Of a stretch of DNA of 44,571 nt, positions 1 to 44,571 are shown piece by piece. Both the position numbers and the translations under genes were made by a program. The notes below the pieces were generated by a model. It did not search any database, was not told where the DNA came from, and was given only the letters and a program-made list of their open reading frames with translations. Every line of letters starts with the position of its first letter. Position 1 is the first letter of the stretch. Location of the stretch: contig JAZGEP010000054.1 in NCBI GenBank assembly GCA_036478815.1, positions 1 through 44,571 on the forward strand, written 5' to 3'. The stretch comes from Methylococcales bacterium. GTDB taxonomy: Bacteria; Pseudomonadota; Gammaproteobacteria; Methylococcales; DRLZ01.

Positions 1-73
1 ATGATGTCGATTATTCTTCAAGTATTCGCACTGGCTCGATTTTGGTTGAGAATATGGTGTTGGCTGGAAGTTA

Positions 74-233
74 GGAGTGAGGATTTAATAAGTTACCGAA
101 GTTTGGCGCAGCATTTTGATTTCACAGGAGCACTCATAAAATGGGCGCATAGCTGGCTACGCAACTATTTTATGAGTGCTCCTGTGGGATCAAAAGGCAA
201 GTCAAAATTGGGAAGTTATTAAATCCTCACTCC
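74..233 (+). mobile_element. MITE class A, copy A1 (160-bp full-length hairpin)
   Basis: Termini GGAGTGAGGATTTAATAA / TTATTAAATCCTCACTCC, flanked by TTA (71-73) and TTA (234-236). Near-identical copies at 25807-25966 and 31459-31620 (inverted). Apical core GGGCGCATAGCTGGCTACGCAAC. Strand is defined by core orientation. Confidence 0.85.
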
Positions 234-275
234 TTAGTTAGGCCTAACGCTGAAGAATGTGATTTACATTGGTTA

Positions 276-300
276 GGAGCGAGGATTTAATCATTTCCGG
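276..300. repeat. Solo class-A terminus fragment
   Basis: GGAGCGAGGATTTAATCATTTCCGG preceded by TTA. It matches class A left termini, but the rest of the element is absent and B1 starts 9 bp later. Confidence 0.6.
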
Positions 301-308
301 ACGTATTA

Positions 309-467
309 GGTGGTTTGACGAAATAAAGTTACCAACCTTGCTTATCTTTTTGCTCCTGACCAACGCAATCTCAATCGTTGCGTAGAATGACTATGCGCCT
401 TTTGAGATGGTTCGGTCAGAAACAAAAATCCTGCGCAATCTTGATAACTTTATTCCGTCAAACCACC
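309..467 (-). mobile_element. MITE class B, copy B1 (159-bp hairpin)
   Basis: Termini GGTGGTTTGACGAAATAAAGTTACCAA / ...CGTCAAACCACC, flanked by TTA (306-308) and TTA (468-470). Second copy at 36656-36815. Core TTGCGTAGAATGACTATGCGCC is the reverse complement of the shared core. Confidence 0.85.
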
Positions 468-502
468 TTATTAACGTTGTGATTCAAAAAAACCAGGAAA
501 CA

Positions 503-1237
503 TCAGTTGATCGATGCCTGTGCAAGTATGATGGTTATATTGTCCTGCCCCCCTCTTTGCAACGCTAAATCCATCAGATGATCAACTGCTTGCTGATAAG
601 ACATCTGTCTAAGAACATCTTCAATTTCACTATCCGTCACTTCTTTGTTTAAACCATCACTACACAGTAGAAAAACATCTTCATGCCTGAATTCCTGGAT
701 TTGTGCGTCTAAATACACTTCTTGTTCACCACCAATTGCATGGGTTAATGTTTGCGCATAAGGATGCTCTTTTATCTCTTCCGGACTTAATCCTTCAGCC
801 ATCAATGTCGATTCATGATTGTGATCATGCGTTATCTGTTTTAACTCTCCGCGTCGTAACAGATAAATTCGGCTATCACCTGACCAAATTGCGACACAAT
901 TGAGCTGATTTGCATATAAAATGGCTACTGTGCTGCCAACAACCTCATTTTCACCAGCCAATTCAGCCTGTTCGATTAATAGTTGATTAACGCTATCTAA
1001 TTGCAGATAAATTTTCTTAACCGATGCGCCTAATGTTTTTTCCGCTTCAAATTGGTTTAAACGATTAACAATCTCAGCACTGGCAAACTCACCATCTTTG
1101 TGTCCGCCCATGCCATCAGCTACAACCCATAGGCACTGATCCGGCAAATTAACAAATGCATCCTGATTAACCTGACGAACCATGCCTACGTGTGTGCTTC
1201 CATAGGAAGACCACACTATGTTATTGTTTGGTTTCAT
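503..1237 (-). CDS. pppA: PP2C-family Ser/Thr phosphatase, T6SS-associated (PppA-like)
   Basis: Motifs STHVGMVRQVNQDAF and ADGMGGHKDGEFAS, C-terminal GGQDNITI. It lies directly downstream of tagF, as in the H1-T6SS. I trimmed the start from the ORF-track 1333 to the ATG at 1237 (MKPNNNIVWSS...). The 32-codon extension is repeat DNA also found at 33677-33723. About 244 aa. Confidence 0.85.
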   Translation of the reverse strand: MKPNNNIVWSSYGSTHVGMVRQVNQDAFVNLPDQCLWVVADGMGGHKDGEFASAEIVNRLNQFEAEKTLGASVKKIYLQLDSVNQLLIEQAELAGENEVVGSTVAILYANQLNCVAIWSGDSRIYLLRRGELKQITHDHNHESTLMAEGLSPEEIKEHPYAQTLTHAIGGEQEVYLDAQIQEFRHEDVFLLCSDGLNKEVTDSEIEDVLRQMSYQQAVDHLMDLALQRGGQDNITIILAQASIN

Positions 1238-1255
1238 CGTTCTAGCATGTGCAAT

Positions 1256-1665
1256 GGGGTGCTGATTCAGCACAATCTCCATTATGTAGTTCTTTATCCT
1301 GTTTAAGACTTGATTTTTCACCATGAAGGACATGAAGAGATTAGTAATTTTTCAAAATATAATGGTTCTAGGAGGCTGTCCGAGAATAGAAGCCGTAGCG
1401 AGGGAAAGCGGTTTTGAGTCCATTGTTTCGATTAAATGAGACGAATACTTGCTGTATTGAATGAATGTAATCGGAAAAATGGGCTGAAATTCGCTTTTCC
1501 GCAGTAGGCTTTCTATTCTCGGACAGCTTCCTAGTCGTGAACAAGCGCTGAGTACATTGTTGCAGCATCCATCGGTGCTATAAAATTGTGTGTGCAACGC
1601 ACCCTTATCTCTTTTCTTCATGGTCTTCATGGTAAAAATTAATAACATCATATGGAATCAGCCCC
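1256..1665. mobile_element. Composite MITE class I, copy I-1, carrying nested C1
   Basis: Long imperfect inverted arms: GGGGTGCTGATTC...CACCATGAAGGACATGAAGA on the left and TCTTCATGGTCTTCATGGTAAAAATTAATAA...GAATCAGCCCCC on the right. The second copy is at 33677-34064. Class C element 1368-1534 is inserted in its centre. Confidence 0.7.
1368..1534 (+). mobile_element. MITE class C, copy C1 (167 bp)
   Basis: CTA-GGAGGCTGTCCGAGAATAGAAGCC ... GGCTTTCTATTCTCGGACAGCTTCC-TAG, foldable end to end. Four further full copies and one half copy lie in the window, all in the same orientation. Confidence 0.9.
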
Positions 1666-1716
1666 CGTGCTATGAATAGCCAAGCAACTGAAGTTACAAG
1701 CTATTTTTGAAATCAG

Positions 1717-2457
1717 CTAAATTGGATAGCGATTGCCATCCCAGCCCCATTTTTGCCAATCCCCATCAAACATTGCTGCTACTCCATCAAAAGGTGGCAG
1801 TCCTGCACACATTAAAACCGATGAAGCAACCTGTTCAGATCCTTGTGTCCACCATACACTGTAGGCAAAATAGTGTTCTTTAAGCACAGTATCAAGAAAA
1901 CAGGGTATTACATCAGCAATTGATTGATTGGGAGCCATTTCGCGTTGCCAGGCATGATGAGAGATTTGTTTATTGATTTGCTCTGAAGGAGTCAGTAATT
2001 GATTGTTATTAATAAATAATTCAGCACTCAATTCATTAATTTCAATATTAAATTGTTCCAGACTAAAGTCATCATCCAAACTCGAAAGAGCTAATGTTTC
2101 CACACCAGTAAACCATGCTGTTTCCTGTTGCAATGCCACCAATGGATTACTATTCAATCGATTCATCGTGGTAATGGTCATTGGATAATATCGACCGACT
2201 TTGTCTACACTCGGCATCATAATCCCTAGCCAGCTGTTTTCACCACAAACTCCTGGGGCTAAAACAAATCGATAGATCGGACCTGTAAGATAACAATTTA
2301 GCCAGTCATCTCCGAGTTGCTGACGACTAGTAATAACAGCCTCTTGCAACCAGGTATCCCATGGGTCAATAAAGCTTGTCGGCAAACCTCGACTGACAAA
2401 ATCACCATGTGTGGGAACCTTGCCATAATAACCGTTTGTTAAAGACTGTTTGGACAT
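1717..2457 (-). CDS. tagF: Type VI secretion-associated protein TagF (DUF2094 family)
   Basis: N-terminal YGKVPTHGDFVSRGLP signature. Its start overlaps the tssM stop by 19 nt. Position between tssM and pppA matches the H1-T6SS. Confidence 0.85.
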   Translation of the reverse strand: MSKQSLTNGYYGKVPTHGDFVSRGLPTSFIDPWDTWLQEAVITSRQQLGDDWLNCYLTGPIYRFVLAPGVCGENSWLGIMMPSVDKVGRYYPMTITTMNRLNSNPLVALQQETAWFTGVETLALSSLDDDFSLEQFNIEINELSAELFINNNQLLTPSEQINKQISHHAWQREMAPNQSIADVIPCFLDTVLKEHYFAYSVWWTQGSEQVASSVLMCAGLPPFDGVAAMFDGDWQKWGWDGNRYPI

Positions 2458-5400
2458 CTAAATGCTTTTAAGTCAGCTAATTGAAAAGGATTCACCGCAC
2501 TATTTGCCAGCAATTCAAACTTGGCTTCACGCCCCTGAATTCTAAACGTCATAATAAATATTGAAGGATTAGAGGTACGAGTAATTTGGGCTTCATCAAA
2601 AAACCGAAATAACGCCCAAGGTCCTTCTTTTGATAAACCCGAGTGCCCTTGCAACGGCGGTAACATTTGTATTCGCACCTGCCTAGAATCATTTGGGCCA
2701 GGCCACTTCATTGCGACAGGTCTTACTGGCCCATGCGCATACGTTAAAGTTTGCCCATCGACATCCATTATAAATTGGACAATAGCTGGGCTCATCGAAA
2801 TCGGTTTTAGCCTAAAACTGACCTTTGGAGATTGTTTACCCATACGAAAAAATATTTTTTGTATATTATCTGCTCGCTGAAATTGCTGTAATGCAACAGA
2901 TGAGACAGCAGCACCCCCGCCTCCTCGACTATTCCAGCGCCAGCGCCTGCCTCCTTTTTCTACCGATGCAAGCAGGTACTTATTGAAAAATTCATCCATT
3001 AAGCCACCTGGTCCAAAAAAATAGGTAAAGTCTTCGAAGGTAATTTCTCTTGTATTTGTTGCTATTGGGTACAAGCCTTGAATCGCTTTTTGACAAAACG
3101 GCAACACTTCGGATCGCCACATTGCATTCAGGTGCTTTCTGACACCTCCGCTCACCAAGCTTTTACTACTATCAGCCACCTTAGCCATCATCGTGTTGAC
3201 TGGAAAAGGCGTTCTCTTTCCTTCCAGTTTGACTTTCTCAATGACCTGGATGATTTGTTGGCGTTGCTCTAACACCAGCTCATCACCGCTCGCATGAATG
3301 AGTGAATTAAGATACACATATAATTCATTTAAAACAGAAAGAGTGCGACCCAAAGGTGGCGGCACACCGTCTTTACTTTGTACAAGTTCATGCAAGCTTT
3401 TAAAATGTTCGATAACAATATTAGTTGTGATGCCTGGAGCTACCGCAGCATGCGGTGCCGATGTGCGACTCATTATTCTATCGAGCTCAGATCGTGCAGA
3501 ATCCAATCGATCACTTGCTTTGGCCAAAATCGATGTATCTTTATTGGACAAACATTTCATACTGGTTTCTTGGGCAACTGACTCAAGAAATAATTTTATC
3601 GGAGAATGCTCTCCTGAAATAATATTGAGAACCTCAACCATTTGTGCTTGATTAGAAAAAGGCTTGATTTGAATATCATCCAGCAAGTCGTCCCAATGCC
3701 TGATATAGTCTTTCAAATATAGGTTTAAAACGCTCTCAGTTAACGCATCTACCTCTGCAGCTGAAAAAATCACTTCCTGTGTGGTTCCAAATACCCAGTT
3801 ATTGCCTGCTTGCTGACCAATTAATTTTTCATTCTTTTTCAAAAAAACATCTTTATAGCCTTTACAGGTGAAAAACCCAGGAACACCTTTGGTCAAAGGG
3901 TTACCATTTTTACTGGATAATACCAGTGCTGCATCTCTGCCAGCTTTTTCACTGACTCGATAGTCAGTTATTTTTTTCTTGTTTAATTCCAGCTTCAAAC
4001 GCGCATAAATCCTTTCAGCCATCGGTGTATTTTGTAATAGTTCTCGTGTCTGCCTCACCAAAATAGTATTTAAAGGGCGAGGCAATGGTGTCGGACGATT
4101 TTCAAATAAAACAGCCAAATGCTGATTCAACGATTGCCGCTGATCTGTCGTTACTTCAACGGGCAAATTATACTTCCAGTCCAGTTGATACCAGTCCTCT
4201 ATCGCACTAGCATCATAATGTTCCGAATTAGCTAACATTAAATAAACCTTGAGGGATTCATATAAATAGTCAGTATTATTGGTATTGCTTTGTAATTGAT
4301 TTTCAATACGAAACACCAAGCGAGGCAAAAAAACATCTTTAAGCAATCTGCGATACATAGAAACCGCTGCATCCCCTAACTTGTCACCTTGATACAAACC
4401 AAAAGACAAGAACCATGGCGTGTTTTTTTGTTGATCCACATACCCCCCAGGAATATTTCGTGTTTCTTCCAATAGCGATAAAATTAATAATGGATTGGTT
4501 TCCTGAGGATTAATATCGCTAATCTTTTGTTGAATAACGGATGTCTGTATAGCCACTCCTTTAATATAGGTTTTATTTTTAACATAGCTGGTCATCCAGG
4601 CAAATGCCATTAATGCTGTCAGCGCTGTTACTCCAATAAATGCGCCTTGCTGAAACCAATGGCGTTTTTTTTCTTGTTTCAGATTGGCACCAGCCAGCCC
4701 GGATTCAGCAAAAATGACTCTTCGTAACAGACTATTAATAAAAAAACTTTTGCCTTGACCTGTTGCAACTGATTGGGCGTGATGGTCAAGTCCAAAATTG
4801 TTGGACAAAGCCCCCATAATACGGTCTATAGGAGACCCTTCCTGAGTTGCGCTGGTAAAATACACACCTCGAAACATGGCCTCATGCGCGTAACGACTGG
4901 ATAGAAAAAGTTCCTCAAGAAATGGGGTAATCAGTTTATTCAATGCACTGAACTGTTGAGGAAAGGTATAAATCTGATTGCGTCTTGCTCCGCCCCTTTC
5001 GCGTTCCAGTTTACCCAGTAAATGTTTTTGCAATTGTTGTTGTAACAATTCGAATTCAAATTTGAATTGTTTAACAGTATTTTGTTTTTCCTGTTCATTT
5101 AGCTGGAAAGTCATCCCCCAAACCTGAGAACGATTATCTCTGTCCAGGTCATCAAAATATTCCATAAACCCGGCTAACAAATCACATTTTGTAAATAGCA
5201 AATACACTGGAAAACGAATATTGAATCGTTCGTGTAATTCTTCAATTCGCTTACGAATCATTCTGGCTTGAACGAGGATTTGATCACTATTTTGTTGAAG
5301 CAAATCAGAAATACTGACTGCAATCATTACTCCGTTGATAGGACGTCGACTGCGATTTTTTTTCAAAAGATCCAAAAAACCTAACCATGCAGCCTGATCG

Positions 5401-5999
5401 ACTGACTCATGACTGTCTTGTGTTGTATAACGTCCTGCCGTATCGAGTAATACGGCATCATCGGCAAACCACCAGTCACAATTCCGTGTTCCGCCTACAC
5501 CACGAACAGCATCCTTGCCATAGCGGTCAGATAGGGGAAATTTTAAATCTGAATTCTGTAATAAAGTTGTTTTGCCTGAACCAGGTGGCCCAATAAGGAT
5601 GTACCAAGGCAATTGATAAAGAAATTGCCTTTCAGGGCCACGTCCCAAACGTGTTTTCTTTAGAATCTCAAGCGCATCCTCCATCCTGTTTTTCAAGGTA
5701 TTCAATTCATCCTGCGACGCCTGCTCATCTGGATTTGAAACAGATTCTGTTTCACCAACCATCGCGGCTATCACCTGGTTATTTTGTCTTTTTGCTTTGA
5801 AATAACCCCATAGTCGAAGCACTATCCAGAGCAGAAGAACGAAACCGATTAACACCCATCGATTAAATTCAGACTCTAAAGGTACATAATCAGCAAACGC
5901 AAACAAAGGACCGATAAACCAGATCAATAAACCTAATGCAACGACACCAAGCAGAGTGATCAACCAGCGCTGTTTAATAAAATTGAACAACCTTTTCAT
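2439..5999 (-). CDS. tssM: T6SS membrane-complex protein TssM (IcmF)
   Basis: 1186 aa. N-terminal TM helices, Walker A GPPGSGKTT, long periplasmic C-terminal region. Gene context tssL-tssM-tagF. Confidence 0.95.
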   Translation of the reverse strand: MKRLFNFIKQRWLITLLGVVALGLLIWFIGPLFAFADYVPLESEFNRWVLIGFVLLLWIVLRLWGYFKAKRQNNQVIAAMVGETESVSNPDEQASQDELNTLKNRMEDALEILKKTRLGRGPERQFLYQLPWYILIGPPGSGKTTLLQNSDLKFPLSDRYGKDAVRGVGGTRNCDWWFADDAVLLDTAGRYTTQDSHESVDQAAWLGFLDLLKKNRSRRPINGVMIAVSISDLLQQNSDQILVQARMIRKRIEELHERFNIRFPVYLLFTKCDLLAGFMEYFDDLDRDNRSQVWGMTFQLNEQEKQNTVKQFKFEFELLQQQLQKHLLGKLERERGGARRNQIYTFPQQFSALNKLITPFLEELFLSSRYAHEAMFRGVYFTSATQEGSPIDRIMGALSNNFGLDHHAQSVATGQGKSFFINSLLRRVIFAESGLAGANLKQEKKRHWFQQGAFIGVTALTALMAFAWMTSYVKNKTYIKGVAIQTSVIQQKISDINPQETNPLLILSLLEETRNIPGGYVDQQKNTPWFLSFGLYQGDKLGDAAVSMYRRLLKDVFLPRLVFRIENQLQSNTNNTDYLYESLKVYLMLANSEHYDASAIEDWYQLDWKYNLPVEVTTDQRQSLNQHLAVLFENRPTPLPRPLNTILVRQTRELLQNTPMAERIYARLKLELNKKKITDYRVSEKAGRDAALVLSSKNGNPLTKGVPGFFTCKGYKDVFLKKNEKLIGQQAGNNWVFGTTQEVIFSAAEVDALTESVLNLYLKDYIRHWDDLLDDIQIKPFSNQAQMVEVLNIISGEHSPIKLFLESVAQETSMKCLSNKDTSILAKASDRLDSARSELDRIMSRTSAPHAAVAPGITTNIVIEHFKSLHELVQSKDGVPPPLGRTLSVLNELYVYLNSLIHASGDELVLEQRQQIIQVIEKVKLEGKRTPFPVNTMMAKVADSSKSLVSGGVRKHLNAMWRSEVLPFCQKAIQGLYPIATNTREITFEDFTYFFGPGGLMDEFFNKYLLASVEKGGRRWRWNSRGGGGAAVSSVALQQFQRADNIQKIFFRMGKQSPKVSFRLKPISMSPAIVQFIMDVDGQTLTYAHGPVRPVAMKWPGPNDSRQVRIQMLPPLQGHSGLSKEGPWALFRFFDEAQITRTSNPSIFIMTFRIQGREAKFELLANSAVNPFQLADLKAFRCPNSL

Positions 6000-6077
6000 C
6001 TCTAAAATCCTTTTTTCCGCTTGCTAACGTGCATGACAAAATATTATTTGATTCGACGGCTCAGCTCAGCGACTGAT

Positions 6078-7388
6078 TTATTTCAATAATGTAATCTCAA
6101 CGCGACGATTTCTTGCGCGTCCCACTCGGCTAGCATTTGATGCAATTGGATCCAGGTCAGAGCGTCCTTCGATTATTGTTCTATCTGGATCAGATAAATT
6201 TTGTTTGATAATACTAGCAACGGCTTGGGCTCTTGCTGTTGATAAATGCCAATTTGATGGAAACCGTGCACTTCGAATAGGTTGATTGTCAGAATGACCA
6301 GTAATTAAAACTTGGCCATTGAGCTGATTCAAAGCCTCTGAAATGGTATGCAAAAGAGGCCGTATGGAATTAGTGACAGTAGCACTGCCAGAGCCAAACA
6401 GGTTGTCACCTTGAATTGTAATAGTACTGCGTTGCACTAATTCAGTGACATTGACTCGATTTCGGTTGATTTCTTCCGCCAGTAATATCGATAATGTTAT
6501 TTCAGGTATCGGCGTATATTCGTCAACAGGCTCTATTGTGGCATGTTGGTGAACAGGCGGTTTGATAGCAAACATCTGTCTAAACACTGGATCTGAATCC
6601 TTGTTTAACTGATACAAGAAAACGCTAAACATCATTGCCAACAAACCTGCCGCAATGGCTCCAAAAACCCATAGTGGAACAAATCGAGCCAAGGGATTAC
6701 GTCGATCAGTCACACCTTTCCAATGTGGGGACAACGCATATTCCACCGTCCCTCTTTCCTTTTGGAGAAGCTGATACAACCATTCTCTGATGCTTGCTAG
6801 TTTGTTTTTTCCACCTTCTATAATGCGATATCGCCCTTCAAACCCTAATGCCAGACACAGATACATCAATTCTAATAACCCTCTGTTTTTAGCCGGATTC
6901 TGCGCCAATGATTTCAGTAAATGAAAAAAACGCTCACCGCCAGAGACTTCTTTGTGAAACAGGCTCAATAAACTTTGCTGTGCCCAACCGCTGTTATTTC
7001 CCCACGGTGTATTGATAACAGCCTCATCCAAAACGGTACACATTACATAGCGAGCACTGGAGATTGTTTGCGAATCCACATTTTCAGCTTGCGCTGTGAT
7101 CTGAAATTGTTCTATTTCACGAATTATTTTATTTTTTAACTCGCGTGGATCTGCCTGATTATGTGAGCAATTAATACGCGTCATTAAGGCCAATAAGCCC
7201 GACGCTGCTTTTTCTAGTGGGTTGAGTCGCCCCAGTCTGGGTAGGGGCTGGCTTGTTCCTGATAGAGAAGCTCGTGCGGGAGGCGGTGTTTGGATATCGG
7301 ATCGTTTACCACCTGGTACCGGACGAATAATGGTTCTATCGTCAGATGGCGGAGAAAAGAAAGGATCAAAAGGATCATCTGATGTCAT
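6078..7388 (-). CDS. tssL: T6SS TssL (DotU) with C-terminal OmpA-like peptidoglycan-binding domain
   Basis: DotU-like cytoplasmic domain, a single TM segment (WVFGAIAAGLLAMMFSVFLY), and an OmpA-like C-terminus (ITGHSDNQPI...NRRVEITLL). Confidence 0.9.
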   Translation of the reverse strand: MTSDDPFDPFFSPPSDDRTIIRPVPGGKRSDIQTPPPARASLSGTSQPLPRLGRLNPLEKAASGLLALMTRINCSHNQADPRELKNKIIREIEQFQITAQAENVDSQTISSARYVMCTVLDEAVINTPWGNNSGWAQQSLLSLFHKEVSGGERFFHLLKSLAQNPAKNRGLLELMYLCLALGFEGRYRIIEGGKNKLASIREWLYQLLQKERGTVEYALSPHWKGVTDRRNPLARFVPLWVFGAIAAGLLAMMFSVFLYQLNKDSDPVFRQMFAIKPPVHQHATIEPVDEYTPIPEITLSILLAEEINRNRVNVTELVQRSTITIQGDNLFGSGSATVTNSIRPLLHTISEALNQLNGQVLITGHSDNQPIRSARFPSNWHLSTARAQAVASIIKQNLSDPDRTIIEGRSDLDPIASNASRVGRARNRRVEITLLK

Positions 7389-7393
7389 AATCT

Positions 7394-8731
7394 TTAGCCT
7401 CTGATAGCCCAGAACTCTAATTCAAGTTCTGGGTATTCACCGGAAAAATGCATTGCGATTGTTCCGCTTTTCTTTAATTCTTCCCATAAGTCATGATTTG
7501 TATCCAATTCGAAATAGATCATGCCCTTATGAAAAGGAATTTGCCTTGGTGCTACAGCTAACGCATTGAGTGTGATGCCTGGAACTTGCGACATGACCAA
7601 GTCCCGAAGTTTTTCGACAGTGGCGATGGTTGTTTTTCTGGGGATTTCTGTGCGTAATGTACCAGCAGCCATTTGTGCACCAACCGCAAGTACAAAGTCT
7701 GCTGATTGTAGTAATTCGCGATCTGAAATAACACCTGTTCTAATTTGATGAGGGCGTTCTTCCAGTGGAATCGGGATTGCTCTGGATTCAGAAACCCAAT
7801 TTAAAGCCTCACGAAGCGCGGCTACAACGGGTACAAAACATTGCTCCAAATCTTCGTGCTGATAATCAGGAAAAGACATCGGCCTATGGTTAATCTGAGT
7901 CATTGTGGCCAATTCACCTGCCATTTGAAGCATAACGCTATACAGTCGCTCAGGATGAACTGTCTTGATTGTGGAAAAATGATGAAATAGTGGTTGATAC
8001 CGATTGACTATTTGTAGCAACAAAAAATCGACTATTTCCGCGACACCACCGGCACCAGGGGTTGCCAAACGTTTTGCGAGAGCCTCACCTCGATGATGAA
8101 TAATTCCACTAATTTCTTGAGTATAATCAATCAATTGCTCAGAAGCACCACAGTGCAAGCAACTTGAAATATAGTGTTGATCCAGAACAACTTGCTTGTC
8201 TGTTTTTTTCTCAATAATCCTGGCAAGTGGAATCGTCACAAACGCATCCTGCTGTTGACTAGATGGCCGTAAACGTGTCCATAGCTCACCACTTTGAATG
8301 ACTGTACGGCTTAAATCAGACTGTGAATGTCTATCGCTGATTTCAATTTCCTGTAAGCGGTAACGACTCAGTTCATCGGTATCAATATTCCATGCGATTT
8401 CTTTACCTGAGTCTCGTTGTACTGGTAATGCCAAGTATATAATCTCATTTTTTGTTTCATCTGAAATATCTAGAGGAATAGGGACAGGATGTTGATCAGG
8501 AATGCTAAAAGGTGTGCCATCAGGAAAAACACCACGGCAGACATTAATAGCAAATTTACCCAAAGTCAGTAGTTGTGGATCAATTTCTAACTGTGTAATC
8601 CCCCAGGAAAAACTTTGTAATCCTCCACAACGGGACTCAATCCAATTTTGAAAGTTTCGATCCAGTTGCTGAAAATGCAAAGGCTGGAGAAACATTCCCT
8701 CAGTCCAGATAACTTTGTTATTCCACGACAT
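7394..8731 (-). CDS. tssK: T6SS baseplate protein TssK
   Basis: Characteristic N-terminus MSWNNKVIWTEGMFLQPLHFQQ. 445 aa. Lies between tssJ and tssL. Confidence 0.95.
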   Translation of the reverse strand: MSWNNKVIWTEGMFLQPLHFQQLDRNFQNWIESRCGGLQSFSWGITQLEIDPQLLTLGKFAINVCRGVFPDGTPFSIPDQHPVPIPLDISDETKNEIIYLALPVQRDSGKEIAWNIDTDELSRYRLQEIEISDRHSQSDLSRTVIQSGELWTRLRPSSQQQDAFVTIPLARIIEKKTDKQVVLDQHYISSCLHCGASEQLIDYTQEISGIIHHRGEALAKRLATPGAGGVAEIVDFLLLQIVNRYQPLFHHFSTIKTVHPERLYSVMLQMAGELATMTQINHRPMSFPDYQHEDLEQCFVPVVAALREALNWVSESRAIPIPLEERPHQIRTGVISDRELLQSADFVLAVGAQMAAGTLRTEIPRKTTIATVEKLRDLVMSQVPGITLNALAVAPRQIPFHKGMIYFELDTNHDLWEELKKSGTIAMHFSGEYPELELEFWAIRG

Positions 8732-8761
8732 ATAATCACCTAAATACGGGTCGTTTAACTG

Positions 8762-9250
8762 CTATTTTCGAAAAACACTGATGCTTAGCTTGTCAACAAT
8801 CACAAATAACTGTGTGGTTTTTCCTTCCGGCAGTACTATTGAATCTCTCCAAACGGCTCGGTTAAGGTCACGATATGCCGCCGCTACTGCAATATACTGT
8901 GTACCGGGAGAGGCCTTATGTTTTAGAGTATGAATTTCACCTGGCTTAAGATGAAATTTTTCTGTGCCCAAAAGATCTGCCCCCAATGCCGACTCATGGT
9001 TTTCAAATAAATTATAAAAATCAGACTCGGTATATTTTCCCAGACTTTTTAGCTCATAGATGCGCACAACAATCGGTGAGGGTCGATTATCGATATCAGG
9101 ATTAACAGATGCTGAAACAGATATTTTTGTATAAATAATTGTAGGAAGAGGCACTGGCTTTTTGGGTTGTGGCTCTGGCGTTTCTGGAGTAGAACTGCAC
9201 GCAGATAATAGCAATGTCAATAGAACCAAACCAGTTTGAATAGTTTTCAT
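8762..9250 (-). CDS. tssJ: T6SS outer-membrane lipoprotein TssJ
   Basis: 162 aa. Signal peptide with lipobox LLSAC. Size and position fit tssJ. Confidence 0.85.
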   Translation of the reverse strand: MKTIQTGLVLLTLLLSACSSTPETPEPQPKKPVPLPTIIYTKISVSASVNPDIDNRPSPIVVRIYELKSLGKYTESDFYNLFENHESALGADLLGTEKFHLKPGEIHTLKHKASPGTQYIAVAAAYRDLNRAVWRDSIVLPEGKTTQLFVIVDKLSISVFRK

Positions 9251-9277
9251 AGTTGATGCGTCCAGATCTTCAAAAGA

Positions 9278-10708
9278 TTACAATGGTTTATGTTTTTTTG
9301 AGTTTTTCAACTTAATGATTTGTTCTTCATAAGACTCAGCGAATACCTGACCAAATAATTGATAGAAATTATCGGAGGCTTCTCGTTCAATATCTTCATA
9401 TTGATGCTCAAACAAACCCCATAACTTAGCTTTTCTATGAATAGGGATACTGGCACTAATTGGGTTTTTCTTTTGTAATCGCTGTTCTAATTTTTGCGGA
9501 TCAAATCGCATTAACACCTCAAGCAACGCAGTCTGCATCCCTGCAATCACCGCAATCTGATGAGCGCGGATATCATCAAACGCTTCTTCTATTGCTTCAT
9601 CGGCCTTTAAATAACCAGCATCTTGTGGAGCCAACAATTTTCTAATCGCTTCTTTTGCACTAACAGAAAATTTAACTGGATTATTTTGCCCCGATCTAAT
9701 CATTGTGACATCCATGTGCATTTCATTTTTAATTTTAGCTCTACCGATTAACACATCCATGGTGCCCTGAATTGAAGTTCTTAAGATTTTGCCAATAATA
9801 TAGAAAGTCTCTGGGGTCAGCGCTTCATTCATTCCTTCATTTTCAAGGCCCGCGCCACGTAGAAAATTTTCCACGATTAAAGCTTGAACATCCGATACAT
9901 TAGCTGGTTTTTTCGCTTCTAATGGCGCGTCAGGTTTTAAAAAAGACGGTTTGTACTTTAGTGGATCAGCTGGCGCTATTTGCCCTGAAACAATTTTCTC
10001 AGGAGATTTATCTTTTGAAGAAGTAGTATTCTTTGCGGGACTTTCAAACCAGTCATCAGGAATGTTGCCAGCCACAGTTGGGGATTTTAGTTTATTATTG
10101 ACAGGCTTAAATGGTTGAAATGCTCCATTAACAGCATGCGGTTGTTCAAGTACTGGTCTGATATCCTTATCTTTTTCTTTTAAATCTGGATCAACAAAAT
10201 CAAAATCCTCAGTATTTGTAAAACCGGGGGGAAGCCTCTTTTCCGCCCAGTCAGTAGACATTAACGGATTTTCGTCAATCATTTCTTGCACAGAATCTTT
10301 CTTCAGTTCTGCAAATGGATCATCAGAAAAATCCAATGCCTGATACGATAAGGCTCCACTGGATGTTTGTCCAGATTGTTGCTCATCAATAATACTCACT
10401 GAAATTGTGTAATTACCAATATGCAAATGATCTCCATCGTTTAACTGTGTACTGCTCCCACTACCAACAGGCTGTGTTAAATTATTGATCAATAGGCCGT
10501 TTGCGCTGGTGTCTGTTATGAAATAACCCGATGATCGGTAATCAATAACTGCATGACGCCCAGAAACATACCTTTTTGGATCTTCTAAAACAAGCGTATT
10601 ATCTTCATTCCTTCCAATAGTAGCAGATACTTGATTTATAGTAATACTGTCTATCTCATTTCCTGAACCAGAGTTGACACTTAACGTTAGCTTCATATTA
10701 CCACTCAA
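9278..10708 (-). CDS. tagH: FHA-domain T6SS regulator TagH/Fha
   Basis: N-terminal FHA domain (ATIGRNEDNTLVLEDP..VSGRHAVI..NGLLIN) and a TagH-type C-terminal domain. First gene of the module. The true start may be the second ATG (MKLTLSV, 10696). Confidence 0.9.
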   Translation of the reverse strand: MSGNMKLTLSVNSGSGNEIDSITINQVSATIGRNEDNTLVLEDPKRYVSGRHAVIDYRSSGYFITDTSANGLLINNLTQPVGSGSSTQLNDGDHLHIGNYTISVSIIDEQQSGQTSSGALSYQALDFSDDPFAELKKDSVQEMIDENPLMSTDWAEKRLPPGFTNTEDFDFVDPDLKEKDKDIRPVLEQPHAVNGAFQPFKPVNNKLKSPTVAGNIPDDWFESPAKNTTSSKDKSPEKIVSGQIAPADPLKYKPSFLKPDAPLEAKKPANVSDVQALIVENFLRGAGLENEGMNEALTPETFYIIGKILRTSIQGTMDVLIGRAKIKNEMHMDVTMIRSGQNNPVKFSVSAKEAIRKLLAPQDAGYLKADEAIEEAFDDIRAHQIAVIAGMQTALLEVLMRFDPQKLEQRLQKKNPISASIPIHRKAKLWGLFEHQYEDIEREASDNFYQLFGQVFAESYEEQIIKLKNSKKHKPL

Positions 10709-10976
10709 CCTATGATTTTATAGTGATTATTAGTCGCTGAAACTTATGATGCTGTTGTATTTTACAATACACGTTTTGATTGTGTATATTCCCATAAGTC
10801 ACTTCATTGTAAGACATAGAGATATAATTTTATTTTCAGATTATTGTCCTGGATAAATTTAATATTAAAAAACCATAACACTAATAGTTATGTTACTCTC
10901 GCAGTTACCAGACTTATCTTCATTCGATCTATCACTCGTATTCTCCGCCACTTCATAGATGCTATTTAAACAATTT

Positions 10977-11119
10977 AGTAACAACTCAGCGTAGTTTGTA
11001 ACTGCTCAGATCGCCCTCAGTTTTATTCAAGAGCAAGGCGAAAGCGCGGAGTTTACAATGTGTAAATGAGCACTTTCCAGATATTGATGGGACAAAATAG
11101 AGGGTAAGCTGAGCAGTTA
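10977..11119 (+). mobile_element. MITE class D, copy D1
   Basis: Arms TAACTGCTCAGATCGCCCTCAGTTTT / AAAATAGAGGGTAAGCTGAGCAGTTA. Centre GGCGAAAGCGCGGAGTTTACA...AATGAGCACTTTCCAGA. Related copies at 22851-23003 and 44121-44265. Confidence 0.8.
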
Positions 11120-11601
11120 AATAATTTAATTCACTTAATCCCTTGTGTAGTTCCAGTATGACAATCAAGCTGAATTGTACGCAGATTTTCGCAAAGGAAG
11201 CTATCATATCCAAAGAAAGTTGGCCATATGTGGGTGAATCCAATTCTCAAATAATAAAAATAGACAATAATAAAGTCTGACTACGTTTTTAGTAACAACA
11301 TTTTAAGGAAGCGCAACCTGTAAATGCAGGGGACTTGTCTCTGCGTTTAGAGTAGTGGGTTTCTGCTTCATTTGAATAAAACATCAATCACCTGCGAATT
11401 GCTAATGAATTCAAAATCTGTGCTACAAAAATCATGAACTGTTGACACTAGGCATTTTAATATTAATGACTTAACCTTATGTATGTCAATCATATTGGTA
11501 ATATTACCAATATGAGTTTGATAGAATAGCTTGTAGTGAGCCGACCCTGTGATTTAACACGAGGATGTTGTGTTAATATCATGATTTTCAGGCGATGAAT
11601 C

Positions 11602-11869
11602 ATGGCGCATTATCAAGAAATCACTTGTACGACCTGTAGCAGTCACCACATCCTGAAATCAGAACGGAGTACACGGGGGAGACCAACAGCTAATGCTGTC
11701 AACAGCAAGCTTGTATCACCAAACCTTCATGCTGGAATAGTGTTATAAAGTGTATAAATCGAGTATTAAAGAGAAAATTGTCGATATGACAATCAATAGC
11801 AGTCGAATTCGAGAGACTGCACACGTTCTTAACATTAATAAAACACGTGATCAGTACTTTACAAACTAG
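11602..11869 (+). pseudogene. Decayed IS1-family insA-like transposase N-terminal remnant
   Basis: Reads MAHYQEITCTTCSSHHILKS... (CxxC zinc-finger start). After a frameshift and stops it continues ...YKVYKSSIKEKIVDMTINSSRIRETAHVLNINKT (InsA-like HTH). It is cut off where C2 begins (11879). No transposase catalytic part follows. Confidence 0.45.
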
Positions 11870-11878
11870 ATAGACTGT

Positions 11879-12045
11879 CTAGGAGGCTGTCTGAGAATAG
11901 AAGACGTAGCGAGGGAAAGCGGTTTTGAGTCCATTTTTTTGATTAAATGAGGCGAATACTTGCTGTATTTAACGAATTTAATTGAGAAAATGGGCCAAAA
12001 TTCGCTTTTCCACAGTAGGCTTTCTATTCTCGGACAACCTTCTAG
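11879..12045 (+). mobile_element. MITE class C, copy C2
   Basis: CTAGGAGGCTGTCTGAGAATAGAAG...CTATTCTCGGACAACCTTCTAG. Alignable over its full length to C1. Confidence 0.9.
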
Positions 12046-12185
12046 ATAACGACATCTGGATTGTCACTGAGTAAAATTTTACAGAAAAAAGCTAGAGTTG
12101 AAAATTGATGTGAGGGGTTAATAAAACAAATTTACGCCATATTTACGCAAAATACTTATTATGCTATTGTTTTTGTTAATAATAA

Positions 12186-12269
12186 TGCCGAGGAGAGGAC
12201 TTGAACCTCCACGGGGTTGCCCCCACTAGCACCTGAAGCTAGCGTGTCTACCAATTTCACCACCTCGGC
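12186..12269 (-). tRNA. tRNA-Leu (anticodon CAG), class II long variable arm, CCA not encoded
   Basis: Reverse complement: GCCGAGGTGGTGAAATTGGTAGACACGCTAGCTTCAGGTGCTAGTGGGGGCAACCCCGTGGAGGTTCAAGTCCTCTCCTCGGCA. Very similar to E. coli tRNA-Leu(CAG). Anticodon loop TTCAGGT. TTATT follows the discriminator base. Confidence 0.95.
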
Positions 12270-12440
12270 ATACAGGCGACCAGCGAGTCTATCTTGATAT
12301 AAATATTCTGTCAATCTTTAGTATTATCTATTTGCAAGCACAAGCAACGATTAGCGACTCGAATTTAGTCATCGAAACTTGTGTAGACCCTTTGTCTGTC
12401 AAATAGTTGATCCGGGAATAGAAGTTAACGAGTGTAACAA

Positions 12441-12530
12441 CGCAGATGACCATTTATCGGCTTTTTATATCCGTCAATATCACATTGAAAGACTACTTAG
12501 TTCGGGAGGATAGGGTAGGGCATAGCAAGC
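12441..12530 (+). repeat. Repeat G, copy 1 (unclassified, about 90 bp)
   Basis: ...TATATCCGTCAATATCACATTGAAAGACTACTTAG...TAGGGTAGGGCAT aligns with 40901-40990 (24-nt identical block CAATATCACATTGAAAGACTACT). A short trace lies at 14098-14114. Confidence 0.55.
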
Positions 12531-12738
12531 AGATTAATAGCGAACGATGTATTTGCTTTCTGAATACGAGGATCATATCCTTAACTTAATGGCAAGCGGC
12601 TAATCGCTGACAATACAATTGTTGCAGCAAAGCAATTTATTAGCAAAAGTCAACCCATAGAAAACTCCTTTCGTAACTGCTCGAAGTATCATGTAGATTC
12701 TTATTTCACTTTATTCCATCGTTTTCTGATCAATCCTG

Positions 12739-12764
12739 TGTTCAAGTTATTTCATGCACGTTCC
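12739..12764. repeat. Solo class-F terminus
   Basis: TGTTCAAGTTATTTCATGCACGTTCC equals the right terminus of F1 (13999-14024). No partner arm is nearby. Confidence 0.6.
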
Positions 12765-12989
12765 TGCGTATACAGCGGTGCTGAGTGCTGTACAATGTGC
12801 GGCTCGGCAGAGTAAGTGTAGATTCCAGACAATCTTTCTCGAAATTATTCAAGATCGCTTCGAATTTTCATCAACCACTACTTAAACACGAAATCAGAAT
12901 TTACACGGGTTTTCAAATGCTATAGCCAAATAGCATACCTAAACTTATCCTGATCTATCTCAATACTGAATATAATTAAAATACAAACT

Positions 12990-13865
12990 ATGCAGAATAA
13001 TTTCCGAAAGCCCCTATTCGTCAATCTTCAATATTGTCTGCCTCATCATTTGATTTCAAGAATTGTTGGCTACGTTGCCCAATGCGAAAACCAGATGATT
13101 AAAAAACAATTTATTCATCGTTTTGCCAAACATTACCAAGTCAATATGGATGAAGCAGAACAATCGAACTTGGATGAATACCCAAACTTTAATGCTTTTT
13201 TCACGCGTGCGTTAATGACTAGTGCTCGTCCAATTGACTCTCATACTGATAGTGTTATTTCTCCAGCAGACGGCGTGATTAGTCAGATAGGCAAGATTTC
13301 ATCTGGTGAAATCATACAAGCCAAAGGCATGCACTATTCAGCGTTGTCATTATTAGGCGGCGATGCTGTAGACACAGAGCCATTCTTGAATGGTGATTTT
13401 GCAACCATTTATCTCGCTCCAAAAGACTATCATCGACTGCACATGCCAATCAGTGGTACGTTGACTAAAATGATCCATATTCCAGGACGATTATTCAGTG
13501 TTAACCCCACCACCGCTGACTTCGTACCCAATCTGTTCGCACGTAACGAACGCATTATTGCAATCTTTAATACAGCGATTGGACCGATGGCGCTAGTATT
13601 GGTAGGTGCAATGATTGTCGCCAGTATAGAAACTATCTGGCATGGAATCGTCACTCCACCGAAGATCTCAACAATTAAGCATTGGAACTACACAGACAAA
13701 AACATCAGGTTGGAGAAAGGTGCTGAAATGGGTCGTTTTAGACTTGGTTCAACAATTATTATGCTATTCCCGAAAAACACTGTGCTATGGGATAGTTCCA
13801 TGAGACCAAATCAATCAATTCGTATGGGATCTTCGACTGCAAAATTGATCACAGCAGATGTTTAA
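12990..13865 (+). CDS. psd: Phosphatidylserine decarboxylase proenzyme
   Basis: 291 aa. Conserved FARNER, YHRxHMP and the self-cleavage site RLGSTII. The TAA stop (13863-13865) is the left flanking triplet of MITE F1. Confidence 0.95.
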   Translation: MQNNFRKPLFVNLQYCLPHHLISRIVGYVAQCENQMIKKQFIHRFAKHYQVNMDEAEQSNLDEYPNFNAFFTRALMTSARPIDSHTDSVISPADGVISQIGKISSGEIIQAKGMHYSALSLLGGDAVDTEPFLNGDFATIYLAPKDYHRLHMPISGTLTKMIHIPGRLFSVNPTTADFVPNLFARNERIIAIFNTAIGPMALVLVGAMIVASIETIWHGIVTPPKISTIKHWNYTDKNIRLEKGAEMGRFRLGSTIIMLFPKNTVLWDSSMRPNQSIRMGSSTAKLITADV

Positions 13866-14024
13866 GGAATGTGCATGAAATATCTTGAACATTCTGGCTG
13901 GTCTTTTTGCTTCTGAAGAAACGATCTCAATCGTTGCGTATAACAACTATGAGCCTCTTGAGATTGTTTCGTCAGAAATAAAAATCCTGCGCCATCATTG
14001 TTCAAGTTATTTCATGCACGTTTC
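13866..14024 (-). mobile_element. MITE class F, copy F1 (159 bp)
   Basis: Termini GGAATGTGCATGAAATATCTTGAACA / TGTTCAAGTTATTTCATGCACGTTTC, flanked by TAA (13863-13865) and TAA (14025-14027). The interior resembles class B (CTCAATCGTTGCGTATAACAACTATGAGCC). Confidence 0.85.
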
Positions 14025-14028
14025 TAAG

Positions 14029-14090
14029 GCGGTCTGACGAAGCAAGGTTAGTAACTTTATTCCATCAAAACACCTAATCTGTTGTGTGAA
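14029..14090. repeat. Class-B right-arm fragment
   Basis: GACGAAGCAAGGTTAGTAACTTTATTCCATCAAAACACCTAA resembles the B2 right arm CAAGGTTGGTAACTTTGTTTCGTCAAACCACCTAA. Confidence 0.5.
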
Positions 14091-14171
14091 TAATTCATTT
14101 CACATTGAAAGATGTTCAAATACTCTAACGAAACCTGTTGATATAGTTCTGCGCACTCAGCATCACCCAAT

Positions 14172-14339
14172 CCAGGAGGCTGTCCGAGAATAGAAGCCGT
14201 AGCGAGGGAAAGCGGTTTTGAGTCAATTTTTCGATTAAATGAGGCGAATACTTGTTGTATTGAACGAATTTAATCGGAAAAAGGGGCCAAAACCTGCTTT
14301 TCCGCAGCAGGCGCTTTCTATTATTGGACAGCCTCCTAG
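14172..14339 (+). mobile_element. MITE class C, copy C3
   Basis: CCAGGAGGCTGTCCGAGAATAGAAGCCGTAGCGAGGGAAAGCGG...GGACAGCCTCCTAG. Full-length match to C1. Confidence 0.9.
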
Positions 14340-14519
14340 CACTCTTGACGACATCGTCTAAAGTTGACCCTTTGAAGTGGGTGTAACTTTCTCTAGCTCG
14401 TACTTCACATCAGCCTGATTACAATTGCGGGCTAGTATTTCATGCACCGTCTCAGATAATTCAATCGTATAAGCTGGTGAATTCATTTTTCAATAACAGA
14501 CATACACGGTATAACGTCG

Positions 14520-14666
14520 ATAGCTGACTTGTCTTTTATCCATTTTCTGTTTTCAAAAACAATTACATAGCTTGCTATGAGCTTTACGTTGAATCTTAAC
14601 GACGAACAGTGATTTTGACAAAAAAAATGTTTGTGCAATATGGGTGGTTTACTGGTTGCTAGCTGC
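14520..14666 (-). repeat. MITE class E, copy E2 (left terminus missing)
   Basis: GACTTGTCTTTT...ATTACATAGCTTGCTATGAGC...TGTGCAATATGGGTGGTTTACTGGTTGCTAGCTGCC followed by TAA. It matches E1, but the left terminus is absent. Confidence 0.6.
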
Positions 14667-15170
14667 CTAACCAGCACTAATATTTAAAATAGTTAAGGTA
14701 TTAGACACATAAATATATTGCAGCGTTGAGAATGTCATCATCAGGATAATAATTTTTTAAAGTTACATATTAATCCAGCAAGCGCACTATATACTATAGT
14801 GCATAAGATTCTTATCTATATACTAATTCATTCATTCTCAGAAAACAGAATAAGAATTTATTCAAATTCATATTTATTCTACGAATCAATATCTTGAACT
14901 CTAGATGTGCGATCACTTGCAGAATCCAGGTGACAATCAAATTTTGAATCATCAATTGCAATTATAAGTTGACCTCATGAACTTTCATCTTTGGTTCAGG
15001 TCGTAGTACGGACGTTTCGGAAAACTCATGGAGGGATAATTGCTTGACACACGTAGCAGCAGACAATCACTTAACCAAAAGCTCATTTTCAAGTAAGTGC
15101 TTGGTGCTTTTCAATCTACAAAATTGAACAATAAAATAATTCTCAGTCCAAAAAAAGGCAGCATAAAAAT

Positions 15171-17111
15171 ATGTCATTAATTGAAATATATAGTAATCGT
15201 TTTATTCTTATTTTTTTCTCACTAATATCTAGTAGTTGTATTTACGCCCAAAATTCTAATCTGTTACCAATTCGCAGCGCTAATAACATGATAGAAATTG
15301 GATTTGAACAACCTGATTTACTCAGCAATGGATTAAATTTCTACGGTAACCCTCCACAACTGGTCAGTAATCAGGCTCCTGTCTTTGAGGGCAATCAATC
15401 ACTCAGTGTGTTTATCGACAGAGACAATAGCCCTGTAAACTACGCATCTGGATTTCTTCTACAAAAAAGCCGATATGGCAAACAGTTTACTGAATTCGAA
15501 TATGGCAAAGATTACTGGATTGGCTTTGCTATTTATCTCGATGATAATTATCAATTACCGCTATACAGCGATCATCTAATTCAATTGCAAAGCAGGCCAG
15601 ATCATCATCTTGGTGAAAGCAATAGAACTGCAAACTTTACATTCTCAGTCAGTGGTGTCAATGAAAATCGCAAGCGTAGAATCAACGAGCCACATTGGGT
15701 AATATCTATTAATGGTGATGATCGACGTGTTCTGCGAAATATTGGCAGCTTGCAGACATCAACATCAGCTGCTCTTACCCCTGTAACAGGTGATATTGGT
15801 CGCTGGGTAAGTTGGGTGGTTCACTTCAAACACACCTATAGTGCCGATGGTTTTATGGACATATGGAAAGATGGCGTCCAGGTCTATAGCAAGAATGGGA
15901 TCCGCACATCATTTAACGACGATCGCGGACCCTATATAAAAATGGGCAGCAACAAATGGAGCTGGCAATCTAAACATAATTATCCAACCATCCAACCGGC
16001 AAGACGCCAGAGTTATTTAGATGCATTGCGAATTGCTCAAGGTGCGAATCGTTATAACGATGTCGCTCCTGTAAGGACAGCTGATATTGTTGATAATTCA
16101 GTTCAAAGGACACCCTCTAATCAAAACTTTGATGCCACTCAATCGGTTGCGGAAGTCATCATAGAAGAAGAACCAGTTACGGAAGCTGTAGTAGCCGAAG
16201 AAATAGTAGTGGAAGAACCAGTTACGGAAGCTGTAGTAGCCGAAGAAATTGTTGCTAAAGAAATAGTAGTGGAAGAACCACCCACACCAGCTGTATCAGT
16301 AAAGCCTAGCCGATCAAATAGAAATACCAAAGATTTGATAGAAATTGGGTTTGAACAACAGAGCATTTTTAGCGATGGACTCGTTGCTTCAGGCAATACA
16401 GCAACAATAGTCAGTGGACGAGCGCCTGTTTTTGAGGGAAAGAAATCTCTGAGTGTTTTTATCGATAAAAACAAAAGCCGTATTCCCTTTAGAACAGAAA
16501 TTGTCATTAATAGAACAAAACATGGTAAGCAATTCTCTGAATTTGAAATTGGTAAGGAATACTGGTTTGGTTTTGCTGTTTATCTTCCTAATGATTATCA
16601 AAACCCTAAATACGATGATATTTTGTTTCAAATAAACTCCAGACCTGATGCAGGCGATGGATCGAGAAATCCAAGTATTACACTAAACGTAGGCGGTGAT
16701 TTAAAAAATCGCAAGCGTGGAGTCAATGAATCGAACTGGGTCATATCAGTTGCAGGTGATGATAGAAGAATCTTGCGTGACTCAAATTATCAATCACATG
16801 CTTCGGCTGTCCTCGGGCCGGTGAATAGAGATAAAGGTCGGTGGGTAAAGTGGGTCGTTCATTTCAAAAACACCTATAAGAGCAATGGCTTTTTAGAAGT
16901 CTGGAAAGACGGAGTACAGGTGTATAACAAAAGAGGGATACGGACAACTTTTAATGATGCTCGTGGGAGTTATGTAAAAATGGGTAGTTATAAATGGAGC
17001 TGGAAATCTAAACATAACTATGCAACGATTAACCCAGCAAGACGTCAGAGTTACTTGGACGCAGTGCGCATTGGAATAGGGCCGAATCGATATAATGATG
17101 TAGCGCCATAA
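15171..17111 (+). CDS. Secreted protein with two tandem concanavalin-like / polysaccharide-lyase-like (PF14099-like) domains and an acidic repeat linker
   Basis: N-terminal signal peptide (FILIFFSLISSSCIYA). Residues about 37-300 and about 385-646 are paralogous: both have IEIGFEQ...APVFEG..SLSVFID...YW.GFA.YL...GRWV.WVVHFK.TY...G...WKDGVQVY...Y.KMGS.KWSW.SKHNY and both end RYNDVAP. The family assignment is pattern recognition only. Confidence 0.55.
   Translation: MSLIEIYSNRFILIFFSLISSSCIYAQNSNLLPIRSANNMIEIGFEQPDLLSNGLNFYGNPPQLVSNQAPVFEGNQSLSVFIDRDNSPVNYASGFLLQKSRYGKQFTEFEYGKDYWIGFAIYLDDNYQLPLYSDHLIQLQSRPDHHLGESNRTANFTFSVSGVNENRKRRINEPHWVISINGDDRRVLRNIGSLQTSTSAALTPVTGDIGRWVSWVVHFKHTYSADGFMDIWKDGVQVYSKNGIRTSFNDDRGPYIKMGSNKWSWQSKHNYPTIQPARRQSYLDALRIAQGANRYNDVAPVRTADIVDNSVQRTPSNQNFDATQSVAEVIIEEEPVTEAVVAEEIVVEEPVTEAVVAEEIVAKEIVVEEPPTPAVSVKPSRSNRNTKDLIEIGFEQQSIFSDGLVASGNTATIVSGRAPVFEGKKSLSVFIDKNKSRIPFRTEIVINRTKHGKQFSEFEIGKEYWFGFAVYLPNDYQNPKYDDILFQINSRPDAGDGSRNPSITLNVGGDLKNRKRGVNESNWVISVAGDDRRILRDSNYQSHASAVLGPVNRDKGRWVKWVVHFKNTYKSNGFLEVWKDGVQVYNKRGIRTTFNDARGSYVKMGSYKWSWKSKHNYATINPARRQSYLDAVRIGIGPNRYNDVAP
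16167..16280 (+). repeat. In-frame tandem repeat (45-bp unit) encoding the EEPVTEAVVAEEIVV linker
   Basis: GAAGAACCAGTTACGGAAGCTGTAGTAGCCGAAGAAAT occurs at 16167 and again at 16212 (38 nt identical). A third partial unit starts at 16272 after a 15-bp insertion. Confidence 0.9.
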
Positions 17112-17141
17112 GGTTAAGAAAAAAGCGGTTAATTCTGCTTA

Positions 17142-17300
17142 GGCAACTGGAAAAAAATAACCCACCCATCTTACTTGCCTTTTTGTCCGTCTTCGATCTT
17201 GTTGCTTCGTTTACATAGCTTGCTATGTGCTCTACGCAACAAGATCGAAGACAAACAAAAATTCTTTGCAATATGGGTGGTTTATTTATTTCCAGTTGCC
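17142..17300 (-). mobile_element. MITE class E, copy E1 (159 bp)
   Basis: Termini GGCAACTGGAAAAAAATAACCCACCC / GGGTGGTTTATTTATTTCCAGTTGCC, with TTA on the left (17139-17141) and TTT on the right. Core TTTACATAGCTTGCTATGTGCTC. Confidence 0.8.
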
Positions 17301-17308
17301 TTTGTAAG

Positions 17309-17340
17309 TTAAGGAATGTGCATAGAATCACTTGATCAAT
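17309..17340. repeat. Solo class-F terminus
   Basis: TTAAGGAATGTGCATAGAATCACTTGATCAA resembles the F1 and F2 left termini. No partner arm. Confidence 0.55.
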
Positions 17341-17399
17341 TGGCGTAGGCTCCGTGTATTTAAATCGGTTGCCCATCGTCAAGGTGCAAAAACAGACGT

Positions 17400-17566
17400 C
17401 TAGGAGGCTGTCCGAGAATAGAAGCTGTAGCGAGGGAAAGTTGATTTGAGTCACGTTTTTCCATTATTTGAGGCGAATAGTTGTGCTATTTAACGAAAAT
17501 AAAGGGAAAATGTGGCCAAATTCAGCTTTTCCGCACTAGGTTCTCTATTCTCGGACAGCCTTCTAG
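17400..17566 (+). mobile_element. MITE class C, copy C4
   Basis: CTAGGAGGCTGTCCGAGAATAGAAGCTGTAGCGAGGGAAAG...CTATTCTCGGACAGCCTTCTAG. Confidence 0.9.
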
Positions 17567-17668
17567 TGAACGATACAGCTGTTTTTGCAACACCTAAGCT
17601 GAGCAAGAAAGGTGGGGGCGAATGTTCATGTGATTTATCTGGTTCCTAAACCTCTATATCCCCATATG

Positions 17669-17713
17669 ACAGCAGCTATTGAAGATACATTGCAATAGCT
17701 GCTGTTTTATTTG
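17669..17713 (+). terminator. Rho-independent terminator-like hairpin
   Basis: ACAGCAGCTAT(TGAA-GATACA-TTGCA)ATAGCTGCTGT followed by TTTATTTG. Possibly the original terminator of the 15171-17111 gene, now displaced by E1 and C4. Confidence 0.5.
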
Positions 17714-18021
17714 CATACTGATGCAAATCCTACATTCCCCATTTCCTCCATATTCCGTAGATAATGCTTCATACATCGATCATAGCAGTACAGAATAATG
17801 TTTATTCAAGGTAAACAGCATTGCATACGGCACTGTAGGTGCTATAAACGTTAATTTGTTGCTATCTCAGATCAAGATGATATGAATTCAGCTTGCGAAC
17901 TGGATTCTGGTATTGTCGCTTACTCGGCGAATAAAATTGTTTTTTGGCTCAAAGTTGCGCCTCCCTCGTGTGTTTCTTGGGAAATGCGGTTAAAAGATCA
18001 AGCGTTGGCAACCACTGTTTT

Positions 18022-18993
18022 TCAGACTTGTCTGAAATTGTCAACAATATGACAAAAAACCTGCCTGCCATCTTTCAACAAAACCTGTTCTGATTTTGTT
18101 GATTGACACTCTAAAATTCGTTTTGAACATCGTGGTTCAAACGGACATCCACGAGGCAGATCGACTGGATCAGGTGGATCTCCAGGCATGCTGTAAAGCT
18201 GTTGTCCGGTTTTTTTTAGCGTCGGCATGGAAGCCAATAACCCCTGTGTATACGGATGCTTTGGCTGCTGTAATACAGTGCTGACTTGACCATATTCCAT
18301 CACTTGACCGCCATATAACACCATGACTTGGTCGCATAATTCCGCCACTACACCAAAATCATGCGTTATCACCATCAAAGTAATTCCCTGTTGCCGTTGT
18401 AACTGTTTGATCAAACTAAGTATTTGAGCTTGCATGGAGACATCTAGCGCAGTGGTTGGCTCATCTGCTATTAACAATGACGGCTGACACAATAGCGCTG
18501 TCGCAATTAATATTCGTTGTCGCATACCGCCTGAAAATTGATGTGGATAACTGTGAATACGCTGTTCGGCATCACTAATTCCACAGTCTATCAATAACTT
18601 TATTGCGAGTCTGAGTGCCGTTTTGTAATTAATGCGTTTGTGAGTGACAAGCACTTCGGTCATTTGGGTGGCAATTGATAGATAAGGATTTAGTGAACTC
18701 ATTGGATCCTGAAACACCATTGCGATTTGGTTACCATTAATATTCCGACGTTGTGAATTGCTTAGCTCCAGCAGCGATTGTCCCTCAAACAATACTTTGC
18801 CAGATACCCTCGCTTGATCGTCGAGCAAACCCATGATTGCCATTGCTAATTGTGATTTTCCGGATCCTGATTCACCCACAATCCCTAAGGTAGTCCCTTG
18901 TTCGATTGTAAAACTGACTTGATTAACTGCACGCAATCGACCTGAGCGTGTCGTATATTTCACTGACAGATCACTTACATTGAGTACACTCAT
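18022..18993 (-). CDS. oppD: Opp/Dpp-type peptide ABC transporter ATP-binding protein
   Basis: Walker A GESGSGKS, signature FSGGMRQR, Walker B LLIADEPTTALD, and the oligopeptide-transporter C-terminal region (HPYTQGLL...PRGCPFEPRC). Confidence 0.9.
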   Translation of the reverse strand: MSVLNVSDLSVKYTTRSGRLRAVNQVSFTIEQGTTLGIVGESGSGKSQLAMAIMGLLDDQARVSGKVLFEGQSLLELSNSQRRNINGNQIAMVFQDPMSSLNPYLSIATQMTEVLVTHKRINYKTALRLAIKLLIDCGISDAEQRIHSYPHQFSGGMRQRILIATALLCQPSLLIADEPTTALDVSMQAQILSLIKQLQRQQGITLMVITHDFGVVAELCDQVMVLYGGQVMEYGQVSTVLQQPKHPYTQGLLASMPTLKKTGQQLYSMPGDPPDPVDLPRGCPFEPRCSKRILECQSTKSEQVLLKDGRQVFCHIVDNFRQV

Positions 18994-19065
18994 TGTCTGT
19001 TATTGCCCTTGCCCAAGAGCAACGACAGCACGATTCCTCGCCTTGCTCTCAATAAAATACACTCA

Positions 19066-19232
19066 CTAGGAGGTTGTCTGGGAATAGAAACCGTAGTGTG
19101 AGAAAACCGTTTTGAGTCCATTTTTTCGATTAAATGAGACAATTATTTGCTGTATTGAACGAATTTAATTGGAAAAAGAGGCCAAAACCCACTTTTTCGC
19201 AGTAGGCTTTCTATTCTCGGGAAGCCTACTGG
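19066..19232 (+). mobile_element. MITE class C, copy C5 (between oppC and oppD)
   Basis: CTAGGAGGTTGTCTGGGAATAGAAACCGTAGTG...CTATTCTCGGGAAGCCTACTGG. The most diverged full copy. Confidence 0.85.
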
Positions 19233-19243
19233 AAATACTGACA

Positions 19244-20110
19244 TTAGGTGCGCGATGAAGATACATCGTACAAATCACGCAGGCCATCGCCGACAACGTT
19301 GAGACATAACACGGTGGTTGACAATAGTAGTGCGGGAATAATTAGCAACCAGGGTGCACGATGCATTTCGCGCATTCCCGCATTGATCAGAGCGCCCCAA
19401 GAGGTGGCTGGCTCTTGCACTCCCAGTCCCAGAAAGCTGATGAAAGATTCGATCAAAATCACTTGTGGAATAGTGAGTGTTGCATACACAACAACAACGC
19501 CGAGCAAATTGGGGATAATGTGACGACGAATAATTGCCCATTCATTCAATCCACAGACCCTGGCTGCCGCGATAAATTCCTGATTCTTGATACTCAAGGT
19601 TTGTCCACGCACAATACGCGCCATATCCAGCCAGTTGACTGCGCCAATTGCCACAAAGATCAGCAGCAAATTACGGCCAAAGACGACCATTAGAAGAATC
19701 ACGAAAAACATGAATGGCATGGCGTATAACACATCAACCAGGCGCATCATCAACGCATCAATACGACCACCAAAATAGCCAGCAACTGCGCCGTAAATTA
19801 CACCAATACCAATGGTTACCAGTGTTGCGACCAATCCGATCATTAGTGAGATTCTACCACCTTCCAACACCCGCACATAGAGATCCCGCCCTAGGGAATC
19901 AGTGCCTAGCCAATGTCCGTTGTTTAAATCAGGCGACGCCAGAATCAGTTCAAAATCTGTGGTGGCAGAGTCATATTGGCTGAATAGTGGGCCTGCAATG
20001 ACCGCAATTGCAATCAATAATAATAGTAATGAACTGATCACTATGGGACGACTGGCAGATAATTGTTGCCAGCCATTATCCCAACGCGATAACTTTGACG
20101 TTGTGCTCAA
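19244..20110 (-). CDS. oppC: Opp/Dpp-type ABC transporter permease
   Basis: 288 aa. Multiple TM helices, binding-protein-dependent transport permease pattern. Overlaps the oppB stop by 4 nt. Confidence 0.9.
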   Translation of the reverse strand: MSTTSKLSRWDNGWQQLSASRPIVISSLLLLLIAIAVIAGPLFSQYDSATTDFELILASPDLNNGHWLGTDSLGRDLYVRVLEGGRISLMIGLVATLVTIGIGVIYGAVAGYFGGRIDALMMRLVDVLYAMPFMFFVILLMVVFGRNLLLIFVAIGAVNWLDMARIVRGQTLSIKNQEFIAAARVCGLNEWAIIRRHIIPNLLGVVVVYATLTIPQVILIESFISFLGLGVQEPATSWGALINAGMREMHRAPWLLIIPALLLSTTVLCLNVVGDGLRDLYDVSSSRT

Positions 20111-21063
20111 TAGTTCACCTTTGGATCCAGCCAGGCATACAATAAATCAACAATCAGATTGGCAAATACAACCAATGCGCCATAAACAACGACAACACCC
20201 AACACCAGAGTATAATCACGATTCATCGCACCTTGTACAAAATAGCGACCAATTCCTGGAATTCCAAAAATTTGTTCAACCACTACCGAACCAGTAATAA
20301 TACCGGCGCTGGCTGGTCCAAGATAAGACAATACAGGTAGAAAAGCCGGTTTGAATGCATGACGTAACACAATCAGCCAAGTTGGTAATCCTTTGCCGCG
20401 TGCGGCGCGGATATAAGTGCTGCTTAACACATCGATCATGCTGCCGCGCATCAATCGAGCTATATAAGCTATTTGTGGCAGCGCCAAGGCGATAATTGGT
20501 AACACCAAATCAGAATTGCGACCCACCTCCCAACCACCCGCAGGTAGCCATTTCAAACTAATTGCAAACAGCAGTATCAGTAACGGCGCAATCACAAAGC
20601 CTGGCACAGCAATACCACCAACCGTCAACAGTTGTATTGTATAGTCCAAAAATCGGTTGTGATACAGCGCAGCAAGCATTCCCATGCTACAGCCAATGAC
20701 CAACGCCAACAACATAGCGACTGCGCCCAGCTTAAAAGACACTGGAAAACCTGCGCCTATCAAGTCATTCACTGAATAATCACGATAGCGAAAAGAGGGT
20801 CCTAAATCACCGTGTACAACACTGTTGAGATAGTATAGAAATTGCTCATGTAGCGGGCGATCAAGATGGTATAAGCGATCAAGATTAGCGCGTACTTCAG
20901 GTGCGATTGCTTTCTCGGTATCAAACGGACCGCCTGGAGCGCTGTGAATCAAATAAAAAGCGATAAAAATCATTACCAACAAGGTTGGAATCGCTCCGAG
21001 CAAGCGCTGAAAAGCGTAACGCCATAACATCAGCTGAACACATCTTCTAAACATAACAGGCAA
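20107..21063 (-). CDS. oppB: Opp/Dpp-type ABC transporter permease
   Basis: 318 aa. The N-terminus RLLGAIPTLLVMIFIAF is typical of OppB/DppB. The true start may be the internal ATG at 21030 (MLWRYAFQRLL). Confidence 0.9.
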   Translation of the reverse strand: MPVMFRRCVQLMLWRYAFQRLLGAIPTLLVMIFIAFYLIHSAPGGPFDTEKAIAPEVRANLDRLYHLDRPLHEQFLYYLNSVVHGDLGPSFRYRDYSVNDLIGAGFPVSFKLGAVAMLLALVIGCSMGMLAALYHNRFLDYTIQLLTVGGIAVPGFVIAPLLILLFAISLKWLPAGGWEVGRNSDLVLPIIALALPQIAYIARLMRGSMIDVLSSTYIRAARGKGLPTWLIVLRHAFKPAFLPVLSYLGPASAGIITGSVVVEQIFGIPGIGRYFVQGAMNRDYTLVLGVVVVYGALVVFANLIVDLLYAWLDPKVNY

Positions 21064-21156
21064 TCAAGAATTGTTTGCTGTCTGTTGAATTGAGTCATTG
21101 ATGTATTGAGTCTTTTATTCAAAAACAATTTTCCTGAGCATATTTGAGCGGGGTTT

Positions 21157-22761
21157 TCATTCAATGAATAAATTTTTTGTGTAATGATGATCCATCACAT
21201 TTCCCTCAACACCTTTTATATGCGGTTTAACCAGGCTTTTGCTGACATAAAAAAAGATCGGGATAATTGGAACGTCTTGTAGCAGGATGCGTTCAGCTTG
21301 CTGCAATAACTGTTGTCGCTTGTCGAGATTACTTTCAACAGATGCTGCAGACAACAATTGATCATACTGCGGATTAGCGTAGCCGGTGTTATTCATTGGA
21401 TTCTCTGACTGCAATAACTCGGCGAAACTCCAGGCATCGTTAAAATCAGCAATCCAGCCGCCTCTGATGACCTGAGTTTGATCAGTTTGTTTGCGATGAT
21501 CAAGAAAGACTTTCCACTCTTCGTTAATCAATTCAGTTTCAATACCAAGCGATTCCTTCCACATTGCTGCAATGGCAAGCGCGATACGTTTGTGATTTTC
21601 GCTGGTATTGTATAACAGTTCCAGTTTCAGAGGTTTTTCAGCTGAATAACCGGCCTGCGCATATAACTGCTTAGCTTTAACCAGTCGTTGCTGCTTTGTC
21701 CAGCTAAAATCGGATGTTGGTTGGGCTTGATAATGCATGATCCCAGTTGGAACCCAGCTGTAAGCAGGCAGTTCTCCAGCTGCTGTAATTTTTTGCACAA
21801 TCGTGTCGCGATCAATCGCCAACCATAATGCTCGACGCAATCCAGGCTGATTTTTGAATGGTGGCCGAGTCACATTCAGGCCATAGTAATAGGTGCCCAA
21901 ATACGGCGAAATTTTCAATTGATCACCAAATTTGTTTCGCACCCAATCGACTTGACCAACAGGAATTGATTCCGTCCAATCAATCTCATCAGCCCAAAAA
22001 CGTTGCAATTCTTGTGAAGCATCGTCTATTGCGTAATAAATTACTCGATCAATACGAGTATGCTGTGCATCCCAGTATTGTGAGTTTTTTTCCAGGGCTA
22101 TATGCGATTGCACCACCCAATCAGCCAACGTGTAGGCGCCATTTGAAACCAACCTGTCTGGTCGCGAGAAATGACCTTGCCAAGCTTCCACTGTTGCCTG
22201 ATGCACAGGATATGTTGTGGAATGAGTCAGCAGGCTAAGAAAATACGGCGTTGCTGCTTTCAGTGTAATCTGCAACGTATGTTTGTTCAAAGCCTTAACG
22301 CCAAGCGTTTCAACCGCGAGTTTTCCGGCAATAATGGCTTCCACATTAACAATGCTTGAGAGCACTTGTGAATAGCTGGAGCCAGTTGCGGGATCAATAC
22401 TGCGTCTCAGTGAATAAACAAAGTCTTGCGCGGTCAATGGGTCTCCATTTGACCAACGCGCAGTTTTGCGCAAATACAAAGTATAAATCGTTCCATCAGC
22501 ACTGATCTTCAAGTGATGTGCAACGCCGGGAACCAGTTGTCCATCGGCTCCTTCCGAAATTAAGCCTTCATACAGATCACGCAAAATATTGGAGGCTGGT
22601 ACACCTTCTGCCTTATGCGGATCAAGAGTCTGTGGTTCTGGGCCATTACCTTTGCGCAAAACAGCAATATTGCTGGTAGTGTCTGATTTAGCCGACTGAT
22701 CACAGGCAACCAGAAAAAATATATTCACCAGAAACAGCAATCGAATCATTTGCTTAATCAT
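21157..22761 (-). CDS. oppA: Peptide ABC transporter substrate-binding protein (family 5), predicted lipoprotein
   Basis: 534 aa. Signal peptide with lipobox FLVAC. SBP family-5 pattern (RWSNGDPLTAQDFVYS). Confidence 0.85.
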   Translation of the reverse strand: MIKQMIRLLFLVNIFFLVACDQSAKSDTTSNIAVLRKGNGPEPQTLDPHKAEGVPASNILRDLYEGLISEGADGQLVPGVAHHLKISADGTIYTLYLRKTARWSNGDPLTAQDFVYSLRRSIDPATGSSYSQVLSSIVNVEAIIAGKLAVETLGVKALNKHTLQITLKAATPYFLSLLTHSTTYPVHQATVEAWQGHFSRPDRLVSNGAYTLADWVVQSHIALEKNSQYWDAQHTRIDRVIYYAIDDASQELQRFWADEIDWTESIPVGQVDWVRNKFGDQLKISPYLGTYYYGLNVTRPPFKNQPGLRRALWLAIDRDTIVQKITAAGELPAYSWVPTGIMHYQAQPTSDFSWTKQQRLVKAKQLYAQAGYSAEKPLKLELLYNTSENHKRIALAIAAMWKESLGIETELINEEWKVFLDHRKQTDQTQVIRGGWIADFNDAWSFAELLQSENPMNNTGYANPQYDQLLSAASVESNLDKRQQLLQQAERILLQDVPIIPIFFYVSKSLVKPHIKGVEGNVMDHHYTKNLFIE

Positions 22762-22850
22762 GCTCCCATTGTTTCAACACACATCAATTTGATAAAGAGA
22801 CTGGACATCATATCAACTGTTATAGATACTGCTTGGTTTAAATGAAAATA

Positions 22851-23003
22851 CGTAACGACTCAGCGTACTCTGTAACTGCTCAACTTGTCCTCTATTTTGT
22901 TCAAAAATAAAGCGAAAGCGCACAGTTTACAGATGTCAATGAGCACTTTCCAGACAGCGATTGGACTCAATAGAGGACAAGCTGAGTTGCCTGAGTCGTT
23001 ACG
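22851..23003 (+). mobile_element. MITE class D, copy D2 (most complete copy)
   Basis: Outer arms CGTAACGACTCAGCGTACTCTGTAACTGCTCAACTTGTCCTCTATT / AATAGAGGACAAGCTGAGTTGCCTGAGTCGTTACG. Centre AGCGAAAGCGCACAGTTTACAGATGTCAATGAGCACTTTCCAGACAGCGATTGG. Ends 30 bp before the fabI ATG. Confidence 0.85.
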
Positions 23004-23032
23004 AAAATACTATCACTTAAGGAGAATAATTC

Positions 23033-23812
23033 ATGGGGATGATGGACGGAAAGAAAGTCCTGATCGTTGGCGTTGCCAGTAATCGTTCTATTGCCTGGGG
23101 CATTGCCAATGCCATGCACCGTGAAGGTGCTGAACTGGCTTTTAGCTATCAAAATGAGAAATTACAAAGTCGTGTGGAGAAGCTGGCGGCACAATGTAAT
23201 TCTGCACCGACAATGGAATGTGATGTCAGTAGTGACAGCAATATCGAAAAAACCTTCAGTGAGTTAGGCACACATTGGGATGGCCTGGATTGCATTGTCC
23301 ACTCAGTTGCATTTGCTCCACGTGACGCCCTGGAAGGCAATTACGTTGATGCTGTCACACGCGAGAACTTCGGGATTGCCCATGAGGTCAGCTCATACAG
23401 TTTTGCAGCACTTGCAAAATATGGACGCAAAATGATGGAAGGGCGAAATGGATCGCTGTTGACGTTGACTTATCTAGGTGCACAGCGGGTTATTCCTAAT
23501 TACAATGTAATGGGTGTTGCCAAAGCCAGTCTGGAAGCCAATGTACGCTATATGGCAGGGTCACTCGGCCCCGAAGGTACACGGGTCAATGCAATTTCAG
23601 CAGGACCTATCAGAACGTTGGCAGCCGCAGGGATTAACAACTTTCGGGAAATGCTCAGCAAGGGCGCGGATGCCGCACCATTGCGCAGAAATGTAACAAT
23701 TGACGAGGTTGGCAATGTTGGTGCTTTTTTGTGCTCAGATCTGGCATCAGGCATTACCGGCGAAATCACCTACGTTGATGCTGGATATAATATTACCGGG
23801 TTATCAATGTAG
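23033..23812 (+). CDS. fabI: Enoyl-[acyl-carrier-protein] reductase (NADH) FabI
   Basis: 259 aa. N-terminal [21 protein letters not shown]-x6-K region ([12 protein letters not shown]), [21 protein letters not shown] at 23019-23024. Confidence 0.95.
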
Positions 23813-23820
23813 CCTCATGA

Positions 23821-23847
23821 GGGAAGCACTTATCCTAAGTGCTTCCC
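23821..23847. terminator. Hairpin between convergent fabI and ppiD
   Basis: GGGAAGCACTT-ATCCT-AAGTGCTTCCC, an 11-bp perfect stem. There is no clear T-tract on either side, so terminator function is uncertain. Confidence 0.4.
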
Positions 23848-23873
23848 ATTACGCTGAGTTAGCTTAGACTGTA

Positions 23874-25742
23874 TTATTGCAAATCACCTTGTATTGACAC
23901 ATCGCTTGCTTGCTCTAATTGACTGATTAATGCTGTGTATTCTATTGAATTACGACTTTTCACCAATCTTGCCTTGGACTCTGCACGTTCATCATCAGTA
24001 ACAGTATCAGCATTACCGTCTTTGACTGACTTAATCATAATAACCACTTGACCTTGTGCGCCTAGGTCAATCTTCTCAATAGTTGGCTTATCAGTTGGTT
24101 TGGCTGTTGAGAAAATGCCTTGCTTGATTTGCCACGGAATTTTGGTATCGTTACGTGCAACAAAACCCGGGTTTTCTAGTTCCAACCCGCGAGCTTTGGC
24201 AAGTTGATCTAATGACTGGCCTTCATTCAACGCCTTGACTATCCCATCTGCCTTGCTAACGGCTGCTTCATGAGCAGCTTTCTGATTTAAAGCCTGAATT
24301 ACCCCTTGCTTAACCGTCTCTAACGGTTGAATGGTCGCTGGTTGATGTTCTTTAACCCGCACAACAACCACTCGCTCAGAACCCAATTCAATAATTTCAC
24401 TATTATTTCCATCCAGCACATCACTACTGAATGCTATATCGCGCACTGCTTGTTCAGTTGCAATACCAACCCCAATTTGTTGATTAAACAATCCTGTTTC
24501 CTGAATATCTTTGCCAATCGCTTCAGCTGCCATATCCAGGCTCCCTGAATTTTCGTATCTGACCTGATCCAACGTATCCTGTAATTCAAAAAACTTGTTT
24601 TCAGCTTCTTTTCGACGATAATCTTTAGTGAGCTGTACTTTCAACTCTTCAAAGGATTTACTTTTCGCTGATTCAATCGTTGTCACTTGTATGATGTGAT
24701 AACCATATTCGGTTTTAACCGGTTCAGAATTGACTCCTTGTGCCAAGCCAAAAGCCGCATCTTCAAATTCTTTAACCATATCTCCATGACGAATAAAACC
24801 CAAATCGCCACCTTTCTTTTTTGACAATGGATCTTCTGACAACTGTTTTGCAAGATCAGCAAAATTCTCACCTTGAATCAATTTTTGTTGTATGTCCTGA
24901 GCTTTTTTTAACGCACCCGCATCTGAATCATCATTTTTAGTAGAAATCAGAATATGTTTGACTTTACGACGTTCCTCAGTCGTAAAGCTATCTTTTTGCT
25001 CTTCATAATACGTTAGCAAGCCTTCATCTGTTACCTCTTCCTGTGCTGCCAAATCATCCAGATTTAACTCAACATATTGTAAGGAAACCTGTTCAGGAAC
25101 CTGATAGCGATCAGCATGTTCTTTATAATAGGCCTGTATATTCTCATCTGAGTGTTGAATCTGTGTAACCGTTACCGGAATATTAACGTACTCAACTTCT
25201 CGCGATTGATTAAATAATTTGAAATAACCATTGAGTTCTGTCTCAGTGGCAAATCCTGAGTCTAGACTACTCCGTCGCAACTGATCTTTCGCCATTGCCA
25301 AACGGGTTTGTTCAATAAATTGTCGCGATGAAAGGCCTTGACTGTTTAAAGCCAGTGTATAAGTTTTCTTATCAAATTTGCCATCCACCTTAAACACATC
25401 AATATCCTGAATGATTTTCTTGACCGCCTGATCGCCAACCTCAAGGTTAACATCATCAACGGTATCACCAAGCACAGTATCTGACACCAATTGTCGTATT
25501 GCTTCTTTACGCAGGACACTTTCATCCAGGGCAGCATACTGTGGATTCGATTGTTTGAGTCGTAAATAGGCCCGGTTAACGTCTTTTTGATAAAATTTGG
25601 TGCTCCCCACAGTTGCAACGGGGATTTCTTCCCCGCCATCAACATAACTGGAAATTCCCCACAAGGCAAAAGACATAATAATTAAACCCATGATAAACCA
25701 ACCTAAAAAACCATGGACTTGCTTGCGAATTACTTGCAACAT
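23874..25742 (-). CDS. ppiD: Periplasmic chaperone / peptidyl-prolyl isomerase PpiD
   Basis: 622 aa. N-terminal membrane anchor (WFIMGLIIMSFALWGI), central parvulin-like domain (HILI...GGDLGF...GYHII). Confidence 0.9.
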   Translation of the reverse strand: MLQVIRKQVHGFLGWFIMGLIIMSFALWGISSYVDGGEEIPVATVGSTKFYQKDVNRAYLRLKQSNPQYAALDESVLRKEAIRQLVSDTVLGDTVDDVNLEVGDQAVKKIIQDIDVFKVDGKFDKKTYTLALNSQGLSSRQFIEQTRLAMAKDQLRRSSLDSGFATETELNGYFKLFNQSREVEYVNIPVTVTQIQHSDENIQAYYKEHADRYQVPEQVSLQYVELNLDDLAAQEEVTDEGLLTYYEEQKDSFTTEERRKVKHILISTKNDDSDAGALKKAQDIQQKLIQGENFADLAKQLSEDPLSKKKGGDLGFIRHGDMVKEFEDAAFGLAQGVNSEPVKTEYGYHIIQVTTIESAKSKSFEELKVQLTKDYRRKEAENKFFELQDTLDQVRYENSGSLDMAAEAIGKDIQETGLFNQQIGVGIATEQAVRDIAFSSDVLDGNNSEIIELGSERVVVVRVKEHQPATIQPLETVKQGVIQALNQKAAHEAAVSKADGIVKALNEGQSLDQLAKARGLELENPGFVARNDTKIPWQIKQGIFSTAKPTDKPTIEKIDLGAQGQVVIMIKSVKDGNADTVTDDERAESKARLVKSRNSIEYTALISQLEQASDVSIQGDLQ

Positions 25743-25806
25743 TTATTAACCCATCCCATAAATTCAAAAATCAATACGTACCGGAACACCGGAAACAACG
25801 TTTTTA

Positions 25807-25966
25807 AGAGTGAGGATTTAATAATTTCCCGAAGTTTGGTGCAGCATTTTGATTTCACACGAGTACTCATAAAATGGGCGCATAGCAGGCTACGCAACTG
25901 TTTTATGAGTGCTTCTGTGGGATCAAAAGGCAAGTCAAAATCGGGAAGTTATTAAATTCTCACTCC
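25807..25966 (+). mobile_element. MITE class A, copy A2
   Basis: AGAGTGAGGATTTAATAA...TTATTAAATTCTCACTCC, flanked by TTA (25804-25806) and TTA (25967-25969). Collinear with A1. Confidence 0.85.
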
Positions 25967-25977
25967 TTAGAAACCGA

Positions 25978-26126
25978 AATTAAATAACTTCTGAAACTGG
26001 CATAAGCCATTTTTTGTCGAATAGTTGTTCCTGCTCAAGCCAGGAGAGCATACAGCGAGCTATACAACTATTTTCAAACACCGAAATAATGCAAAATGAC
26101 AAATCAGTTTTGGGAGTTGTTTAATA
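25978..26126 (+). mobile_element. MITE class H (single copy in window)
   Basis: Arms AATTAAATAACTTCTGAAACTG / CAGTTTTGGGAGTTGTTTAATAT. Centre GAGCATACAGCGAGCTATACAAC, a variant of the shared core. Confidence 0.6.
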
Positions 26127-26434
26127 TAGTCTCCTTATTATCCTTAAACATGCATACTGGTGACAAGACAATTCCAACAAAAATAATCAGGAAATATTAA
26201 TTGTTTTGTAGCTTACGGCATGGAAAGTTGAGAAATTGAGCATTCAGGCCTAGTCTGTTGATCCATCTTCTTCGCTGCAGCAATTGTTACATTACTCAAG
26301 AATGATAGGATCAAGTCGCGCTATCAAGTGCCAGTCTCCAGAAATTCATCCAGTGATGCTTTTCATTTTAGTCAGTAACTCAACGTTCATTTGCGCTTAT
26401 TTCAATACTGCAATCTCACTTTACTCTTGTACAT

Positions 26435-26509
26435 GAGAGGGCAATCTGAGCAGTTGCAGATTACGCTGAGTTACGTCAATTGTTCAAGTTATTTCAAGCA
26501 CGTTTCACT
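26435..26509. repeat. Class-D arm fragment (D3) followed by a solo class-F terminus
   Basis: GAGAGGGCAATCTGAGCAGTTGCAGATTACGCTGAGTTACG matches the reverse complement of the D1/D2 left arm. It is followed by TGTTCAAGTTATTTCAAGCACGTTTC. Confidence 0.6.
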
Positions 26510-26566
26510 ATGTCTGTAACTTGATTTACTGAAGGATAACCAATTCAATTCATGAATTAACAACCT

Positions 26567-27763
26567 TCAAATCAGTTTTATTCCTGCAAATCGACGCTTT
26601 CCAACCTGGTATACATGCTCACTCCCGGTTTTTAACACTTGCTTTGTATTGCTAACCCGCTCACCATCAATACGCACTGCACCTTGTTTCAACATACGTA
26701 GTGAGTCTGATGTGCTTTGAGTCAAGCCTGCATCTTTAAGCAGATTGGCAATTGCATAACCTGCATCTGGGGCAGTCAACTCCAACTGCTGAATATCATC
26801 AGGCATCGCACCATGTTTAAAACGCGCTTCAAATTCAGTCAGCGCATCTTCAGCGGCTTGCCGGTGATGAAATCGTTCGATAATCTCCTGCGCCAACAAT
26901 ACCTTGTAATCACGCGGATTTGCCCCATCATTACAGCTTTGATGCCAGTCATTGATTTCAGTCATTGGCCTAAAACTGAGTAACTCAAAATAACGCCACA
27001 TTAAATCGTCAGAGATGGACATAATTTTACCAAACATTTCATTAGCAGGTTCAGCAATACCGATATAATTACCCAATGATTTGGACATCTTCTGTACTCC
27101 ATCCAAACCCTCAAGAATTGGCATAGTCATCACGATCTGCGGTTTTTGTCCATATTGTTCCTGAAGTTGCCGCCCAACCAACAGATTAAATTTTTGATCG
27201 GTACCACCCAGTTCAACATCAGCTTGTAAAGCCACTGAATCATACCCTTGTATTAACGGATACAAAAACTCGTGAATCGCAATCGGCTGGTTACCACTAT
27301 AACGCTTATTAAAATCATCACGTTCCAACATACGTGCAACCGTGTGTTTGGCGGCGAGCTGGATCATATCTGATGCGCTGAACTCATTCATCCAATTCGA
27401 ATTAAATTGCACTGTGGTCTTGTCTTCGTCAAGAACCTTAAAAATCTGCTCCTGGTATGTACGTGCGTTTTCAAGCACATCGTCTTTAGTCAATGCTTTG
27501 CGGGTGATGTTCTTACCCGTCGGATCACCAATCATCCCTGTAAAATCACCAATCAGAAAAATCACCTCATGACCAACATCCTGAAACTGCTTGAGCTTAT
27601 TGAGCAAGACAGTATGACCAAGATGCAAATCTGGCGCAGTTGGGTCAAAACCAGCCTTGATTTTCAATCGTCGTCCGCTAGTGAGCAAATCCTTAAACTC
27701 TTTTTCAACCAGTATCTCGTGAGCTCCACGCGATAAATGTTCAAATTGTTCCATGTTATTCAT
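26567..27763 (-). CDS. tyrS: Tyrosyl-tRNA synthetase (type 2)
   Basis: HIGH motif (DLHLGH), KMSKS present, C-terminal S4-like domain. Start placed at [10 protein letters not shown] (27763). The ORF-track start 27805 adds 14 poorly fitting residues. Confidence 0.93.
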
Positions 27764-27949
27764 TAATCGTCCCAGACAGTTTTCGCCATCATTTACCCAG
27801 AACATGTTAAGTTTTTTAAGGGAAATGAAGATTTATTGAGTGTTTGCAATGGCACGCAGTTGTACCAAAAAAAAGCACTATTATCTCACAGTCAGTTGAC
27901 AATCTTTACGTTACGCCTCGATTATTAAGGATGTAGTATTAAAAAAGAG

Positions 27950-28004
27950 GTAACTCTCAGCTTATCCTCTATTTTGTCCAATCGCTGTCTGGAAAGTGCT
28001 CATT
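27950..28004 (-). repeat. Class-D half element (D4) in the tyrS/queA divergent spacer
   Basis: GTAACTCTCAGCTTATCCTCTATTTTGTCCAATCGCTGTCTGGAAAGTGCTCATT is the reverse complement of the D2/D5 right half. Confidence 0.7.
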
Positions 28005-28098
28005 ATCAACAGATAATAATGCAATCGAGCATCGCAATTTTACCTGCTACGTTGTGTCAGATAAAATGGCATCTCATTACGGTCGATATGTCAAAGCC

Positions 28099-29124
28099 AT
28101 GCTACTGAAGCAAGATTACCATTACAATCTTCCTGAACACTTAATTGCCCAGCAGCCACTTTCAGAACGGAGTGCTAGTAAATTGCTGTGTCTAAATCGA
28201 GCAACTGGAGCGATTACGGATACTGTGTTCGATCAGATTACAGGATTTTTGAGAGCAGGTGATTTGTTGGTGTTGAATAACACACGTGTGATTCCTGCGC
28301 GTCTTTTTGGACACAAAATAACTGGCGGCAAGGTTGAGATTCTAATCGAGCGTGTTCTCAGTGACACCTTGATGCTGGTACAAATACGCGCCAGTAAAGC
28401 ACTGAAAACAGATCAGGAAGTTATTATTGCAAATCAGTTTAGAGTTGCGGTCACTGAACGCAAGAACGCGCTATATACACTACAAATGGTTAACAATTAT
28501 ACGATTGATCAAATGCTCCGTAGTGCAGGGCACATGCCTCTTCCTCCATATATAAAAAGGTCTGATACGTTAGATGATCAAACGCGTTATCAGAGTGTGT
28601 TCGCTGAGCAACCGGGAGCTGCTGCTGCGCCAACTGCGAGTTTGCATTTTGACCAAACTTTGCTGGATAAAATACACAATCAAGGGATTGAAACCGGATT
28701 TATTACTTTGCATGTTGGTGCGGGTACTTTTCAGCCAATACGAGTCAACAAACTCGCGGATCATGTAATGCACTCAGAACGTGTTGATGTTAGCGCTGAC
28801 ATTGTAGAGAAAATTTGTCAGACAAAAGTGCGTAAGGGACGTATTATTGCAGTAGGAACCACAGTGATGCGAGCTCTCGAAGCCGCTAGTTCGCAAGGAA
28901 AAATCAATCCTTTGCATGGCGAAACACAGTTGTTTATTACGCCTGGCTTCCGTTTCAACACTGTTGACGCTATGTTGACTAATTTCCATGTTTCTGAGTC
29001 TACGTTATTAACGTTGGTCTGTGCTTTTGGTGGTTATCAACATGTAATGAAGGCTTACCAGCATGCAATTTCTCAATCCTATCGTTTTTTTAGCTATGGT
29101 GATGCCATGTTTATCAGCAATTAG
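28099..29124 (+). CDS. queA: S-adenosylmethionine:tRNA ribosyltransferase-isomerase
   Basis: DYHYNLPEHLIAQQP N-terminus, LLVLNNTRVIPAR, GRIIAVGTT, FFSYGDAMFI C-terminus. Start set at the ATG at 28099; the ORF-track GTG at 28054 is possible. Confidence 0.93.
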   Translation: MLLKQDYHYNLPEHLIAQQPLSERSASKLLCLNRATGAITDTVFDQITGFLRAGDLLVLNNTRVIPARLFGHKITGGKVEILIERVLSDTLMLVQIRASKALKTDQEVIIANQFRVAVTERKNALYTLQMVNNYTIDQMLRSAGHMPLPPYIKRSDTLDDQTRYQSVFAEQPGAAAAPTASLHFDQTLLDKIHNQGIETGFITLHVGAGTFQPIRVNKLADHVMHSERVDVSADIVEKICQTKVRKGRIIAVGTTVMRALEAASSQGKINPLHGETQLFITPGFRFNTVDAMLTNFHVSESTLLTLVCAFGGYQHVMKAYQHAISQSYRFFSYGDAMFISN

Positions 29125-29130
29125 CTGGTT

Positions 29131-29415
29131 ATGTCTTTGAAACCAATGATGTCATGTCGTGCTGGATGCGGAACCTGTTGTATTGCTCCCACAATTACCT
29201 CACCAATTCCCGGAATGCCCAATGGAAAACCTGCTGGGGTTCGTTGTATTCAATTAAGTGCGGATAATGCCTGTCTCATTTTCAACGACATTCGTCGGCC
29301 TGCAGTGTGCAGTGCATTTAATCCTAGCCAGGATCTTTGTTTGGACTCGTGCGATCAAGCACTTAAAGTGCTCACTGATTTGGAGAAGGCAACTAACCCT
29401 GGTTCAACAACGTGA
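29131..29415 (+). CDS. YkgJ-family (UPF0153) cysteine-cluster protein
   Basis: 94 aa. CRAGCGTCCIAP motif plus further conserved Cys residues. Six bp downstream of queA. Confidence 0.7.
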   Translation: MSLKPMMSCRAGCGTCCIAPTITSPIPGMPNGKPAGVRCIQLSADNACLIFNDIRRPAVCSAFNPSQDLCLDSCDQALKVLTDLEKATNPGSTT

Positions 29416-29441
29416 ATAAAAAATTCACCTATGACACTTCA

Positions 29442-29596
29442 GGACGTGCATGAAAAAACTTCGACAACTGACTTGTCTTGTTGTCCGTCTTCGGTGTTGC
29501 CACAACAGTTACATAGCTCACAATGCGCCTGTTGCTGCGCCTTGTAGACAAACAACAATCCTGCGCCAGTTGTCGAAGTTATTCCATGCCCGTTCC
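29442..29596 (-). mobile_element. MITE with class-F-like termini and E-like interior (E3)
   Basis: GGACGTGCATGAAAAAACTTCGACAACTG...CAGTTGTCGAAGTTATTCCATGCCCGTTCC. Core GTTACATAGCTCACAATGCGCC. Confidence 0.75.
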
Positions 29597-29600
29597 TTTA

Positions 29601-29758
29601 GGAATGGAATTTCAATAACTTTATTATCCTGACTTGTTCTTTTCCTCCTGCTAAAACGATCTCAAACGTCGTGTAGAATCACTAGAGTCCTCATGAGATC
29701 GTTTAATGAGAAGAAAAACGACTTCACCAGAATGACAAAGTTATTAAATTTCCATTCC
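29601..29758 (-). mobile_element. MITE class J (single copy)
   Basis: GGAATGGAATTTCAATAACTTTAT...CAAAGTTATTAAATTTCCATTCC, flanked by TTA (29598-29600) and TTA (29759-29761). The degenerate core is GTCGTGTAGAATCACTAGAGTCC. It directly abuts E3. Confidence 0.75.
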
Positions 29759-29905
29759 TTATTGGTAACAATTCGATGAATATGTCATCATTATCGTGCT
29801 GTAGTTATACATATAATTAGAGCTGATTTTAGTCAGATACTATCTGCTTTGAAATCAAAATCTCTCAGCATTGAGGTTGTTACCAAACAGAATATGGAGA
29901 TACAA

Positions 29906-31333
29906 ATGGAATGGGAAGTTGTTATCGGTCTTGAAATTCATGCCCAGTTAGCAACTGCGAGCAAAATATTTTCTGGCGCTGCGACTGCTTATGGTGCATT
30001 GCCCAATACTCAGGCTTGTGCGATTGATCTCGCGCTACCAGGAACTCTGCCTGTTCTGAATGCTGATGTTGTGAGAATGGCGACAAAGTTTGGTCTTGCT
30101 ATTGATGCCGAAGTTGCACCAATGTCTGTGTTTGCGCGCAAGAATTATTTTTATCCCGATTTACCCAAAGGCTATCAAATCAGTCAGTTTGAATTGCCAG
30201 TGGTCAAGAATGGCTATTTGATGATTCGTGTAGAAGACCAGGAAATGCGTATTGGTATTACGCGCGCTCATTTGGAAGAGGACGCAGGAAAGTCTTTACA
30301 TGAAGAATTCGAGAGCTCAACCGGGATTGATCTCAATCGAGCCGGAACACCATTATTGGAAATCGTCTCCGAACCAGATCTGAGATCAGCCAAACAAGCG
30401 GTTGCCTATATGAAGAAAATTCATGCGTTAGTCCGTTATCTGGAAATCTGTGATGGCAATATGCAAGAGGGGTCATTCCGCTGTGACGCGAATGTTTCAG
30501 TGCGTCCACAAGGTCAAACTGAATTAGGCACTCGTGCCGAAGTCAAAAATCTGAATTCTTTTCGTTTTGTAGAAAAAGCCATCAACCATGAAGTAGAACG
30601 CCAGATAGATGTCATTGAGTCGGGAGCTCAAGTCGTGCAGGAAACGCGCTTGTATGATTCTGGAAAAGATGAAACCAGATCGATGCGCAGCAAGGAAGAA
30701 GCCAATGATTATCGTTATTTTCCGGATCCTGATCTGGTGCCACTGCACATAGATCCAGAGTATATTGAAACAGTGCGTCAGAGTTTACCTGAACTGCCGG
30801 ATCAAAAGCGCCAGCGATTTATCGATGAGTACGCGCTTAGCAGCTATGATGCGGAAGTCTTGAGCGCGTCAAAACAACTCGCTGATTTTTATGAAGCAGT
30901 GGTGAGTGAATCAGCTTGTGATCCCAAGCTTTGCGCTAACTGGGTTTCTGGTGATTTTTCTGCAGCGCTGAACAAATCAGGTGTTGAACTTGCAGAGAGC
31001 AGTGTTCAGGCTCCTGCACTGGCGGGTCTCATCAAGCGCATAGAAGACAAGACGATCTCAGGGAAAATTGCAAAAGAAGTGTTTGAAGCCATGTTGAATG
31101 GTGAGGGCAGCGCTGACCAGATCATCGAACAAAAAGGACTGAAACAAATTACTGACAGCTCTGCAATTGAAGCCGTCATCGATCAGATTATTGCCGATAG
31201 TCCACAGCAAGTCGAACAGTATCGTAGTGGCAAAGAAAAGCTGTTTGGCTATTTTGTCGGACAGGTGATGAAGCAAACTCAAGGTAAAGCCAATCCCGCA
31301 CAGGTCAATCAAATACTTAAGTCAAAACTGTGA
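29906..31333 (+). CDS. gatB: Asp-tRNA(Asn)/Glu-tRNA(Gln) amidotransferase subunit B
   Basis: [16 protein letters not shown]-terminus, [24 protein letters not shown]-terminal YqeY-like domain. Start chosen at 29906; the ATGs at 29849 and 29894 give atypical extensions. Confidence 0.95.
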
Positions 31334-31366
31334 GTGGTTTTTCTGGAAGCTCGTCGCGATGAAACA

Positions 31367-31434
31367 CTGGCCAAATTCAGTATTTGCACAGTAAGCCGTC
31401 TATTCTCGGGCAGTCTCCTTCTAGATAGTCAACC
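31367..31434 (+). repeat. Class-C right half (C6)
   Basis: TGGCCAAATTCAG...GCCGTCTATTCTCGGGCAGTCTCCTTCTAG matches the right half of C4. Begins about 34 bp after the gatB stop. Confidence 0.75.
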
Positions 31435-31458
31435 GAATAGTTATCATTTGGATGTTTA

Positions 31459-31620
31459 GGAGTGAGGATTTAATAACTTTCCGATTTTGACTTGCCTTTT
31501 GATCCTACATAAACACCCATACTAATGGTTGCGTAGCCTGCTATGCGCCCATTTTATGAGTGCTCATGTGAAATCAAAATGCTACGCCATACTTCGGTAA
31601 CTTATTTAAATCCTCACTCC
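31459..31620 (-). mobile_element. MITE class A, copy A3 (inverted relative to A1/A2)
   Basis: GGAGTGAGGATTTAATAAC...TTATTTAAATCCTCACTCC, flanked by TTA (31456-31458) and TTA (31621-23). The stop codon of the DUF3144 gene lies 3-5 nt beyond. Confidence 0.85.
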
Positions 31621-31625
31621 TTAGG

Positions 31626-31934
31626 TTATTGGGGCTGCTCTTGCGCATTAGCATCTTTAGCTCTTAGTCCTGCATCTTCAGCAGCTTGTTTCTTGGTGTC
31701 CTGAATCGCTTGTAACTGATTTCGGTAGGTTTCAGCGACTTTTTCAACTCCTGGAGCCAACAGAAAACCGTTGTTGATACCGCCAGTTGCAACGTAGGTT
31801 GCATAGACCGCAGAAGCACTCATTAACGCAGCTGAAACGGCTTCCATTGGGTACTGTTTATCTTTTAGTTGATTGGCTAGCGCGATGAATTGGTTAACTG
31901 CATCATCATATTGTTGTTCTGGTGTCATTGTCAT
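31626..31934 (-). CDS. DUF3144-family small helical protein
   Basis: 102 aa. The pattern QYDDAVNQFIALANQLKDK...AALMSASAVYATYV is typical of DUF3144, as I recall that family. Confidence 0.6.
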   Translation of the reverse strand: MTMTPEQQYDDAVNQFIALANQLKDKQYPMEAVSAALMSASAVYATYVATGGINNGFLLAPGVEKVAETYRNQLQAIQDTKKQAAEDAGLRAKDANAQEQPQ

Positions 31935-32058
31935 TGATTATTTTCCGTCGCTTCTTGCTTTATGAAATAGTGGATGTTTGATCAAACAAGCATTATACAA
32001 TGAGTTGCTGGCATGATATGTTCTTCGCCCTGGTTATTGTTTGAATTAAGGATAATCT

Positions 32059-33396
32059 ATGACCGTTTTCACTGAATTTCTTGAATCCGCCAGTCAACTG
32101 ATTTGGGGGCCGATAACATTAACATTGTTATTGTTAGTCGGAGTCTATCTCAGTCTTGGGTTAGGGCTAATGCCTTGGCGCAAAATACCGACTGCATTCA
32201 AATTACTTCTGCAGGGCAGGGTTGCCGATACCAGCAGTGGTGAAATACCGCCTTTTCAAGCATTAATGACAGCATTATCAGCGACTGTGGGGACTGGTAA
32301 TATTGCAGGTGTTGCCACCGCAATTGCTTTGGGTGGGCCAGGCGCCATCTTCTGGATGTGGATTACTGCTGCATTCGGTATGGCAACCAAATACGCCGAG
32401 GCGGTATTGGCCGTCAAATATCGTAATCAGGATCAGGCCGGGCACTATGTTGGTGGCCCCATGTATTACATCCGCAACGGTCTTGGAGAACGTTGGGTAT
32501 GGCTGGGCGGTTTATTTGCTCTGTTCGGAATGTGTGCCTCATTTGGCATTGGCAATCTGGTGCAAGCAAACTCTGTCTCAGAAGCATTACGTACTGCGTG
32601 GTCTATTCCCAATTGGTTGATAGCAACAGTGATGACTGTTTTAACTGCTGCAGTGATTCTTGGCGGGGTAAAGCGTATTGCTGAAGTGGCCAGCTTTCTG
32701 GTGCCAATCATGGCGGGTGTGTATGTCTCAGGTGCCTTGTATATTATCTTCACCCACATTTCAGAAGTACCAGCGGTGATACGTCTGGTTATCGACAATG
32801 CATTTAACGGAACAGCAGCGGTCGGCGGTTTTGCTGGCGCAAGTATGTGGGCGGCTATTCGTTTTGGTGTTGCTCGTGGCGTATTTTCCAACGAAGCAGG
32901 GCTTGGCAGCGCCGCTATTGCTCACGCTGCCGCACAAACCAAAGATCCGGTCAAGCAAGGCCTAATCGCCATGCTGGGTGTTTTTATTGATACCTTGATA
33001 ATTTGTACTCTGACAGCATTGGTGATTCTTCTGAGTGGGCTTTTTAGTTCTGGAAAGACCGGAGCTATGTTGTCTGTATGGGCCTTTCAGGCAGGCTGGG
33101 AAGGTGGTGGACAGATTGTTGTATTCGGTTTATGCGTATTTGCATTCACCACGATATTGGGCTGGAGTTATTATGGTGAGCGTTGTGCCCAATATCTGTT
33201 TGGCAGCAAAGTGATCATACCTTTCAGACTGTTGTGGATTATTATGATACCAGTTGGAACATACGGACAGCTGGAATTTATCTGGTTACTCGCAGATGTG
33301 ATGAATGGATTGATGGCATTGCCGAATCTGATTGCTTTGATAGGATTAAGTCCTGTGGTCTTTAACATAACTCGCCAATACTTTTCCAAATCGTAA
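32059..33396 (+). CDS. Alanine/glycine:cation symporter (AGCS family)
   Basis: 445 aa polytopic membrane protein. Motifs SGEIPPFQALMTALSATVGTGNIAGVATAI and FSNEAGLGSAAIAHAAA are typical of AGCS. Confidence 0.9.
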   Translation: MTVFTEFLESASQLIWGPITLTLLLLVGVYLSLGLGLMPWRKIPTAFKLLLQGRVADTSSGEIPPFQALMTALSATVGTGNIAGVATAIALGGPGAIFWMWITAAFGMATKYAEAVLAVKYRNQDQAGHYVGGPMYYIRNGLGERWVWLGGLFALFGMCASFGIGNLVQANSVSEALRTAWSIPNWLIATVMTVLTAAVILGGVKRIAEVASFLVPIMAGVYVSGALYIIFTHISEVPAVIRLVIDNAFNGTAAVGGFAGASMWAAIRFGVARGVFSNEAGLGSAAIAHAAAQTKDPVKQGLIAMLGVFIDTLIICTLTALVILLSGLFSSGKTGAMLSVWAFQAGWEGGGQIVVFGLCVFAFTTILGWSYYGERCAQYLFGSKVIIPFRLLWIIMIPVGTYGQLEFIWLLADVMNGLMALPNLIALIGLSPVVFNITRQYFSKS

Positions 33397-33399
33397 TAT

Positions 33400-33567
33400 G
33401 CTAACTCGTACTAAGTAATCCAATACCTTACTTGTCTTTTGCTGACTTCTACGCTGCAACTCCGGTTACATAGCCAGCTATGCGCCCTCTGTTGTGACTT
33501 GAAGACTAACTGTATTTGATCAACAAATGGCCTGCGCAATCTGGTGGGTTATTTATTGCGAGTTAGC
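33400..33567 (-). mobile_element. MITE class E variant (E4)
   Basis: Arms GCTAACTCGTACTAAGTAATCCAATACC / GGTGGGTTATTTATTGCGAGTTAGC. Core GGTTACATAGCCAGCTATGCGCCC. Starts 4 nt after the AGCS stop codon. Confidence 0.7.
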
Positions 33568-33676
33568 TGTCTGTTTAATTTTAAGAGAAGTGCGGACTAG
33601 AGCTTAAATGGTTCATCTGTGATTCTGCTAATCTGGGTTACCATGTAAACGCTGAATTTTAGTGTGCGGTTTTCAA

Positions 33677-34064
33677 GGGTGCTGATTCAGCATAATGCCC
33701 ATTATGTGGTCATTTATCTCGTTTAAGGTAACGCACTATAAATAACCCACCAGTATTGCGCAGGATTGTTGTTTGTCTTCAAGGCGCAACGTAGGGAGCA
33801 TAGCGGGCGATGTAACCGAAGTTGCAACGCAGAAGACAGGCAATAAGACAAGTAATACTGGTGAGTTATTTATTACGCGTTGCCTAAGGCTTGATTATTC
33901 ACTATGAAGGACATGAAGAAGATGAAGGAAAGGCAACGCTAATAGAGCAAGCTGCCCCATCTCCACTACAAATAAAGCGAGTACAACTCACTCTTGTCTC
34001 TTCTCTTCATGCTCTTCATGTTCTTCATGGTGAAATTAATAATATTGTATGGAATCAGCACCCC
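33677..34064. mobile_element. Composite MITE class I, copy I-2, carrying a nested class-E element
   Basis: The left arm GGGTGCTGATTCAGCATAATGCCCATTATGTGG...GTTTAA matches 1257-1306. The right arm TCTTCATGCTCTTCATGTTCTTCATGGTGAAATTAATAA...GAATCAGCACCCC matches 1604-1665. Confidence 0.7.
33727..33884 (+). mobile_element. MITE class E copy nested in I-2 (158 bp) with TAA target duplication
   Basis: GGTAACGCACTATAAATAACCCACC...GGTGAGTTATTTATTACGCGTTGCC, flanked by TAA (33724-26) and TAA (33885-87). The orthologous position in I-1 (1301-1312, GTTTAAGACTTG) has a single TAA and no insert. Core GGGAGCATAGCGGGCGATGTAACC. Confidence 0.85.
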
Positions 34065-34135
34065 TGTTCAACAACACTATCTAATTGATATCCAGTCTGT
34101 TTCGGTATACATCTCAACCCAGAAAATTTAAAACG

Positions 34136-36613
34136 ATGCCTGATAAAAAAAATAATAAGCCAACAATCAATAAACCAGGTTCTCGAAAATCTGTGAGAGC
34201 AGCCAATAAACCCAAAACAACAAAATCTGCTACACCTCGGAAGAAAAAAACCACACCTGCTAAGAAAAAAACACTCGGCAGGCGTTCCAGCCGAGCAAAA
34301 AAATCGTTTAACAAAACCAGTGATTTTATGCGTGGTTTTAAGCGAACGCTGCTCGGATTGATTCTGTTTTTAAGCTTTTTGTTTGTAAGCTATATTGGCT
34401 ACCTGGATTTTAAAGTGAGGGAATCGTTTGCCCAGCAACAATGGTCTGTCCCTGCGAAAATTTATGCGCGTCCTGTTCAGGTAAAAGTAGGAGGCACGGT
34501 AACCAGTGCTCAAGTCATTGAAACGCTCAAAGAGTTGGGTTACAGGCATACTTCAACACCAGACACACCTGGGAGTTATATACAAGGCAATAGCGAACTG
34601 GTGATCAAAACCCGACCTTTTGGTTTTTGGGATGGCGCTGAACCATCGCGAGTAATCACCATGCGCTACTCCGGGTCAAGAGTTGTCAGCTTAAAATTAA
34701 AAGAGAGTCATCAGTCGCTAAATGAATATCGTATGGAACCGGTGGTGATAGGGCGGTTTTATCCGGCGTTAAAAGAAGATCGCGTACTGGTGAATTTAAA
34801 TGAAATCCCTCAATCATTCATTAACGGCCTGCTGGCAACAGAGGATCGGGATTTTTATCAACATCATGGTCTTTCTTTCAAAGCTATTGGGCGCGCAATA
34901 GTGGCAAATGCGCGTTCTGGTGGAATCGTTCAAGGTGGCAGCACGATTACCCAGCAACTGGTTAAAAATCTTTATCTGACCCCGGAGAGAACCTGGATCC
35001 GCAAAGCTAATGAAGCCATTCTGGCATTATTGCTGGAATTTCACTATAGCAAAGAGGAGATTCTTGAAAGCTATCTTAACGAAATCTATTTGGGACAAGA
35101 TGGCGCACGTGAGATTCATGGTGTTGGACTTGCCAGTCAGTTTTATTTCGGTAAGCCATTGTCAGAATTGAAATTACATGAAACTGCATTGCTGACAGGG
35201 ATCATCAAAGGACCTTCGGACTATAATCCACGCAGACATGCCGAGCGTGCATTGAAGCGGCGTAATCTTGTCTTGCAGCTGATGCACGATCAACAATTCA
35301 TTGATGCCGAACAGCGTGAAGTCGCACAGAAAACGCCACTGGATGTTATAGAGGCGAAACGTTATAGCTCCAGTCGCTATCCGGCATTTATGGAGTTGGT
35401 TAAACGAGAATTAGCAGGTGAATTTGATAAACAGACGCTGACTAGCGCTGGTTTGAATATCTTTACTACGCTTGATCTGCAAGTTCAAGCTGCGCTACAA
35501 GTATCCATTGAAAAAGGGATGACTGTCCTGGAAAAGCGTAAAAAAGTCTCTAAATTACAAACTGCAGCAGTGATTACCGACCGTCAAACAGGAGAAATTA
35601 CAGGGTTTGCTGGGGGGCGTGATCTACGTTTTGCGGGATTTAATCGTGCATTAAACGCAGTTCGTCCAATCGGGTCGTTGGTAAAACCGGCTGTTTATCT
35701 GAGTGCTCTGTCAATACCAGATCAATATACACTGATTACCTTGCTCAAAGACCAACCGATAAAATTGCGTGATCATCGTGGTAAAACCTGGCAACCACAA
35801 AACTATGATAAGGCAGTGCATGGCTATGTGCCTTTTCATGAAGGGTTGACTTTTTCATATAATCTGGCAACTGTTGATCTCGGTATGGAGCTAGGGTTGG
35901 GATATGTTGCCAAAACCTTACGCGCAATGGGCGTTTCTCGTGAAATAAAGCTGTATCCATCACTGTTGCTTGGCGCTCTGGAATTATCACCACTAGAAGT
36001 TGCACAAATGTATCAAACCATCGCAACGCAAGGTTTTTCGACGCCGTTGAGAGCGATTAAAGCCGTTACAGGAGATGACGGAACACTATTACATCAATAT
36101 TCATTAACCATGCGTCAAGTATTGGAACCCAGCCCGACGTATTTATTGAATACCAATTTACAGGAAGTGATGCAAATTGGTACAGGCAAATCGGCTGCTG
36201 CCAGACTGCCCAAGGGATTGATGGTTGCGGGTAAAACTGGAACAACAAATGGTCTGCGAGACAGTTGGTTTGCAGGATTCAGTGGTGATTACCTGGCTGT
36301 TTTTTGGGTTGGTAGGGATGATAACCTTCCGGCAAATTTAAGCGGATCTTCAGGCGCTCTTAACTTGTGGGCACGACTCATGCAGCGGATTGCTAAAAAA
36401 CCACTCTATTTAACGCCAACCAGTGCGATTGAACCGGTGTGGGTGGATACTGACAACTGGCGCAGGACAACCGCTTCCTGCGAACATGCCGTCCAATTCC
36501 CGTTTATTAAAGGTTCTGCGCCGACAGATATTTCACAATGTGGTGTGCGCAATTTTGATCCGATTGACACAATCGAACCAGTAAAATCCTGGTTTGAAGA
36601 ACTGTTTAGGTGA
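34136..36613 (+). CDS. mrcB: Penicillin-binding protein 1B (bifunctional transglycosylase/transpeptidase)
   Basis: Lys-rich cytoplasmic N-terminus, one TM segment, a UB2H-like region, GT51 motifs (EDRDFYQHHG, GGSTITQQL, RKANE), and transpeptidase motifs SLVKP and KTGTT. Start set at the ATG at 34136; the ORF-track TTG at 34085 lies next to the end of I-2. Confidence 0.93.
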   Translation: MPDKKNNKPTINKPGSRKSVRAANKPKTTKSATPRKKKTTPAKKKTLGRRSSRAKKSFNKTSDFMRGFKRTLLGLILFLSFLFVSYIGYLDFKVRESFAQQQWSVPAKIYARPVQVKVGGTVTSAQVIETLKELGYRHTSTPDTPGSYIQGNSELVIKTRPFGFWDGAEPSRVITMRYSGSRVVSLKLKESHQSLNEYRMEPVVIGRFYPALKEDRVLVNLNEIPQSFINGLLATEDRDFYQHHGLSFKAIGRAIVANARSGGIVQGGSTITQQLVKNLYLTPERTWIRKANEAILALLLEFHYSKEEILESYLNEIYLGQDGAREIHGVGLASQFYFGKPLSELKLHETALLTGIIKGPSDYNPRRHAERALKRRNLVLQLMHDQQFIDAEQREVAQKTPLDVIEAKRYSSSRYPAFMELVKRELAGEFDKQTLTSAGLNIFTTLDLQVQAALQVSIEKGMTVLEKRKKVSKLQTAAVITDRQTGEITGFAGGRDLRFAGFNRALNAVRPIGSLVKPAVYLSALSIPDQYTLITLLKDQPIKLRDHRGKTWQPQNYDKAVHGYVPFHEGLTFSYNLATVDLGMELGLGYVAKTLRAMGVSREIKLYPSLLLGALELSPLEVAQMYQTIATQGFSTPLRAIKAVTGDDGTLLHQYSLTMRQVLEPSPTYLLNTNLQEVMQIGTGKSAAARLPKGLMVAGKTGTTNGLRDSWFAGFSGDYLAVFWVGRDDNLPANLSGSSGALNLWARLMQRIAKKPLYLTPTSAIEPVWVDTDNWRRTTASCEHAVQFPFIKGSAPTDISQCGVRNFDPIDTIEPVKSWFEELFR

Positions 36614-36633
36614 ATAACGAATATTCCACTAAT

Positions 36634-36651
36634 AATTTTCGTGCACGTTTC
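36634..36651. repeat. Solo class-F right terminus
   Basis: AATTTTCGTGCACGTTTC followed by TTA. It resembles the F2 right terminus GATTTCGTGCACGTTCC-TTA. Confidence 0.5.
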
Positions 36652-36655
36652 TTAT

Positions 36656-36815
36656 GGTGGTTTGACGGAATAAAGTTACCAAGATTGCGCAGGATTTTTG
36701 TTTCTGACCAACGCAATCTCAAGAGGCACATAGTCATTCTACGTAACGATTGAGATTGCGTTGGTCAGGAGCAAAAAGACCAGCAAGGTTGGTAACTTTG
36801 TTTCGTCAAACCACC
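36656..36815 (+). mobile_element. MITE class B, copy B2
   Basis: GGTGGTTTGACGGAATAAAGTTACCAAG...GGTAACTTTGTTTCGTCAAACCACC. TTA lies on the left (36652-54, one T from the terminus) and TAA on the right (36816-18). Core GGCACATAGTCATTCTACGTAAC. Confidence 0.85.
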
Positions 36816-36818
36816 TAA

Positions 36819-36972
36819 GTACTCGTGCATAAGTATTTTAACAATTTTACGCAGGATTTTTATCATATTCAAGGCGTACAAACAGGCACATAGTGAGCTA
36901 TGTAACTGTTTATGCAACGCTGAAGATGATAAAAAAGACAAGTAAAATGTTAAAATAATTATGGTCGAGTAC
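36819..36972 (+). mobile_element. MITE with E-like interior and F-like termini (E5)
   Basis: GTACTCGTGCATAAGTATTTTAACAATTTTAC...GTAAAATGTTAAAATAATTATGGTCGAGTAC, with TAA on the left and TTA on the right. Core GGCACATAGTGAGCTATGTAAC. Confidence 0.75.
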
Positions 36973-37059
36973 TTATCTACAGATTCCTTGTGTTGAGAGT
37001 ATTATGCTACCCTGTGCTCCAAGACATGCGCAGATACAACGGTGAAGGAGCTAATACAG

Positions 37060-37608
37060 ATGGATTTGGAAACAAGTTATTCAGAGATCATAACAGCAAT
37101 TGGCGAAGATGTATTTCGTGAAGGCTTAGTGGATACCCCTAAACGTGCGGCGACTGCATTCAAATTTTTGACTCAAGGGTATAACCAGAGTCTTGAAGAA
37201 GTTCTCAATGATGCTGTTTTTGACGTTGATACAGAGGATATGGTTATCGTCAAAGATATTGAATTATATTCGATGTGTGAACATCATTTACTACCATTTA
37301 TTGGTAAATGCCATGTTGGTTATTTACCCACCGGAAAAGTCATGGGGCTATCCAAAGTCGCCAGAATTATTGACATGTACGCCCGCCGGCTGCAAATACA
37401 GGAAAGATTGACCAAAGAAATCGCCACTGCAATCCAGACTGCAATCAACCCACGTGGAGTTGCAATTGTTATCGAAGCACAGCATTTGTGCATGATGATG
37501 CGTGGTGTAGAAAAGCAGAATTCAGTGATGACCACATCCAGCATGTTAGGCGTGTTTCGCGCTGATTACAGTACGCGTAATGAGTTTCTCAAATTGATTA
37601 GTCGTTAA
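37060..37608 (+). CDS. folE: GTP cyclohydrolase I (FolE type 1)
   Basis: [12 protein letters not shown], the zinc site [28 protein letters not shown]. Start ATG at 37060 (MDLETSY); a GTG at 37042 is possible. The TAA stop (37606-08) is the flanking triplet of MITE A4. Confidence 0.95.
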
Positions 37609-37717
37609 GGAGCGAGGATTTAATAACTTCCATGTTTTGACTTGCCTTTTGGCTCCACAGAAGCGCTAATAAAATAGTTTCATAGTCTGTGCTATGCGCT
37701 TGTTTTATTAGCACTCT
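37609..37717 (-). repeat. MITE class A, truncated copy A4 (about two thirds)
   Basis: GGAGCGAGGATTTAATAACTTCCATGTTTTGACTTGCCTTTTGGCTCCACAG...CATAGTCTGTGCTATGCGC aligns with A3 through the core and then diverges. No right terminus. Confidence 0.75.
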
Positions 37718-37789
37718 TAGCTCAAGTTTGCCGTTTTCATCTCACAAATCGCCGTAAGTCATTGATATTGACTTCCCGTAAAAATATTT

Positions 37790-37823
37790 AATTAAAAAAA
37801 CAATCGCTTGAAAATCACAAGCG
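37790..37823 (-). terminator. Rho-independent terminator for the minus-strand pseudogene
   Basis: On the minus strand, CGCTTG-TGATTTT-CAAGCG is followed by ATTGTTTTTTTAATT. It overlaps the stop of the 37815-38192 reading frame. Confidence 0.55.
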
Positions 37824-38192
37824 CTTTGTAGTGCCATAATATACATCCGATCCATTGGTTTCCGCGATTTGAGCCTCCACAGTAACCGCATATTTAGTCA
37901 TCGCACTTCTATCAAAAGTCGCAGCACTATGCGTCACGCCTGCTGGCCAAGCAGAGAGAACCTGTTAACCAATCATCCAGTTGCTATGTTGAGGTTGTAT
38001 CCGAGTGCTGGTTGCAATGTCGTTAGCTTCATCAACAATGCCCATTAACTCGTCGAGTAGTTCTTTGTCGCTTTCGATGGCTCTGGATGTAACTTCGCTG
38101 GGTAGTATGGTTTCCGTAGCATAGGAGATGTTAGCAATGGTTATTAATATCGATCCCACAAGCAGGAGCTGATATCAACTAGCTTTAGTCAT
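37815..38192 (-). pseudogene. Small secreted-protein gene disrupted by two in-frame stops
   Basis: One frame reads MTKAS*YQLLLVGSILITIANISYATETILPSEV...HSNWMIG*QVLSAWPAGVTHSAATFDRS...DVYYGTTKRL*. The N-terminus resembles a signal peptide, the two stops (TGA, TAA) stay in frame, and a terminator follows. No family recognised. Confidence 0.35.
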
Positions 38193-38222
38193 GGTTTGCT
38201 ATCTGGGTAAGATTGGAACTTC

Positions 38223-38324
38223 GGAGCGAGGATTTAAAATGAGTTGTTCTACGCAACGATTGAGATGGTTTCGTCAGGAGCAAAAAGACCAGCCAGGATG
38301 TTCAAGAAAGTTCATGCACGTTCC
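38223..38324 (+). repeat. Chimeric MITE: class-A left terminus joined to half a class-F/B element
   Basis: GGAGCGAGGATTTAAAAT (A terminus) is followed by CTACGCAACGATTGAGATGGTTTCGTCAGGAGCAAAAAGACCAGCCAGGATGTTCAAGAAAGTTCATGCACGTTCC. The second part matches the reverse complement of the F1 left half. TTA follows. Confidence 0.65.
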
Positions 38325-38625
38325 TTAATGTCAAGTAACTATTCACGTTGACTTGTTCAATATTTATGTTGTATATGTGTGATTAACTAAACTTTTGGAG
38401 TTCTACCGTGTTGTTGCCTGCTTGAGAAATCTGCGGCTTGAACTATTTTTGACTGATCTCGTTAGCCCGTCAAGTTGTCTGTGTCTTTATGTGTATTTTC
38501 AGTTTTATAATAGCATCAGTTAGGCTCAGGTATAACTTTTCGTGAACTTGCGCAAGGTGGGGGAAATGACACCCGGAAAAACTTGGTAGTGATCAGAACG
38601 GAAATATGAATTAAGGAGAAACACA

Positions 38626-39816
38626 ATGGATAATTTTGAATACATCGTTCTTCGACATGAGAATCCCTTTGTGCCTGAATCTGCAAGTGTTGGTTCAGAG
38701 TTATTGGGGGCAGGCCCAAGAGCGCCTGGATCCTCTGGTAACCCAGGATCATTGGAGCTGGAGAAAATGGCACTGAGTAAGAAAGATAAGGACGATCTTA
38801 GACGGGATCCGAGAACCCGGGCTATCGCAGTGCCGATGCCTTTGCGACTTCATGAACCGGTAGAGGCAAATCTTACTGTGTCGGCTACCACTACAACTTG
38901 GGGTGTTGATGCGGTCGGTGCCGTCAATTCAAGCTTTGATGGTAGTAATATTGTTGTTTGTGTATTGGATACTGGAATCGACCCTGGTCATGCTGCGTTC
39001 AATGGTGTGGACATCGTGCAAAAAAACTTTACCACTGAGGGTGATAATGATAACCATGGTCATGGAACTCACTGCGCGGGGACCATTTTTGGACAGGATG
39101 TAGATGGTCTTCGCATCGGTGTTGCTCGTAACATCAAAAAGGCCCTGATTGGTAAAGTTCTGGGAGAAGGCGGGGGCTCGTCCGCTACCTTGGCGAGTGC
39201 TATCAACTGGGCAGCTGAACAAGGAGCGCATGTCGTTTCAATGTCTCTGGGGATCGATTTCCCCGGATTCGTGCAACAACTTCAAGGATCCGGTATGGAT
39301 ATACGGCCAGCAACATCGATTGCACTTGAGCAATATCGGGCCAACATCAATCTATTCACCCAATTGGCCGATTTCTTGCTCGCGCGCAATGCGTTTGCTC
39401 AGGGAACAGTTGTGGTCGCCGCTTCGGGTAACGAAAGCAATCGCCCTGCATTCGAAATTGCGGCTGCACCGCCGTCTGCAGGCACTGGGATTATTTCGGT
39501 TGGTGCATTGAGCGAGGGAAACGCTGGCTTTGGCGTTGCCGGATTTTCCAATACTCAATGCAATGTCTCTGCACCGGGTGTGAATATCGTCTCCGCCAAG
39601 TTAGGTGGAGGCCTGGTTGGAATGAGTGGTACAAGTATGGCAACTCCTCACGTGGCTGGTGTTGCTACGTTATGGGCACAAAAACAATTTTCTGAGAATG
39701 GTCAGGTATCGGGCGAAAATCTAGCTGCCAATATCCTCGCTTCAGCAATCCGTACACCATTGGCTGCTGGTCTGGAAATGGATGATGTTGGCAATGGGAT
39801 TGTACAAGCGCCGTAA
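38626..39816 (+). CDS. S8-family subtilisin-like serine peptidase, no signal peptide (predicted cytoplasmic)
   Basis: Catalytic triad in D-H-S order: VCVLDTGID, HGHGTHCAGT, GTSMATPHVAG, with oxyanion Asn in AASGNES. The roughly 95-aa N-terminal region (MDNFEYIVLRHENPF...) is hydrophilic. AAGGAG RBS lies 8 nt upstream. GC content is visibly higher than in neighbouring genes. Confidence 0.85.
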   Translation: MDNFEYIVLRHENPFVPESASVGSELLGAGPRAPGSSGNPGSLELEKMALSKKDKDDLRRDPRTRAIAVPMPLRLHEPVEANLTVSATTTTWGVDAVGAVNSSFDGSNIVVCVLDTGIDPGHAAFNGVDIVQKNFTTEGDNDNHGHGTHCAGTIFGQDVDGLRIGVARNIKKALIGKVLGEGGGSSATLASAINWAAEQGAHVVSMSLGIDFPGFVQQLQGSGMDIRPATSIALEQYRANINLFTQLADFLLARNAFAQGTVVVAASGNESNRPAFEIAAAPPSAGTGIISVGALSEGNAGFGVAGFSNTQCNVSAPGVNIVSAKLGGGLVGMSGTSMATPHVAGVATLWAQKQFSENGQVSGENLAANILASAIRTPLAAGLEMDDVGNGIVQAP

Positions 39817-40076
39817 ATTGTTACTCTGAATGATTTGGTTTCTATGATCCGAGGGCTGGCAGTAAAAGCACAGGGTCTTGTGCCGACTTTCTGCACACAG
39901 GATTAAATGTTTATATCTCTCAGTAAGAATTAGGTGTCAGTCATTGAAGAATTCTCGATGCAATGCTGGCACCCATTCTTATCATTGAACTTGATATTCA
40001 TTTCCCTTCTATCTTTACTTGATCTGTAAACGATAGGGGATCACCTTTTTTGTCCCTCAAGAACGAGGAGTCAAGA

Positions 40077-40742
40077 ATGAAGCAAGGAGTAAAATCAATT
40101 TTTATTATTTCCCTTTTGATGAACGTCCTGATAACGATTCCTGCATTAATATTGCTGATGTATAGTTCAGGCATACAATATCATCTCTACCAAAACATAT
40201 TGGCGCCTAAGTTAGGGCGTCCCGAAATTGCATTCATCGGTGATTCTATAACAAGAGACGGTGGTATTTGGGCATTTAAAATAGGTGAATATAATTTCAA
40301 TACATGGAATTTTGGACACGGTGGATTAACCACACGACAATTGCGTCTTTATGGTAAAAGAGTTGCTAATCTTCGTCCAAAAGTTGCGTTCGTTATGGCT
40401 GGTATTAATGATGAAGATAAGAGCCTTGCAGGAGCGCATTTATCATTTGGATACTACGTAGAAATTTTGGATAAACTACAAGAGTTTGGAGTTGAACCCA
40501 TCATTCAGTTGACTTTATATCGGGAAGAAGAACAATTTGTAGAGTTTGTAGAGACACTTAATAATAAATTGCGTGAATATGCTGCTGAACACAACTTATC
40601 TGTTATCGACTTAAATCCACTTCTTTGTCCAAGTCAATCATTACTTCCAAAATATTCTCGAGATGGGACTCACCTCACTAAAGCTGCATATAAAATCTGG
40701 TCTAAAGAAATCAGAAAAACACTAAACAATAAAAATCTCTGA
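40077..40742 (+). CDS. SGNH/GDSL-family hydrolase with N-terminal membrane anchor
   Basis: The four SGNH blocks are present: FIGDSIT, GHGG, GINDE, DGTHLT. One TM helix (IFIISLLMNVLITIPALILLMY). Start at the ATG at 40077 with a GAGGAG RBS; the ORF-track TTG at 40050 is unlikely. Confidence 0.8.
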   Translation: MKQGVKSIFIISLLMNVLITIPALILLMYSSGIQYHLYQNILAPKLGRPEIAFIGDSITRDGGIWAFKIGEYNFNTWNFGHGGLTTRQLRLYGKRVANLRPKVAFVMAGINDEDKSLAGAHLSFGYYVEILDKLQEFGVEPIIQLTLYREEEQFVEFVETLNNKLREYAAEHNLSVIDLNPLLCPSQSLLPKYSRDGTHLTKAAYKIWSKEIRKTLNNKNL

Positions 40743-40900
40743 CAAACAGAATATTTATGGTCAGTGAAGTGAAAAGAGTGTCTTGCAATAATGTAATTTC
40801 AGAATCACAGAATCAAATGTTAGATTGCAAGACTTGGCAGTATTAGGGCCAGACTCGATTGAAAATAAAGTTATAAAATAATTATCTCTCTCGTGCGCCT

Positions 40901-40990
40901 AGCAGCTAACCACTTCTCAGCTCCCTATACCCGGCAATATCACATTGAAAGACTACTAGTGAGACATGGGGGTTAGGGCCATCTGTCCTG
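40901..40990 (+). repeat. Repeat G, copy 2
   Basis: ...CTATACCCGGCAATATCACATTGAAAGACTACTAGTGAGACATGGGGGTTAGGGCCAT aligns with 12441-12530. Confidence 0.55.
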
Positions 40991-41100
40991 CTATGAATTG
41001 TTTGTAACTCAGTTCCATGTATTTTTGATTAAAGTTTCCACATCCTTTGCCGACATCTATAAAGTATCCGTAGGAATTTTTCTTTATGAATTATTGTATA

Positions 41101-41256
41101 GGAACGTGCACAAAATCACTTGGTCAACAGGTATAGAATTTTTGTCTGTCTTCAAGGTACAGCGAAGGGCGCATAGCGAGCTATTCAACCGTAGCTGCAA
41201 CGCGGAAGACGGATAAAAAGACAAGTCAGTTGACCAAGTGATTTCGTGCACGTTCC
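41101..41256 (+). mobile_element. MITE class F, copy F2
   Basis: GGAACGTGCACAAAATCACTTGGTCAAC...GTTGACCAAGTGATTTCGTGCACGTTCC, followed by TTA. Core GGGCGCATAGCGAGCTATTCAACC. Confidence 0.85.
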
Positions 41257-41419
41257 TTAGGATACTAACGTGGGGTTTCATATAGAAATATTCGCATATT
41301 CTGCGACAAAACGCCTTTAAAATTTCTGTTTTCATATAACAGGCGTTGTTTGCAAATAGTTGCTTTGAAATGTATGTTTTTTTTCGTAGTGTTTTTGATG
41401 TGTGTCAGGAGAGTCAGGA

Positions 41420-41902
41420 ATGAATCAAAGAGCTGAACAAGGCTTTACTTTAATTGAATTGGTAATAGCAATGGCTATTATGTCAATATTAACGCTGATT
41501 GCCGTACCCAGTTATCAGGAACACCTGCAAAAAACACGGATTGCTATGGCAAAAGCTGATTTAATGGAACTTGCAGGTTATTTAGAGCGTCAGCGTACTG
41601 TAAATGCTTGTTATAACGGTAGTGCTTGCGATAAGACCAAGACAACTGGGGCAACCCCATTGATTGCAAATCAGAGTTCATCCATTCTTGCTATGCTCTC
41701 GGATGAAACAGCCAAGTATTATGATGTCACACTCGAGGTTTTAACCAATTCCACATATACGCTAAGGGCAACACCAGACACCAGTACTCCACAAGATGGT
41801 ACTGGATATCTTGAGGTATTGCATACGGGGCAACAACGTTGGGATAAAAATGATGATGATGATACTGGGGATACTAATGAGGGGAATTGGAAACGTAAAT
41901 AG
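41420..41902 (+). CDS. Type IV pilin, PilE/minor-pilin-like, orphan
   Basis: Prepilin leader and methylation motif MNQRAEQG/FTLIELVIAMAIMSILTLIAVPSYQ. The YTLRATP block resembles PilE. Start at the ATG at 41420. No other pil genes are nearby. Confidence 0.8.
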   Translation: MNQRAEQGFTLIELVIAMAIMSILTLIAVPSYQEHLQKTRIAMAKADLMELAGYLERQRTVNACYNGSACDKTKTTGATPLIANQSSSILAMLSDETAKYYDVTLEVLTNSTYTLRATPDTSTPQDGTGYLEVLHTGQQRWDKNDDDDTGDTNEGNWKRK

Positions 41903-42002
41903 AGCCTGAAAGGTTAATTGTTTTAAAAAAAGGGAGTGGGGAATTGATAGGTGGTGATATGAAATTCTCACTCCTGAATCACTTATAAAATGACCACTAC
42001 CA

Positions 42003-42035
42003 AAAAAGGGTTTCGTTTTACGAAACCCTTTTTTG
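42003..42035. terminator. Bidirectional rho-independent terminator
   Basis: AAAAAAGGGTTTCG-TTTTA-CGAAACCCTTTTTT lies between the convergent pilin and DUF533 genes. A/T tracts flank both sides. Confidence 0.85.
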
Positions 42036-42052
42036 GTTATTGGCATTAAAGT

Positions 42053-42757
42053 TTAGGCATTGGAAGAACTCTGGTGTGTCGCCTTGTAATCAAGTTCTGC
42101 AACCAGCGTATCTTTTAGTTTCAATTGTTTTGCCAGTTCAGCCAGGTAGGCTTTTTCCTGGGCATTGCTATCATCAATAATAATTCTGGAAACCAGATAA
42201 ATTTCTGCTGCGGCGTTGGGTGAGTCTGCTGCCGAGGCAATTTCAGCAGCACTAACCGGCTTTGTCAATTCGGCCTGGAGAAATTCCAGGGTATCACCAT
42301 CCAGTGACATTGTGGACAGTTGCTTTTGAATTGTTTCAAGCTCGCCTTCGTCAATATGTCCGTCAGCTTTGGCTGCTGCAATCATGGCTCTGAGTAAGGT
42401 CAGGCTTCTATTTTCTGCTGCTTCTCCTTCTAGCTGATTGGCCGATGCGGTTTCCTCAACAGGTTTGCCGGAATGCACGCCTTGCCAGTTTTGAAATGCT
42501 TTATAGGCTAAACCACCTACAGCTGCCACACTACCCATTTTAAGAGCGGCTCCAGTCACTTTTCTGCCAGCACCTGTGCCTAGTAATACAGCTAATACTC
42601 CAGCACCAATTGCACCTTTTTTTGCGCCATCAAGCATTGTGTTGCGGGCGTTTTCATCGACAGGTACACCGGCTTTGTTTTCGACCAAGTCTTTGCCTTG
42701 TTCAACCAAATCCTGCCCGGTTTTTAATAGATCATCTAATATACTGCGTGCATCCAT
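42053..42757 (-). CDS. DUF533 (YebE-like) / TerB-fold membrane-associated protein
   Basis: 234 aa. Gly/Ala-rich hydrophobic segment (GAIGAGVLAVLLGTGAG...AAVGGLAYKAF) and a C-terminal TerB-like region (MIAAAKADGHIDEGE). Confidence 0.65.
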   Translation of the reverse strand: MDARSILDDLLKTGQDLVEQGKDLVENKAGVPVDENARNTMLDGAKKGAIGAGVLAVLLGTGAGRKVTGAALKMGSVAAVGGLAYKAFQNWQGVHSGKPVEETASANQLEGEAAENRSLTLLRAMIAAAKADGHIDEGELETIQKQLSTMSLDGDTLEFLQAELTKPVSAAEIASAADSPNAAAEIYLVSRIIIDDSNAQEKAYLAELAKQLKLKDTLVAELDYKATHQSSSNA

Positions 42758-43052
42758 GTTCTGTTCTCCTAAATTACTCTGTTTGAACTGTTGAAGAATC
42801 GATTTCTCAGAAGGCTAAACACCAGAGCTGTCAGTTTGTGAAGTTTTCCGGTGACTGCCAGAAAAGCCATTATGGTATTGCTTTTGCTTGTAATGTTTAG
42901 TTGTGAGGGTACCTTTAGACTTTAGTGAGTGTCAACAGCTATTAATGTTTTCTTTTGTTTAGCGCGTCTCAGATTATTTTCAAGTGTTTATTTGACTTGG
43001 TTTTGAACGATACGAGTCTTGTTGTTCTGCGCTATAATATCGCATTTCCGAA

Positions 43053-44102
43053 ATGCTGGTTTCTTTAAGCGTAATCCTAATCCTTTTGAATACTTTAGAC
43101 AAATCAATTCAACCCAATGCGCTGCATGTTTATGCGCCCGCGCGTTTGCATATGGGTTTTATTGATATTTCCGGGGTTTTGGGTCGGCGTTTTGGGAGTA
43201 TTGGCGTAGCACTCAATGAAGTGGGTGTCAGTATGCGGTTGTCTCGCTCTAATCGATTAGATGTTAAAGGTTTTCAGCGTGATCGAGGGCAGTTGTATGC
43301 GACACGTTTTTTTGATGCTTTTCAGCTCGATGGTGGCGCTAAGATTGTCATCGACCAAGCGATTCCAGAACATGCCGGTCTTGGTTCTGGTACACAGATG
43401 GCATTGTCGATTGGTGTTGGATTAAGTCGTTTGTATGGCTTGAATAAAACATTGGAGCAACTGGTTCCGTTGATGGGGCGTGGCAATCGTTCAGGGATTG
43501 GCATTGGTGCGTTTTGTCAGGGTGGTTTGGTGGTTGATGGGGGCCGAGCAGCAGGCACTGTAATTCCACCAGTCGTGAGTCAACTGCAAGTACCCGATGA
43601 ATGGCGATTTATCTTGATACTGGATGCAAGTGTTCGAGGCATTCACGGTGATAGCGAGGCTGAAGCCTTCAACAGTTTACCCGAATTTCCTGCACAGTTG
43701 GTTGCGCATCTTTGTCATTTGGTCTTTATGCGCGGTTTACCTGCAGTCATTGAAAATGATTTACCGGTGTTCGGTGAAGTGATTAGTGAGCTACAAGCAC
43801 GTGTCGGCGATCATTTCGCAGTTGTACAGGGTGGGCGTTTTACCAGTCAAGCGGTTGAGCAAGCTGTATTGTGGCTGGGGCAGCAGGGTGCGGTTGGTTT
43901 GGGACAGAGTTCGTGGGGTCCAACTGGGTTTTGTATTGTCAAAGGTGATGTGCTGGCAAATAAAATAATTGAGCAGGCACGTCTCCAATTTACCCGACTT
44001 GGTCTTGAATTTATCAAGACCAGTGTTGCAGAGACAGGAGCTAGTGTCGAGGTGATTGATGCTGCTTCAGAATCTTTACCAATTTACACAGAATTTGCAT
44101 AA
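43053..44102 (+). CDS. mptG: Beta-ribofuranosylaminobenzene 5'-phosphate synthase (methanopterin biosynthesis, GHMP-kinase fold)
   Basis: APARLHMGFIDISG..GRRFGSIG N-terminal motif and GHMP-like PEHAGLGSGTQ. The exact start is uncertain: ATG 43053 gives a hydrophobic extension, and TTG 43086 is possible. Confidence 0.75.
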   Translation: MLVSLSVILILLNTLDKSIQPNALHVYAPARLHMGFIDISGVLGRRFGSIGVALNEVGVSMRLSRSNRLDVKGFQRDRGQLYATRFFDAFQLDGGAKIVIDQAIPEHAGLGSGTQMALSIGVGLSRLYGLNKTLEQLVPLMGRGNRSGIGIGAFCQGGLVVDGGRAAGTVIPPVVSQLQVPDEWRFILILDASVRGIHGDSEAEAFNSLPEFPAQLVAHLCHLVFMRGLPAVIENDLPVFGEVISELQARVGDHFAVVQGGRFTSQAVEQAVLWLGQQGAVGLGQSSWGPTGFCIVKGDVLANKIIEQARLQFTRLGLEFIKTSVAETGASVEVIDAASESLPIYTEFA

Positions 44103-44120
44103 ACAGTTTCAAACATCAGC

Positions 44121-44265
44121 CGTAACTATTCAGTGTGATCGATAATTGCTCAGATTGCCCTCTAGTTTGTTCAAGAGCAAGGCGAAAGCGCGGAGTTTAG
44201 TAGATATAAATGAGCACTTTCCAGACAGCGATTGGATAAACTAGAGGGTAAGCTGAGTAGTTACC
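44121..44265 (+). mobile_element. MITE class D, copy D5 (between mptG and the next gene)
   Basis: CGTAACTATTCAGTG...TAATTGCTCAGATTGCCCTCTAGTTTGTTCAAGAGCAAGGCGAAAGCGCGGAGTTTAG...AATGAGCACTTTCCAGACAGCGATTGGATAAACTAGAGGGTAAGCTGAGTAGTTAC. Confidence 0.85.
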
Positions 44266-44279
44266 ATCCACCACTGATT

Positions 44280-44571
44280 GTGATTGCAAAATCAGCTCGT
44301 ATGCTGGTCGAATCAGCACAGAGTGGTGGACTTGAGGTAATAGCACTAGATCAATTTGGTGATACGGATACACGTGCGGCTGCCAGACAATTTTGTTTGA
44401 TTGACGATTGGTCAAGCGAAGCAGTGATTGCTAACATTGAAGCGCTGGATTTACAGCAACAACCTGTTGTTATTTACGGAACTGGTGTAGATAACAACCC
44501 TGAGTTATTAGAGCAATTGCAACAACGCTACCAGTTACTGGGGAATTCGGCGCAAACCGTTGCACGAGTGA
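44280..44571 (+). CDS. ATP-grasp-type protein of the H4MPT-linked C1 cluster (partial, runs off the window)
   Basis: The frame is open from 44214 to the window end and is absent from the ORF track. It reads ...PLIVIAKSARMLVESAQSGGLEVIALDQFGDTDTRAAA..., resembling the N-terminus of ATP-grasp proteins encoded next to mptG in methylotrophs. The start is uncertain: GTG 44280, ATG 44301, or TTG 44232 inside D5. Confidence 0.5.
   Translation, partial: MIAKSARMLVESAQSGGLEVIALDQFGDTDTRAAARQFCLIDDWSSEAVIANIEALDLQQQPVVIYGTGVDNNPELLEQLQQRYQLLGNSAQTVARV

Follow-up and report, generated by a model that had tools for sequence, protein, structure and literature searches.

A conserved hairpin tip shared by miniature transposons with different ends in a Methylococcales bacterium

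Results

The window analysed here is the whole 44,571-nucleotide stretch of a Methylococcales contig (JAZGEP010000054.1), and by combining a covariance model with reading of the sequence for decayed copies we found that it holds 21 miniature elements. In their general form these are 155-162 bp long and without an ORF, occur in many copies, are intergenic and often adjoin each other. An earlier note on this DNA had claimed at least 15 hairpin elements with a common tip motif, which proved to be real and stronger than claimed, and all eight cores that it quoted lie where it had placed them (143-165, 377-400 on the minus strand, 36724-36747, 41167-41189, 33465-33487 on the minus strand, 36884-36906, 33794-33816 and about 26047). 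Its hand tally of about 10% of the window comes down to 7.35% when computed, or to 7.9% if two unrelated hairpin repeats are added. The pattern RGGCRCATAG-N4-CTAYGYAAC with up to two mismatches gave nine matches in the window against 0.00 expected, its N5 form with up to three mismatches gave four against 0.02 expected, and a covariance model of the inner hairpin returned 15 type-1 copies together with weaker type-2 matches.

Type-1 MITEs of class A (ends GGAGTGAGGATTTAATAA) lie at 74-233 (plus strand; TTA/TTA duplication; core 143-165; covariance model score 102.9 bits), 25807-25966 (plus; core 25876-25898; 94.9 bits) and 31459-31620 (minus; TAA/TAA; core 31528-31550; 87.1 bits; absent from the examples quoted previously), and a decayed class A copy at 37609-37760 (minus; core AAGCGCATAGCACAGACTATGAAAC; 33.1 bits) keeps one end intact and has lost its other arm. 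Class B (ends GGTGGTTTGACGRAATAAAG) is represented at 309-467 (minus; TAA/TAA; core 377-400 with an N5 loop; 113.2 bits) and at 36656-36815 (plus; core 36724-36747; 112.9 bits), the latter inserted next to a class F right end that stands alone (36640-36652). Class F, with ISAzo13-type ends, occupies 13866-14024 (minus; TTA/TTA; inner hairpin of the same type as class B; core 13933-13956; 80.8 bits), 29442-29596 (minus; core 29508-29530; 110.7 bits) and 41101-41256 (plus; core 41167-41189; 99.3 bits). Class E ends (GGCAACTGGAAAWAAATAACC) bound the MITE at 17142-17300 (minus; core 17210-17232; 107.3 bits), and E-like ends are found on a copy with a partly rearranged left arm at 33400-33567 (minus; core 33465-33487; 50.5 bits) and on a MITE inverted relative to it at 33727-33884 (plus; TAA/TAA; core 33794-33816; 111.2 bits), with a decayed type-1 copy at 14500-14650 having an E-like arm (minus; core AAGCTCATAGCAAGCTATGTAAT; 38.5 bits). 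The remaining type-1 elements are those at 29601-29758 (minus; ends GGAATGGAATTTCAATAAC; TAA/TAA; degenerate core GAGGACTCTAGTGATTCTACACGAC; 39.2 bits) and 36819-36972 (plus; ends GTACTCGWSCAT..TTTTAAC; core 36884-36906; 110.1 bits), and copy 'H', truncated at its left end, at 25975-26134 (plus; core GAGCATACAGCGAGCTATACAAC; 13.7 bits), which adjoins the class A element at 25807-25966. Type-2 elements, all on the plus strand, lie at 1371-1531 (ends CTA, then GGAGGCTGTCCGAGAATAG; apex GAGACGAATACTTGCTGTATTGAATGA, its apical helix co-varied), 11882-12042 (core-like sequence 11950-11973; 30.2 bits over the central part only) and 17403-17563 (core 17471-17494; 26.2 bits), along with an internal fragment without ends at 14200-14305 (17.7 bits) and a copy at 19080-19215 with both ends truncated and a decayed core (15.9 bits).

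We observe that the ends of classes A, B, E and F can be aligned (GG-N~12-AATAA next to a 3-bp TTA/TAA target duplication), the one class whose end is truly distinct being the 'CTAGGAGGCTGTCCGA' class (type 2). The earlier view that the classes have unrelated termini thus fails for these four. The apex does, as had been noted, recur in elements whose ends are unrelated. The target duplications are direct repeats, not palindromes, and were matched in 21 of 42 genome-locus elements (TTA/TTA in 12, TAA/TAA in 9) and in nearly all members of an unbiased set chosen by TIR. Four full-length ISs of 1313-1331 bp have class F ends and duplications identical in kind, and their ORF encodes an ISAzo13-family transposase (NF033519, 462 bits; PF07592, 344 bits). 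The autonomous partner of class F is therefore an ISAzo13-family IS; it was identified for class F alone, and for A, B and E we infer it. The partner that had been proposed was of the IS5 superfamily or a RAYT with the core in its own ends, whereas none of the four ISAzo13-family ISs contains the core, the L module or the R module, and class F MITEs have only the outer 25-30 bp in common with the 1.3-kb IS. Among 69 MITEs with the class F TIR, 25 have the core and 44 have other interiors. Similar to other IS-mobilised MITEs, these elements are small (155-162 bp), lack an ORF, have TIRs identical to those of a 1.3-kb IS, are flanked by a 3-bp TTA/TAA duplication and occur in many intergenic copies; they differ in their interior, which did not arise from the IS by deletion and is instead a separate conserved hairpin common to MITEs of other TIR families and other phyla.

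The 22-nt core forms the tip of this passenger hairpin of about 105 nt, in which three islands of sequence stand out: ATTGCGCAGGATTTTTG, the apex (A/G)GGCGCATAG-loop-CTAYGYAAC, and CAAAAAGACAAG. At the apex a variable loop tops a 6-bp helix; below this come a closing G-C pair, then a 2x2 mismatch that is conserved (GC opposite AA), then a further pair. In many copies the GGCG/CAAC mismatch recurs one helical turn lower. In the window's own copies conservation reaches 1.6-1.7 bits per column at the apex against 0.7 in stems and arms. The apex is thus better conserved than the arms, as had been proposed, although the loop itself (N4 or N5, of any sequence) is not; what is conserved is the apical stem and the flanking 2x2 internal loop, GGCG...YAAC. 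The recurring sub-terminal L and R modules likewise hold up, at 1.4-1.6 bits per column where the stems have 0.7. Conservation is thus concentrated in islands (1.4-1.7 bits), and the inner 105 nt of the main group, which can be aligned throughout, are not uniformly conserved.

The arms diverge while staying complementary, and here compensatory change bears out the earlier suggestion: in sequences that are phylogenetically non-independent, and whose genome loci were picked by the core pattern itself, pairing holds in 93.6% of cells, compared with 75.7% for shuffles and at most 50% for slid controls. Double-change cells number 207 against 55, and 20 of 30 pairs have double changes. Arm covariation was seen again in an independent metagenome set picked by TIR. 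In 51 of 51 elements the core sits exactly at the apex and keeps one orientation with respect to the L and R modules.

Folding strongly favours one strand. With RNA parameters the top strand is the more stable one in 85 of 95 elements, and with DNA parameters in 87 of 95, the gap between strands being larger with RNA parameters (-10.2 kcal/mol). Mismatches are more often of the G.T than of the A.C type (516 versus 303; 73 elements lean to G.T versus 18), and covariance model scores run to 80-125 bits on one strand versus 17-47 on the other. Part of this strand bias is inherited: the conserved U.G positions could be ancestral, and a single mutation from U.G leads only to U-A or C-G. Where the stems vary freely the bias is small (about 23 G.U versus 8 A.C cells). 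Orientation relative to flanking genes is unbiased (29 co-directional, 30 opposed).

At least five unrelated TIR families have the apex; it is also found in a tandem array and in one prophage copy that lacks a TIR and lies between the genes for tail sheath and tail tube. Genomes with the core were assigned to at least eight phyla, the carriers being labelled Proteobacteria, Bacteroidota, Firmicutes, Nitrospirota, Myxococcota, Acidobacteriota, Desulfobacterota and 'Entotheonella'. In a recent census, 97% of MITE clusters were limited to one genus at 95% identity (bioRxiv 10.1101/2024.01.18.576219). ISAzo13-type vehicles also carry other, unrelated hairpins, and other small inserts are present in the arms of L048, L106 and L091. 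Our literature searches returned no description of the module; the Elhai 2008 SDRs and Nezha, likely prior art, were compared by description only.

Discussion

Since one strand folds far better and orientation relative to genes is random, we consider a folded single strand, whether DNA or RNA, to be the most likely active form of the module. A structured RNA, either an sRNA or an element that acts in cis on processing or stability, expressed through read-through or from a promoter that escaped recognition, with its internal loops as a protein-binding site, would explain the covarying helices, the conserved internal loops, the tandem G.A adjoining the apex in several types and the U.G wobbles at fixed positions, all hallmarks of functional RNA, as well as the larger strand gap under RNA parameters. 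We nevertheless regard it as rather unlikely: no Rfam family matches the passenger even at a permissive threshold, no conserved promoter was seen, either strand has the T-run on the 5' side and the A-run on the 3' side of the hairpin, the opposite of a terminator, and with gene orientation unbiased read-through would therefore yield the wrong strand from half of the copies. Quite unlikely, in our judgement, is a single-strand origin or ssDNA promoter like ssoA or F Frpo, in which the hairpin, when the top strand is single-stranded, would recruit host RNAP and a short primer ending at the apex would serve to convert ssDNA to dsDNA. The ssoA is an orientation-specific ssDNA hairpin of about 160 nt whose basal RSB binds RNAP and whose apical loop holds CS-6 (TAGCGT/A) (PMC5703833, PMC4598088, PMC8860593, PMC10378824), and conjugative plasmids are known to have promoters that work on ssDNA (PMC12672017), which speaks for such a reading. 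In size (an imperfect hairpin of some 100-160 nt), one-strand function and conserved base and apex, ssoA/palA and Frpo parallel the passenger; also shared are an apical mini-hairpin with TAGC followed by unpaired (T)AA and, in pE194, a T5G/CA5 helix near the base. The pC194 ssoA apex GGCATAGCGTGAGCTATTAAGCC is similar to GGCGCATAGCGAGCTATGTAAC, five of five core queries found their best local alignment in pC194 on that apex (p <0.005 to 0.04 for three), and the top strand aligned better than the bottom (64 versus 13 for pC194, 53 versus 19 for pE194). RNAP is universal, which fits the spread across phyla and the strand specificity. However, the resemblance is weak, the RSB and CS-6 tests having failed: RSB had no match at up to three mismatches in any window element, and strict CS-6 occurs in just 6 of 134 cores. 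Nor did the covariance model match ssoA of pC194 or pE194, position-weight matrices did not rank ssoA first, similarity in pT181 was not orientation-consistent (32 versus 44), and no -35/-10-like boxes were seen by eye. The setting differs too, being a chromosomal MITE with no obvious need of an sso, rather than a plasmid or phage; no PLSDB plasmid matched the element and IMG/VR gave two matches, both prophage-like.

The core or whole passenger might instead be a tiny nested mobile or convertible element, an SDR in Elhai's sense or a REPIN-like Y1/HUH substrate, that inserts or is copied into the single-stranded tips of foldback elements, which then carry it. Elhai and colleagues reportedly found in 2008 repeats of 21-27 nt nested in MITE-like hairpins of Nostoc, a precedent for this reading. 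The occurrence of the apex in five TIR families, by itself in a prophage and in tandem, the alternative passengers in vehicles, the GGCG...CAAC motif nested in itself one turn lower and the inserts in arms noted above all speak for it, and the strand specificity agrees with Y1 systems that use the top strand only. Still, we think it unlikely, as our search for a filled and an empty vehicle pair found none, the core is invariably apical and never reversed with respect to the L and R modules, an unsystematic look saw no Y1 or RAYT gene near any copy, and the REP hallmark of a terminal GTAG tag outside the stem is missing. SDR4-6 of Nostoc punctiforme (Elhai et al. 2008, Genome Res 18:1484) are reportedly alike in concept, in that a unit of 21-27 nt turns up within different larger repeats, but SDRs are reported from Nostocaceae only, whereas the core is found in genomes assigned to at least eight phyla; our covariance model had no match in 100 kb of Nostoc punctiforme and PCC 7120 plasmids. 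The cyanobacterial MITE Nezha (Zhou et al. 2008) is similarly 130-170 bp long and strongly folded, with TIR and direct repeats in common with ISNpu3 (PMC3184786). REP/REPIN sequences with their RAYT (Y1), of which REPINs have been suggested as units from which more complex repeats are built (PMC3116915), likewise combine short imperfect palindromes into long hairpins, with strand-specific selection and high copy number; in REPINs, however, the arms are conserved and the tip varies, the reverse of what we observe, and the present elements have TIRs and target duplications, lack a terminal GTAG or CGTC tag and have no RAYT that we found. Highly improbable is that the islands are double-stranded sites for a bending protein or transpositional enhancer joining the ends of a 160-bp element, with complementarity a by-product of symmetric binding. 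Short elements do need sharp bending, the islands are placed symmetrically, and central protein sites have precedents in other MITEs, IHF sites being central in Correia elements. Yet the IHF consensus is not present, a double-stranded site needs no covariation of the helices between islands, and the asymmetries affect folding in a strand-specific way. Moreover, other interiors occur between the same TIRs in elements that have target duplications, and the core is therefore dispensable for mobility; one protein would also need to serve unrelated transposase families across many phyla.

Taken together, these observations lead us to propose, with about equal readiness to be right or wrong, that the elements are modular miniature transposons in which an ISAzo13-type vehicle carries a hairpin passenger acting as a folded single strand. 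The vehicle would be the outer 25-30 bp of each side, TIRs of an ISAzo13-family IS (shown for class F, presumed for A, B and E), mobilised in trans by the family's DDE transposase with 3-bp TTA/TAA duplications. The inner 105 nt or so, foreign to the IS, keeps its islands while the joining helices change by compensation alone, and because the transposase needs no such module, the passenger is probably conserved for a function of its own. To our knowledge DDE cut-and-paste transposition has no single-stranded stage, which counts against this proposal, as does the finding of no filled and empty vehicle pair; the passenger would act as the folded top strand in ssDNA exposed at replication or transfer, or possibly in a transcript. 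There its mismatch-flanked apex could be recognised by a putative, widely conserved protein, and such recognition may favour the persistence or spread of whichever vehicle bears it.

Results

The hairpin elements are 155-162 bp long with inverted ends of 25-32 bp that are 84-97% complementary, and in the window they lie in the intergenic spaces of an ordinary chromosomal gene set. This set comprises a type VI secretion (T6SS) cluster of proteobacterial type at 503-10708 (PP2C phosphatase, TagF, TssM/IcmF, TssL/DotU-OmpA, TssK, TssJ/SciN and an FHA protein), an Opp-type transporter, and fabI-like, surA/ppiD-like, tyrS, queA, gatB, PBP1, folE and tRNA-Leu genes, with no transposase within the window. 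Hairpin elements flank both ends of the T6SS cluster and occupy its PP2C-TagF spacer. Every core (the hairpin tip of approximately 22 nt) quoted in the earlier note was recovered at its position, and motif counts in the window far exceed expectation, with 9 matches to the N4-loop form at up to 2 mismatches (0.00 expected) and 4 to the N5-loop form at up to 3 (0.02 expected). R1, a covariance model built on the inner hairpin, identified 15 main-type copies with a defined strand, scoring 33-113 bits on that strand versus 17-37 on the opposite one, and partially matched a second element type. The 21 elements found, including decayed copies read by eye, cover 3278 bp or 7.35% of the window, less than the roughly 10% first estimated. 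Some are chained through common TTA/TAA sites (36640-36972, 25966/25975 and 29596/29601); within the first chain an isolated right end of class F (CGTGCACGTTTC followed by TTA, 36640-36652) abuts a class B element that itself abuts another (36656-36972).

Several further features of the window were observed. A class F element is followed after 145 bp by a type IV minor pilin gene (41402-41902) whose product carries a ComP_DUS domain, the DNA-uptake-sequence receptor. A strong 121-nt hairpin at 44143-44263 (approximately -67 kcal/mol with its flanks, ends TAATTGCTCAGATTGCCCTCTAGTTTG) has CAAGGCG and no core, and matches the model weakly (18.7 bits). Genes leftward of about 27.9 kb are nearly all on the minus strand and those rightward nearly all on the plus strand, and the cumulative GC skew of the window has its minimum at 26-28 kb; the region at approximately 27800-28050 is an origin-like or divergent-transcription switch, with no dnaA seen.

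Read on the top strand (the one bearing GGCG...CAAC), type-1 elements, the main type with end classes A, B, E and F, begin with TTA or TAA and the terminal inverted repeat (TIR) GG-N~12-AATAA, followed by a conserved sub-terminal module that we call the L island (ATTGCGCAGGATTTTTG), a helix, often AAGGCG, an 8-bp helix, and then the core, (A/G)GGCG-CATAG-loop-CTAYG-YAAC. The 3' half returns through mirror helices with CAACGC, the R island (CAAAAAGACAAG), the second TIR and again TTA or TAA. The constant parts of the core are an apical helix of 5-6 bp and a 2x2 mismatch (GC opposite AA) together with the G-C pairs closing it, and this mismatch recurs about 12 nt lower in many copies. Information content per column, computed among the window's own copies, was 1.57-1.70 bits in the core and 1.44-1.58 in the L and R islands versus 0.68-1.1 in the helices, which bears out the proposal that the core is better kept than the arms. 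The loop itself, which the earlier note took to be conserved, is 4 or 5 nt of free sequence at 0.74 bits per column. As to whether the classes are one family, alignable over their full length with uniform decay, we found that the inner 105 nt can indeed be aligned, and because the bits per column differ by region, decay within it is far from uniform.

The arms are kept complementary. In a set of 43 sequences, 10 of them window copies and the remaining 33 drawn from other genomes, double-sided changes occurred in 20 of 30 predicted pairs, and 93.6% of cells were paired versus 75.7% in column shuffles and at most 50% with slid partners. Compensatory substitution, which had been put forward as a check, was accordingly frequent, with 207 double-change cells versus 55 expected, and a second set of 40 copies from metagenome loci chosen by TIR rather than by core behaved similarly (91.9% versus 73.1% paired, 213 versus 74 double-change cells). 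In diverged copies of the type-2 elements, which have different ends, the apical helix has co-varied from CATAG/CTATG to AATAC/GTATT while GGCG...YAAC is unchanged.

When the top strand and its complement were folded for 95 non-redundant elements, RNA parameters favored the top strand in 85 (mean difference -10.2 kcal/mol) and DNA parameters did so in 87 (-4.3 kcal/mol). Arm mismatches comprise 516 that form G.T on the top strand versus 303 that would do so on the bottom, with 73 elements leaning one way and 18 the other, a pattern that would be partly inherited if U.G is ancestral at the fixed positions; there the pairs cycle among U-A, U.G and C-G, with C.A almost never seen, and in the freely varying stems the strand bias is approximately 23 versus 8. 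The orientation of the core relative to the L and R islands is constant (51/51 elements). The inner segment of about 105 nt is a conserved structured hairpin that folds preferentially on one strand. Insertion relative to neighboring genes is random (29 versus 30 orientations), which makes a role dependent on read-through from host genes unlikely.

The element flanks are direct repeats (TTA/TTA in 12 and TAA/TAA in 9 of 42 elements) rather than palindrome-type mirror images, and the 3-bp target duplication is therefore genuine; matched duplications were found in nearly all of 69 TIR-selected elements. A metagenome scan queried with the class F end recovered four autonomous elements (L136, L167, L183 and L211) 1313-1331 bp long, which have the ends and duplications of the MITEs and whose ORF encodes an ISAzo13-family transposase (NF033519, 462 bits against a cut-off of 200; PF07592, 344 bits) and matches IS630 weakly. 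The earlier note had suggested looking for an IS5-superfamily or RAYT/Y1 transposase with the core in its own ends, and neither part of this was borne out: the class F partner is of ISAzo13 type, and what its ISs have in common with the MITEs is confined to the outer 25-30 nt, the core and both islands being absent. Similarity to IS5 is limited to the class F end, which looks like that of E. coli IS5 (GGAAGGTGCGAATAAG). Class F elements are modular MITEs with ISAzo13-type ends, and from the shared GG-N~12-AATAA and TWA duplication we infer an ISAzo13-family partner for classes A, B, E and others as well.

In the same scan, which is unbiased with respect to interior, 25 of 69 class F MITEs carried the core hairpin and 44 had other interiors, mostly hairpins of different sequence. 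Given these 44 and the ISs without the core, the hairpin is a passenger that is not IS-derived and is dispensable to the transposase, carried by an outer TIR part or vehicle. Class F ends (L125-L244) also occur around six or more additional recurrent interiors, such as AAACCTGACAGGTTT repeats, CCCTCACCCCAACCCTCTCCC-GGAG-GGAGAGGG and GTAGGGGCGAAT...GGGCGGATAAATCCGCCCCTAC. The window also has, at 33898-34034, a hairpin repeat of another kind, composed of CATGAAG/CTTCATG units and without the core. Because a class F MITE of metagenome locus L191 has a similar unit as its interior, this repeat probably represents a further type of passenger. Elements below 80 bp, considered as possible empty vehicles, proved to be deletion derivatives and not empty sites.

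An exact-pattern scan for the core in one genome per species gave at least 113 loci, and among the matches listed almost every one is the tip of a long hairpin. The nearest copies among these are in Methylococcales MAGs, and the carriers listed include Methylomonas, Methylomarinum, Methyloprofundus and Methylobacter (Methylococcales); Leucothrix and Ca. Venteria; Nitrosomonas, Accumulibacter, Marinobacter, Sedimenticola and Thiorhodococcus; Desulfobacterales, Nitrospirota and Entotheonella; Kofleriaceae and Acidiferrales; and Chitinophagales, Haliscomenobacter, Lewinellaceae, Bacteroidaceae, Alloprevotella and Lachnospiraceae. Some MAG taxon labels may be binning errors; the element of L014, labeled 'Saccharibacteria', looks Methylococcales-type. 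The elements break assemblies, many matches being located at contig ends. The 113 loci contained no transposase, recurrent ORF, IS-length TIR pair or split hairpin half, and no recurrent small ORF near the copies.

The same tip occurs in at least five end families: GG-N~12-AATAA flanked by TWA (type 1), GGAGCCTGTCCGA flanked by CTAG (type 2), GAGCGTGTTTGAAAA also flanked by CTAG (type 3, Lachnospiraceae), GAAGCTGTTTAAA flanked by TTA (type 4, Bacteroidaceae) and ACTTCGCGCGGTCACGG flanked by TATA (type 5, Methylococcales). The claim that the core sits between unrelated termini therefore stands across these families, but not among classes A, B, E and F, which share GG-N~12-AATAA. One copy without TIRs lies on a prophage-like contig between tail sheath and tail tube genes, and a viral-collection contig (L118, 14380-14570) holds a tandem array of at least three head-to-tail units of about 100 nt, each with a core variant (AGGCGCATAATTACTCTATGCAAC or AGGCGCATAGTTAATCTATGCAAC). 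A scan of IMG/VR gave 2 matches, whereas in PLSDB plasmids no BLAST query, whether an element, the consensus or any of eight core variants, found a match even at E = 10. In L055 (at about 7350) a type-2 element is inserted at CTAG within a type-1 arm, and in the group of L048, L106, L104 and L091 several elements carry in one or both arms an extra recurring insert of about 50 nt (ACGACTGCAnGGATGCAGGAGGTAGAGCAAnGCAGG...TTGCCGAG) or alternatively a small CCGTATTTGATACGG hairpin, which together amount to three nesting levels.

Discussion

Taken together, our data suggest that the passenger probably does more than hitch-hike, being retained for its own function as a folded single strand, and that its mismatch-flanked apex is a putative recognition site of a widely conserved factor. 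One low-probability proposal is that it works like, without being a member of, the ssoA-type single-strand origins, which are orientation-specific ssDNA hairpins that carry RSB at the base and CS-6 at the apex and serve RNA polymerase priming (PMC5703833, PMC4598088, PMC8860593). The pC194 ssoA apex GGCATAGCGTGAGCTATTAAGCC is visibly similar to the core, and in Smith-Waterman comparisons it was the best local match on pC194 for all five core queries, significantly so for three. Its orientation is consistent on pC194 and pE194 but not on pT181. However, both motifs that define ssoA fail. CS-6 (TAGCGT/A) is present in only 6 of 134 cores and TAGCGN in 27, the constant part being only TAG(C/T), and RSB (TTATGCCGAGAAAATTT, up to 3 mismatches) gave 3 window matches versus 6.6 expected, none inside elements, and covariance model, position-weight matrices and nhmmer lent no ssoA support. 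As for conversion of ssDNA to dsDNA of the ssoA type, the predicted folding points to a strand bias only.

Other readings are live, namely that the passenger is a structured RNA, that it is a mini-element nested in the manner of REPINs or of the SDRs of Elhai, or that it is a dsDNA bending site. At the gathering score Rfam reported only the tRNA-Leu in the window, and at E values up to 10 only generic miRNA-hairpin matches. REP/REPIN units end in a conserved GTAG/CGTC tag and have a RAYT gene beside them; in the present elements GTAG is confined to the apical stem, and there to some copies. A dif/Xer site consists of two 11-bp arms around a 6-8 bp center, and while the core arms resemble those of dif (GCGCATA / TATGTAA), the CATAG-CTAYG spacing is 4-5 nt and this identity was rejected. 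IHF, LexA, sigma-54, sigma-70, attC and K-turn readings were dropped by eye as poor fits.

MITEs, IS partners and nested small repeats are all known kinds. Searches of the literature and databases returned no MITE hairpin module that spans phyla and several families of transposase and that combines RNA-like covariation with a strand preference in folding, and the core string appeared in the literature in primers only. The nearest precedents, compared by description, are Nezha and the Nostoc SDRs. The window element sequences look like Nostoc MITEs, but a cyanobacterial origin was rejected in view of the proteobacterial T6SS cluster and of the nearest copies, which lie in Methylococcales MAGs. 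The covariance model had no match in 100 kb of Nostocales plasmids.

MITE interiors are usually regarded as filler that drifts between conserved ends. In these elements conservation lies in the interior instead: its structured module, whose helices covary and whose mismatches are fixed, is common to elements with different transposase partners, in bacteria as distant as Methylococcales, Lachnospiraceae and Bacteroidaceae. The covariance model provides a handle for annotating such elements, and the ISAzo13 link an experimentally tractable transposase with which to probe the role of the hairpin. At present we can only speculate, and think it rather improbable, that a self-contained cross-phylum passenger parasitizes several unrelated MITE families as a third-order genetic parasite, persisting through universal host machinery that recognizes its folded single strand; priming by RNA polymerase, of the kind seen at the single-strand origins of plasmids, would be a candidate. 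Were this so, it would be a chromosomal repeat with a role in single-stranded DNA metabolism or horizontal establishment. More generally, if the module has its own function, it would define a layer of selfish or co-opted DNA not recognized so far and possibly also a widespread single-strand recognition signal, absent from RNA and repeat databases.
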